Below are positions 1-64,000 of a DNA stretch of 64,000 nucleotides, in pieces. The stretch covers positions 10,540,001 through 10,604,000 of the forward strand of contig OZ059898.1 in the NCBI GenBank assembly GCA_964057225.1. The letters run 5' to 3'. Source of the DNA: Auanema rhodensis. Its lineage: Eukaryota > Animalia > Nematoda. The notes beneath the pieces were generated by a model. That model did not search any database. It had not been told where the DNA came from and saw nothing but the letters and a program-made list of their open reading frames with translations. A program made the translations under genes and the position numbers. The number at the start of each line of letters is the position of its first letter. The stretch's first letter is position 1.

Positions 1-39
1 TTATAAAATATAAATGATATTTTTTTAGAAAAGTGAAGT

Positions 40-110
40 TGCATCGGCCGGGAATCGAACCCGGGTCGCCCGCGTGGCAGGCGAGCATTCTAACACTGAA
101 CCACCGATGC
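40..110 (-). tRNA. trnG-GCC: tRNA-Gly(GCC), D-loop G19T variant
   Basis: 71-nt cloverleaf; D-loop AGTGTTA instead of AGTGGTA. Confidence 0.8.
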
Positions 111-1366
111 TTCGAAAATGTTATATTGTTTCCGAAAAATTATGAAAAGTCAAGTTCTACTGATTTGAAGAGAATTGTAAGTTTTAGAAAAGAATTAAAG
201 TTCAGCTATCTCTACTATTAACTGATTATCGGCTAAAATAAGGTAACAGTTTTTATTGAAAGTTTCCATGATTAAGATTAAACAAAGAAAAAAAATCAAA
301 GAGAAACACTTCTTGTTTACTTATTTGATTATAATACTTGAAATTCCAAAAACAGTAGAATAAAATTGAGAAAGCGACAAAAACAGTTGAACGATTTGAA
401 GAGAATTGTAAGTTTTAGAAAATAATTAAAAATTAGTTCTCTCTACTATTAACTGATTGTCGGCTAAAATATGGTAACATTTTTTATAAAAAGTTTCCAT
501 GATTAGGATTAAACAAAAAAAAAGAATCAAAAAGAAACACTTCTTGTTTACTTATTTGATTATAATACTTGAAATTCGAAAAAAAGTGAAAAACAATTGA
601 GAAAGCGACATAAACAGTTGAACGATTTGAAGAGAATTGTAAGTTTTAGAAAAGAATTAAAGTTCAGCTATCTGTACTATTAACTGATTATCGGCTAAAA
701 TAAGGTAACAGTTTTTATTGAAAGTTTCCATAATTAAGATTAAACAAAGAAAAAAAATCGAAGAGAAACACTTCTTGTTTACTTATTTGATTATAATACT
801 TGAAATTCTAAAAACAGTAGAATAAAATTGAGAAAGCGACAAAAACAGTTGAACGATTTGAAGAGAATTGTAAGTTTTAGAAAATAATTAAAAATTAGTT
901 CTCTCTACTATTAACTGATTGTCGGCTAAAATATGGTAACAGTTTTTATTAAAAGTTTCCATGACTAAGATTAAACAAAGAAAAAAAATCAAAGAGAAAC
1001 ACATCTTGTTTTCTAATTCGATTATAACAGTTGAAATTCCAACAAAAGTAAAGTAAAACTATTCAAGCGAGTAAGACTGTTGAACGATTTGAAGAGAATT
1101 GTAAGTATTAGAAAAAAATTAAAGTTTAGCTCTCTCTACTATTTAATGATTGTCGGCTAAAATATGGTAACAGTTTTTATTAAAAGTTTCCATGACTAAG
1201 ATTAAACAAAGAAAAAAAATCAAAGAGAAACACTTCTTGTTTCCTAATTTGATTATAACACTTGAAATTCCAACAAAAGTAAAGTAAAACTGTTAAAGCG
1301 AGTAAAACTGTTGAACTAAAACAGTCTTTATAAAATATAAATGATATTTTTTTATAAAAATGAAGT

Positions 1367-1437
1367 TGCATCGGCCGGGAATCGAACCCGGGTCGCCCGC
1401 GTGGCAGGCGAGCATTCTACCACTGAACCACCGATGC
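1367..1437 (-). tRNA. trnG-GCC: tRNA-Gly(GCC)
   Basis: GCATCGGTGGTTCAGTGGTAGAATGCTCGCCTGCCACGCGGGCGACCCGGGTTCGATTCCCGGCCGATGCA: full cloverleaf, A box and B box intact, no encoded CCA, T5 downstream. Confidence 0.95.
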
Positions 1438-1769
1438 TTCGAAAATGTTAGATTGTTTCCGAAAAATTATGAAAAGTCAAGTTCTACTGATTTGAAGAGA
1501 ATTGTAAGTTTTAGAAAAGAATTAAAGGTCAGCTATCTCTACTATTAACTGATTATCGGCTAAAATATGGTAACAGTTTTTATTAAAAGTTTCCATGATT
1601 AAGATTAAACAAAGAAAAAAAATCAAAGAGAAACACTTCTTGTTTACTAATTTGATTATAACACTTGAAAATCCAACAAAAGTAAAATAAAACTGTGAAA
1701 GCGGGTAAAACTGTTGAACTAAAACAGTCTTTATAAAATATAAATGATATTTTTTTAGAAAAGTGAAGT

Positions 1770-1840
1770 TGCATCGGCCGGGAATCGAACCCGGGTCGCC
1801 CGCGTGGCAGGCGAGCATTCTAACACTGAACCACCGATGC
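1770..1840 (-). tRNA. trnG-GCC: tRNA-Gly(GCC), G19T variant
   Basis: Same as 40-110. Confidence 0.8.
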
Positions 1841-3095
1841 TTCGAAAATGTTATATTGTTTCCGAAAAATTATGAAAAGTCAAGTTCTACTGATTTGAAG
1901 AGAATTGTAAGTTTTAGAAAAGAATTAAAGTTCAGCTATCTCTACTATTAACTGATTATCGGCTAAAATAAGGTAACAGTTTTTATTGAAAGTTTCCATG
2001 ATTAAGATTAAACAAAGAAAAAAAATCAAAGAGAAACACTTCTTGTTTACTTATTTGATTATAATACTTGAAATTCCAAAAACAGTAGAATAAAATTGAG
2101 AAAGCGACAAAAACAGTTGAACGATTTGAAGAGAATTGTAAGTTTTAGAAAATAATTAAAAATTAGTTCTCTCTACTATTAACTGATTGTCGGCTAAAAT
2201 ATGGTAACATTTTTTATAAAAAGTTTCCATGATTAGGATTAAACAAAAAAAAAGAATCAAAAAGAAACACTTCTTGTTTACTTATTTGATTATAATACTT
2301 GAAATTCGAAAAAAAGTGAAAAACAATTGAGAAAGCGACATAAACAGTTGAACGATTTGAAGAGAATTGTAAGTTTTAGAAAAGAATTAAAGTTCAGCTA
2401 TCTGTACTATTAACTGATTATCGGCTAAAATAAGGTAACAGTTTTTATTGAAAGTTTCCATAATTAAGATTAAACAAAGAAAAAAAATCGAAGAGAAACA
2501 CTTCTTGTTTACTTATTTGATTATAATACTTGAAATTCTAAAAACAGTAGAATAAAATTGAGAAAGCGACAAAAACAGTTGAACGATTTGAAGAGAATTG
2601 TAAGTTTTAGAAAATAATTAAAAATTAGTTCTCTCTACTATTAACTGATTGTCGGCTAAAATATGGTAACAGTTTTTATTAAAAGTTTCCATGACTAAGA
2701 TAAAACAAAGAAAAAAAATCAAAGAGAAACACATCTTGTTTTCTAATTCGATTATAACAGTTGAAATTCCAACAAAAGTAAAGTAAAACTATTCAAGCGA
2801 GTAAGACTGTTGAACGATTTGAAGAGAATTGTAAGTATTAGAAAAAAATTAAAGTTTAGCTCTCTCTACTATTTAATGATTGTCGGCTAAAATATGGTAA
2901 CAGTTTTTATTAAAAGTTTCCATGACTAAGATTAAACAAAGAAAAAAAATCAAAGAGAAACACTTCTTGTTTCCTAATTTGATTATAACACTTGAAATTC
3001 CAACAAAAGTAAAGTAAAACTGTTAAAGCGAGTAAAACTGTTGAACTAAAACAGTCTTTATAAAATATAAATGATATTTTTTATAAAAATGAAGT

Positions 3096-3166
3096 TGCAT
3101 CGGCCGGGAATCGAACCCGGGTCGCCCGCGTGGCAGGCGAGCATTCTACCACTGAACCACCGATGC
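3096..3166 (-). tRNA. trnG-GCC: tRNA-Gly(GCC)
   Basis: Majority sequence. Confidence 0.95.
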
Positions 3167-3498
3167 TTCGAAAATGTTAGATTGTTTCCGAAAAATTATG
3201 AAAAGTCAAGTTCTACTGATTTGAAGAGAATTGTAAGTTTTAGAAAAGAATTAAAGGTCAGCTATCTCTACTATTAACTGATTATCGGCTAAAATATGGT
3301 AACAGTTTTTATTAAAAGTTTCCATGATTAAGATTAAACAAAGAAAAAAAATCAAAGAGAAACACTTCTTGTTTACTAATTTGATTATAACACTTGAAAA
3401 TCCAACAAAAGTAAAATAAAACTGTGAAAGCGGGTAAAACTGTTGAACTAAAACAGTCTTTATAAAATATAAATGATATTTTTTTAGAAAAGTGAAGT

Positions 3499-3569
3499 TG
3501 CATCGGCCGGGAATCGAACCCGGGTCGCCCGCGTGGCAGGCGAGCATTCTAACACTGAACCACCGATGC
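3499..3569 (-). tRNA. trnG-GCC: tRNA-Gly(GCC), G19T variant
   Basis: Same as 40-110. Confidence 0.8.
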
Positions 3570-4824
3570 TTCGAAAATGTTATATTGTTTCCGAAAAATT
3601 ATGAAAAGTCAAGTTCTACTGATTTGAAGAGAATTGTAAGTTTTAGAAAAGAATTAAAGTTCAGCTATCTCTACTATTAACTGATTATCGGCTAAAATAA
3701 GGTAACAGTTTTTATTGAAAGTTTCCATGATTAAGATTAAACAAAGAAAAAAAATCAAAGAGAAACACTTCTTGTTTACTTATTTGATTATAATACTTGA
3801 AATTCCAAAAACAGTAGAATAAAATTGAGAAAGCGACAAAAACAGTTGAACGATTTGAAGAGAATTGTAAGTTTTAGAAAATAATTAAAAATTAGTTCTC
3901 TCTACTATTAACTGATTGTCGGCTAAAATATGGTAACATTTTTTATAAAAAGTTTCCATGATTAGGATTAAACAAAAAAAAAGAATCAAAAAGAAACACT
4001 TCTTGTTTACTTATTTGATTATAATACTTGAAATTCGAAAAAAAGTGAAAAACAATTGAGAAAGCGACATAAACAGTTGAACGATTTGAAGAGAATTGTA
4101 AGTTTTAGAAAAGAATTAAAGTTCAGCTATCTGTACTATTAACTGATTATCGGCTAAAATAAGGTAACAGTTTTTATTGAAAGTTTCCATAATTAAGATT
4201 AAACAAAGAAAAAAAATCGAAGAGAAACACTTCTTGTTTACTTATTTGATTATAATACTTGAAATTCTAAAAACAGTAGAATAAAATTGAGAAAGCGACA
4301 AAAACAGTTGAACGATTTGAAGAGAATTGTAAGTTTTAGAAAATAATTAAAAATTAGTTCTCTCTACTATTAACTGATTGTCGGCTAAAATATGGTAACA
4401 GTTTTTATTAAAAGTTTCCATGACTAAGATAAAACAAAGAAAAAAAATCAAAGAGAAACACATCTTGTTTTCTAATTCGATTATAACAGTTGAAATTCCA
4501 ACAAAAGTAAAGTAAAACTATTCAAGCGAGTAAGACTGTTGAACGATTTGAAGAGAATTGTAAGTATTAGAAAAAAATTAAAGTTTAGCTCTCTCTACTA
4601 TTTAATGATTGTCGGCTAAAATATGGTAACAGTTTTTATTAAAAGTTTCCATGACTAAGATTAAACAAAGAAAAAAAATCAAAGAGAAACACTTCTTGTT
4701 TCCTAATTTGATTATAACACTTGAAATTCCAACAAAAGTAAAGTAAAACTGTTAAAGCGAGTAAAACTGTTGAACTAAAACAGTCTTTATAAAATATAAA
4801 TGATATTTTTTATAAAAATGAAGT

Positions 4825-4895
4825 TGCATCGGCCGGGAATCGAACCCGGGTCGCCCGCGTGGCAGGCGAGCATTCTACCACTGAACCACCGATGC
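4825..4895 (-). tRNA. trnG-GCC: tRNA-Gly(GCC)
   Basis: Majority sequence. Confidence 0.95.
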
Positions 4896-5227
4896 TTCGA
4901 AAATGTTAGATTGTTTCCGAAAAATTATGAAAAGTCAAGTTCTACTGATTTGAAGAGAATTGTAAGTTTTAGAAAAGAATTAAAGGTCAGCTATCTCTAC
5001 TATTAACTGATTATCGGCTAAAATATGGTAACAGTTTTTATTAAAAGTTTCCATGATTAAGATTAAACAAAGAAAAAAAATCAAAGAGAAACACTTCTTG
5101 TTTACTAATTTGATTATAACACTTGAAAATCCAACAAAAGTAAAATAAAACTGTGAAAGCGGGTAAAACTGTTGAACTAAAACAGTCTTTATAAAATATA
5201 AATGATATTTTTTTAGAAAAGTGAAGT

Positions 5228-5298
5228 TGCATCGGCCGGGAATCGAACCCGGGTCGCCCGCGTGGCAGGCGAGCATTCTAACACTGAACCACCGATGC
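5228..5298 (-). tRNA. trnG-GCC: tRNA-Gly(GCC), G19T variant
   Basis: Same as 40-110. Confidence 0.8.
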
Positions 5299-6553
5299 TT
5301 CGAAAATGTTATATTGTTTCCGAAAAATTATGAAAAGTCAAGTTCTACTGATTTGAAGAGAATTGTAAGTTTTAGAAAAGAATTAAAGTTCAGCTATCTC
5401 TACTATTAACTGATTATCGGCTAAAATAAGGTAACAGTTTTTATTGAAAGTTTCCATGATTAAGATTAAACAAAGAAAAAAAATCAAAGAGAAACACTTC
5501 TTGTTTACTTATTTGATTATAATACTTGAAATTCCAAAAACAGTAGAATAAAATTGAGAAAGCGACAAAAACAGTTGAACGATTTGAAGAGAATTGTAAG
5601 TTTTAGAAAATAATTAAAAATTAGTTCTCTCTACTATTAACTGATTGTCGGCTAAAATATGGTAACATTTTTTATAAAAAGTTTCCATGATTAGGATTAA
5701 ACAAAAAAAAAGAATCAAAAAGAAACACTTCTTGTTTACTTATTTGATTATAATACTTGAAATTCGAAAAAAAGTGAAAAACAATTGAGAAAGCGACATA
5801 AACAGTTGAACGATTTGAAGAGAATTGTAAGTTTTAGAAAAGAATTAAAGTTCAGCTATCTGTACTATTAACTGATTATCGGCTAAAATAAGGTAACAGT
5901 TTTTATTGAAAGTTTCCATAATTAAGATTAAACAAAGAAAAAAAATCGAAGAGAAACACTTCTTGTTTACTTATTTGATTATAATACTTGAAATTCTAAA
6001 AACAGTAGAATAAAATTGAGAAAGCGACAAAAACAGTTGAACGATTTGAAGAGAATTGTAAGTTTTAGAAAATAATTAAAAATTAGTTCTCTCTACTATT
6101 AACTGATTGTCGGCTAAAATATGGTAACAGTTTTTATTAAAAGTTTCCATGACTAAGATTAAACAAAGAAAAAAAATCAAAGAGAAACACATCTTGTTTT
6201 CTAATTCGATTATAACAGTTGAAATTCCAACAAAAGTAAAGTAAAACTATTCAAGCGAGTAAGACTGTTGAACGATTTGAAGAGAATTGTAAGTATTAGA
6301 AAAAAATTAAAGTTTAGCTCTCTCTACTATTTAATGATTGTCGGCTAAAATATGGTAACAGTTTTTATTAAAAGTTTCCATGACTAAGATTAAACAAAGA
6401 AAAAAAATCAAAGAGAAACACTTCTTGTTTCCTAATTTGATTATAACACTTGAAATTCCAACAAAAGTAAAGTAAAACTGTTAAAGCGAGTAAAACTGTT
6501 GAACTAAAACAGTCTTTATAAAATATAAATGATATTTTTTATAAAAATGAAGT

Positions 6554-6592
6554 TGCATCGGCCGGGAATCGAACCCGGGTCGCCCGCGTGGC
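6554..6592 (-). pseudogene. tRNA-Gly 3'-half pseudogene (39 nt, begins at the anticodon)
   Basis: Match to the tRNA stops at the GCC anticodon; 5' half replaced by satellite-derived patchwork. Confidence 0.92.
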
Positions 6593-8359
6593 GACAATCA
6601 CAAAAGTAAAGTAAAACTATTCAAGCGAGTGAAACTGTTGAACTAAAACAATTAGATTGTTTCCGAAAAATTATGAAAAGTCAAGTTCTACTGATTTGAA
6701 GAGAATTGTAAGTTTTAGAAAAGAATTAAAGGTCAGCTATCTCTACTATTAACTGATTATCGGCTAAAATATGGTAACAGTTTTTATTAAAAGTTTCCAT
6801 GATTAAGATTAAACAAAGAAAAAAAATCAAAGAGAAACACTTCTTGTTTACTAATTTGATTATAATACTTGAAATTCCAAAAACAGTAGAATAAAATTGA
6901 GAAAGCGACAAAAACAGTTGAACGATTTGAAGAGAATTGTAAGTTTTAGAAAATAATTAAAAATTAGTTCTCTCTACTATTAACTGATTGTCGGCTAAAA
7001 TATGGTAACAGTTTTTATTAAAAGTTTCCATGATTAAGATTAAACAAAGAAAAAAAATCAAAGAGAAACACTTCTTGTTTACTAATTTGATTATAACACT
7101 TGAAAATCCAACAAAAGTAAAATAAAACTGTGAAAGCGGGTAAAACTGTTAAACGATTCGAAGAGAATTGTAAGTTTTAGAAAATAATTAAAAATTAGTT
7201 CTCTCTACTATTAACTGATTGTCGGCTAAAATATGGTAACATTTTTTATTGAAAGTTTCCATGATTAAGATTAAACAAAGAAAAAAAATCAAAGAGAAAC
7301 ACTTCTTGTTTACTTATTTGATTATAATACTTGAAATTCCAAAAACAGTAGAATAAAATTGAGAAAGCGACAAAAACAGTTGAACGATTTGAAGAGAATT
7401 GTAAGTTTTAGAAAATAATTAAAAATTAGTTCTCTCTACTATTAACTGATTGTCGGCTAAAATATGGTAACATTTTTTATAAAAAGTTTCCATGATTAGG
7501 ATTAAACAAAAAAAAAGAATCAAAAAGAAACACTTCTTGTTTACTTATTTGATTATAAAACTTGAAATTCGAAAAAAAGTAAAAAACAATTGAGAAAGCG
7601 ACATAAACAGTTGAACGATTTGAAGAGAATTGTAAGTTTTAGAAAATAATTAAAAATTAGTTCTCTGTACTATTAACTGATTATCGGCTAAAATAAGGTA
7701 ACAGTTTTTATTGAAAGTTTCCATAATTAAGATTAAACAAAGAAAAAAAATCGAAGAGAAACACTTCTTGTTTACTTATTTGATTATAATACTTGAAATT
7801 CGAAAAAAAGTAAAAAACAATTGAGAAAGCGACATAAACAGTTGAACGATTTGAAGAGAATTGTAAGTTTTAGAAAATAATTAAAAATTAGTTCTCTCTA
7901 CTATTAACTGATTGTCGGCTAAAATATGGTAACATTTTTTATAAAAAGTTTCCATGATTAGGATTAAACAAAGAAAAAGAATCATAAAGAAACACTTCTT
8001 GTTTACTTATTCGATTATAACAGTTGAAATTCCAACAAAAGTAAAGTAAAACTATTCAAGCGAGTAAGACTGTTGAACGATTTGAAGACAATTGTAAGTT
8101 GAAGAAAAAAATTAAAGTTTAGCTCTCTCTACTATTAACTGATTGTCGGCTAAAATATGGTAACAGTTTTTATTAAAAGTTTCCATGACTAAGATTAAAC
8201 AAAGAAAAAAAATCAAAGAGAAACACTTCTTGTTTCCTAATTTGATTATAACACTTGAAATTCCAACAAAAGTAAAGTAAAACTGTTAAAGCGAGTAAAA
8301 CTGTTGAACTAAAACAGTCTTTATAAAATATAAATGATATTTTTTTATAAAAATGAAGT

Positions 8360-8430
8360 TGCATCGGCCGGGAATCGAACCCGGGTGGCCCGCGTGGCAG
8401 GCGAGCATTCTACCACTGAACCACCGATGC
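8360..8430 (-). tRNA. trnG-GCC: tRNA-Gly(GCC), variable-loop variant (CCAC for CGAC)
   Basis: + strand CCGGGTGGCC instead of CCGGGTCGCC. Confidence 0.85.
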
Positions 8431-9002
8431 TTCGAAAATGTTAGATTGTTTCCGAAAAATTATGAAAAGTCAAGTTCTACTGATTTGAAGAGAATTGTAA
8501 GTTTTAGAAAAGAATTAAAGGTCAGCTATCTCTACTATTAACTGATTATCGGCTAAAATATGGTAACAGTTTTTATAAAAAGTTTCCATGATTAGGATTA
8601 AACAAAAAAAAAGAATCATAAAGAAACACTTCTTGTTTACTAATTTGATTATAACACTTGAAAATCCAACAAAAGTAAAATAAAACTGTGAAAGCGGGTA
8701 AAACTGTTAAAACAGTTGAACGATTTGAAGAGAATTGTAAGTTTTAGAAAATAATTAAAAATTAGTTCTCTCTACTATTAACTGATTGTCGGCTAAAATA
8801 TGGTAACATTTTTTATAAAAAGTTTCCATGATTAAGATTAAACAAAGAAAAAAAATCAAAGAGAAACACTTCTTGTTTACTAATTTGATTATAACACTTG
8901 AAAATCCAACAAAAGTAAAATAAAACTGTGAAAGCGGGTAAAACTGTTGAACTAAAACAGTCTTTATAAAATATAAATGATATTTTTTTAGAAAAGTGAA
9001 GT

Positions 9003-9073
9003 TGCATCGGCCGGGAATCGAACCCGGGTCGCCCGCGTGGCAGGCGAGCATTCTAACACTGAACCACCGATGC
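9003..9073 (-). tRNA. trnG-GCC: tRNA-Gly(GCC), G19T variant
   Basis: Same as 40-110. Confidence 0.8.
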
Positions 9074-10327
9074 TTCGAAAATGTTATATTGTTTCCGAAA
9101 AATTATGAAAAGTCAAGTTCTACTGATTTGAAGAGAATTGTAAGTTTTAGAAAAGAATTAAAGTTCAGCTATCTCTACTATTAACTGATTATCGGCTAAA
9201 ATAAGGTAACAGTTTTTATTGAAAGTTTCCATGATTAAGATTAAACAAAGAAAAAAAATCAAAGAGAAACACTTCTTGTTTACTTATTTGATTATAATAC
9301 TTGAAATTCCAAAAACAGTAGAATAAAATTGAGAAAGCGACAAAAACAGTTGAACGATTTGAAGAGAATTGTAAGTTTTAGAAAATAATTAAAAATTAGT
9401 TCTCTCTACTATTAACTGATTGTCGGCTAAAATATGGTAACATTTTTTATAAAAAGTTTCCATGATTAGGATTAAACGAAAAAAAGAATCAAAAAGAAAC
9501 ACTTCTTGTTTACTTATTTGATTATAATACTTGAAATTCGAAAAAAAGTGAAAAACAATTGAGAAAGCGACATAAACAGTTGAACGATTTGAAGAGAATT
9601 GTAAGTTTTAGAAAAGAATTAAAGTTCAGCTATCTGTACTATTAACTGATTATCGGCTAAAATAAGGTAACAGTTTTTATTGAAAGTTTCCATAATTAAG
9701 ATTAAACAAAGAAAAAAAATCGAAGAGAAACACTTCTTGTTTACTTATTTGATTATAATACTTGAAATTCTAAAAACAGTAGAATAAAATTGAGAAAGCG
9801 ACAAAAACAGTTGAACGATTTGAAGAGAATTGTAAGTTTTAGAAAATAATTAAAAATTAGTTCTCTCTACTATTAACTGATTGTCGGCTAAAATATGGTA
9901 ACAGTTTTTATTAAAAGTTTCCATGACTAAGATTAAACAAAGAAAAAAAATCAAAGAGAAACACATCTTGTTTTCTAATTCGATTATAACAGTTGAAATT
10001 CCAACAAAAGTAAAGTAAAACTATTCAAGCGAGTAAGACTGTTGAACGATTTGAAGAGAATTGTAAGTATTAGAAAAAAATTAAAGTTTAGCTCTCTCTA
10101 CTATTTAATGATTGTCGGCTAAAATATGGTAACAGTTTTTATTAAAAGTTTCCATGACTAAGATTAAACAAAGAAAAAAAATCAAAGAGAAACACTTCTT
10201 GTTTCCTAATTTGATTATAACACTTGAAATTCCAACAAAAGTAAAGTAAAACTGTTAAAGCGAGTAAAACTGTTGAACTAAAACAGTCTTTATAAAATAT
10301 AAATGATATTTTTTATAAAAATGAAGT

Positions 10328-10366
10328 TGCATCGGCCGGGAATCGAACCCGGGTCGCCCGCGTGGC
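10328..10366 (-). pseudogene. tRNA-Gly 3'-half pseudogene
   Basis: Same lesion as 6554-6592. Confidence 0.92.
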
Positions 10367-11670
10367 GACAATCACAAAAGTAAAGTAAAACTATTCAAGC
10401 GAGTGAAACTGTTGAACTAAAACAATTAGATTGTTTCCGAAAAATTATGAAAAGTCAAGTTCTACTGATTTGAAGAGAATTGTAAGTTTTAGAAAAGAAT
10501 TAAAGGTCAGCTATCTCTACTATTAACTGATTATCGGCTAAAATATGGTAACAGTTTTTATTAAAAGTTTCCATGATTAAGATTAAACAAAGAAAAAAAA
10601 TCAAAGAGAAACACTTCTTGTTTACTAATTTGATTATAATACTTGAAATTCCAAAAACAGTAGAATAAAATTGAGAAAGCGACAAAAACAGTTGAACGAT
10701 TTGAAGAGAATTGTAAGTTTTAGAAAATAATTAAAAATTAGTTCTCTCTACTATTAACTGATTGTCGGCTAAAATATGGTAACATTTTTTATAAAAAGTT
10801 TCCATGATTAGGATTAAACAAAAAAAAAGAATCAAAAAGAAACACTTCTTGTTTACTTATTTGATTATAATACTTGAAATTCGAAAAAAAGTGAAAAACA
10901 ATTGAGAAAGCGACATAAACAGTTGAACGATTTGAAGAGAATTGTAAGTTTTAGAAAAGAATTAAAGTTCAGCTATCTGTACTATTAACTGATTATCGGC
11001 TAAAATAAGGTAACAGTTTTTATTGAAAGTTTCCATAATTAAGATTAAACAAAGAAAAAAAATCGAAGAGAAACACTTCTTGTTTACTTATTTGATTATA
11101 ATACTTGAAATTCTAAAAACAGTAGAATAAAATTGAGAAAGCGACAAAAACAGTTGAACGATTTGAAGAGAATTGTAAGTTTTAGAAAATAATTAAAAAT
11201 TAGTTCTCTCTACTATTAACTGATTGTCGGCTAAAATATGGTAACAGTTTTTATTAAAAGTTTCCATGACTAAGATTAAACAAAGAAAAAAAATCAAAGA
11301 GAAACACATCTTGTTTTCTAATTCGATTATAACAGTTGAAATTCCAACAAAAGTAAAGTAAAACTATTCAAGCGAGTAAGACTGTTGAACGATTTGAAGA
11401 GAATTGTAAGTATTAGAAAAAAATTAAAGTTTAGCTCTCTCTACTATTTAATGATTGTCGGCTAAAATATGGTAACAGTTTTTATTAAAAGTTTCCATGA
11501 CTAAGATTAAACAAAGAAAAAAAATCAAAGAGAAACACTTCTTGTTTCCTAATTTGATTATAACACTTGAAATTCCAACAAAAGTAAAGTAAAACTGTTA
11601 AAGCGAGTAAAACTGTTGAACTAAAACAGTCTTTATAAAATATAAATGATATTTTTTATAAAAATGAAGT

Positions 11671-11741
11671 TGCATCGGCCGGGAATCGAACCCGGGTCGC
11701 CCGCGTGGCAGGCGAGCATTCTACCACTGAACCACCGATGC
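11671..11741 (-). tRNA. trnG-GCC: tRNA-Gly(GCC)
   Basis: Majority sequence. Confidence 0.95.
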
Positions 11742-12304
11742 TTCGAAAATGTTAGATTGTTTCCGAAAAATTATGAAAAGTCAAGTTCTACTGATTTGAA
11801 GAGAATTGTAAGTTTTAGAAAAGAATTAAAGTTCAGCTATCTCTACTATTAACTGATTATCGGCTAAAATAAGGTAACAGTTTTTATTGAAAGTTTCCAT
11901 GATTAAGATTAAACAAAGAAAAAAAATCAAAGAGAAACACTTCTTGTTTACTTATTTGATTATAATACTTGAAATTCCAAAAACAGTAGAATAAAATTGA
12001 GAAAGCGACAAAAACAGTTGAACGATTTGAAGAGAATTGTAAGTTTTAGAAAAGAATTAAAGTTCAGCTATCTGTACTATTAACTGATTATCGGCTAAAA
12101 TAAGGTAACAGTTTTTATTGAAAGTTTCCATAATTAAGATTAAACAAAGAAAAAAAATCGAAGAGAAACACTTCTTGTTTCCTAATTTGATTATAACACT
12201 TGAAATTCCAACAAAAGTAAAGTAAAACTGTTAAAGCGAGTAAAACTGTTGAACTAAAACAGTCTTTATAAAATATAAATGATATTTTTTTATAAAAATG
12301 AAGT

Positions 12305-12375
12305 TGCATCGGCCGGGAATCGAACCCGGGTGGCCCGCGTGGCAGGCGAGCATTCTACCACTGAACCACCGATGC
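12305..12375 (-). tRNA. trnG-GCC: tRNA-Gly(GCC), variable-loop variant
   Basis: Same as 8360-8430. Confidence 0.85.
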
Positions 12376-12947
12376 TTCGAAAATGTTAGATTGTTTCCGA
12401 AAAATTATGAAAAGTCAAGTTCTACTGATTTGAAGAGAATTGTAAGTTTTAGAAAAGAATTAAAGGTCAGCTATCTCTACTATTAACTGATTATCGGCTA
12501 AAATATGGTAACAGTTTTTATAAAAAGTTTCCATGATTAGGATTAAACAAAAAAAAAGAATCATAAAGAAACACTTCTTGTTTACTAATTTGATTATAAC
12601 ACTTGAAAATCCAACAAAAGTAAAATAAAACTGTGAAAGCGGGTAAAACTGTTAAAACAGTTGAACGATTTGAAGAGAATTGTAAGTTTTAGAAAATAAT
12701 TAAAAATTAGTTCTCTCTACTATTAACTGATTGTCGGCTAAAATATGGTAACATTTTTTATAAAAAGTTTCCATGATTAAGATTAAACAAAGAAAAAAAA
12801 TCAAAGAGAAACACTTCTTGTTTACTAATTTGATTATAACACTTGAAAATCCAACAAAAGTAAAATAAAACTGTGAAAGCGGGTAAAACTGTTGAACTAA
12901 AACAGTCTTTATAAAATATAAATGATATTTTTTTAGAAAAGTGAAGT

Positions 12948-13018
12948 TGCATCGGCCGGGAATCGAACCCGGGTCGCCCGCGTGGCAGGCGAGCATTCTA
13001 ACACTGAACCACCGATGC
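12948..13018 (-). tRNA. trnG-GCC: tRNA-Gly(GCC), G19T variant
   Basis: Same as 40-110. Confidence 0.8.
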
Positions 13019-14272
13019 TTCGAAAATGTTATATTGTTTCCGAAAAATTATGAAAAGTCAAGTTCTACTGATTTGAAGAGAATTGTAAGTTTTAGAAAAG
13101 AATTAAAGTTCAGCTATCTCTACTATTAACTGATTATCGGCTAAAATAAGGTAACAGTTTTTATTGAAAGTTTCCATGATTAAGATTAAACAAAGAAAAA
13201 AAATCAAAGAGAAACACTTCTTGTTTACTTATTTGATTATAATACTTGAAATTCCAAAAACAGTAGAATAAAATTGAGAAAGCGACAAAAACAGTTGAAC
13301 GATTTGAAGAGAATTGTAAGTTTTAGAAAATAATTAAAAATTAGTTCTCTCTACTATTAACTGATTGTCGGCTAAAATATGGTAACATTTTTTATAAAAA
13401 GTTTCCATGATTAGGATTAAACGAAAAAAAGAATCAAAAAGAAACACTTCTTGTTTACTTATTTGATTATAATACTTGAAATTCGAAAAAAAGTGAAAAA
13501 CAATTGAGAAAGCGACATAAACAGTTGAACGATTTGAAGAGAATTGTAAGTTTTAGAAAAGAATTAAAGTTCAGCTATCTGTACTATTAACTGATTATCG
13601 GCTAAAATAAGGTAACAGTTTTTATTGAAAGTTTCCATAATTAAGATTAAACAAAGAAAAAAAATCGAAGAGAAACACTTCTTGTTTACTTATTTGATTA
13701 TAATACTTGAAATTCTAAAAACAGTAGAATAAAATTGAGAAAGCGACAAAAACAGTTGAACGATTTGAAGAGAATTGTAAGTTTTAGAAAATAATTAAAA
13801 ATTAGTTCTCTCTACTATTAACTGATTGTCGGCTAAAATATGGTAACAGTTTTTATTAAAAGTTTCCATGACTAAGATTAAACAAAGAAAAAAAATCAAA
13901 GAGAAACACATCTTGTTTTCTAATTCGATTATAACAGTTGAAATTCCAACAAAAGTAAAGTAAAACTATTCAAGCGAGTAAGACTGTTGAACGATTTGAA
14001 GAGAATTGTAAGTATTAGAAAAAAATTAAAGTTTAGCTCTCTCTACTATTTAATGATTGTCGGCTAAAATATGGTAACAGTTTTTATTAAAAGTTTCCAT
14101 GACTAAGATTAAACAAAGAAAAAAAATCAAAGAGAAACACTTCTTGTTTCCTAATTTGATTATAACACTTGAAATTCCAACAAAAGTAAAGTAAAACTGT
14201 TAAAGCGAGTAAAACTGTTGAACTAAAACAGTCTTTATAAAATATAAATGATATTTTTTATAAAAATGAAGT

Positions 14273-14311
14273 TGCATCGGCCGGGAATCGAACCCGGGTC
14301 GCCCGCGTGGC
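14273..14311 (-). pseudogene. tRNA-Gly 3'-half pseudogene
   Basis: Same lesion as 6554-6592. Confidence 0.92.
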
Positions 14312-15615
14312 GACAATCACAAAAGTAAAGTAAAACTATTCAAGCGAGTGAAACTGTTGAACTAAAACAATTAGATTGTTTCCGAAAAATTATGAAAAGT
14401 CAAGTTCTACTGATTTGAAGAGAATTGTAAGTTTTAGAAAAGAATTAAAGGTCAGCTATCTCTACTATTAACTGATTATCGGCTAAAATATGGTAACAGT
14501 TTTTATTAAAAGTTTCCATGATTAAGATTAAACAAAGAAAAAAAATCAAAGAGAAACACTTCTTGTTTACTAATTTGATTATAATACTTGAAATTCCAAA
14601 AACAGTAGAATAAAATTGAGAAAGCGACAAAAACAGTTGAACGATTTGAAGAGAATTGTAAGTTTTAGAAAATAATTAAAAATTAGTTCTCTCTACTATT
14701 AACTGATTGTCGGCTAAAATATGGTAACATTTTTTATAAAAAGTTTCCATGATTAGGATTAAACAAAAAAAAAGAATCAAAAAGAAACACTTCTTGTTTA
14801 CTTATTTGATTATAATACTTGAAATTCGAAAAAAAGTGAAAAACAATTGAGAAAGCGACATAAACAGTTGAACGATTTGAAGAGAATTGTAAGTTTTAGA
14901 AAAGAATTAAAGTTCAGCTATCTGTACTATTAACTGATTATCGGCTAAAATAAGGTAACAGTTTTTATTGAAAGTTTCCATAATTAAGATTAAACAAAGA
15001 AAAAAAATCGAAGAGAAACACTTCTTGTTTACTTATTTGATTATAATACTTGAAATTCTAAAAACAGTAGAATAAAATTGAGAAAGCGACAAAAACAGTT
15101 GAACGATTTGAAGAGAATTGTAAGTTTTAGAAAATAATTAAAAATTAGTTCTCTCTACTATTAACTGATTGTCGGCTAAAATATGGTAACAGTTTTTATT
15201 AAAAGTTTCCATGACTAAGATTAAACAAAGAAAAAAAATCAAAGAGAAACACATCTTGTTTTCTAATTCGATTATAACAGTTGAAATTCCAACAAAAGTA
15301 AAGTAAAACTATTCAAGCGAGTAAGACTGTTGAACGATTTGAAGAGAATTGTAAGTATTAGAAAAAAATTAAAGTTTAGCTCTCTCTACTATTTAATGAT
15401 TGTCGGCTAAAATATGGTAACAGTTTTTATTAAAAGTTTCCATGACTAAGATTAAACAAAGAAAAAAAATCAAAGAGAAACACTTCTTGTTTCCTAATTT
15501 GATTATAACACTTGAAATTCCAACAAAAGTAAAGTAAAACTGTTAAAGCGAGTAAAACTGTTGAACTAAAACAGTCTTTATAAAATATAAATGATATTTT
15601 TTATAAAAATGAAGT

Positions 15616-15686
15616 TGCATCGGCCGGGAATCGAACCCGGGTCGCCCGCGTGGCAGGCGAGCATTCTACCACTGAACCACCGATGC
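15616..15686 (-). tRNA. trnG-GCC: tRNA-Gly(GCC)
   Basis: Majority sequence. Confidence 0.95.
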
Positions 15687-16711
15687 TTCGAAAATGTTAG
15701 ATTGTTTCCGAAAAATTATGAAAAGTCAAGTTCTACTGATTTGAAGAGAATTGTAAGTTTTAGAAAAGAATTAAAGTTCAGCTATCTCTACTATTAACTG
15801 ATTATCGGCTAAAATAAGGTAACAGTTTTTATTGAAAGTTTCCATGATTAAGATTAAACAAAGAAAAAAAATCAAAGAGAAACACTTCTTGTTTACTTAT
15901 TTGATTATAATACTTGAAATTCCAAAAACAGTAGAATAAAATTGAGAAAGCGACAAAAACAGTTGAACGATTTGAAGAGAATTGTAAGTTTTAGAAAATA
16001 ATTAAAAATTAGTTCTCTCTACTATTAACTGATTGTCGGCTAAAATATGGTAACATTTTTTATAAAAAGTTTCCATGATTAGGATTAAACAAAGAAAAAA
16101 AATCGAAGAGAAACACTTCTTGTTTACTTATTTGATTATAATACTTGAAATTCTAAAAACAGTAGAATAAAATTGAGAAAGCGACAAAAACAGTTGAACG
16201 ATTTGAAGAGAATTGTAAGTTTTAGAAAATAATTAAAAATTAGTTCTCTCTACTATTAACTGATTGTCGGCTAAAATAAGGTAACAGTTTTTATTGAAAG
16301 TTTCCATGATTAAGATTAAACAAAGAAAAAAAATCAAAGAGAAACACTTCTTGTTTACTTATTTGATTATAATACTTGAAATTCCAAAAACAGTAGAATA
16401 AAATAGAGAAAGCGACGAAAAAAGTTGAGCGATTTGAAGACAATTGTAAGTTTAAGAAAAAAAATAAAGTTTAGCTCTCTCTACTATTAACTGATTGTCG
16501 GCTAAAATATGGTAACAGTTTTTATTAAAAGTTTCCATGACTAAGATTAAACAAAGAAAAAAAATCAAAGAGAAACACTTCTTGTTTCCTAATTTGATTA
16601 TAACACTTGAAATTCCAACAAAAGTAAAGTAAAACTGTTAAAGCGAGTAAAACTGTTGAACTAAAACAGTCTTTATAAAATATAAATGATATTTTTTTAT
16701 AAAAATGAAGT

Positions 16712-16782
16712 TGCATCGGCCGGGAATCGAACCCGGGTCGCCCGCGTGGCAGGCGAGCATTCTACCACTGAACCACCGATGC
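16712..16782 (-). tRNA. trnG-GCC: tRNA-Gly(GCC)
   Basis: Majority sequence. Confidence 0.95.
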
Positions 16783-17345
16783 TTCGAAAATGTTAGATTG
16801 TTTCCGAAAAATTATGAAAAGTCAAGTTCTACTGATTTGAAGAGAATTGTAAGTTTTAGAAAAGAATTAAAGTTCAGCTATCTCTACTATTAACTGATTA
16901 TCGGCTAAAATAAGGTAACAGTTTTTATTGAAAGTTTCCATGATTAAGATTAAACAAAGAAAAAAAATCAAAGAGAAACACTTCTTGTTTACTTATTTGA
17001 TTATAATACTTGAAATTCCAAAAACAGTAGAATAAAATTGAGAAAGCGACAAAAACAGTTGAACGATTTGAAGAGAATTGTAAGTATTAGAAAAAAATTA
17101 AAGTTTAGCTCTCTCTACTATTAAATGATTGTCGGCTAAAATATGGTAACAGTTTTTATTAAAAGTTTCCATGATTAAGATTAAACAAAGAAAAAAAATC
17201 AAAGAGAAACACTTCTTGTTTCCTAATTTGATTATAACAGTTGAAATTCCAACAAAAGTAAAGTAAAACTGTTAAAGCGAGTAAAACTGTCGAACTAAAA
17301 CAGTCTTTATAAAATATAAATGATATTTTTTTATAAAAATGAAGT

Positions 17346-17416
17346 TGCATCGGCCGGGAATCGAACCCGGGTCGCCCGCGTGGCAGGCGAGCATTCTACC
17401 ACTGAACCACCGATGC
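17346..17416 (-). tRNA. trnG-GCC: tRNA-Gly(GCC)
   Basis: Majority sequence. Confidence 0.95.
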
Positions 17417-18210
17417 TTCGAAAATGTTAGATTGTTTCCGAAAAATTATGAAAAGTCAAGTTCTACTGATTTGAAGAGAATTGTAAGTTTTAGAAAAGAA
17501 TTAAAGTTCAGCTATCTCTACTATTAACTGATTATCGGCTAAAATAAGGTAACAGTTTTTATTGAAAGTTTCCATGAATAAGATTAAACAAAGAAAAAAA
17601 ATCAAAGAGAAACACTTCTTGTTTACTTATTTGATTATAATACTTGAAATTCCAAAAACAGAAGAATAAAATTGAGAAAGCGACAAAAACAGTTGAACGA
17701 TTTGAAGAGAATTGTAAGTATTAGAAAAAAATTAAAGTTTAGCTCTCTCTACTATTTAATGATTGTCGGCTAAAATATGGTAACAGTTTTTATTAAAAGT
17801 TTCCATGATTAAGATTAAACAAAGAAAAAAAATCAAAGAGAAACACTTCTTGTTTTCTAATTTGATTATAACACTTGAAATTCCAACAAAAGTAAAGTAA
17901 AACTATTCAAGCGAGTAAAACTGTTGAACGATTTGAAGACAATTGTAAGTTTTAGAAAAGAATTAAAGTTCAGCTATCTCTACTATTAACTGATTATCGG
18001 CTAAAATAAGGTAACAGTTTTTATTGAAAGTTTCCATGATTAAGATTAAACAAAGAAAAAAAATCAAAGAGAAACACTTCTTGTTTACTTATTTGATTAT
18101 AATACTTGAAATTCCAAAAACAGTAGAATAAAATTGAGAAAGCGACAAAAACAGTTGAACTAAAACAGTCTTTATAAAATATAAATGATATTTTTTTATA
18201 AAAATGAAGT

Positions 18211-18281
18211 TGCATCGGCCGGGAATCGAACCCGGGTCGCCCGCGTGGCAGGCGAGCATTCTACCACTGAACCACCGATGC
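18211..18281 (-). tRNA. trnG-GCC: tRNA-Gly(GCC)
   Basis: Majority sequence. Confidence 0.95.
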
Positions 18282-18614
18282 TTCGAAAATGTTAGATTGT
18301 TTCCGAAAAATTATGAAAAAGTCAAGTTCTACTGATTTGAAGACAATTGTAAGTTTTAGAGAACAATCAAAGTTTAGTTTTCTCTACTATTAACTGATTG
18401 TCGGCTAAAATATGGTAACAGTTTATGTTAAAAGTCTCCATGATTAAGATTAAACAAAGAAAAAAAATCAAAGAGAAACACTTCTTGTTTACTAATTTGA
18501 TTATAACACTTGAAAATCCAACAAAAGTAAAGTGAAACTGTAAAAGCGACTAAAACTGTTGAATTAAAACAGTCTTTATAAAATATAAATGATATTTTTT
18601 TATAAAAATGAAGT

Positions 18615-18685
18615 TGCATCGGCCGGGAATCGAACCCGGGTCGCCCGCGTGGCAGGCGAGCATTCTACCACTGAACCACCGATGC
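18615..18685 (-). tRNA. trnG-GCC: tRNA-Gly(GCC)
   Basis: Majority sequence. Confidence 0.95.
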
Positions 18686-18975
18686 TTCGAAAATGTTAGA
18701 TTGTTTCCGAAAAATTATGAAAAAGTCAAGTTCTACTGATTTGAAGACAATTGTAAGTTTTAGAGAACAATTAAAGTTTAGTTTTCTCTACTATTAACTG
18801 ATTGTCGGCTAAAATATAGTAACAGTTTTTATCAAAAGTTTCCATGATTAGGATTAAACAAAGAAAAAAGAATCAAAAAGAAACACTTCTTGTTTACTAA
18901 TTCTATCATAATACTTGAAATTCCAACAAAAGTAAAGTGAAACTGTAAAAGCGACTAAAACTGTTGAATTAAAAC

Positions 18976-20612
18976 GTCTACGTCTGAAAGTTCCCGTTCT
19001 GAGCACAGTGTAGTAACTGCATTTTATTCGTACGACTAATGTCTGTAAAATAAAAATGCAGGAAAATGTATGTGTACCAATAGGTCATTAACAAGAAATT
19101 GACAAAATATGATAAACAAATTATATAAATAATCAATGAGCTTATGGAAAAAAAAGAAAGAAAAACAAGCTAATTGTTCTACAAAGACAAAATAAGAAAA
19201 AACTAAACAGGGAACATAAATGTGTTCAAGGCTTTCCGAAAAGCAGACAAATCATTGATACCAATTAGAATAGGATTGAGTGCATTCCAGATTTTGATTT
19301 GCCGGTTCTCAAAGCTTGAAAGGGCAGCTACAGTTTTGTAATCCGGCGGCATCAGTATAAACTCATGTTGACGAAGAATATAGTTATGATCTTTCGATCT
19401 AAGCACGGACTCATTAAGAATAGAGCCATTCTTTATAATTTTGAAATATTGGCATAAATCAGCTATAGTGTGTCTCGTTTCTAAACGCCTGCCTTGAAGG
19501 TGTTTGAGTTTATTATCATATCCGTGGATATCCATGGACGATCGAAAAATAATAGCATTAACATACCGTTTCTGAACATTTTCAACAAGTTGAATATCTT
19601 TTAGCAAAAACGGTGACCAGACTTCGGAAGCATATTCAAGAATAGGCCTAACGTAACAGGTGAACAATCTGAATAAGAGTTTGGGACAGGAAGAATTAAA
19701 ACAAGAATAAGCTTACAGCGTTTTGACGCCATGGAAGTGATGGAGTGAATATGGGGGCGGAAAGATAAGTTTTTATCTATGATAACACCGAGGTCTTTGA
19801 AATTATCAACAATTTCAAGAGGAACATCATATAGTAAAAACTGGCAATGAGAGTTATCATTACCGAGAATCATAATCTTCGATTTCTTGACATTAACTAC
19901 CATGTCATTGAAATTGCACCATAGAGAAAGAATGTGGAGAGAGCATTGTAAACTTTGATTTGATGAGGCAAAAAGTTTAATGTCATCAGCATAGGCAACA
20001 GCCTCAGTGTCACGATGAAAAGAGGAAATGAGATCGTTGATATATAACAAAAAAAGTAGTGGTCCAAGAATTGTACCTTGAGGGACACCACACTCAATAA
20101 CTTTGGGTTCAGACAAGGCATCTTCAAGAACAACTTCAAAAGAACGGTTGGAAAGAAAGTCTTCAAGAAAAAGAACAAGAGATCCTGATATTCCGAAGCT
20201 GTTCAATTTGCTGATCAGAATTCGATGATTAATTTTATCAAAAGCTTTGGAAAAATCAATAAAAGCTACAGAAACATCCTTACGATATTCTTTAGCGATT
20301 CTCCACTGCGAGTGAGCTTTGAGAAGCGCAGTGCTAGTGCTACGCCCAGGTAAAAAGCCATGTTGAGATGGTGAAATTAGCTTATTATCAAGTAAATGCT
20401 TGAGAATGTCTTTTCTGATAATGCGCTCAAACACTTTGGAGAGACAAGATGTGAGAGAAATGGGTCTATAGTTCTTAGGGTCATTTGAACATCCTGATTT
20501 ATAAATAGGTTTGACCCATGCAGACTTCCAGCTTTTAGGACAGACCCCAAAGGATAAAAAACCATTTAAAAAAAATGTCAAAGGACGTACTATAGAAATC
20601 GCACACTTATTA
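18976..20612 (-). mobile_element. 5'-truncated non-LTR retrotransposon (CR1/L2-like LINE) with putative 3' UTR
   Basis: RT ORF on the minus strand, no endonuclease domain present, T-rich 3' UTR 18976-19202; ends abut satellite and integrase with no TSD; boundaries approximate. Confidence 0.88.
19203..20612 (-). pseudogene. LINE ORF2 reverse transcriptase domain and C-terminus, frameshifted near 19701
   Basis: Motifs WKSAWVKPIYKSG, NYRPISLTS, QHGF, FIDFSKAFDKINH, GVPQGTILGPLLFLLYINDL, YADD, KDLGVIID; after RCKLIL the frame shifts into FNSSCPKLLFRLFTCYVRPILEYASEVWSP...ENVQKR, typical of CR1/L2-clade C-termini. Confidence 0.92.
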
Positions 20613-21169
20613 ATGGTGGAGCGAGCAAATAGAACTTTAAAAACACGCATGATGAAATATCTCTATTACAAGAATAATCATCGTTGGATTGATATCCTAG
20701 ATGATTTGGTTGAAGGAATAAACAAATCTTATAACCGCTTCATGAAAATGCGGCCCATTGATGTTAAAGCAAATATATTCATTGAAGCATATGCACCAGC
20801 TGTTAAAAGCCGAAGTTAAAACCAGCTGTTAAAAGCTTTAAAATTGGTGATACTGTTCGCATAAGCAAAAATAGGCGTACTTTTGAAAAAAGCTACGAGT
20901 CTGGATATACAATGGAGCTGTTCACAATTGATGAGGTTGTAACCGGAAACCCAACCGTGTATAAACTTGTAGATTATAATGGTGAACGTATAAAGGGAAT
21001 ATTCTACGAACCTGAACTTGTCTTGGCTACTAATAAAAGCAACCAGTACTATATAGAAAAAGTTTTAAAAGAGCGTACTCGAAGCGGTAAACGTCAAGTA
21101 TTTGTAAAATGGAGTGGATATCCCGACAACTTTAATGAATGGATAGATGCAGAAAATTTAAATGTATAA
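20613..21169 (+). pseudogene. Maverick/Polinton retroviral-like integrase, C-terminal half with chromodomain; N-terminus lost, frameshifted
   Basis: MVERANRTLKTRM...RWIDILDDLVEGINKSYNRFMKMRPIDV (contains the E of DDE), then FKIGDTVRISKNRRTFEKSY...YKLVDYNGERIKGIFYEPEL, then chromodomain YYIEKVLKER...VFVKWSGYPDNFNEWID; removing a 26-bp insertion at about 20811-20836 joins the two ORFs in frame. Confidence 0.88.
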
Positions 21170-21463
21170 TTTTTCAATGTTATAAACAATTGTAATTATA
21201 ATAAATGATTTATTTGATATATCGCATAATGTAACAATAAAAAACCAGCAAAATACAAACAACAATTCAACCTGCAAAAAAAAAATGTAGACTATTCAAA
21301 TTTTCAAATTCTTACCAGTTGGTTGATCATTCGTCCTCAATTGATGAGCCATTGATGGATATTCGCAAGAGCTGGAAAAAAAAATGTTACGGCTGAGAAT
21401 ATAAAAATGCCACATAACAAAACAAGAATAAAACGCCAATTGTACTATTTGTGCTTGTTGTAG

Positions 21464-22048
21464 TCAAAATGAAGGATCAAAGCGGATAAACATGTTCAGG
21501 TTGAGTGCTTCAGGACTTAGTTTAAAGTAGAATACATTCTGCTTATAACCAAAAGTCTTTACAGTAGCCTCATCTGCATATATAACAATATAGCCCATAT
21601 TGTTCAACAATTGTTTGCACGTCATGGTGTTATAAGAGCGCATCTAAAAAAATTATAAAATTGAAAATAAATAAATATGCAAGCTTACATTAATAGAAAA
21701 GTTTTCGGGCTTATAGTGACGAAACTCCTTCAAAAGACCCAATGCATCATTCCTTCCTCTACACTTTATACAGAGGCTGAAACAGTGATACTCGTCTATA
21801 ACCTGCAATGATTCCCTACAAGTTTTGCAGAGACAAATTGGTCTCATTAATACACTCCTTGGTGGAGTGCTCTCTCTCAGAATCTCCATCTGCTTTATTG
21901 GTGAATCTAAATTAAAGATTTAAAAAATACAAGTTAAGGTTCATACCAAAACTTGTAAAATTTGGAGCTGGTGTGGATGTTGAGTGCTTCTGGACTTAGT
22001 TTAAAGTAAAGTGTAGTGTGTCACATCAGCAAGTACAGCACGCTTCAT
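21464..22048 (-). CDS. Predicted 4-exon gene, about 150 aa, with CxxC...CxxC motif; unknown function, probably Maverick accessory or cargo
   Basis: Exons 22048-22037, 21989-21947, 21906-21689, 21643-21464; GT-AG introns of 47, 40 and 45 nt with matching phases and no internal stop; first exon and last exon uncertain. Confidence 0.55.
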
Positions 22049-22871
22049 TTCCGCTAAAGATCCAACTTTCTAAAATATAAGGCAAACTTGCAGAGAGGAG
22101 CAGTCTATGGCGATTGGCAAAGAGTGGCAGGAGATGGTGAAACGTCGGATCCTCGGATAGTTGGCAGAGCTGAAATGTAAATGTAGCAAAATTGCCAACC
22201 TTTTATACAAAGATTTTTGTAAAGTACAACCCATTGTGTTACAATCAAGTTTGCTGATGAAATTCTCTTATTAATTAGATTTTACAGCATATTTATGCAG
22301 ATATACTCATCTTATCGACAGTTGCCAGCAGTTGGCGCACTCTGAACCTGTAAACAATCTGCATATTAATTAGTTTTTACATCTCTTTAAACATTATTGT
22401 TTACCGTTTGTGCCATAAACAACAGCCATCTCTGTAAAACATTTACGCTTTTTAAACTTTAATTAATAGCTCATATTTTTTTCATAGTATACTTTTACAC
22501 CCATATTGTAGCACAAAACATATGACTGCCAACGTTTTATATGTGAAAAAAATTTCATTCTTTAATATTTAATAATGATTATATTACGAAACTAAAACTT
22601 TTGAAATGTTAAAATGATTATACTATATTCAAACCCCCACAGTGCAGTTATTACTGTTTATTAACCATCGATATGCGTGGCGTTGAGGTCAGCGCAACTG
22701 TTTCTTAATCTTATTGTATTTACCTTCAATGTGTGCTCTATTTAGTTATTGTATTGTTATATTAGTAAAATAAAGTTTAAAACTATTCTTTTATTATAAT
22801 TTGAAACCTTTACTTGTTAGAATAAATATAATTAATAACAATTTGTAATTTCAAAAATTAATAATTTAATG

Positions 22872-23026
22872 TCGTTCTTATCGAATTAACCTTCGATATG
22901 TGTTCCATTAAATTTTGGTATTTCATATCGTTCTTATCGAATTAACCTTCGATATGTGTTCCATTGAATTTTGGTATTTCATATCGTTCTTATCGAATTA
23001 ACTTTCGATATGTGTTCCATTGAATT
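22872..23026. repeat. 56-bp tandem repeat inside the TIR (about 2.7 copies; also at about 24952-25140, 26342-26497, 27242-27397)
   Basis: TCGTTCTTATCGAATTAACCTTCGATATGTGTTCCATT... starts at 22872, 22928, 22984. Confidence 0.9.
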
Positions 23027-23483
23027 ACCCATAACAAGTACGGTGAACAAAATTATCTACATGCAAAAATTTTATTGATCTTTAAAAATACAAATAAAAT
23101 AGTACAAACACAATACAATAAAAAATAAACAAAATAAGTAAACAAACATTATTAATAAATATAATAAATGAACAAAGTAATAAAATTTTAAAACAAATTA
23201 ATATATTTAAAATTTAAATATAATTTATATATATAAAGGTTAAATATAATTTAAATATTTAAAATTTAAATATAATTTATAAATATAAAATTTAAATATA
23301 ATTTAAATATTTAAAATTTAGATTTTTTTTTTCACTTAATATATATAAAAATTAATTAAAAATATATAATTATATATATACATTTAAAAAAGCATATTTA
23401 AATTTGATTTTAAAAAAAAATTTAAATCATGCTTTAAATCATGATTTTTAAATTTAAAAAAGGAGAATCCATGAACCATGATC

Positions 23484-23603
23484 CCAAAATATGATTTTAA
23501 CAGCTGACGCTCAAAAATATGTTTTTGACAGCTGACGCGCCCCAAAAGTATGTTTTTAGCAGCTGACGCCCCCAAAAGTATGTTTTTGACAGCTGTTTGG
23601 GGG
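23484..23603. repeat. Subterminal 29-31 bp repeats, each with palindromic CAGCTG (4 per terminus, in all five termini)
   Basis: AAAAGTATGTTTTTGACAGCTGACGC(G)CCCC-type units directly inside each terminus. Confidence 0.88.
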
Positions 23604-23635
23604 CATGGTTAGTAAATTTTGCACGGCTCTCTACT

Positions 23636-24316
23636 AACAACAAATTTTTTGAAAGTTAAATAATAATTATAAACTATAATAAACACAATCTATAAACAAT
23701 GTAAACAAATAAAATTAAAAAATAAATATATAAAATATATCTTATCGAAATAACCTTCGATATGAGTTCCATTGATTAACCCATAAGAGGTACGGTGAAC
23801 ATATTTATTAGCTTTTATATATATTCATTTTTTATAAATTAAAACAAAAACAATATATATTAAAAAGTTTATTCAAATGTATAAATATTGAAAATACATT
23901 TAAAAAGAAATAGTTTTAATAATATTTAAAAATATATGAAATACATTTAAAAAGAAATAATTAAATAATAATATTTAAAACATATATAAATATTAAAAAG
24001 AAATTTAAAAAGAAATAATTTTAAAAATATTTACAAATACAATTAACAAATATATAAATAATAAAAATTCATTTAAAATAATACATTAAAAAATAATTTT
24101 AAAAAAGATTTTAAAAAAAATCATGCATTTTGATCCATGCGCAGGCTCGAGAGCCTGCCTCGGGAGGAAAAGTATATTTTTCACAGCTGACGCCGAAAAT
24201 ATGATTTTGACAGCTGACGCCCCCAAAAGTATGTTTTTAGCAGCTGACGCCCTCAAAAGTATGTTTTTAGCAACTGTTTGGGGGCGTGGTTAGTGAATTC
24301 GGCATGGCTCTCTACT
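23636..24316 (-). mobile_element. Diverged-subfamily Maverick TIR fragment T2 (terminus at 24316)
   Basis: Ends TAGTGAATTCGGCATGGCTCTCTACT; has CAGCTG repeats and one diverged copy of the 56-bp unit at about 23741-23800. Confidence 0.78.
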
Positions 24317-24592
24317 GACATCTGTCCTACAATATTCCAAAAGCTCTTCATCAAAATCAAACGCTCTTTGATTACGCTCTTCATACCAAATATTGAATGA
24401 AGCTAGGTCTTCTGCTTTCATTCTAGCAGTACAATAGTACTGTTTTGGTGGTAAAGATGGCAACACTTTGCCATAATTTATTGGATGATTATAGAGGTAA
24501 GGAAACTGTGCTTTACTCATATCAGGTACACCAAATGCCTTGGGTAACGCTGATAGGGGTAAAAGCACTAATAAATAACTATCTTTAAAATA
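24317..24592 (-). pseudogene. Protein-primed family B DNA polymerase (pPolB) fragment, exonuclease region, Maverick/Polinton type
   Basis: YFKDSYLLVLLPLSALPKAFGVPDMSKAQFPYLYN...LPPKQYY...MK...FNIWYEE...FDFDEELLEYCRTDV (ExoIII YCxxDV); cut exactly after DV by terminus T2. Confidence 0.87.
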
Positions 24593-24649
24593 TAAATGAT
24601 TAAATTTTTGACAAAAAAACTAATTGTTATAATTTTTAATATCGCTTAC

Positions 24650-24950
24650 TCATCACTGTCATCCAAGGTTATTACTTCAATAACCCTTGATGATGAGGGC
24701 CCACTGTTAAAAGTGGGTGCTGTGGGCTCACAGAGCTCGATCCCACCAGCCTCGGTAAACTTTATACGTTTACTAAAAAAAAAATATGTATAAATAAATT
24801 CAAAATATTGTTAAATTACCTAAGTTGATTGATTTCTTCATAGTCAAATCCTAGCTCTTCACATAAACGCTTATAACTAAAAAAAGAAAAAGTTTACAAA
24901 CAAATAATCAAAAAGACACAACATATTAGCAGCCATTGTACCTTGATATA
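24650..24950 (-). pseudogene. 3' fragment of a spliced gene of unknown function
   Basis: Introns 24941-24877 (65 nt) and 24819-24773 (47 nt), GT-AG with poly-T acceptors; spliced frame YKRLCEELGFDYEEINQLSKRIKFTEAGGIELCEPTAPTFNSGPSSSRVIEVITLDDSDE then stop; 5' part cut by TIR T3. Confidence 0.55.
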
Positions 24951-24951
24951 A

Positions 24952-25482
24952 TGATATGTGTTCCATTAAATTTTGGTATTTCATATCGTTCTTATCGAAT
25001 TAACCTTCGATATGTGTTCCATTAAATTTTGGTATTTCATATCGTTCTTATCGAATTAACCTTCGATATGTGTTCCATTGAATTTTGGTATTTCATATCG
25101 TTCTTATCGAATTAACTTTCGATATGTGTTCCATTGAATTACCCATAACAAGTACGGTGAACAAAACGATATACATGCAAAAATTTTATTGTTCTTTAAA
25201 ATAAAAACAATACAAACACAACACAATAAAAAATAAACAAAATAAGTAAACAAACATTATTAATAAATATAATAAATAAATAAAATTTAAAAACAAATTT
25301 ATAAAAAAGGAAAATCCATGAACCATGATCCCAAAATACGATTTTAACAGCTGACGCTCAAAATTATGTTTTTGACAGCTGACGCGCCCCAAAATTATGT
25401 TTTTAGCAGCTGACGCCCCCAAAAGTATGTTTTTGACAGCTGTTTGGGGGCGTGGTTAGTAAATTTTGCACGGCTCTCTACT
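24952..25482 (-). mobile_element. Maverick TIR fragment T3 (terminus at 25482), internally deleted relative to T1
   Basis: 56-bp repeats, CAGCTG repeats and ...GCACGGCTCTCTACT end; lacks most of the pure-AT block of T1. Confidence 0.8.
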
Positions 25483-25735
25483 GTGGTACACTCTTATTTT
25501 TAGGAAACACTAATTCAAAATGTTGGATCCCACTGAGGAAACGCAGGATTGTTGCGAAAAACAGACTTGTACACATCCGATTACAAGTACAACATTTCCA
25601 GACACTTTGTAAAAAAGAAACTTTTACAAAATGTTAACACATGTTCTAATTTTAAATGAAAATTTATTGTTCAATAAATATATTACGAAACATTTATTCT
25701 ATTCTTGAACATAGTTATGAAATACATTAGCTATC

Positions 25736-26580
25736 AGTAGAGAGCCGTGCAAAATTTACTAACCACGCCCTCAAACAGCTGTCAAAAACATACTTTTAGG
25801 GGCGTCAGCTGCTAAAAACATACTTTTGGGGCGCGTCAGCTGTCAAAAACATATTTTTGAGCGTCAGCTGTTAAAATCATATTTCGGGATCATGGTTCAT
25901 GGATTTTACTTTTTTAAATTTAAAAATCATGATTTAAAGCATGATTAAAATTTTTTTTTTTTAAATCAAATTTAAATATGCTTTTTTAAATGTATATATA
26001 TAATTATATATTTTGAATTAATTTTTAAATATATTAAGTGAAAAAAAAAATCTAAATTTTAAATATTTAAATTATATTAAAATTTTATATTTATAAATTA
26101 TATTTAAATTATATTTAACCTTTATATATATAAATTATATTTAAATTTTAAATATATTAATTTGTTTTAAAATTTTATTACTTTATTCATTTATTATATT
26201 TATTAATTATGTTTGTTTACTTATTTTGTTTACTTATTTTGTTTATTATGTTATAATATTGTGTTTTTTACTGTTTTTATTTTTAAAGATCAATAAAATT
26301 TTTGCATGTATATCGTTTTGTTCACCGTACTTGTTATGGGTAATTCAATGGAACACATATCGAAAGTTAATTCGACAAGAACGATATGAAATACCAAAAT
26401 TTAATGAAACACATATAGAAGGTTAATTCGATAAGAACGATATGAAATACCAAAATTTAATGGAACACATATCGAAGGTTAATTCGATAAAAACGACATT
26501 AAATTATTATTTTTGAAATTGCGAATTGTTATTAATTATATTTATTGTAACAAGTAAAGGTTTCAAATTATAATAAAAGA
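25736..26580 (+). mobile_element. Maverick TIR fragment T4 (terminus at 25736)
   Basis: Starts AGTAGAGAGCCGTGCAAAATTTACTAACCACGCCC; inverted relative to T1 and T3; truncated by T5. Confidence 0.8.
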
Positions 26581-27714
26581 AGTAGAGAGCCGTGCAAAAT
26601 TTACTAACCACGCCCCCAAACAGCTGTCAAAAACATACTTTTGGGGGCGTCAGCTGCTAAAAACATACTTTTGGGGCGCGTCAGCTGTCAAAAACATATT
26701 TTTGAGCGTCAGCTGTTAAAATCATATTTTAGGATCATGGTTCATGGATTTTCCTTTTTTAAATTTAAAAATCATGATTTAAAGCATGATTTTTTTTTTT
26801 TTTTTTTTAATTTTTTTTTTTAAATCAAATTTAAATATGCTTTTTTAAATGTATATATATAATTATATATTTTCAATTATTTTTAAATATATTAAGTAAA
26901 AATAAAAATCTTAATTTTAAATATTTAAATTATATTTAAATTTTGTATATATATAAATTTTATTTAAACTTTAAATATTTAAATTATATTTAAATTTTAT
27001 ATATATAAATTATATTTAAACTTTAAATTTTATATATAAATTATATTTAAATTTTAAATATATAAATTTGTTTTTAAATTTTATTTATTTCTTTATTTCT
27101 TTATTATATTTATTAATAATGTTTGTTTACTTATTTTGTTTATTTTTTATTGTATTGTGTTTGTACTATTTTATTTGTATTTTTAAAGATCAATAAAATT
27201 TTTGCATGTAGATAATTTTGTTCACCGTACTTGTTATGGGTAATTCAATGGAACACATATCGAAAGTTAATTCGATAAGAACGATATGAAATACCAAAAT
27301 TTAATGGAACACATATCGAAAGTTAATTCGATAAGAACGATATGAAATACCAAAATTCAATGGAACACATATCGAAGGTTAATTCGATAAGAATGACATT
27401 AAATTATTAATTTTTGAAATTACAAATTGTTATTAATTATATTTATTCTAACAAGTAAAAGTTTCAAATTATAATAAAAGATTAGTTTTAAACTTTATTT
27501 TACTAATATAACAATACAATAACTAAATAGAGCACACATTGAAGGTAAATACAATAAGATTAAGAAACAGTTGCGCTGACCTCAACGCCACGCATATCGA
27601 TGGTTAATAAACAGTAATAACTGCACTGTGGGGGTTTAAATATAGTATAATCATTTTAACATTTCAAAAGTTTTAGTTTCGTAATATAATCATTATTAAA
27701 TATTAAAGAATGAA
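26581..27714 (+). mobile_element. Maverick TIR fragment T5 (terminus at 26581)
   Basis: Starts AGTAGAGAGCCGTGC; about 1.1-kb inverted copy of 22554-23635; fused to satellite at 27714. Confidence 0.8.
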
Positions 27715-28449
27715 TTCCAAAAACAGTAGAATAAAATTGAGAAAGCGACAAAAACAGTTGAACGATTAAAACTGTTGAACTAAAACAGTCTTTATAAAAT
27801 ATAAATGATATTTTTTTATAAAAATGAAGTTTCATCGGCCGGGAATCGAACCCGGGTCGCCCGCGTGGCAGGCGAGCATTCTACCACTGAACCACCGATG
27901 CTTCGAAAATGTTAGATTGTTTCCGAAAAATTATGAAAAGTCAAGTTCTACTGATTTGAAGAGAATTGTAAGTTTTAGAAAAGAATTAAAGTTCAGCTAT
28001 CTCTACTATTAACTGATTATCGGCTAAAATAAGGTAACAGTTTTTATTGAAAGTTTCCATGACTAAGATTAAACAAAGTAAATAAATCAAAGAGAAACAC
28101 TTCTTGTTTACTTATTTGATTATAATACTTGAAATTCCAAAAACACTAGAATAAAATTGAGAAAGCGACAAAAACAGTTGAACGATTTGAAGAGAATTGT
28201 AAGTATTAGAAAAAAATTAAAGTTTAGCTCTCTCTACTATTTAATGATTGTCGGCTAAAATATGGTAACAGTTAAAAGTTTCCATGATTAAGATTAAACA
28301 AAGAAAAAAAATCAAAGAGAAACACTTCTTGTTTTCTATTTTGATTATAACACTTGAAATTCCAACAAAAGTAAAGTAAAACTATTCAAGCGAGTAAAAC
28401 TGTTGAACTAAAACAGTCTTTATAAAATATAAATGATATTTTTTTATAA
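27715..28449 (-). repeat. Short remnant of the 231-bp satellite in left-arm orientation, with one tRNA cassette
   Basis: Satellite resumes at TTCCAAAAACAGTAG 27715 and stops inside the start of a second cassette at 28449. Confidence 0.93.
27831..27901 (-). tRNA. trnG-GCC: tRNA-Gly(GCC), C72A variant, probable pseudogene
   Basis: 3' end reads GATGAA, which breaks the G1:C72 acceptor pair. Confidence 0.7.
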
Positions 28450-30502
28450 CAAGAAGTGTTTCTTTATGATTCTTTTTTTTTGTTTAATCCTAATCATGGA
28501 AACTTTTTATAAAAAATGTTACCATATTTTAGCCGACAATCAGTTAATAGTAGAGAGAACTAATTTTTAATTATTTTCTAAAACTTACAATTCTCTTCAA
28601 ATCGTTCAACTGTTTTTGTCGCTTTCTCAATTTTATTCTACTGTTTTTAGAATTTCAAGTATTATAATCAAATAAGTAAACAAGAAGTGTTTCTTTTCGA
28701 TTTTTTTTCTTTGTTTAATCTTAATTATGGAAACTTTCAATAAAAACTGTTACCTTATTTTAGCCGATAATCAGTTAATAGTACAGATAGCAGAACTTTA
28801 ATTCTTTTCTAAAACTTACAATTCTCTTCAAATCGTTCAACTGTTTATGTCGCTTTCTCAATTGTTTTTTACTTTTTTTCGAATTTCAAGTTTTATAATC
28901 AAATAAGTAAACAAGAAGTGTTTCTTTTTGATTCTTTTTTTTTGTTTAATCCTAATCATGGAAACTTTTTATAAAAAATGTTACCATATTTTAGCCGACA
29001 ATCAGTTAATAGTAGAGAGAACTAATTTTTAATTATTTTCTAAAACTTACAATTCTCTTCAAATCGTTCAACTGTTTTTGTCGCTTTCTCAATTTTATTC
29101 TACTGTTTTTGGAATTTCAAGTATTATAATCAAATAAGTAAACAAGAAGTGTTTCTCTTTGATTTTTTTTCTTTGTTTAATCTTAATCATGGAAACTTTC
29201 AATAAAAAATGTTACCATATTTTAGCCGACAATCAGTTAATAGTAGAGAGAACTAATTTTTAATTATTTTCTAAAACTTACAATTCTCTTCGAATCGTTT
29301 AACAGTTTTACCCGCTTTCACAGTTTTATTTTACTTTTGTTGGATTTTCAAGTGTTATAATCAAATTAGTAAACAAGAAGTGTTTCTCTTTGATTTTTTT
29401 TCTTTGTTTAATCTTAATCATGGAAACTTTTTATAAAAAATGTTACCATATTTTAGCCGACAATCAGTTAATAGTAGAGAGAACTAATTTTTAATTATTT
29501 TCTAAAACTTACAATTCTCTTCGAATCGTTTAACAGTTTTACCCGCTTTCACAGTTTTATTTTACTTTTGTTGGATTTTCAAGTGTTATAATCAAATTAG
29601 TAAACAAGAAGTGTTTCTCTTTGATTTTTTTTCTTTGTTTAATCTTAATCATGGAAACTTTTAATAAAAACTGTTACCATATTTTAGCCGACAATCAGTT
29701 AATAGTAGAGAGAGCTAAACTTTATTTTTTTTCTTAAACTTACAATTGTCTTCAAATCGCTCAACTTTTTTCGTCGCTTTCTCTAATTTATTCTACTGTT
29801 TTTGGAATTTCAAGTATTATAATCAAATTAGGAAACAAGAAGTGTTTCTCTTTGATTTTTTTTCTTTGTTTAATCTTAATCATGGAAACTTTTAATAAAA
29901 ACTGTTACCATATTTTAGCCGACAATCAGTTAATAGTAGAGAGAGCTAAAGTTTAATTGTTCTCTAAAACTTACAATTGTCTTCAAATCGTTCAACAGTT
30001 TTACTCGCTTCAACAGTTTTACTTTACTTTTGTTGGAATTTCAAGTGTTATAATCAAATTAGGAAACAAGAAGTGTTTCTCTTTGATTTTTTTTCTTTGT
30101 TTAATCTTAATCATGGAAACTTTTAATAAAAACTGTTACCATATTTTAGCCGACAATCAGTTAATAGTAGAGAGAGCTAAACTTTATTTTTTTTCTTAAA
30201 CTTACAATTGTCTTCAAATCGCTCAACTTTTTTCGTCGCTTTCTCTATTTTATTCTACTGTTTTTGGAATTTCAAGTATTATAATCAAATAAGTAAACAA
30301 GAAGTGTTTCTCTTTGATTTTTTTTCTTTGTTTAATCTTAATCATGGAAACTTTCAATAAAAACTGTTACCTTATTTTAGCCGATAATCAGTTAATAGTA
30401 GAGATAGCTGAACTTTAATTCTTTTCTAAAACTTACAATTCTCTTCAAATCAGTAGAACTTGACTTTTCATAATTTTTCGGAAACAATCTAACATTTTCG
30501 AA

Positions 30503-30573
30503 GCATCGGTGGTTCAGTGGTAGAATGCTCGCCTGCCACGCGGGCGACCCGGGTTCGATTCCCGGCCGATGCA
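30503..30573 (+). tRNA. trnG-GCC: tRNA-Gly(GCC)
   Basis: Majority sequence; T4 trailer. Confidence 0.95.
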
Positions 30574-31598
30574 ACTTCACTTTTCTAAAAAAATATCATT
30601 TATATTTTATAAAGACTGTTTTAGTTCAACAGTTTTACCCGCTTTCACAGTTTTATTTTACTTTTGTTGGATTTTCAAGTGTTATAATCAAATTAGGAAA
30701 CAAGAAGTGTTTCTCTTTGATTTTTTTTCTTTGTTTAATCTTAGTCATGGAAACTTTTAATAAAAACTGTTACCATATTTTAGCCGACAATCAGTTAATA
30801 GTAGAGAGAGCTAAACTTTAATTTTTTTCTTCAACTTACAATTGTCTTCAAATCGTTCAACAGTCTTGCTCGCTTGAATAGTTTTACTTTACTTTTGTTG
30901 GAATTTCAACTGTTATAATCAAATTAGAAAACAAGAAGTGTTTCTCTTTGATTTTTTTTCTTTGTTTAATCTTAGTCATGGAAACTTTTAATAAAAACTG
31001 TTACCATATTTTAGCCGACAATCAGTTAATAGTAGAGAGAGCTAAACTTTAATTTTTTTCTTCAACTTACAATTGTCTTCAAATCGTTCAACAGTTTTAC
31101 TCGCTTGAATAGTTTTACTTTACTTTTGTTGGAATTTCAAGTGTTATAATCAAATTAGAAAACAAGAAGTGTTTCTCTTTGATTTTTTTTCTTTGTTTAA
31201 TCTTAATCATGGAAACTTTTAATAAAAACTGTTACCATATTTTAGCTGACAATCAGTTAATAGTAGAGAGAGCTAAACTTTATTTTTTTTCTTAAACTTA
31301 CAATTGTCTTCAAATCGCTCAACTTTTTTCGTCGCTTTCTCTATTTTATTCTACTGTTTTTGGAATTTCAAGTATTATAATCAAATAAGTAAACAAGAAG
31401 TGTTTCTCTTTGATTTTTTTTCTTTGTTTAATCTTAATCATGGAAACTTTCAATAAAAACTGTTACCTTATTTTAGCCGATAATCAGTTAATAGTAGAGA
31501 TAGCTGAACTTTAATTCTTTTCTAAAACTTACAATTCTCTTCTAATCAGTAGAACTTGACTTTTCATAATTTTTCGGAAACAATCTAACATTTTCGAA

Positions 31599-31669
31599 GC
31601 ATCGGTGGTTCAGTGGTAGAATGCTCGCCTGCCACGCGGGCGACCCGGGTTCGATTCCCGGCCGATGCA
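31599..31669 (+). tRNA. trnG-GCC: tRNA-Gly(GCC)
   Basis: Majority sequence. Confidence 0.95.
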
Positions 31670-31675
31670 ACTTCA

Positions 31676-31680
31676 TTTTT
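31676..31680 (+). terminator. Pol III oligo-T terminator (representative; T5 or T4 follows every cassette tRNA)
   Basis: GATGCA-ACTTCA-TTTTT, 6 nt after the discriminator base. Confidence 0.75.
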
Positions 31681-32232
31681 ATAAAAAAATATCATTTATA
31701 TTTTATAAAGACTGTTTTAGTTCAACAGTTTTACTCGCTTTAACAGTTTTACTTTACTTTTGTTGGAATTTCAAGTGTTATAATCAAATTAGGAAACAAG
31801 AAGTGTTTCTCTTTGATTTTTTTTCTTTGTTTAATCTTAATCATGGAAACTTTTAATAAAAACTGTTACCATATTTTAGCTGACAATCAGTTAATAGTAG
31901 AGAGAGCTAAACTTTATTTTTTTTCTTAAACTTACAATTGTCTTCAAATCGCTCAACTTTTTTCGTCGCTTTCTCTATTTTATTCTACTGTTTTTGGAAT
32001 TTCAAGTATTATAATCAAATAAGTAAACAAGAAGTGTTTCTCTTTGATTTTTTTTCTTTGTTTAATCTTAATCATGGAAACTTTCAATAAAAACTGTTAC
32101 CTTATTTTAGCCGATAATCAGTTAATAGTTGAGATAGCTGAACTTTAATTCTTTTCTAAAACTTACAATTCTCTTCAAATCAGTAGAACTTGACTTTTCA
32201 TCATTTTTCGGAAACAATCTAACATTTTCGAA

Positions 32233-32303
32233 GCATCGGTGGTTCAGTGGTAGAATGCTCGCCTGCCACGCGGGCGACCCGGGTTCGATTCCCGGCCGAT
32301 GCA
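32233..32303 (+). tRNA. trnG-GCC: tRNA-Gly(GCC)
   Basis: Majority sequence. Confidence 0.95.
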
Positions 32304-33559
32304 ACTTCATTTTTATAAAAAAATATCATTTATATTTTATAAAGACTGTTTTAGTTCAACAGTTTTACTCGCTTTAACAGTTTTACTTTACTTTTGTTGG
32401 AATTTCAAGTATTATAATCAAATAAGTAAACAAGAAGTGTTTCTCTTTGATTTTTTTTCTTTGTTTAATCTTAATCATGGAAACTTTCAATAAAAACTGT
32501 TACCTTATTTTAGCCGATAATCAGTTAATAGTACAGATAGCTGAACTTTAATTTTTTTCTTCAACTTACAATTGTCTTCAAATCGTTCAACAGTTTTACT
32601 CGCTTGAATAGTTTTACTTTACTTTTGTTGGAATTTCAAGTGTTATAATCAAATTAGAAAACAAGAAGTGTTTCTCTTTGATTTTTTTTCTTTGTTTAAT
32701 CTTAATCATGGAAACTTTTAATAAAAACTGTTACCATATTTTAGCCGACAATCAGTTAATAGTAGAGAGAGCTAAACTTTAATTCTTTTCTTCAACTTAC
32801 AATTGTCTTCAAATCGTTCAACAGTCTTGCTCGCTTGAATAGTTTTACTTTACTTTTGTTGGAATTTCAACTGTTATAATCAAATTAGAAAACAAGAAGT
32901 GTTTCTCTTTGATTTTTTTTCTTTGTTTAATCTTAGTCATGGAAACTTTTAATAAAAACTGTTACCATATTTTAGCCGACAATCAGTTAATAGTAGAGAG
33001 AGCTAAACTTTAATTTTTTTCTTCAACTTACAATTGTCTTCAAATCGTTCAACAGTTTTACTCGCTTGAATAGTTTTACTTTACTTTTGTTGGAATTTCA
33101 AGTGTTATAATCAAATTAGAAAACAAGAAGTGTTTCTCTTTGATTTTTTTTCTTTGTTTAATCTTAATCATGGAAACTTTTAATAAAAACTGTTACCATA
33201 TTTTAGCCGACAATCAGTTAATAGTAGAGAGAGCTAAACTTTATTTTTTTTCTTAAACTTACAATTGTCTTCAAATCGCTCAACTTTTTTCGTCGCTTTC
33301 TCTATTTTATTCTACTGTTTTTGGAATTTCAAGTATTATAATCAAATAAGTAAACAAGAAGTGTTTCTCTTTGATTTATTTTCTTTGTTTAATCTTAATC
33401 ATGGAAACTTTCAATAAAAACTGTTACCTTATTTTAGCCGATAATCAGTTAATAGTAGAGATAGCTGAACTTTAATTCTTTTCTAAAACTTACAATTCTC
33501 TTCTAATCAGTAGAACTTGACTTTTCATAATTTTTCGGAAACAATCTAACATTTTCGAA

Positions 33560-33630
33560 GCATCGGTGATTCAGTGGTAGAATGCTCGCCTGCCACGCGG
33601 GCGACCCGGGTTCGATTCCTGGCCGATGCA
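33560..33630 (+). tRNA. trnG-GCC: tRNA-Gly(GCC), G10A+C63T variant
   Basis: GCATCGGTGATTC...GATTCCTGG; both stems still pair. Confidence 0.85.
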
Positions 33631-34193
33631 ACTTCATTTTTATAAAAAAATATCATTTATATTTTATAAAGACTGTTTTAGTTCAACAGTTTTACTCGCT
33701 TTAACAGTTTTACTTTACTTTTGTTGGAATTTCAAGTGTTATAATCAAATTAGGAAACAAGAAGTGTTTCTCTTTGATTTTTTTTCTTTGTTTAATCTTA
33801 ATCATGGAAACTTTTAATAAAAACTGTTACCATATTTTAGCTGACAATCAGTTAATAGTAGAGAGAGCTAAACTTTATTTTTTTTCTTAAACTTACAATT
33901 GTCTTCAAATCGCTCAACTTTTTTCGTCGCTTTCTCTATTTTATTCTACTGTTTTTGGAATTTCAAGTATTATAATCAAATAAGTAAACAAGAAGTGTTT
34001 CTCTTTGATTTTTTTTCTTTGTTTAATCTTAATCATGGAAACTTTCAATAAAAACTGTTACCTTATTTTAGCCGATAATCAGTTAATAGTTGAGATAGCT
34101 GAACTTTAATTCTTTTCTAAAACTTACAATTCTCTTCAAATCAGTAGAACTTGACTTTTCATCATTTTTCGGAAACAATCTAACATTTTCGAA

Positions 34194-34264
34194 GCATCGG
34201 TGGTTCAGTGGTAGAATGCTCGCCTGCCACGCGGGCGACCCGGGTTCGATTCCCGGCCGATGCA
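34194..34264 (+). tRNA. trnG-GCC: tRNA-Gly(GCC)
   Basis: Majority sequence. Confidence 0.95.
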
Positions 34265-35520
34265 ACTTCATTTTTATAAAAAAATATCATTTATATTTTA
34301 TAAAGACTGTTTTAGTTCAACAGTTTTACTCGCTTTAACAGTTTTACTTTACTTTTGTTGGAATTTCAAGTATTATAATCAAATAAGTAAACAAGAAGTG
34401 TTTCTCTTTGATTTTTTTTCTTTGTTTAATCTTAATCATGGAAACTTTCAATAAAAACTGTTACCTTATTTTAGCCGATAATCAGTTAATAGTACAGATA
34501 GCTGAACTTTAATTTTTTTCTTCAACTTACAATTGTCTTCAAATCGTTCAACAGTTTTACTCGCTTGAATAGTTTTACTTTACTTTTGTTGGAATTTCAA
34601 GTGTTATAATCAAATTAGAAAACAAGAAGTGTTTCTCTTTGATTTTTTTTCTTTGTTTAATCTTAATCATGGAAACTTTTAATAAAAACTGTTACCATAT
34701 TTTAGCCGACAATCAGTTAATAGTAGAGAGAGCTAAACTTTAATTCTTTTCTTCAACTTACAATTGTCTTCAAATCGTTCAACAGTCTTGCTCGCTTGAA
34801 TAGTTTTACTTTACTTTTGTTGGAATTTCAACTGTTATAATCAAATTAGAAAACAAGAAGTGTTTCTCTTTGATTTTTTTTCTTTGTTTAATCTTAGTCA
34901 TGGAAACTTTTAATAAAAACTGTTACCATATTTTAGCCGACAATCAGTTAATAGTAGAGAGAGCTAAACTTTAATTTTTTTCTTCAACTTACAATTGTCT
35001 TCAAATCGTTCAACAGTTTTACTCGCTTGAATAGTTTTACTTTACTTTTGTTGGAATTTCAAGTGTTATAATCAAATTAGAAAACAAGAAGTGTTTCTCT
35101 TTGATTTTTTTTCTTTGTTTAATCTTAATCATGGAAACTTTTAATAAAAACTGTTACCATATTTTAGCCGACAATCAGTTAATAGTAGAGAGAGCTAAAC
35201 TTTATTTTTTTTCTTAAACTTACAATTGTCTTCAAATCGCTCAACTTTTTTCGTCGCTTTCTCTATTTTATTCTACTGTTTTTGGAATTTCAAGTATTAT
35301 AATCAAATAAGTAAACAAGAAGTGTTTCTCTTTGATTTATTTTCTTTGTTTAATCTTAATCATGGAAACTTTCAATAAAAACTGTTACCTTATTTTAGCC
35401 GATAATCAGTTAATAGTAGAGATAGCTGAACTTTAATTCTTTTCTAAAACTTACAATTCTCTTCTAATCAGTAGAACTTGACTTTTCATAATTTTTCGGA
35501 AACAATCTAACATTTTCGAA

Positions 35521-35591
35521 GCATCGGTGATTCAGTGGTAGAATGCTCGCCTGCCACGCGGGCGACCCGGGTTCGATTCCTGGCCGATGCA
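35521..35591 (+). tRNA. trnG-GCC: tRNA-Gly(GCC), G10A+C63T variant
   Basis: Same as 33560. Confidence 0.85.
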
Positions 35592-36154
35592 ACTTCATTT
35601 TTATAAAAAAATATCATTTATATTTTATAAAGACTGTTTTAGTTCAACAGTTTTACTCGCTTTAACAGTTTTACTTTACTTTTGTTGGAATTTCAAGTGT
35701 TATAATCAAATTAGGAAACAAGAAGTGTTTCTCTTTGATTTTTTTTCTTTGTTTAATCTTAATCATGGAAACTTTTAATAAAAACTGTTACCATATTTTA
35801 GCTGACAATCAGTTAATAGTAGAGAGAGCTAAACTTTATTTTTTTTCTTAAACTTACAATTGTCTTCAAATCGCTCAACTTTTTTCGTCGCTTTCTCTAT
35901 TTTATTCTACTGTTTTTGGAATTTCAAGTATTATAATCAAATAAGTAAACAAGAAGTGTTTCTCTTTGATTTTTTTTCTTTGTTTAATCTTAATCATGGA
36001 AACTTTCAATAAAAACTGTTACCTTATTTTAGCCGATAATCAGTTAATAGTTGAGATAGCTGAACTTTAATTCTTTTCTAAAACTTACAATTCTCTTCAA
36101 ATCAGTAGAACTTGACTTTTCATCATTTTTCGGAAACAATCTAACATTTTCGAA

Positions 36155-36225
36155 GCATCGGTGGTTCAGTGGTAGAATGCTCGCCTGCCACGCGGGCGAC
36201 CCGGGTTCGATTCCCGGCCGATGCA
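36155..36225 (+). tRNA. trnG-GCC: tRNA-Gly(GCC)
   Basis: Majority sequence. Confidence 0.95.
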
Positions 36226-37480
36226 ACTTCATTTTTATAAAAAAATATCATTTATATTTTATAAAGACTGTTTTAGTTCAACAGTTTTACTCGCTTTAAC
36301 AGTTTTACTTTACTTTTGTTGGAATTTCAAGTATTATAATCAAATAAGTAAACAAGAAGTGTTTCTCTTTGATTTTTTTTCTTTGTTTAATCTTAATCAT
36401 GGAAACTTTCAATAAAAACTGTTACCTTATTTTAGCCGATAATCAGTTAATAGTACAGATAGCTGAACTTTAATTTTTTTCTTCAACTTACAATTGTCTT
36501 CAAATCGTTCAACAGTTTTACTCGCTTGAATAGTTTTACTTTACTTTTGTTGGAATTTCAAGTGTTATAATCAAATTAGAAAACAAGAAGTGTTTCTCTT
36601 TGATTTTTTTTCTTTGTTTAATCTTAATCATGGAAACTTTTAATAAAAACTGTTACCATATTTTAGCCGACAATCAGTTAATAGTAGAGAGAGCTAAACT
36701 TTAATTCTTTTCTTCAACTTACAATTGTCTTCAAATCGTTCAACAGTCTTGCTCGCTTGAATAGTTTTACTTTACTTTTGTTGGAATTTCAACTGTTATA
36801 ATCAAATTAGAAAACAAGAAGTGTTTCTCTTTGATTTTTTTCTTTGTTTAATCTTAGTCATGGAAACTTTTAATAAAAACTGTTACCATATTTTAGCCGA
36901 CAATCAGTTAATAGTAGAGAGAGCTAAACTTTAATTTTTTTCTTCAACTTACAATTGTCTTCAAATCGTTCAACAGTTTTACTCGCTTGAATAGTTTTAC
37001 TTTACTTTTGTTGGAATTTCAAGTGTTATAATCAAATTAGAAAACAAGAAGTGTTTCTCTTTGATTTTTTTTCTTTGTTTAATCTTAATCATGGAAACTT
37101 TTAATAAAAACTGTTACCATATTTTAGCCGACAATCAGTTAATAGTAGAGAGAGCTAAACTTTATTTTTTTTCTTAAACTTACAATTGTCTTCAAATCGC
37201 TCAACTTTTTTCGTCGCTTTCTCTATTTTATTCTACTGTTTTTGGAATTTCAAGTATTATAATCAAATAAGTAAACAAGAAGTGTTTCTCTTTGATTTAT
37301 TTTCTTTGTTTAATCTTAATCATGGAAACTTTCAATAAAAACTGTTACCTTATTTTAGCCGATAATCAGTTAATAGTAGAGATAGCTGAACTTTAATTCT
37401 TTTCTAAAACTTACAATTCTCTTCTAATCAGTAGAACTTGACTTTTCATAATTTTTCGGAAACAATCTAACATTTTCGAA

Positions 37481-37551
37481 GCATCGGTGATTCAGTGGTA
37501 GAATGCTCGCCTGCCACGCGGGCGACCCGGGTTCGATTCCTGGCCGATGCA
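37481..37551 (+). tRNA. trnG-GCC: tRNA-Gly(GCC), G10A+C63T variant
   Basis: Same as 33560. Confidence 0.85.
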
Positions 37552-38807
37552 ACTTCATTTTTATAAAAAAATATCATTTATATTTTTTAAAGACTGTTTT
37601 AGTTCAACAGTTTTACTCGCTTTAACAGTTTTACTTTACTTTTGTTGGAATTTCAAGTGTTATAATCAAATTAGGAAACAAGAAGTGTTTCTCTTTGATT
37701 TTTTTTCTTTGTTTAATCTTAATCATGGAAACTTTTAATAAAAACTGTTACCATATTTTAGCCGACAATCAGTTAATAGTAGAGAGAGCTAAACTTTATT
37801 TTTTTTCTTAAACTTACAATTGTCTTCAAATCGCTCAACTTTTTTCGTCGCTTTCTCTATTTTATTCTACTGTTTTTGGAATTTCAAGTATTATAATCAA
37901 ATAAGTAAACAAGAAGTGTTTCTCTGTGATTTTTTTTCTTTGTTTAATCTTAATCATGGAAACTTTCAATAAAAACTGTTACCTTATTTTAGCCGATAAT
38001 CAGTTAATAGTAGAGATAGGTGAACTTTAATTCTTTTCTAAAACTTACAATTGTCTTCAAATCGTTCAACAGTCTTGCTCGCTTGAATAGTTTTACTTTA
38101 CTTTTGTTGGAATTTCAACTGTTATAATCAAATTAGAAAACAAGAAGTGTTTCTCTTTGATTTTTTTTCTTTGTTTAATCTTAGTCATGGAAACTTTTAA
38201 TAAAAACTGTTACCATATTTTAGCCGACAATCAGTTAATAGTAGAGAGAGCTAAACTTTAATTTTTTTCTTCAACTTACAATTGTCTTCAAATCGTTCAA
38301 CAGTTTTACTCGCTTGAATAGTTTTACTTTACTTTTGTTGGAATTTCAAGTGTTATAATCAAATTAGAAAACAAGAAGTGTTTCTCTTTGATTTTTTTTC
38401 TTTGTTTAATCTTAATCATGGAAACTTTTAATAAAAACTGTTACCATATTTTAGCCGACAATCAGTTAATAGTAGAGAGAGCTAAACTTTATTTTTTTTC
38501 TTAAACTTACAATTGTCTTCAAATCGCTCAACTTTTTTCGTCGCTTTCTCTATTTTATTCTACTGTTTTTGGAATTTCAAGTATTATAATCAAATAAGTA
38601 AACAAGAAGTGTTTCTCTTTGATTTTTTTTCTTTGTTTAATCTTAATCATGGACACTTTCAATAAAAACTGTTACCTTATTTTAGCCGATAATCAGTTAA
38701 TAGTAGAGATAGCTGAACTTTAATTCTTTTCTAAAACTTACAATTGTCTTCAAATCAGTAGAACTTGACTTTTCATAATTTTTCGGAAACAATCTAACAT
38801 TTTCGAA

Positions 38808-38878
38808 GCATCGGTGGTTCAGTGGTAGAATGCTCGCCTGCCACGCGGGCGACCCGGGTTCGATTCCCGGCCGATGCA
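38808..38878 (+). tRNA. trnG-GCC: tRNA-Gly(GCC)
   Basis: Majority sequence. Confidence 0.95.
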
Positions 38879-40365
38879 ACTTCATTTTTATAAAAAAATA
38901 TCATTTATATTTTATAAAGACTGTTTTAGTTCAACAGTTTTACTCGCTTTAACAGTTTTACTTTACTGTTTTTGGAATTTCAAGTATTATAATCAAATAA
39001 GTAAACAAGAAGTGTTTCTCTTTGATTTTTTTTCTTTGTTTAATCTTAATCATGGAAACTTTTAATAAAAACTGTTACCATATTTTAGCCGACAATCATT
39101 AAATAGTAGAGAGAGCTAAACTTTAATTTTTTTCTAATACTTACAATTGTCTTCAAATCGTTCAACAGTTTTACTCGCTTGAATAGTTTTACTTTACTTT
39201 TGTTGGAATTTCAAGTGTTATAATCAAATTAGAAAACAAGAAGTGTTTCTCTTTGATTTTTTTTCTTTGTTTAATCTTAATCATGGAAACTTTTAATAAA
39301 AACTGTTACCATATTTTAGCCGACAATCAGTTAATAGTAGAGAGAGCTAAACTTTAATTTTTTTCTTCAACTTACAATTGTCTTCAAATCGTTCAACAGT
39401 CTTGCTCGCTTGAATAGTTTTACTTTACTTTTGTTGGAATTTCAACTGTTATAATCAAATTAGAAAACAAGAAGTGTTTCTCTTTGATTTTTTTTCTTTG
39501 TTTAATCTTAGTCATGGAAACTTTTAATAAAAACTGTTATCATATTTTAGCCGACAATCAGTTAATAGTAGAGAGAGCTAAACTTTAATTTTTTTCTTCA
39601 ACTTACAATTGTCTTCAAATCGTTCAACAGTTTTACTCGCTTGAATAGTTTTACTTTACTTTTGTTGGAATTTCAAGTGTTATAATCAAATTAGAAAACA
39701 AGAAGTGTTTCTCTTTGATTTTTTTTCTTTGTTTAATCTTAATCATGGAAACTTTTAATAAAAACTGTTATCATATTTTAGCCGACATTCAGTTAATAGT
39801 AGAGAGAGCTAAACTTTAATTTTTTTCTTCAACTTACAATTGTCTTCAAATCGTTCAACAGTTTTACTCGCTTGAATAGTTTTACTTTACTTTTGTTGGA
39901 ATTTCAAGTGTTATAATCAAATTAGAAAACAAGAAGTGTTTCTCTTTGATTTTTTTTCTTTGTTTAATCTTAATCATGGAAACTTTTGATAAAAACTGTT
40001 ACCATATTTTAGCCGATAATCAGTTAATAGTAGAGAGAGCTAAACTTTATTTTTTTTCTTAAACTTACAATTGTCTTCAAATCGCTCAACTTTTTTCGTC
40101 GCTTAATCTATTTTATTCTACTGTTTTTGGAATTTCAAGTATTATAATCAAATAAGTAAACAAGAAGTGTTTCTCTTTGATTTTTTTTCTTTGTTTAATC
40201 TTAATCATGGAAACTTTCAATAAAAACTGTTACCTTATTTTAGCCGATAATCAGTTAATAGTAGAGATAGCTGAACTTTAATTCTTTTCTAAAACTTACA
40301 ATTCTCTTCAAATCAGTAGAACTTGACTTTTCATAATTTTTCGGAAACAATCTAACATTTTCGAA

Positions 40366-40436
40366 GCATCGGTGGTTCAGTGGTAGAATGCTCGCCTGCC
40401 ACGCGGGCGACCCGGGTTCGATTCCCGGCCGATGCA
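40366..40436 (+). tRNA. trnG-GCC: tRNA-Gly(GCC)
   Basis: Majority sequence. Confidence 0.95.
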
Positions 40437-41461
40437 ACTTCATTTTTATAAAAAAATATCATTTATATTTTATAAAGACTGTTTTAGTTCAACAGTTTTA
40501 CTCGCTTTAACAGTTTTACTTTACTTTTGTTGGAATTTCAAGTGTTATAATCAAATTAGGAAACAAGAAGTGTTTCTCTTTGATTTTTTTTCTTTGTTTA
40601 ATCTTAGTCATGGAAACTTTTAATAAAAACTGTTACCATATTTTAGCCGACAATCAGTTAATAGTAGAGAGAGCTAAACTTTAATTTTTTTCTTCAACTT
40701 ACAATTGTCTTCAAATCGTTCAACAGTCTTGCTCGCTTGAATAGTTTTACTTTACTTTTGTTGGAATTTCAACTGTTATAATCAAATTAGAAAACAAGAA
40801 GTGTTTCTCTTTGATTTTTTTACTTTGTTTAATCTTAATCATGGAAACTTTTAATAAAAACTGTTACCATATTTTAGCCGACAATCATTAAATAGTAGAG
40901 AGAGCTAAACTTTAATTTTTTTCTAATACTTACAATTCTCTTCAAATCGTTCAACTGTTTTTGTCGCTTTCTCAATTTTATTCTACTGTTTTTGGAATTT
41001 CAAGTATTATAATCAAATAAGTAAACAAGAAGTGTTTCTCTTTGATTTTTTTTCTTTGTTTAATCTTAATCATGGAAACTTTTAATAAAAACTGTTACCA
41101 TATTTTAGCCGACAATCATTAAATAGTAGAGAGAGCTAAACTTTAATTTTTTTCTAATACTTACAATTCTCTTCAAATCGTTCAACTGTTTTTGTCGCTT
41201 TCTCAATTTTATTCTAGTGTTTTTGGAATTTCAAGTATTATAATCAAATAAGTAAACAAGAAGTGTTTCTCTTTGATTTATTTTCTTTGTTTAATCTTAA
41301 TCATGGAAACTTTCAATAAAAACTGTTACCTTATTTTAGCCGATAATCAGTTAATAGTAGAGATAGCTGAACTTTAATTCTTTTCTAAAACTTACAATTC
41401 TCTTCAAATCAGTAGAACTTGACTTTTCATAATTTTTCGGAAACAATCTAACATTTTCGAA

Positions 41462-41532
41462 GCATCGGTGGTTCAGTGGTAGAATGCTCGCCTGCCACGC
41501 GGGCGACCCGGGTTCGATTCCCGGCCGATGCA
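41462..41532 (+). tRNA. trnG-GCC: tRNA-Gly(GCC)
   Basis: Majority sequence. Confidence 0.95.
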
Positions 41533-42092
41533 ACTTCATTTTTATAAAAAAATATCATTTATATTTTATAAAGACTGTTTTAGTTCAACAGTTTTACTCG
41601 CTTTAACAGTTTTACTTTACTTTTGTTGGAATTTCAAGTGTTATAATCAAATTAGGAAACAAGAAGTGTTTCTCTTTGATTTTTTTTTGTTTAATCTTAA
41701 TCATGGAAACTTTTAATAAAAACTGTTACCATATTTTAGCCGACAATCAGTTAATAGTAGAGAGAGCTAAACTTTATTTTTTTTCTTAAACTTACAATTG
41801 TCTTCAAATCGCTCAACTTTTTTCGTCGCTTTCTCTATTTTATTCTACTGTTTTTGGAATTTCAAGTATTATAATCAAATAAGTAAACAAGAAGTGTTTC
41901 TCTTTGATTTTTTTTCTTTGTTTAATCTTAATCATGGAAACTTTCAATAAAAACTGTTACCTTATTTTAGCCGATAATCAGTTAATAGTAGAGATAGCTG
42001 AACTTTAATTCTTTTCTAAAACTTACAATTCTCTTCAAATCAGTAGAACTTGACTTTTCATAATTTTTCGGAAACAATCTAACATTTTCGAA

Positions 42093-42163
42093 GCATCGGT
42101 GGTTCAGTGGTAGAATGCTCGCCTGCCACGCGGGCGACCCGGGTTCGATTCCCGGCCGATGCA
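42093..42163 (+). tRNA. trnG-GCC: tRNA-Gly(GCC)
   Basis: Majority sequence. Confidence 0.95.
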
Positions 42164-44112
42164 ACTTCATTTTTATAAAAAAATATCATTTATATTTTAT
42201 AAAGACTGTTTTAGTTCAACAGTTTTACTCGCTTTAACAGTTTTACTTTACTTTTGTTGGAATTTCAAGTGTTATAATCAAATTAGGAAACAAGAAGTGT
42301 TTCTCTTTGATTTTTTTTCTTTGTTTAATCTTAATCATGGAAACTTTCAATAAAAACTGTTACCTTATTTTAGCCGATAATCAGTTAATAGTACAGATAG
42401 CTAAACTTTAATTTTTTTCTTCAACTTACAATTGTCTTCAAATCGTTCAACAGTTTTACTCGCTTGAATAGTTTTACTTTACTTTTGTTGGAATTTCAAG
42501 TGTTATAATCAAATTAGAAAACAAGAAGTGTTTCTCTTTGATTTTTTTTCTTTGTTTAATCTCAATCATGGAAACTTTTAATAAAAACTGTTATCATATT
42601 TTAGCCGACAATCATTAAATAGTAGAGAGAGCTAAACTTTAATTTTTTTCTAATACTTACAATTCTCTTCAAATCGTTCAACTGTTTTTGTCGCTTTCTC
42701 AATTTTATTCTACTGTTTTTGGAATTTCAAGTATTATAATCAAATAAGTAAACAAGAAGTGTTTCTCTTTGATTTTTTTTCTTTGTTTAATCTTAATCAT
42801 GGAAACTTTTAATAAAAACTGTTACCATATTTTAGCCGACAATCATTAAATAGTAGAGAGAGCTAAACTTTATTTTTTTTCTAATACTTACAATTCTCTT
42901 CAAATCGTTCAACTGTTTTTGTCGCTTTCTCAATTTTATTCTACTGTTTTTGGAATTTCAAGTATTATAATCAAATAAGTAAACAAGAAGTGTTTCTCTT
43001 TGATTTTTTTTCTTTGTTTAATCTTAATCATGGAAACTTTTAATAAAAACTGTTACCATATTTTAGCCGACAATCATTAAATAGTAGAGAGAGCTAAACT
43101 TTAATTTTTTTCTAATACTTACAATTCTCTTCAAATCGTTCAACTGTTTTTGTCGCTTTCTCAATTTTATTCTACTGTTTTTGGAATTTCAAGTATTATA
43201 ATCAAATAAGTAAACAAGAAGTGTTTCTCTTTGATTTTTTTTCTTTGTTTAATCTTAATCATGGAAACTTTTAATAAAAACTGTTACCATATTTTAGCCG
43301 ACAATCATTAAATAGTAGAGAGAGCTAAACTTTATTTTTTTTCTAATACTTACAATTCTCTTCAAATCGTTCAACTGTTTTTGTCGCTTTCTCAATTTTA
43401 TTCTACTGTTTTTGGAATTTCAAGTATTATAATCAAATAAGTAAACAAGAAGTGTTTCTCTTTGATTTTTTTTCTTTGTTTAATCTTAATCATGGAAACT
43501 TTTAATAAAAACTGTTACCATATTTTAGCCGACAATCATTAAATAGTAGAGAGAGCTAAACTTTAATTTTTTTCTAATACTTACAATTCTCTTCAAATCG
43601 TTCAACTGTTTTTGTCGCTTTCTCAATTTTATTCTAGTGTTTTTGGAATTTCAAGTATTATAATCAAATAAGTAAACAAGAAGTGTTTCTCTTTGATTTA
43701 TTTTCTTTGTTTAATCTTAATCATGGAAACTTTTAATAAAAACTGTTACCATATTTTAGCCGACAATCATTAAATAGTAGAGAGAGCTAAACTTTAATTT
43801 TTTTCTAATACTTACAATTCTCTTCAAATCGTTCAACTGTTTTTGTCGCTTTCTCAATTTTATTCTAGTGTTTTTGGAATTTCAAGTATTATAATCAAAT
43901 AAGTAAACAAGAAGTGTTTCTCTTTGATTTATTTACTTTGTTTAATCTTAATCATGGAAACTTTCAATAAAAACTGTTACCTTATTTTAGCCGATAATCA
44001 GTTAATAGTAGAGATAGCTGAACTTTAATTCTTTTCTAAAACTTACAATTCTCTTCAAATCAGTAGAACTTGACTTTTCATAATTTTTCGGAAACAATCT
44101 AACATTTTCGAA

Positions 44113-44183
44113 GCATCGGTGGTTCAGTGGTAGAATGCTCGCCTGCCACGCGGGCGACCCGGGTTCGATTCCCGGCCGATGCA
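44113..44183 (+). tRNA. trnG-GCC: tRNA-Gly(GCC)
   Basis: Majority sequence. Confidence 0.95.
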
Positions 44184-45208
44184 ACTTCATTTTTATAAAA
44201 AAATATCATTTATATTTTATAAAGACTGTTTTAGTTCAACAGTTTTACTCGCTTTAACAGTTTTACTTTACTTTTGTTGGAATTTCAAGTGTTATAATCA
44301 AATTAGGAAACAAGAAGTGTTTCTCTTTGATTTTTTTTCTTTGTTTAATCTTAATCATGGAAACTTTCAATAAAAACTGTTACCTTATTTTAGCCGATAA
44401 TCAGTTAATAGTACAGATAGCTAAACTTTAATTTTTTTCTTCAACTTACAATTGTCTTCAAATCGTTCAACAGTTTTACTCGCTTGAATAGTTTTACTTT
44501 ACTTTTGTTGGAATTTCAAGTGTTATAATCAAATTAGAAAACAAGAAGTGTTTCTCTTTGATTTTTTTTCTTTGTTTAATCTCAATCATGGAAACTTTTA
44601 ATAAAAACTGTTATCATATTTTAGCCGACAATCATTAAATAGTAGAGAGAGCTAAACTTTAATTTTTTTCTAATACTTACAATTCTCTTCAAATCGTTAA
44701 ACTGTTTTTGTCGCTTTCTCAATTTTATTCTACTGTTTTTGGAATTTCAAGTATTATAATCAAATAAGTAAACAAGAAGTGTTTCTCTTTGATTTTTTTT
44801 CTTTGTTTAATCTTAATCATGGAAACTTTTAATAAAAACTGTTACCATATTTTAGCCGACAATCATTAAATAGTAGAGAGAGCTAAACTTTAATTTTTTT
44901 CTAATACTTACAATTCTCTTCAAATCGTTCAACTGTTTTTGTCGCTTTCTCAATTTTATTCTAGTGTTTTTGGAATTTCAAGTATTATAATCAAATAAGT
45001 AAACAAGAAGTGTTTCTCTTTGATTTATTTACTTTGTTTAATCTTAATCATGGAAACTTTCAATAAAAACTGTTACCTTATTTTAGCCGATAATCAGTTA
45101 ATAGTAGAGATAGCTGAACTTTAATTCTTTTCTAAAACTTACAATTCTCTTCAAATCAGTAGAACTTGACTTTTCATAATTTTTCGGAAACAATCTAACA
45201 TTTTCGAA

Positions 45209-45279
45209 GCATCGGTGGTTCAGTGGTAGAATGCTCGCCTGCCACGCGGGCGACCCGGGTTCGATTCCCGGCCGATGCA
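45209..45279 (+). tRNA. trnG-GCC: tRNA-Gly(GCC)
   Basis: Majority sequence. Confidence 0.95.
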
Positions 45280-46535
45280 ACTTCATTTTTATAAAAAAAT
45301 ATCATTTATATTTTATAAAGACTGTTTTAGTTCAACAGTTTTACTCGCTTTAACAGTTTTACTTTACTTTTGTTGGAATTTCAAGTGTTATAATCAAATT
45401 AGGAAACAAGAAGTGTTTCTCTTTGATTTTTTTTCTTTGTTTAATCTTAATCATGGAAACTTTCAATAAAAACTGTTACCTTATTTTAGCCGATAATCAG
45501 TTAATAGTACAGATAGCTAAACTTTAATTTTTTTCTTCAACTTACAATTGTCTTCAAATCGTTCAACAGTTTTACTCGCTTGAATAGTTTTACTTTACTT
45601 TTGTTGGAATTTCAAGTGTTATAATCAAATTAGAAAACAAGAAGTGTTTCTCTTTGATTTTTTTTCTTTGTTTAATCTCAATCATGGAAACTTTTAATAA
45701 AAACTGTTATCATATTTTAGCCGACAATCATTAAATAGTAGAGAGAGCTAAACTTTAATTTTTTTCTAATACTTACAATTCTCTTCAAATCGTTAAACTG
45801 TTTTTGTCGCTTTCTCAATTTTATTCTACTGTTTTTGGAATTTCAAGTATTATAATCAAATAAGTAAACAAGAAGTGTTTCTCTTTGATTTTTTTTCTTT
45901 GTTTAATCTTAATCATGGAAACTTTTAATAAAAACTGTTACCATATTTTAGCCGACAATCATTAAATAGTAGAGAGAGCTAAACTTTATTTTTTTTCTAA
46001 TACTTACAATTCTCTTCAAATCGTTCAACTGTTTTTGTCGCTTTCTCAATTTTATTCTACTGTTTTTGGAATTTCAAGTATTATAATCAAATAAGTAAAC
46101 AAGAAGTGTTTCTCTTTGATTTTTTTTCTTTGTTTAATCTTAATCATGGAAACTTTTAATAAAAACTGTTACCATATTTTAGCCGACAATCATTAAATAG
46201 TAGAGAGAGCTAAACTTTAATTTTTTTCTAATACTTACAATTCTCTTCAAATCGTTCAACTGTTTTTGTCGCTTTATCAATTTTATTCTAGTGTTTTTGG
46301 AATTTCAAGTATTATAATCAAATAAGTAAACAAGAAGTGTTTCTCTTTGATTTATTTTCTTTGTTTAATCTTAATCATGGAAACTTTCAATAAAAACTGT
46401 TACCTTATTTTAGCCGATAATCAGTTAATAGTAGAGATAGCTGAACTTTAATTCTTTTCTAAAACTTACAATTCTCTTCAAATCAGTAGAACTTGACTTT
46501 TCATAATTTTTCGGAAACAATCTAACATTTTCGAA

Positions 46536-46606
46536 GCATCGGTGGTTCAGTGGTAGAATGCTCGCCTGCCACGCGGGCGACCCGGGTTCGATTCCCGGCC
46601 GATGCA
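46536..46606 (+). tRNA. trnG-GCC: tRNA-Gly(GCC)
   Basis: Majority sequence. Confidence 0.95.
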
Positions 46607-47860
46607 ACTTCATTTTTATAAAAAAATATCATTTATATTTTATAAAGACTGTTTTAGTTCAACAGTTTCACTCGCTTTAACAGTTTTACTTTACTTTTGT
46701 TGGAATTTCAAGTGTTATAATCAAATTAGGAAACAAGAAGTGTTTCTCTTTGATTTTTTTTTTGTTTAATCTTAATCATGGAAACTTTTAATAAAAACTG
46801 TTACCATATTTTAGCCGACAATCAGTTAATAGTAGAGAGAGCTAAACTTTATTTTTTTTCTTAAACTTACAATTGTCTTCAAATCGCTCAACTTTTTTCG
46901 TCGCTTTCTCTATTTTATTCTACTGTTTTTGGAATTTCAAGTATTATAATCAAATAAGTAAACAAGAAGTGTTTCTCTTTGATTTTTTTTCTTTGTTTAA
47001 TCTTAATCATGGAAACTTTCAATAAAAACTGTTACCTTATTTTAGCCGATAATCAGTTAATAGTAGAGATAGCTGAACTTTAATTCTTTTCTAAAACTTA
47101 CAATTCTCTTCAAATCGTTCAACAGTCTTGCTCGCTTGAATAGTTTTACTTTACTTTTGTTGGAATTTCAACTGTTATAATCAAATTAGAAAACAAGAAG
47201 TGTTTCTCTTTGATTTTTTTTCTTTGTTTAATCTTAGTCATGGAAACTTTTAATAAAAACTGTTACCATATTTTAGCCGACAATCAGTTAATAGTAGAGA
47301 GAGCTAAACTTTAATTTTTTTCTTCAACTTACAATTGTCTTCAAATCGTTCAACAGTTTTACTCGCTTGAATAGTTTTACTTTACTTTTGTTGGAATTTC
47401 AAGTGTTATAATCAAATTAGAAAACAAGAAGTGTTTCTCTTTGATTTTTTTTCTTTGTTTAATCTTAATCATGGAAACTTTTAATAAAAACTGTTACCAT
47501 ATTTTAGCCGACAATCAGTTAATAGTAGAGAGAGCTAAACTTTATTTTTTTTCTTAAACTTACAATTGTCTTCAAATCGCTCAACTTTTTTCGTCGCTTT
47601 CTCTATTTTATTCTACTGTTTTTGGAATTTCAAGTATTATAATCAAATAAGTAAACAAGAAGTGTTTCTCTTTGATTTATTTTCTTTGTTTAATCTTAAT
47701 CATGGAAACTTTCAATAAAAACTGTTACCTTATTTTAGCCGATAATCAGTTAATAGTAGAGATAGCTGAACTTTAATTCTTTTCTAAAACTTACAATTCT
47801 CTTCAAATCAGTAGAACTTGACTTTTCATAATTTTTCGGAAACAATCTAACATTTTCGAA

Positions 47861-47931
47861 GCATCGGTGATTCAGTGGTAGAATGCTCGCCTGCCACGCG
47901 GGCGACCCGGGTTCGATTCCTGGCCGATGCA
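47861..47931 (+). tRNA. trnG-GCC: tRNA-Gly(GCC), G10A+C63T variant
   Basis: Same as 33560. Confidence 0.85.
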
Positions 47932-49187
47932 ACTTCATTTTTATAAAAAAATATCATTTATATTTTATAAAGACTGTTTTAGTTCAACAGTTTTACTCGC
48001 TTTAACAGTTTTACTTTACTTTTGTTGGAATTTCAAGTGTTATAATCAAATTAGGAAACAAGAAGTGTTTCTCTTTGATTTTTTTTCTTTGTTTAATCTT
48101 AATCATGGAAACTTTTAATAAAAACTGTTACCATATTTTAGCCGACAATCAGTTAATAGTAGAGAGAGCTAAACTTTATTTTTTTTCTTAAACTTACAAT
48201 TGTCTTCAAATCGCTCAACTTTTTTCGTCGCTTTCTCTATTTTATTCTACTGTTTTTGGAATTTCAAGTATTATAATCAAATAAGTAAACAAGAAGTGTT
48301 TCTCTTTGATTTTTTTTCTTTGTTTAATCTTAATCATGGAAACTTTCAATAAAAACTGTTACCTTATTTTAGCCGATAATCAGTTAATAGTAGAGATAGG
48401 TGAACTTTAATTCTTTTCTAAAACTTACAATTGTCTTCAAATCGTTCAACAGTCTTGCTCGCTTGAATAGTTTTACTTTACTTTTGTTGGAATTTCAACT
48501 GTTATAATCAAATTAGAAAACAAGAAGTGTTTCTCTTTGATTTTTTTTCTTTGTTTAATCTTAGTCATGGAAACTTTTAATAAAAACTGTTACCATATTT
48601 TAGCCGACAATCAGTTAATAGTAGAGAGAGCTAAACTTTAATTTTTTTCTTCAACTTACAATTGTCTTCAAATCGTTCAACAGTTTTACTCGCTTGAATA
48701 GTTTTACTTTACTTTTGTTGGAATTTCAAGTGTTATAATCAAATTAGAAAACAAGAAGTGTTTCTCTTTGATTTTTTTTCTTTGTTTAATCTTAATCATG
48801 GAAACTTTTAATAAAAACTGTTACCATATTTTAGCCGACAATCAGTTAATAGTAGAGAGAGCTAAACTTTATTTTTTTTCTTAAACTTACAATTGTCTTC
48901 AAATCGCTCAACTTTTTTCGTCGCTTTCTCTATTTTATTCTACTGTTTTTGGAATTTCAAGTATTATAATCAAATAAGTAAACAAGAAGTGTTTCTCTTT
49001 GATTTTTTTTCTTTGTTTAATCTTAATCATGGACACTTTCAATAAAAACTGTTACCTCATTTTAGCCGATAATCAGTTAATAGTAGAGATAGCTGAACTT
49101 TAATTCTTTTCTAAAACTTACAATTCTCTTCAAATCAGTAGAACTTGACTTTTCATAATTTTTCGGAAACAATCTAACATTTTCGAA

Positions 49188-49258
49188 GCATCGGTGGTTC
49201 AGTGGTAGAATGCTCGCCTGCCACGCGGGCGACCCGGGTTCGATTCCCGGCCGATGCA
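49188..49258 (+). tRNA. trnG-GCC: tRNA-Gly(GCC)
   Basis: Majority sequence. Confidence 0.95.
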
Positions 49259-51669
49259 ACTTCATTTTTATAAAAAAATATCATTTATATTTTATAAAGA
49301 CTGTTTTAGTTCAACAGTTTTACTCGCTTTAACAGTTTTACTTTACTGTTTTTGGAATTTCAAGTATTATAATCAAATAAGTAAACAAGAAGTGTTTCTC
49401 TTTGATTTTTTTTCTTTGTTTAATCTTAATCATGGAAACTTTTAATAAAAACTGTTACCATATTTTAGCCGACAATCATTAAATAGTAGAGAGAGCTAAA
49501 CTTTAATTTTTTTCTAATACTTACAATTGTCTTCAAATCGTTCAACAGTTTTACTCGCTTGAATAGTTTTACTTTACTTTTGTTGGAATTTCAAGTGTTA
49601 TAATCAAATTAGAAAACAAGAAGTGTTTCTCTTTGATTTTTTTTCTTTGTTTAATCTTAATCATGGAAACTTTTAATAAAAACTGTTACCATATTTTAGC
49701 CGACAATCAGTTAATAGTAGAGAGAGCTAAACTTTAATTTTTTTCTTCAACTTACAATTGTCTTCAAATCGTTCAACAGTCTTGCTCGCTTGAATAGTTT
49801 TACTTTACTTTTGTTGGAATTTCAACTGTTATAATCAAATTAGAAAACAAGAAGTGTTTCTCTTTGATTTTTTTTCTTTGTTTAATCTTAATCATGGAAA
49901 CTTTCAATAAAAACTGTTACCTTATTTTAGCCGATAATCAGTTAATAGTACAGATAGCTAAACTTTAATTTTTTTCTTCAACTTACAATTGTCTTCAAAT
50001 CGTTCAACAGTTTTACTCGCTTGAATAGTTTTACTTTACTTTTGTTGGAATTTCAAGTGTTATAATCAAATTAGAAAACAAGAAGTGTTTCTCTTTGATT
50101 TTTTTTCTTTGTTTAATCTCAATCATGGAAACTTTTAATAAAAACTGTTATCATATTTTAGCCGACAATCATTAAATAGTAGAGAGAGCTAAACTTTAAT
50201 TTTTTTCTAATACTTACAATTCTCTTCAAATCGTTAAACTGTTTTTGTCGCTTTCTCAATTTTATTCTACTGTTTTTGGAATTTCAAGTATTATAATCAA
50301 ATAAGTAAACAAGAAGTGTTTCTCTTTGATTTTTTTTCTTTGTTTAATCTTAATCATGGAAACTTTTAATAAAAACTGTTACCATATTTTAGCCGATAAT
50401 CAGTTAATAGTAGAGATAGCTAAACTTTAATTTTTTTCTTCAACTTACAATTGTCTTCAAATCGTTCAACAGTTTTACTCGCTTGAATAGTTTTACTTTA
50501 CTTTTGTTGGAATTTCAAGTGTTATAATCAAATTAGAAAACAAGAAGTGTTTCTCTTTGATTTTTTTTCTTTGTTTAATCTCAATCATGGAAACTTTTAA
50601 TAAAAACTGTTATCATATTTTAGCCGACAATCATTAAATAGTAGAGAGAGCTAAACTTTAATTTTTTTCTAATACTTACAATTCTCTTCAAATCGTTAAA
50701 CTGTTTTTGTCGCTTTCTCAATTTTATTCTACTGTTTTTGGAATTTCAAGTATTATAATCAAATAAGTAAACAAGAAGTGTTTCTCTTTGATTTTTTTTC
50801 TTTGTTTAATCTTAATCATGGAAACTTTCAATAAAAACTGTTACCTTATTTTAGCCGATAATCAGTTAATAGTACAGATAGCTAAACTTTAATTTTTTTC
50901 TTCAACTTACAATTGTCTTCAAATCGTTCAACAGTTTTACTCGCTTGAATAGTTTTACTTTACTTTTGTTGGAATTTCAAGTGTTATAATCAAATTAGAA
51001 AACAAGAAGTGTTTCTCTTTGATTTTTTTTCTTTGTTTAATCTCAATCATGGAAACTTTTAATAAAAACTGTTATCATATTTTAGCCGACAATCATTAAA
51101 TAGTAGAGAGAGCTAAACTTTAATTTTTTTCTAATACTTACAATTCTCTTCAAATCGTTAAACTGTTTTTGTCGCTTTCTCAATTTTATTCTACTGTTTT
51201 TGGAATTTCAAGTATTATAATCAAATAAGTAAACAAGAAGTGTTTCTCTTTGATTTTTTTTCTTTGTTTAATCTTAATCATGGAAACTTTTAATAAAAAC
51301 TGTTACCATATTTTAGCCGACAATCATTAAATAGTAGAGAGAGCTAAACTTTATTTTTTTTCTAATACTTACAATTCTCTTCAAATCGTTCAACTGTTTT
51401 TGTCGCTTTCTCAATTTTATTCTACTGTTTTTGGAATTTCAAGTATTATAATCAAATAAGTAAACAAGAAGTGTTTCTCTTTGATTTTTTTTCTTTGTTT
51501 AATCTTAATCATGGAAACTTTCAATAAAAACTGTTACCTTATTTTAGCCGATAATCAGTTAATAGTAGAGATAGCTGAACTTTAATTCTTTTCTAAAACT
51601 TACAATTCTCTTCAAATCAGTAGAACTTGACTTTTCATAATTTTTCGGAAACAATCTAACATTTTCGAA

Positions 51670-51740
51670 GCATCGGTGGTTCAGTGGTAGAATGCTCGCC
51701 TGCCACGCGGGCGACCCGGGTTCGATTCCCGGCCGATGCA
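51670..51740 (+). tRNA. trnG-GCC: tRNA-Gly(GCC)
   Basis: Majority sequence. Confidence 0.95.
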
Positions 51741-52994
51741 ACTTCATTTTTATAAAAAAATATCATTTATATTTTATAAAGACTGTTTTAGTTCAACAGT
51801 TTCACTCGCTTTAACAGTTTTACTTTACTTTTGTTGGAATTTCAAGTGTTATAATCAAATTAGGAAACAAGAAGTGTTTCTCTTTGATTTTTTTTTTGTT
51901 TAATCTTAATCATGGAAACTTTTAATAAAAACTGTTACCATATTTTAGCCGACAATCAGTTAATAGTAGAGAGAGCTAAACTTTATTTTTTTTCTTAAAC
52001 TTACAATTGTCTTCAAATCGCTCAACTTTTTTCGTCGCTTTCTCTATTTTATTCTACTGTTTTTGGAATTTCAAGTATTATAATCAAATAAGTAAACAAG
52101 AAGTGTTTATCTTTGATTTTTTTTCTTTGTTTAATCTTAATCATGGAAACTTTCAATAAAAACTGTTACCTTATTTTAGCCGATAATCAGTTAATAGTAG
52201 AGATAGCTGAACTTTAATTCTTTTCTAAAACTTACAATTCTCTTCAAATCGTTCAACAGTCTTGCTCGCTTGAATAGTTTTACTTTACTTTTGTTGGAAT
52301 TTCAACTGTTATAATCAAATTAGAAAACAAGAAGTGTTTCTCTTTGATTTTTTTTCTTTGTTTAATCTTAGTCATGGAAACTTTTAATAAAAACTGTTAC
52401 CATATTTTAGCCGACAATCAGTTAATAGTAGAGAGAGCTAAACTTTAATTTTTTTCTTCAACTTACAATTGTCTTCAAATCGTTCAACAGTTTTACTCGC
52501 TTGAATAGTTTTACTTTACTTTTGTTGGAATTTCAAGTGTTATAATCAAATTAGAAAACAAGAAGTGTTTCTCTTTGATTTTTTTTCTTTGTTTAATCTT
52601 AATCATGGAAACTTTTAATAAAAACTGTTACCATATTTTAGCCGACAATCAGTTAATAGTAGAGAGAGCTAAACTTTATTTTTTTTCTTAAACTTACAAT
52701 TGTCTTCAAATCGCTCAACTTTTTTCGTCGCTTTCTCTATTTTATTCTACTGTTTTTGGAATTTCAAGTATTATAATCAAATAAGTAAACAAGAAGTGTT
52801 TCTCTTTGATTTATTTTCTTTGTTTAATCTTAATCATGGAAACTTTCAATAAAAACTGTTACCTTATTTTAGCCGATAATCAGTTAATAGTAGAGATAGC
52901 TGAACTTTAATTCTTTTCTAAAACTTACAATTCTCTTCTAATCAGTAGAACTTGACTTTTCATAATTTTTCGGAAACAATCTAACATTTTCGAA

Positions 52995-53065
52995 GCATCG
53001 GTGATTCAGTGGTAGAATGCTCGCCTGCCACGCGGGCGACCCGGGTTCGATTCCTGGCCGATGCA
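52995..53065 (+). tRNA. trnG-GCC: tRNA-Gly(GCC), G10A+C63T variant
   Basis: Same as 33560. Confidence 0.85.
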
Positions 53066-54783
53066 ACTTCATTTTTATAAAAAAATATCATTTATATTTT
53101 ATAAAGACTGTTTTAGTTCAACAGTTTTACTCGCTTTAACAGTTTTACTTTACTTTTGTTGGAATTTCAAGTGTTATAATCAAATTAGGAAACAAGAAGT
53201 GTTTCTCTTTGATTTTTTTTCTTTGTTTAATCTTAATCATGGAAACTTTTAATAAAAACTGTTACCATATTTTAGCCGACAATCAGTTAATAGTAGAGAG
53301 AGCTAAACTTTATTTTTTTTCTTAAACTTACAATTGTCTTCAAATCGCTCAACTTTTTTCGTCGCTTTCTCTATTTTATTCTACTGTTTTTGGAATTTCA
53401 AGTATTATAATCAAATAAGTAAACAAGAAGTGTTTCTCTTTGATTTTTTTTCTTTGTTTAATCTTAATCATGGAAACTTTCAATAAAAACTGTTACCTTA
53501 TTTTAGCCGATAATCAGTTAATAGTAGAGATAGGTGAACTTTAATTCTTTTCTAAAACTTACAATTGTCTTCAAATCGTTCAACAGTCTTGCTCGCTTGA
53601 ATAGTTTTACTTTACTTTTGTTGGAATTTCAACTGTTATAATCAAATTAGAAAACAAGAAGTGTTTCTCTTTGATTTTTTTTCTTTGTTTAATCTTAGTC
53701 ATGGAAACTTTTAATAAAAACTGTTACCATATTTTAGCCGACAATCAGTTAATAGTAGAGAGAGCTAAACTTTAATTTTTTTCTTCAACTTACAATTGTC
53801 TTCAAATCGTTCAACAGTTTTACTCGCTTGAATAGTTTTACTTTACTTTTGTTGGAATTTCAAGTGTTATAATCAAATTAGAAAACAAGAAGTGTTTCTC
53901 TTTGATTTTTTTTCTTTGTTTAATCTTAATCATGGAAACTTTTAATAAAAACTGTTACCATATTTTAGCCGACAATCAGTTAATAGTAGAGAGAGCTAAA
54001 CTTTATTTTTTTTCTTAAACTTACAATTGTCTTCAAATCGCTCAACTTTTTTCGTCGCTTTCTCTATTTTATTCTACTGTTTTTGGAATTTCAAGTATTA
54101 TAATCAAATAAGTAAACAAGAAGTGTTTCTCTTTGATTTTTTTTCTTTGTTTAATCTTAATCATGGACACTTTCAATAAAAACTGTTACCTTATTTTAGC
54201 CGATAATCAGTTAATAGTAGAGATAGCTGAACTTTAATTCTTTTCTAAAACTTACAATTCTCTTCAAATCGTTCAACAGTTTTACTCGCTTGAATAGTTT
54301 TACTTTACTTTTGTTGGAATTTCAAGTGTTATAATCAAATTAGAAAACAAGAAGTGTTTCTCTTTGATTTTTTTTCTTTGTTTAATCTTAATCATGGAAA
54401 CTTTTAATAAAAACTGTTACCATATTTTAGCCGACAATCAGTTAATAGTAGAGAGAGCTAAACTTTAATTTTTTTCTTCAACTTACAATTGTCTTCAAAT
54501 CGTTCAACAGTTTTACTCGCTTGAATAGTTTTACTTTACTTTTGTTGGAATTTCAAGTGTTATAATCAAATTAGAAAACAAGAAGTGTTTCTCTTTGATT
54601 TTTTTTCTTTGTTTAATCTTAATCATGGAAACTTTTAATAAAAACTGTTACCATATTTTAGCCGACAATCAGTTAATAGTAGAGAGAGCTGAACTTTAAT
54701 TCTTTTCTAAAATTTACAATTCTCTTCAAATCAGTAGAACTTGACTTTTCATAATTTTTCGGAAACATTCTAACATTTTCGAA

Positions 54784-54854
54784 GCATCGGTGGTTCAGTG
54801 GTAGAATGCTCGCCTGCCACGCGGGCGACCCGGGTTCGATTCCCGGCCGATGCA
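54784..54854 (+). tRNA. trnG-GCC: tRNA-Gly(GCC)
   Basis: Majority sequence. Confidence 0.95.
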
Positions 54855-56110
54855 ACTTCATTTTTATAAAAAAATATCATTTATATTTTATAAAGACTGT
54901 TTTAGTTCAACAGTTTTACTCGCTTTAACAGTTTTACTTTACTGTTTTTGGAATTTCAAGTATTATAATCAAATAAGTAAACAAGAAGTGTTTCTCTTTG
55001 ATTTTTTTTCTTTGTTTAATCTTAATCATGGAAACTTTTAATAAAAACTGTTACCATATTTTAGCCGACAATCATTAAATAGTAGAGAGAGCTAAACTTT
55101 AATTTTTTTCTAATACTTACAATTGTCTTCAAATCGTTCAACAGTTTTACTCGCTTGAATAGTTTTACTTTACTTTTGTTGGAATTTCAAGTGTTATAAT
55201 CAAATTAGAAAACAAGAAGTGTTTCTCTTTGATTTTTTTTCTTTGTTTAATCTTAATCATGGAAACTTTTAATAAAAACTGTTACCATATTTTAGCCGAC
55301 AATCAGTTAATAGTAGAGAGAGCTAAACTTTAATTTTTTTCTTCAACTTACAATTGTCTTCAAATCGTTCAACAGTCTTGCTCGCTTGAATAGTTTTACT
55401 TTACTTTTGTTGGAATTTCAACTGTTATAATCAAATTAGAAAACAAGAAGTGTTTCTCTTTGATTTTTTTTCTTTGTTTAATCTTAGTCATGGAAACTTT
55501 TAATAAAAACTGTTATCATATTTTAGCCGACAATCAGTTAATAGTAGAGAGAGCTAAACTTTAATTTTTTTCTTCAACTTACAATTGTCTTCAAATCGTT
55601 CAACAGTTTTACTCGCTTGAATAGTTTTACTTTACTTTTGTTGGAATTTCAAGTGTTATAATCAAATTAGAAAACAAGAAGTGTTTCTCTTTGATTTTTT
55701 TTCTTTGTTTAATCTTAATCATGGAAACTTTTAATAAAAACTGTTATCATATTTTAGCCGACATTCAGTTAATAGTAGAGAGAGCTAAACTTTAATTTTT
55801 TTCTTCAACTTACAATTGTCTTCAAATCGTTCAACAGTTTTACTCGCTTGAATAGTTTTACTTTACTTTTGTTGGAATTTCAAGTGTTATAATCAAATTA
55901 GAAAACAAGAAGTGTTTCTCTTTGATTTTTTTTCTTTGTTTAATCTTAATCATGAAAACTTTTGATAAAAACTGTTACCATATTTTAGCCGATAATCAGT
56001 TAATAGTAGAGAGAGCTAAACTTTATTTTTTTTCTTAAACTTACAATTGTCTTCAAATCAGTAGAACTTGACTTTTCATAATTTTTCGGAAACAATCTAA
56101 CATTTTCGAA

Positions 56111-56181
56111 GCATCGGTGGTTCAGTGGTAGAATGCTCGCCTGCCACGCGGGCGACCCGGGTTCGATTCCCGGCCGATGCA
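56111..56181 (+). tRNA. trnG-GCC: tRNA-Gly(GCC)
   Basis: Majority sequence. Confidence 0.95.
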
Positions 56182-57206
56182 ACTTCATTTTTATAAAAAA
56201 ATATCATTTATATTTTATAAAGACTGTTTTAGTTCAACAGTTTTACTCGCTTTAACAGTTTTACTTTACTTTTGTTGGAATTTCAAGTGTTATAATCAAA
56301 TTAGGAAACAAGAAGTGTTTCTCTTTGATTTTTTTTCTTTGTTTAATCTTAGTCATGGAAACTTTTAATAAAAACTGTTACCATATTTTAGCCGACAATC
56401 AGTTAATAGTAGAGAGAGCTAAACTTTAATTTTTTTCTTCAACTTACAATTGTCTTCAAATCGTTCAACAGTCTTGCTCGCTTGAATAGTTTTACTTTAC
56501 TTTTGTTGGAATTTCAACTGTTATAATCAAATTAGAAAACAAGAAGTGTTTCTCTTTGATTTTTTTTCTTTGTTTAATCTTAATCATGGAAACTTTTAAT
56601 AAAAACTGTTACCATATTTTAGCCGACAATCATTAAATAGTAGAGAGAGCTAAACTTTAATTTTTTTCTAATACTTACAATTCTCTTCAAATCGTTCAAC
56701 TGTTTTTGTCGCTTTCTCAATTTTATTCTACTGTTTTTGGAATTTCAAGTATTATAATCAAATAAGTAAACAAGAAGTGTTTCTCTTTGATTTTTTTTCT
56801 TTGTTTAATCTTAATCATGGAAACTTTTAATAAAAACTGTTACCATATTTTAGCCGACAATCATTAAATAGTAGAGAGAGCTAAACTTTAATTTTTTTCT
56901 AATACTTACAATTCTCTTCAAATCGTTCAACTGTTTTTGTCGCTTTCTCAATTTTATTCTAGTGTTTTTGGAATTTCAAGTATTATAATCAAATAAGTAA
57001 ACAAGAAGTGTTTCTCTTTGATTTATTTTCTTTGTTTAATCTTAATCATGGAAACTTTCAATAAAAACTGTTACCTTATTTTAGCCGATAATCAGTTAAT
57101 AGTAGAGATAGCTGAACTTTAATTCTTTTCTAAAACTTACAATTCTCTTCAAATCAGTAGAACTTGACTTTTCATAATTTTTCGGAAACAATCTAACATT
57201 TTCGAA

Positions 57207-57277
57207 GCATCGGTGGTTCAGTGGTAGAATGCTCGCCTGCCACGCGGGCGACCCGGGTTCGATTCCCGGCCGATGCA
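57207..57277 (+). tRNA. trnG-GCC: tRNA-Gly(GCC)
   Basis: Majority sequence. Confidence 0.95.
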
Positions 57278-57837
57278 ACTTCATTTTTATAAAAAAATAT
57301 CATTTATATTTTATAAAGACTGTTTTAGTTCAACAGTTTCACTCGCTTTAACAGTTTTACTTTACTTTTGTTGGAATTTCAAGTGTTATAATCAAATTAG
57401 GAAACAAGAAGTGTTTCTCTTTGATTTTTTTTTGTTTAATCTTAATCATGGAAACTTTTAATAAAAACTGTTACCATATTTTAGCCGACAATCAGTTAAT
57501 AGTAGAGAGAGCTAAACTTTATTTTTTTTCTTAAACTTACAATTGTCTTCAAATCGCTCAACTTTTTTCGTCGCTTTCTCTATTTTATTCTACTGTTTTT
57601 GGAATTTCAAGTATTATAATCAAATAAGTAAACAAGAAGTGTTTCTCTTTGATTTTTTTTCTTTGTTTAATCTTAATCATGGAAACTTTCAATAAAAACT
57701 GTTACCTTATTTTAGCCGATAATCAGTTAATAGTAGAGATAGCTGAACTTTAATTCTTTTCTAAAACTTACAATTCTCTTCAAATCAGTAGAACTTGACT
57801 TTTCATAATTTTTCGGAAACAATCTAACATTTTCGAA

Positions 57838-57908
57838 GCATCGGTGGTTCAGTGGTAGAATGCTCGCCTGCCACGCGGGCGACCCGGGTTCGATTCCCGG
57901 CCGATGCA
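57838..57908 (+). tRNA. trnG-GCC: tRNA-Gly(GCC)
   Basis: Majority sequence. Confidence 0.95.
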
Positions 57909-59163
57909 ACTTCATTTTTATAAAAAAATATCATTTATATTTTATAAAGACTGTTTTAGTTCAACAGTTTTACTCGCTTTAACAGTTTTACTTTACTTTT
58001 GTTGGAATTTCAAGTGTTATAATCAAATTAGGAAACAAGAAGTGTTTCTCTTTGATTTTTTTTCTTTGTTTAATCTTAATCATGGAAACTTTCAATAAAA
58101 ACTGTTACCTTATTTTAGCCGATAATCAGTTAATAGTACAGATAGCTAAACTTTAATTTTTTTCTTCAACTTACAATTGTCTTCAAATCGTTCAACAGTT
58201 TTACTCGCTTGAATAGTTTTACTTTACTTTTGTTGGAATTTCAAGTGTTATAATCAAATTAGAAAACAAGAAGTGTTTCTCTTTGATTTTTTTTCTTTGT
58301 TTAATCTCAATCATGGAAACTTTTAATAAAAACTGTTATCATATTTTAGCCGACAATCATTAAATAGTAGAGAGAGCTAAACTTTAATTTTTTTCTAATA
58401 CTTACAATTCTCTTCAAATCGTTCAACTGTTTTTGTCGCTTTCTCAATTTTATTCTACTGTTTTTGGAATTTCAAGTATTATAATCAAATACGTAAACAA
58501 GAAGTGTTTCTCTTTGATTTTTTTCTTTGTTTAATCTTAATCATGGAAACTTTTAATAAAAACTGTTACCATATTTTAGCCGACAATCATTAAATAGTAG
58601 AGAGAGCTAAACTTTATTTTTTTTCTAATACTTACAATTCTCTTCAAATCGTTCAACTGTTTTTGTCGCTTTCTCAATTTTATTCTACTGTTTTTGGAAT
58701 TTCAAGTATTATAATCAAATAAGTAAACAAGAAGTGTTTCTCTTTGATTTTTTTTCTTTGTTTAATCTTAATCATGGAAACTTTTAATAAAAACTGTTAC
58801 CATATTTTAGCCGACAATCATTAAATAGTAGAGAGAGCTAAACTTTAATTTTTTTCTAATACTTACAATTCTCTTCAAATCGTTCAACTGTTTTTGTCGC
58901 TTTCTCAATTTTATTCTAGTGTTTTTGGAATTTCAAGTATTATAATCAAATAAGTAAACAAGAAGTGTTTCTCTTTGATTTATTTACTTTGTTTAATCTT
59001 AATCATGGAAACTTTCAATAAAAACTGTTACCTTATTTTAGCCGATAATCAGTTAATAGTAGAGATAGCTGAACTTTAATTCTTTTCTAAAACTTACAAT
59101 TCTCTTCAAATCAGTAGAACTTGACTTTTCATAATTTTTCGGAAACAATCTAACATTTTCGAA

Positions 59164-59234
59164 GCATCGGTGGTTCAGTGGTAGAATGCTCGCCTGCCAC
59201 GCGGGCGACCCGGGTTCGATTCCCGGCCGATGCA
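59164..59234 (+). tRNA. trnG-GCC: tRNA-Gly(GCC)
   Basis: Majority sequence. Confidence 0.95.
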
Positions 59235-59797
59235 ACTTCATTTTTATAAAAAAATATCATTTATATTTTATAAAGACTGTTTTAGTTCAACAGTTTTACT
59301 CGCTTTAACAGTTTTACTTTACTTTTGTTGGAATTTCAAGTGTTATAATCAAATTAGGAAACAAGAAGTGTTTCTCTTTGATTTTTTTTCTTTGTTTAAT
59401 CTCAATCATGGAAACTTTTAATAAAAACTGTTATCATATTTTAGCCGACAATCATTAAATAGTAGAGAGAGCTAAACTTTAATTTTTTTCTAATACTTAC
59501 AATTCTCTTCAAATCGTTAAACTGTTTTTGTCGCTTTCTCAATTTTATTCTACTGTTTTTGGAATTTCAAGTATTATAATCAAATAAGTAAACAAGAAGT
59601 GTTTCTCTTTGATTTTTTTTCTTTGTTTAATCTTAATCATGGAAACTTTTAATAAAAACTGTTACCTTATTTTAGCCGATAATCAGTTAATAGTAGAGAT
59701 AGCTGAACTTTAATTCTTTTCTAAAACTTACAATTCTCTTCAAATCAGTAGAACTTGACTTTTCATAATTTTTCGGAAACAATCTAACATTTTCGAA

Positions 59798-59865
59798 GCA
59801 TCGGTGGTTCAGTGGTAGAATGCTCGCATACGCTGGCGACCCGGGTTCGATTCCCGGCCGATGCA
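59798..59865 (+). pseudogene. tRNA-Gly pseudogene with destroyed anticodon loop (68 nt)
   Basis: CTCGC-ATAC-GCTGG replaces CTCGC-CTGCCAC-GCGGG; A and B boxes intact. Confidence 0.9.
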
Positions 59866-60659
59866 ACTTCATTTTTAAAAAAAAATATCATTTATATTTT
59901 ATAAAGACTGTTTTAGTTCAACAGTTTTACTCGCTTTAACAGTTTTACTTTACTTTTGTTGGAATTTCAAGTGTTATAATCAAATTAGGAAACAAGAAGT
60001 GTTTCTTTTTGATTCTTTTTTTTGTTTAATCCTAATCATGGAAACTTTTAATAAAAACTATTACCATATTTTAGCCGACAATCATTAAATAGTAGAGAGA
60101 GCTAAACTTTAATTTTTTTCTAATACTTACAATTCTCTTCAAATCGTTCAACTGTTTTTGTCGCTTTCTCAATTTTATTCTACTGTTTTTAAGAATTTCA
60201 AGTATTATAATCAAATAAGTAAACAAGAAGTGTTTCTCTTTGATTTTTTTTCTTTGTTTAATCTTAATTATGGAAACTTTCAATAAAAACTGTTACCTTA
60301 TTTTAGCCGATAATCAGTTAATAGTACAGCTAGCTGAACTTTAATTCTTTTCTAAAACTTACAATTCTCTTCAAATCGTTCAACTGTTTATGTCGCTTTC
60401 TCAATTGTTTTTTACTTTTTTTCGAATTTCAAGTATTATAATCAAATAAGAAAACAAGAAGTGTTTCTTTTTGATTCTTTTTTTTTGTTTAATCCTAATC
60501 ATGGAAACTTTTTATAAAAAATGTTACCATATTTTAGCCGACAATCAGTTAATAGTAGAGAGAACTAATTTTTAATTATTTTCTAAAACTTACAATTCTC
60601 TTCAAATCAGTAGAACTTGCCTTTTCATAATTTTTCGGAAACAATCTAACATTTTCGAA

Positions 60660-60730
60660 GCATCGGTGGTTCAGTGGTAGAATGCTCGCCTGCCACGCGG
60701 GCGACCCGGGTTCGATTCCCGGCCGATGCA
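60660..60730 (+). tRNA. trnG-GCC: tRNA-Gly(GCC)
   Basis: Majority sequence; T4 trailer. Confidence 0.95.
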
Positions 60731-61524
60731 ACTTCACTTTTCTAAAAAAATATCATTTATATTTTATAAAGACTGTTTTAGTTCAACAGTTTTACCCGCT
60801 TTCACAGTTTTATTTTACTTTTGTTGGATTTTCAAGTGTTATAAACAAATTAGTGAACAAGAAGTGTTTCTCTTTGATTTTTTTTCTTTGTTTAATCTTA
60901 ATCATGGAAACTTTTAATAAAAACTGTTACCATATTTTAGCCGACAATCAGTTAATAGTAGAGAGAGCTAAACTTTAATTGTTCTCTAAAACTTACAATT
61001 GTCTTCAAATCGTTCAACAGTTTTACTCGCTTCAACAGTTTTACTTTACTTTTGTTGGAATTTCAAGTATTATAATCAAATTAGGAAACAAGAAGTGTTT
61101 CTTTTTGATTTTTTTTCTTTGTTTAATCTTAATCATGGAAACTTTTAATAAAAACTGTTACCATATTTTAGCCGACAATCAGTTAATAGTAGAGAGAGCT
61201 AAACTTTATTTTTTTTCTTAAACTTACAATTGTCTTCAAATCGCTCAACTTTTTTCGTCGCTTTCTCTATTTTATTCTACTGTTTTTGGAATTTCAAGTA
61301 TTATAATCAAATAAGTAAACAAGAAGTGTTTCTCTTTGATTTTTTTTCTTTGTTTAATCTTAATCATGGAAACTTTCAATAAAAACTGTTACCTTATTTT
61401 AGCCGATAATCAGTTAATAGTAGAGATAGCTGAACTTTAATTCTTTTCTAAAACTTACAATTCTCTTCAAATCAGTAGAACTTGACTTTTCATAATTTTT
61501 CGGAAACAATCTAACATTTTCGAA

Positions 61525-61595
61525 GCATCGGTGGTTCAGTGGTAGAATGCTCGCCTGCCACGCGGGCGACCCGGGTTCGATTCGCGGCCGATGCA
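61525..61595 (+). tRNA. trnG-GCC: tRNA-Gly(GCC), C62G variant, probable pseudogene
   Basis: GTTCGATTCGCGG breaks the G52:C62 T-stem pair. Confidence 0.7.
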
Positions 61596-62184
61596 ACTTC
61601 ATTTTTATAAAAAAATATCATTTATATTTTATAAAGACTGTTTTAGTTCAACAGTTGTACTCGTTTTAACAGTTTTACTTTACTTTTGTTGGAATTTCAA
61701 GTGTTATAATCAAATTAGTAAACAAGAAGTGTTTCTCTTTGATTTTTTTTCTTTGTTTAATCTTAATCACGGAAACTTTCAATAAAAACTGTTACCTTAT
61801 TTTAGCCGTTAATCAGTTAAAAGTAGAGAGAGCTGAACTTTAATTCTTTTCTAAAACTTACAATTCTCTTCAAATCGTTCAACTGTTTATGTTGCTTTCT
61901 CAATTGTTTTTTACTTTTTTTTTGAATTTCAAGTATTATAATCAAGTAAGTAAACAAGAAGTGTTTCTTTTTGATTATAACACTTGAAATTCCAACAAAA
62001 GGCAAAACATTGTTCAATCCTAATCATGGAAACTTTTTATAAGAACTGTTACCATATTTTAGCCGACAATCAGTTAATAGTAGAGAGAACTAATTTTTAA
62101 TTATTTTCTAAAACTTACAATTCTCTTCAAATCAGTAGAACTTGACTTTTCATAGTTTTTCGGAAACAATCTAACATTTTCGAA

Positions 62185-62245
62185 GCATCGGTGGTTCAGT
62201 GGTAGAATGCTCGCCTGCCACGCGGTTCGATTCCCGGCCGATGCA
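62185..62245 (+). pseudogene. tRNA-Gly pseudogene with 10-nt deletion (variable loop and 5' T stem)
   Basis: CACGCGGTTCGA versus CACGCGGGCGACCCGGGTTCGA. Confidence 0.9.
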
Positions 62246-64000
62246 ACTTCACTTTTATAAAAAAATATCATTTATATTTTATAAAGACTGTTTTAGTTCA
62301 ACAGTTTTACCCGCTTTCACAGTTTTATTTTACTTTTGTTGGATTTTCAAGTGTTATAATCAAATTAGTAAACAAGAAGTGTTTCTCTTTGATTTTTTTC
62401 TTTGTTTAATTTTAATCATGGAAACTTTTAATAAAAACTGTTACCATATTTTAGAAGTCAATCAGTTAATAGTAGAGAGAGCTGAACTTTAATTTTTTTC
62501 TTCAACTTACAATTGTCTTCAAATCGTTCAACAGTTTTACTCGCTTTAACAGTTTTACTTTACTTTTGTTGGAATTTCAAGTGTTATAATCAAATAAGTA
62601 AACAAGAAGTGTTTCTCTTTGATTTTTTCTACTTTGTTTAATCTTAATCACGGAAACTTTCAATAAAAACTGTTACCTTATTTTAGCCGATAATCAGTCA
62701 ATGGTAGAGATAGCTGAACTTTAATTCTTTTTTAAAACTTACAATTCTCTTCAAATCGTTCAATTTTTTTCGTCGCTTTCTCTATTTTATTCTACTGTTT
62801 TTGGAATTTCAAGCATTATAATCAAATAAGTAAACAAGAAGTGTTTCTCTTTGATTTTTTTTCTTTGTTTAATCTTAATCACGGAAACTTTCAATAAAAA
62901 CTGTTACCTTATTTTAGCCGTTAATCAGTTAAAAGTAGAGATAGCTGAACTTTAATTCTTTTCTAAAACTTACAATTCTCTTCAAATCGTTCAACTGTTT
63001 ATGTCGCATTCTCAATTGTTTTTTACTTTTTTTCGAATTTCAAGTATTATAATCAAGTAAGTAAACAAGAAGTGTTTCTCTTTGATTCTTTTCTTTGTTT
63101 AATCTTAGTCATGGAAACTTTTAATAAAAACTGTTACCATATTTTAGCCGACAATCATTAAATAGTAGAGAGAGCTAAACTTTAATTTTTTTCTAATACT
63201 TACAATTCTCTTCAAATCGTTCAACAGTCTTACTCGCTTGAATAGTTTTACTTTACTTTTGTTGGAATTTCAACTGTTATAATCGAATTAGAAAACAAGA
63301 TGTGTTTCTCTTTGATTATTTTTCTTTGTTTAATCTTAATCATGGAAACTTTTAATAAAAACTGTTACCATATTTTAGCCGACAATCATTAAATAGTAGA
63401 GAGAGCTAAACTTTAATTTTTTTCTAATACTTACAATTCTCTTCAAATCGTTCAACTGTTTTTGTCGCTTTCTCAATTTTATTCTACTGTTTTTAGAATT
63501 TCAAGTATTATAATCAAATAAGTAAACAAGAAGTGTTTCTCTTCGATTTTTTTTCTTTGTTTAATCTTAATTATGGAAACTTTCAATAAAAACTGTTACC
63601 TTATTTTAGCCGATAATCAGTCAATGGTAGAGATAGCTGAACTTTATTTCTTTTTTAAAACTTACAATTCTCTTCAAATCGTTCAATTTTTTTCATCGCT
63701 TTCTCTATTTTATTCTACTGTTTTTGGAATTTCAAGCATTATAATCAAATTAGTAAACAAGAAGTGTTTCTCTTTGATTTTTTTTCTTTGTTTAATCTTA
63801 ATCACGGAAACTTTCAATAAAAACTGTTACCTTATTTTAGCCGTTAATCAGTTAAAAGTAGAGATAGCTGAACTTTAATTCTTTTCTAAAACTTACAATT
63901 CTCTTCAAATCGTTCAACTGTTTATGTTGCTTTCTCAATTGTTTTTTACTTTTTTTTTGAATTTCAAGTATTATAATCAAGTAAGTAAACAAGAAGTGTT

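Follow-up and report, generated by a model that had tools for sequence, protein, structure and literature searches.

A tRNA-Gly(GCC) cassette at a single site of a 231-bp satellite monomer: a probable passenger of satellite turnover

We describe a satellite array of AT-rich 231-bp monomers in which a minority of the monomer junctions carry a 172-bp cassette with a tRNA-Gly(GCC) gene, found in a window of 64 kb (the whole stretch of DNA that was analysed). The explanation that we favour, and consider reasonably probable, is that the gene is a passenger, carried by a satellite with higher-order structure and multiplied through unequal exchange. It is important to point out that this explanation is drawn from the sequence of 64 kb of what may be a much larger array.

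Results and Discussion

Structure of the array

The satellite array spans ca 55.2 kb of the 64-kb window, and 201 full 231-bp monomers were counted across these ca 55 kb. An earlier note on this DNA had described the array as filling the window. The array is real, but it does not cover 64 kb, because positions 18,976–27,712 are taken up by a CR1-LINE/Polinton island; neither this island nor an inversion of the array had been mentioned. Both window ends cut through the array, which continues past each of them.

The reference monomer (162..392, + strand) is AT-rich, belongs to no Rfam family and has no homology to the cassette, and most monomers are 86–100% identical to it. Cassette-free stretches have a GC content of ca 26%, and no Rfam family was found in one such stretch of five monomers. 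Another option considered was that cassette and monomer are homologous, or that a decayed tRNA is hidden within the monomer; it was rejected, as nothing exceeded the shuffled sequences and the empty monomers are without an Rfam family. The open reading frames across the array are short frames derived from the repeat, and so are the 98-aa frames that span the tRNA. No nematode telomere repeat was found across the 64-kb window, and a 27-mer of the monomer had no matches in the JGI metagenomes.

The monomers fall into 5–7 subfamilies, with a nucleotide diversity (π) of 0.015 within subfamilies vs 0.10–0.15 between them, and they are organised in higher-order repeat blocks with periods of 1729, 1961, 3945 and 5134 bp, which resemble one another more closely than adjacent monomers do. 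With its head-to-tail non-coding monomers and subfamily blocks, the array is satellite DNA with higher-order repeats. The left arm (1..18975) has its monomers on the + strand and its tRNA genes on the − strand, and contains 20 cassettes and higher-order periods of 1729–1730 and 3945 bp. Beyond the island there is a short piece in the left-arm orientation (27713..28457, + strand), with one cassette, whose tRNA (27831–27901) is a C72A variant, and a 49-bp cassette stub (28409–28457). At 28448..28457 this stub meets an oppositely oriented monomer, which marks an inversion breakpoint, and the right arm (28448..64000) follows with its monomers on the − strand, 28 cassettes, and higher-order periods of 1961 bp, 5134 bp and ca 15.7 kb. 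The inversion at ca 28,448–28,457 is thus the reason why the tRNA genes lie on the − strand on the left and on the + strand on the right.

The tRNA-Gly(GCC) cassette

In the 64-kb window, ARAGORN finds 45 tRNA genes and Rfam 46 tRNA matches, and the 3′ half-gene cassettes at 6505, 10279 and 14224 complete a total of exactly 49. A chance origin is excluded by the Rfam E-values, which go down to 2.7e-12 per copy, together with the high identity of the monomers. The count of 49 copies with 29 identical ones, given in the earlier note, was thereby confirmed, the 29 sharing one canonical 71-mer (as at 1367..1437, − strand) that is the canonical animal tRNA-Gly(GCC) sequence. The identical 71-mer also occurs in the contigs L003, L004, L005 and L008, where flanks and GC content are unrelated, which makes the tRNA useless for indicating the taxon; none of the contigs resembled human DNA. 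A search for the tRNA pattern among viral contigs gave 0 matches.

The reference cassette (1317..1488, − strand) consists of a 51-bp leader, the 71-bp gene and a 50-bp trailer with a T5 terminator. The A box, the B box and an oligo-T terminator are present, as had been noted; the terminator is a T5 run at +7, shortened to T4 in nine copies. The claim of a single invariant site holds: all cassettes sit at the junction GTTGAAC^GATTTGAAG or its one-base variant. A cassette is found at 47 of the 198 scored junctions (ca 24%). The proposed spacing rule of n × 231 + 172 describes 40 of the 46 within-array spacings to within 3 bp, but not the other six (643, 643, 660, 1342, 1342 and 1343), for which small indels account. 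The commonest spacing corresponds to five monomers (18/46), the range is 1–10 monomers, and only four spacings equal the 403-bp unit.

While 36 of the 49 copies appear usable, the other 13 are damaged. A G19U variant with a lesion in the A box/D-loop (1770..1840, − strand) is present in six copies (at 40, 1770, 3499, 5228, 9003 and 12948); it is linked to the T4 terminator and has been amplified within the 1729-bp higher-order repeat. In the 188-bp broken cassette (6505..6692, − strand), which accounts for the three half-genes, the 5′ half of the tRNA has given way to ca 55 bp of sequence duplicated from the end of the monomer and the start of the cassette, and the B box is kept in all three. 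Amplification inside higher-order repeats has thus also hit damaged types. On the + strand, a G10A + C63U variant (33560..33630) occurs in five copies (33560, 35521, 37481, 47861 and 52995) and keeps its cloverleaf pairs. Also on this strand are a pseudogene without its anticodon loop (59798..59865), a C62G copy with a broken T-stem pair (61525..61595), and a pseudogene with a 10-nt deletion from the anticodon stem to the T arm (62185..62245).

The π of the cassette is 0.012, comparable to that of the monomers within subfamilies, and its parts are similar to each other (leader 0.009, gene 0.012, trailer 0.013). Mutation events counted by hand number 9 in 71 nt of gene vs 11 in 101 nt of flanks (p=0.8), so that, in a test with little power (20 events), the gene does not appear better conserved within the array than the leader and trailer beside it. 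Earlier or array-level selection may nevertheless have acted, being compatible with the canonical majority gene and the 36 usable-looking copies. Redundancy lowers selection per copy even in functioning gene families. The low cassette diversity was also considered as proof of a recent insertion, an argument that was dropped since every monomer subfamily is equally uniform.

Origin of the cassette

A cassette-type haplotype on both flanks is found at 40 of the 47 filled junctions vs none of the 151 empty ones, which also means that no precise empty allele with this haplotype is present among those 151. Near the junction, π is 0.041 for the filled units vs 0.129 for the empty ones, where the minimum of 1000 random subsets is 0.109. 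The junctions are blunt, with no target-site duplication or tail at the cassette, which retains 51 bp of DNA upstream of +1 and ends 50 bp past the gene. This pattern points to a single origin of the cassette.

As to the direction of the event, the best repeat bracketing the cassette (6/8, p=0.105) is marginal and leans towards deletion, while a stretch at the start of the cassette that repeats flank sequence (8/9, p=0.057) is also marginal and leans towards templated insertion. Support for the junction tree is poor, and recombination confounds the direction of origin. We give slightly better than even chances to the satellite having captured a tRNA gene, and chances somewhat below even to the reverse, in which an older tRNA array with a 403-bp unit lost the gene by deletion and thereby gave rise to the satellite. 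A more specific version of the latter, which we hold to be improbable, is that the satellite is nascent from a 403-bp tRNA-Gly array through one 172-bp deletion, and that the remaining genes are still transcribed or TFIIIC-bound in the germline and determine the chromatin or the stability of a repeat block that may itself be confined to the germline. In that reading, the empty spacer would have displaced the gene-bearing units.

Comparison of the possible explanations

We now turn our attention to the passenger explanation. One junction lineage of the satellite would bear a complete Pol III unit, and filled and empty junctions would differ by a single event at the DNA level, not by retroposition. 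Blocks of 1–10 monomers would then be duplicated and reshuffled, presumably by unequal crossing-over and gene conversion, and the cassette would be carried along. The copies would be sequence-competent but without individual selection, and would thus decay and amplify whatever their state. Selection would probably be weak because the region is heterochromatic or germline-restricted; LINE and Polinton debris breaks up the array. As argued in a preprint on A. rhodense, repeats including tRNA arrays build up where selection is weak (bioRxiv 10.64898/2026.08.27.747507).

The earlier note had proposed a satellite-driven amplification of one Gly isoacceptor, serving the glycine demand of a collagen-rich animal. 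The mechanism agrees with our results, namely one origin and higher-order spread, but the purpose is not supported: the gene does not appear more constrained than its flanks, and damage, which affects 13 of the 49 copies, did not keep such copies from being amplified. If the host is Auanema-like, the arrays may moreover be confined to the germline, in which case the collagen-making soma would lack them. In a wider form, the array would be kept for the supply of tRNA-Gly(GCC), with a germline or maternal store likelier than collagen. In favour of this are the 29 canonical copies, in which both boxes and a terminator are present, and the self-contained nature of the unit (−51 to +50); the clustered tRNA genes of zebrafish Chr4R have also been hypothesised to serve a maternal role (PMC10723407). 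However, the lack of constraint relative to the flanks and the damaged copies among those amplified count here as well, and an array in which three quarters of the units are without the gene is a poor design for dosage. We therefore regard this alternative as unlikely. It is quite unlikely, too, that the array is a structural domain, in which spaced B boxes would recruit TFIIIC/condensin or form barriers and thereby organise the satellite, whether mature tRNA is made or not. tDNA barriers are known in S. pombe; nematodes are holocentric, and the S. pombe centromere setting is thus not directly transferable. The semi-regular spacing with its mode of five monomers and the B box retained in the half-genes would fit such a role, and the human 1q23.3 tRNA repeat has been suggested to act as a boundary (PMC4041453). 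The spacing, however, follows from the copying of higher-order blocks and varies over 1–10 monomers, and two copies (61525 and 62185) have lesions in or beside the B box.

The invariant site and the sharp presence/absence could also suggest that the cassette is a mobile element, either SINE-like or DNA-based, which is still active and targets the monomer junction time after time. This is highly improbable given the one flank haplotype, the absence of a target-site duplication, terminal repeat or tail, the inclusion of 51 bp of upstream DNA, the lack of any copy off-site, and the empty allele of the same haplotype at 0/151 junctions. A tRNA-derived SINE in particular was rejected: the 5′ end is not at +1, and there is no 3′ tail, no target-site duplication and no independent insertion. 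Finally, over-expansion or collapse in the assembly might be considered, since several higher-order blocks are near-identical across kilobases. Yet the 201 monomers comprise 97 distinct sequences, subfamily frequencies differ between the arms, and distant blocks share nested variants, which makes an artefact barely credible. The local copy number could be off; the architecture cannot come from the assembly.

Relation to known tRNA arrays

The earlier note did not recognise this family as described. Massive tandem tRNA arrays of nematodes are in fact published (PMC5765664; bioRxiv 10.64898/2026.08.27.747507), but we found no report of a layout in which a satellite monomer either has or lacks a tRNA cassette. 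No 231/403-bp case was found in the literature on tRNA-carrying satellites that was covered, which mostly excludes subscription journals. For A. rhodense, the preprint gives 19,554 annotated tRNA genes, repeat units of 167–504 nt, arrays in which several tRNA loci are combined, and repeat DNA that includes genes derived from TEs; satellites and tRNA arrays are described there as separate classes, without a monomer that has or lacks a cassette, and its running text does not mention 231 or 403 (bioRxiv 10.64898/2026.08.27.747507). The A. rhodense FISH probes AT-1, XR-1, XT-1 and XT-2 had no match in the window with 3 mismatches allowed, in a comparison of repeat families that left out AT-2, AC-I to AC-VI, XR-2 and XC.

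In Nippostrongylus brasiliensis, tRNA-Trp and tRNA-Ser genes are part of very long complex tandem repeats, and the likeness is that, in a nematode, a tRNA gene of one isoacceptor is repeated 90–150 times with a species-specific spacer (PMC5765664). Here, too, one intact gene occurs in many tandem copies (49, 29 of them canonical). In Nippostrongylus the gene is in every unit as described (PMC5765664), whereas here ca 76% of the units lack it (47/198 filled), and the empty units make up a satellite that has its own subfamilies and higher-order organisation. Entamoeba also has tRNA genes in tandemly repeated AT-rich DNA that is homogenised within the array; its units always contain 1–5 tRNA genes, with microsatellite-like repeats between them in E. 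histolytica and E. dispar (PMC2652664). The spacer in the window is instead a 231-bp satellite with an optional gene. The analogy to Entamoeba in the earlier note therefore fails twice: most units are without the gene and there are no short tandem repeats, the TRF periods within the array being solely 225–240 bp, multiples thereof, or 403–404 bp. The human 1q23.3 tRNA VNTR is likewise a copy-variable tandem repeat bearing tRNA genes, but its GC-rich unit of 7.3 kb includes a conserved CTCF site besides several tRNA genes, and no empty units are described (PMC4041453). Tandem tRNA-Gly(GCC) clusters were also found in the metagenome contigs L001, L003 and L008 (spacings of ca 374, 270–363 and 837 bp); the gene is the same or near-identical, but the spacers are unrelated and, on these short contigs, there are no empty spacer monomers.

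One gene hitchhiking on satellite turnover would be a concrete route to huge tRNA counts such as that of A. rhodense, and cautions against equating tRNA gene copy number in such genomes with translational demand. Adjacent filled and empty units offer a built-in control for Pol III gene activity in satellite chromatin, and their contrast also bears on effects on recombination or elimination and on the birth of satellites from gene-array spacers. If the copies are silent, this would be ordinary concerted evolution.

The transposon island

The island that had been missed is 8.7 kb long (18,976–27,712). It starts with a 5′-truncated LINE of the CR1/L2 type (18976..20614, − strand; RVT_1, E 9e-40), with a frameshift near 19.6–19.7 kb, whose 3′ tail adjoins the first bases of a cassette. 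The relatives of its reverse transcriptase have identities of at most 44%, with named matches that include Meloidogyne, Caenorhabditis and Schistosoma. The rest (20613..27712) consists of rearranged Polinton/Maverick remnants, which include the C-terminus of an integrase with chromodomain (20613–21169), a fragment of a family-B polymerase (24290–24568), five TIR-like ends and an inverted duplication (22554–23184/27084–27714).

Searches with the fragmented LINE and Polintons took each piece by itself, with frameshifted pieces and spliced exons left unjoined. The chromodomain and polymerase fragments gave no match in word-index searches, longer relatives being beyond the reach of such searches, and nothing was confirmed for the polymerase fragment among viral contigs. 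The Polinton fragment has its closest relative in Auanema sp. JU1783 (66% aa, 64% nt), and the next well-aligned matches are at most 57%. The host is probably a nematode, with chances somewhat below even for an Auanema-like one. Polintons can cross between species. The AT-rich intron-like segments of 45–67 nt are in keeping with nematodes generally.

Array structure

A tandem array of an AT-rich 231-bp monomer occupies about 55.2 kb of the window, and nearly all bases outside 18,976-27,712 are explained by tiling with one monomer and one 172-bp tRNA-Gly(GCC) cassette, both taken from the window. Among the 201 full monomers there are 97 different sequences, with 5-7 subfamilies at each monomer end (π 0.015 within and 0.10-0.15 between them) whose frequencies differ by arm. 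Higher-order blocks measure 1729 and 3945 bp in the left arm (1-18975) and 1961, 5134 and ca 15,700 bp in the right arm (28448-64000). On both features testable here, the array is satellite DNA with higher-order repeats. Diversity is highest at monomer positions ca 22-63 and 190-231, which flank the cassette site (π up to 0.21), and positions 85-147 are almost invariant (π ca 0.04), being either a core that is conserved or a zone where crossovers preferentially fall. Small insertions that look templated from nearby monomer sequence are seen at 6505-6692, 8712-8721, 27764-27780 and 61877-62133, and we take them to resemble polymerase-theta end-joining scars.

The cassette and satellite feature is real, and the earlier note described it accurately. 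ARAGORN finds 45 tRNA genes in the window and Rfam 46, and three further cassettes in which the gene is reduced to its 3' half (at 6505, 10279 and 14224) give exactly the 49 copies that had been claimed; the count of 29 identical copies is likewise exact. All cassettes share one junction site, as had been stated, and consist of a 51-bp leader, a 71-bp gene and a 50-bp trailer, with the reported A and B boxes and oligo-T terminator present (T5 at +7). A cloverleaf-like fold is obtained for the majority gene. The proposed spacing of n × 231 + 172 holds within 3 bp for 40 of the 46 spacings (n = 1-10, mode 5), small indels being responsible for the other six. What has to be amended is the extent, since the array does not fill 1-64000 but is interrupted by an 8.7-kb island, and its inversion had gone unmentioned.

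Spread of the cassette and its origin

Cassette-type sequence on both flanks is found at 40 of 47 filled junctions and at none of the 151 empty ones. The junction-adjacent diversity is 0.041 for filled and 0.129 for empty junctions, and as copies inside higher-order blocks are non-independent, duplicates were also removed, which keeps the contrast (0.049 versus 0.128). Some one monomer from filled junctions, diversity is back at background level. One junction lineage is the home of the cassette. Another subfamily's flank occurs at a few filled junctions, indicating exchange right up to the heterology. Retroposition and repeated insertion were rejected, because the cassette includes the leader and lacks a target-site duplication, a tail and terminal repeats; a mobile cassette is very improbable, and an assembly artefact slightly more so. 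Going by established concerted-evolution theory, a single DNA-level event followed by spread through unequal exchange would account for the pattern.

As to direction, we estimate the chance that a tRNA gene was captured into the satellite at a little better than even, and the chance that an older array of 403-bp tRNA units lost the gene by deletion at somewhat under even, with a small remainder for other routes. Capture is favored by a consensus that is canonical although no selection is visible, by a filled flank only 2 of 32 bases off one empty subfamily (against differences of as many as 12 among the empty subfamilies themselves), and by the beginning of the cassette, where 8 of 9 bases are copied from flank close by (p=0.057), much like the templated inserts at 6505, 8712 and 27,764. 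Deletion draws on the commonness of tandem tRNA genes (contigs L001, L003 and L008; PMC5765664), on the lack of an empty pre-insertion allele in the window, and on a repeat that flanks the cassette on both sides with 6/8 matches (p=0.105). The low cassette diversity leaves the direction undecided, because all subfamilies are equally uniform.

Selection and function

Leader, gene and trailer of the cassette have π values of 0.009, 0.012 and 0.013, respectively, and by hand count there are 9 mutation events in the 71 nt gene and 11 in the 101 nt flank (p=0.8), a comparison of low power. With variants numbered, and their consequences judged, by standard tRNA structure, 13 copies are probably damaged (G19U in six, half-gene in three, and C62G, C72A, an anticodon-loop deletion and a 10-nt deletion in one each), and seven carry changes that are probably tolerated (five G10A+C63U, two G45C). 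G19U and half-gene copies were propagated within higher-order repeats, so amplification does not depend on whether the gene is intact, subject to the low power, the redundancy and the intact consensus. Weak per-copy selection is expected for any redundant gene family, and the consensus gene is still identical to that in contigs unrelated to the window.

The best explanation is probably that of a passenger tRNA gene amplified through satellite turnover. A germline or maternal dosage role for the cassettes seems unlikely, and a TFIIIC/condensin domain formed by them marginally less likely still. The argument from collagen and glycine demand found no support, and would be contradicted if the array were germline-restricted. 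The finding would be of greater interest should the satellite prove to have arisen out of a tRNA array whose remaining genes are still active.

Nematode tandem tRNA arrays are known from N. brasiliensis, with ca 150 tRNA-Trp and 90 tRNA-Ser copies (PMC5765664), and from A. rhodense, which has 19,554 tRNA genes, repeat units of 167-504 nt, and tRNA arrays in soma-eliminated DNA, where weak selection was suggested as the cause of repeat pile-up (10.64898/2026.08.27.747507). The present array works alike, but those arrays, as described, have a gene in every unit, which this one does not; from Entamoeba arrays (PMC2652664) it departs in both tested features. The four published A. rhodense probes have no match in the window, and no description of a with/without-cassette layout was found in the literature searched. 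Tandem tRNA-Gly(GCC) genes also occur at L001:435-880, L003:1-713 and L008:589-1496 (the last a two-copy repeat of ca 837 bp), and several second copies there carry lesions, as do copies in the window.

Island and inversion

The island (18,976-27,712) begins with a 5'-truncated, frameshifted CR1/L2-type LINE on the minus strand (18976-20614; RVT_1, E 9e-40), whose reverse transcriptase has at most 44% identity among the best matches, named relatives including Meloidogyne and Caenorhabditis at ca 41%. The 3' tail of the LINE, short and repeated, is similar to the opening bases of the adjoining cassette, as would be expected for microhomology-primed insertion. At ca 20,614 it joins nested, rearranged Polinton/Maverick remnants (20613-27712) with an integrase-chromodomain C-terminus, a family-B polymerase fragment, inverted duplications, and 56-bp and 30-bp minisatellites; the broken genes were searched as separate pieces, with exons and frameshifted parts unjoined. 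Five TIR-like ends with the terminus AGTAGAGAGCC end at 23635, 24316 and 25482 or start at 25736 and 26581, without matching target-site duplications; one directly adjoins the polymerase fragment. A 631-bp inverted repeat (22554-23184 and 27084-27714, 98% complementarity) stops on its right arm exactly where the satellite resumes.

Some 740 bp beyond the island, the whole array is inverted at 28,448-28,457, where GC and AT skew flip, and the tRNA genes consequently point outward in both arms. This break and the LINE junction (18,975) both lie within a cassette trailer, so that both large rearrangements begin in the cassette 3' flank.

Searched against 1.8 billion representatives, the integrase-chromodomain fragment has a single relative that stands out, CAI4220397.1 from Auanema sp. 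JU1783 (66% identity, E 3.6e-31); the remaining whole-query matches reach at most 57%. The DNA identity is only 64%, which makes the JU1783 Polinton a related element and not the same one. Taken with the reverse-transcriptase relatives and the intron-like segments, this makes a nematode source likely and places an Auanema-like rhabditid somewhat short of even odds, an assignment limited by the fact that nematode Polintons are reported to cross species (10.1101/2022.07.12.499685). A Polinton-like block at L013:7709-21110, on an ENA metagenome contig, has an integrase with chromodomain, an ATPase-like gene and a large zinc-finger/endonuclease-VII ORF, and was used only for identifying the integrase fragment in the window. 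Intron-like, AT-rich segments 45-67 nt long also occur in the Polinton region; some of them close with a run of T followed by AG, and short AT-rich introns of this kind fit nematodes.
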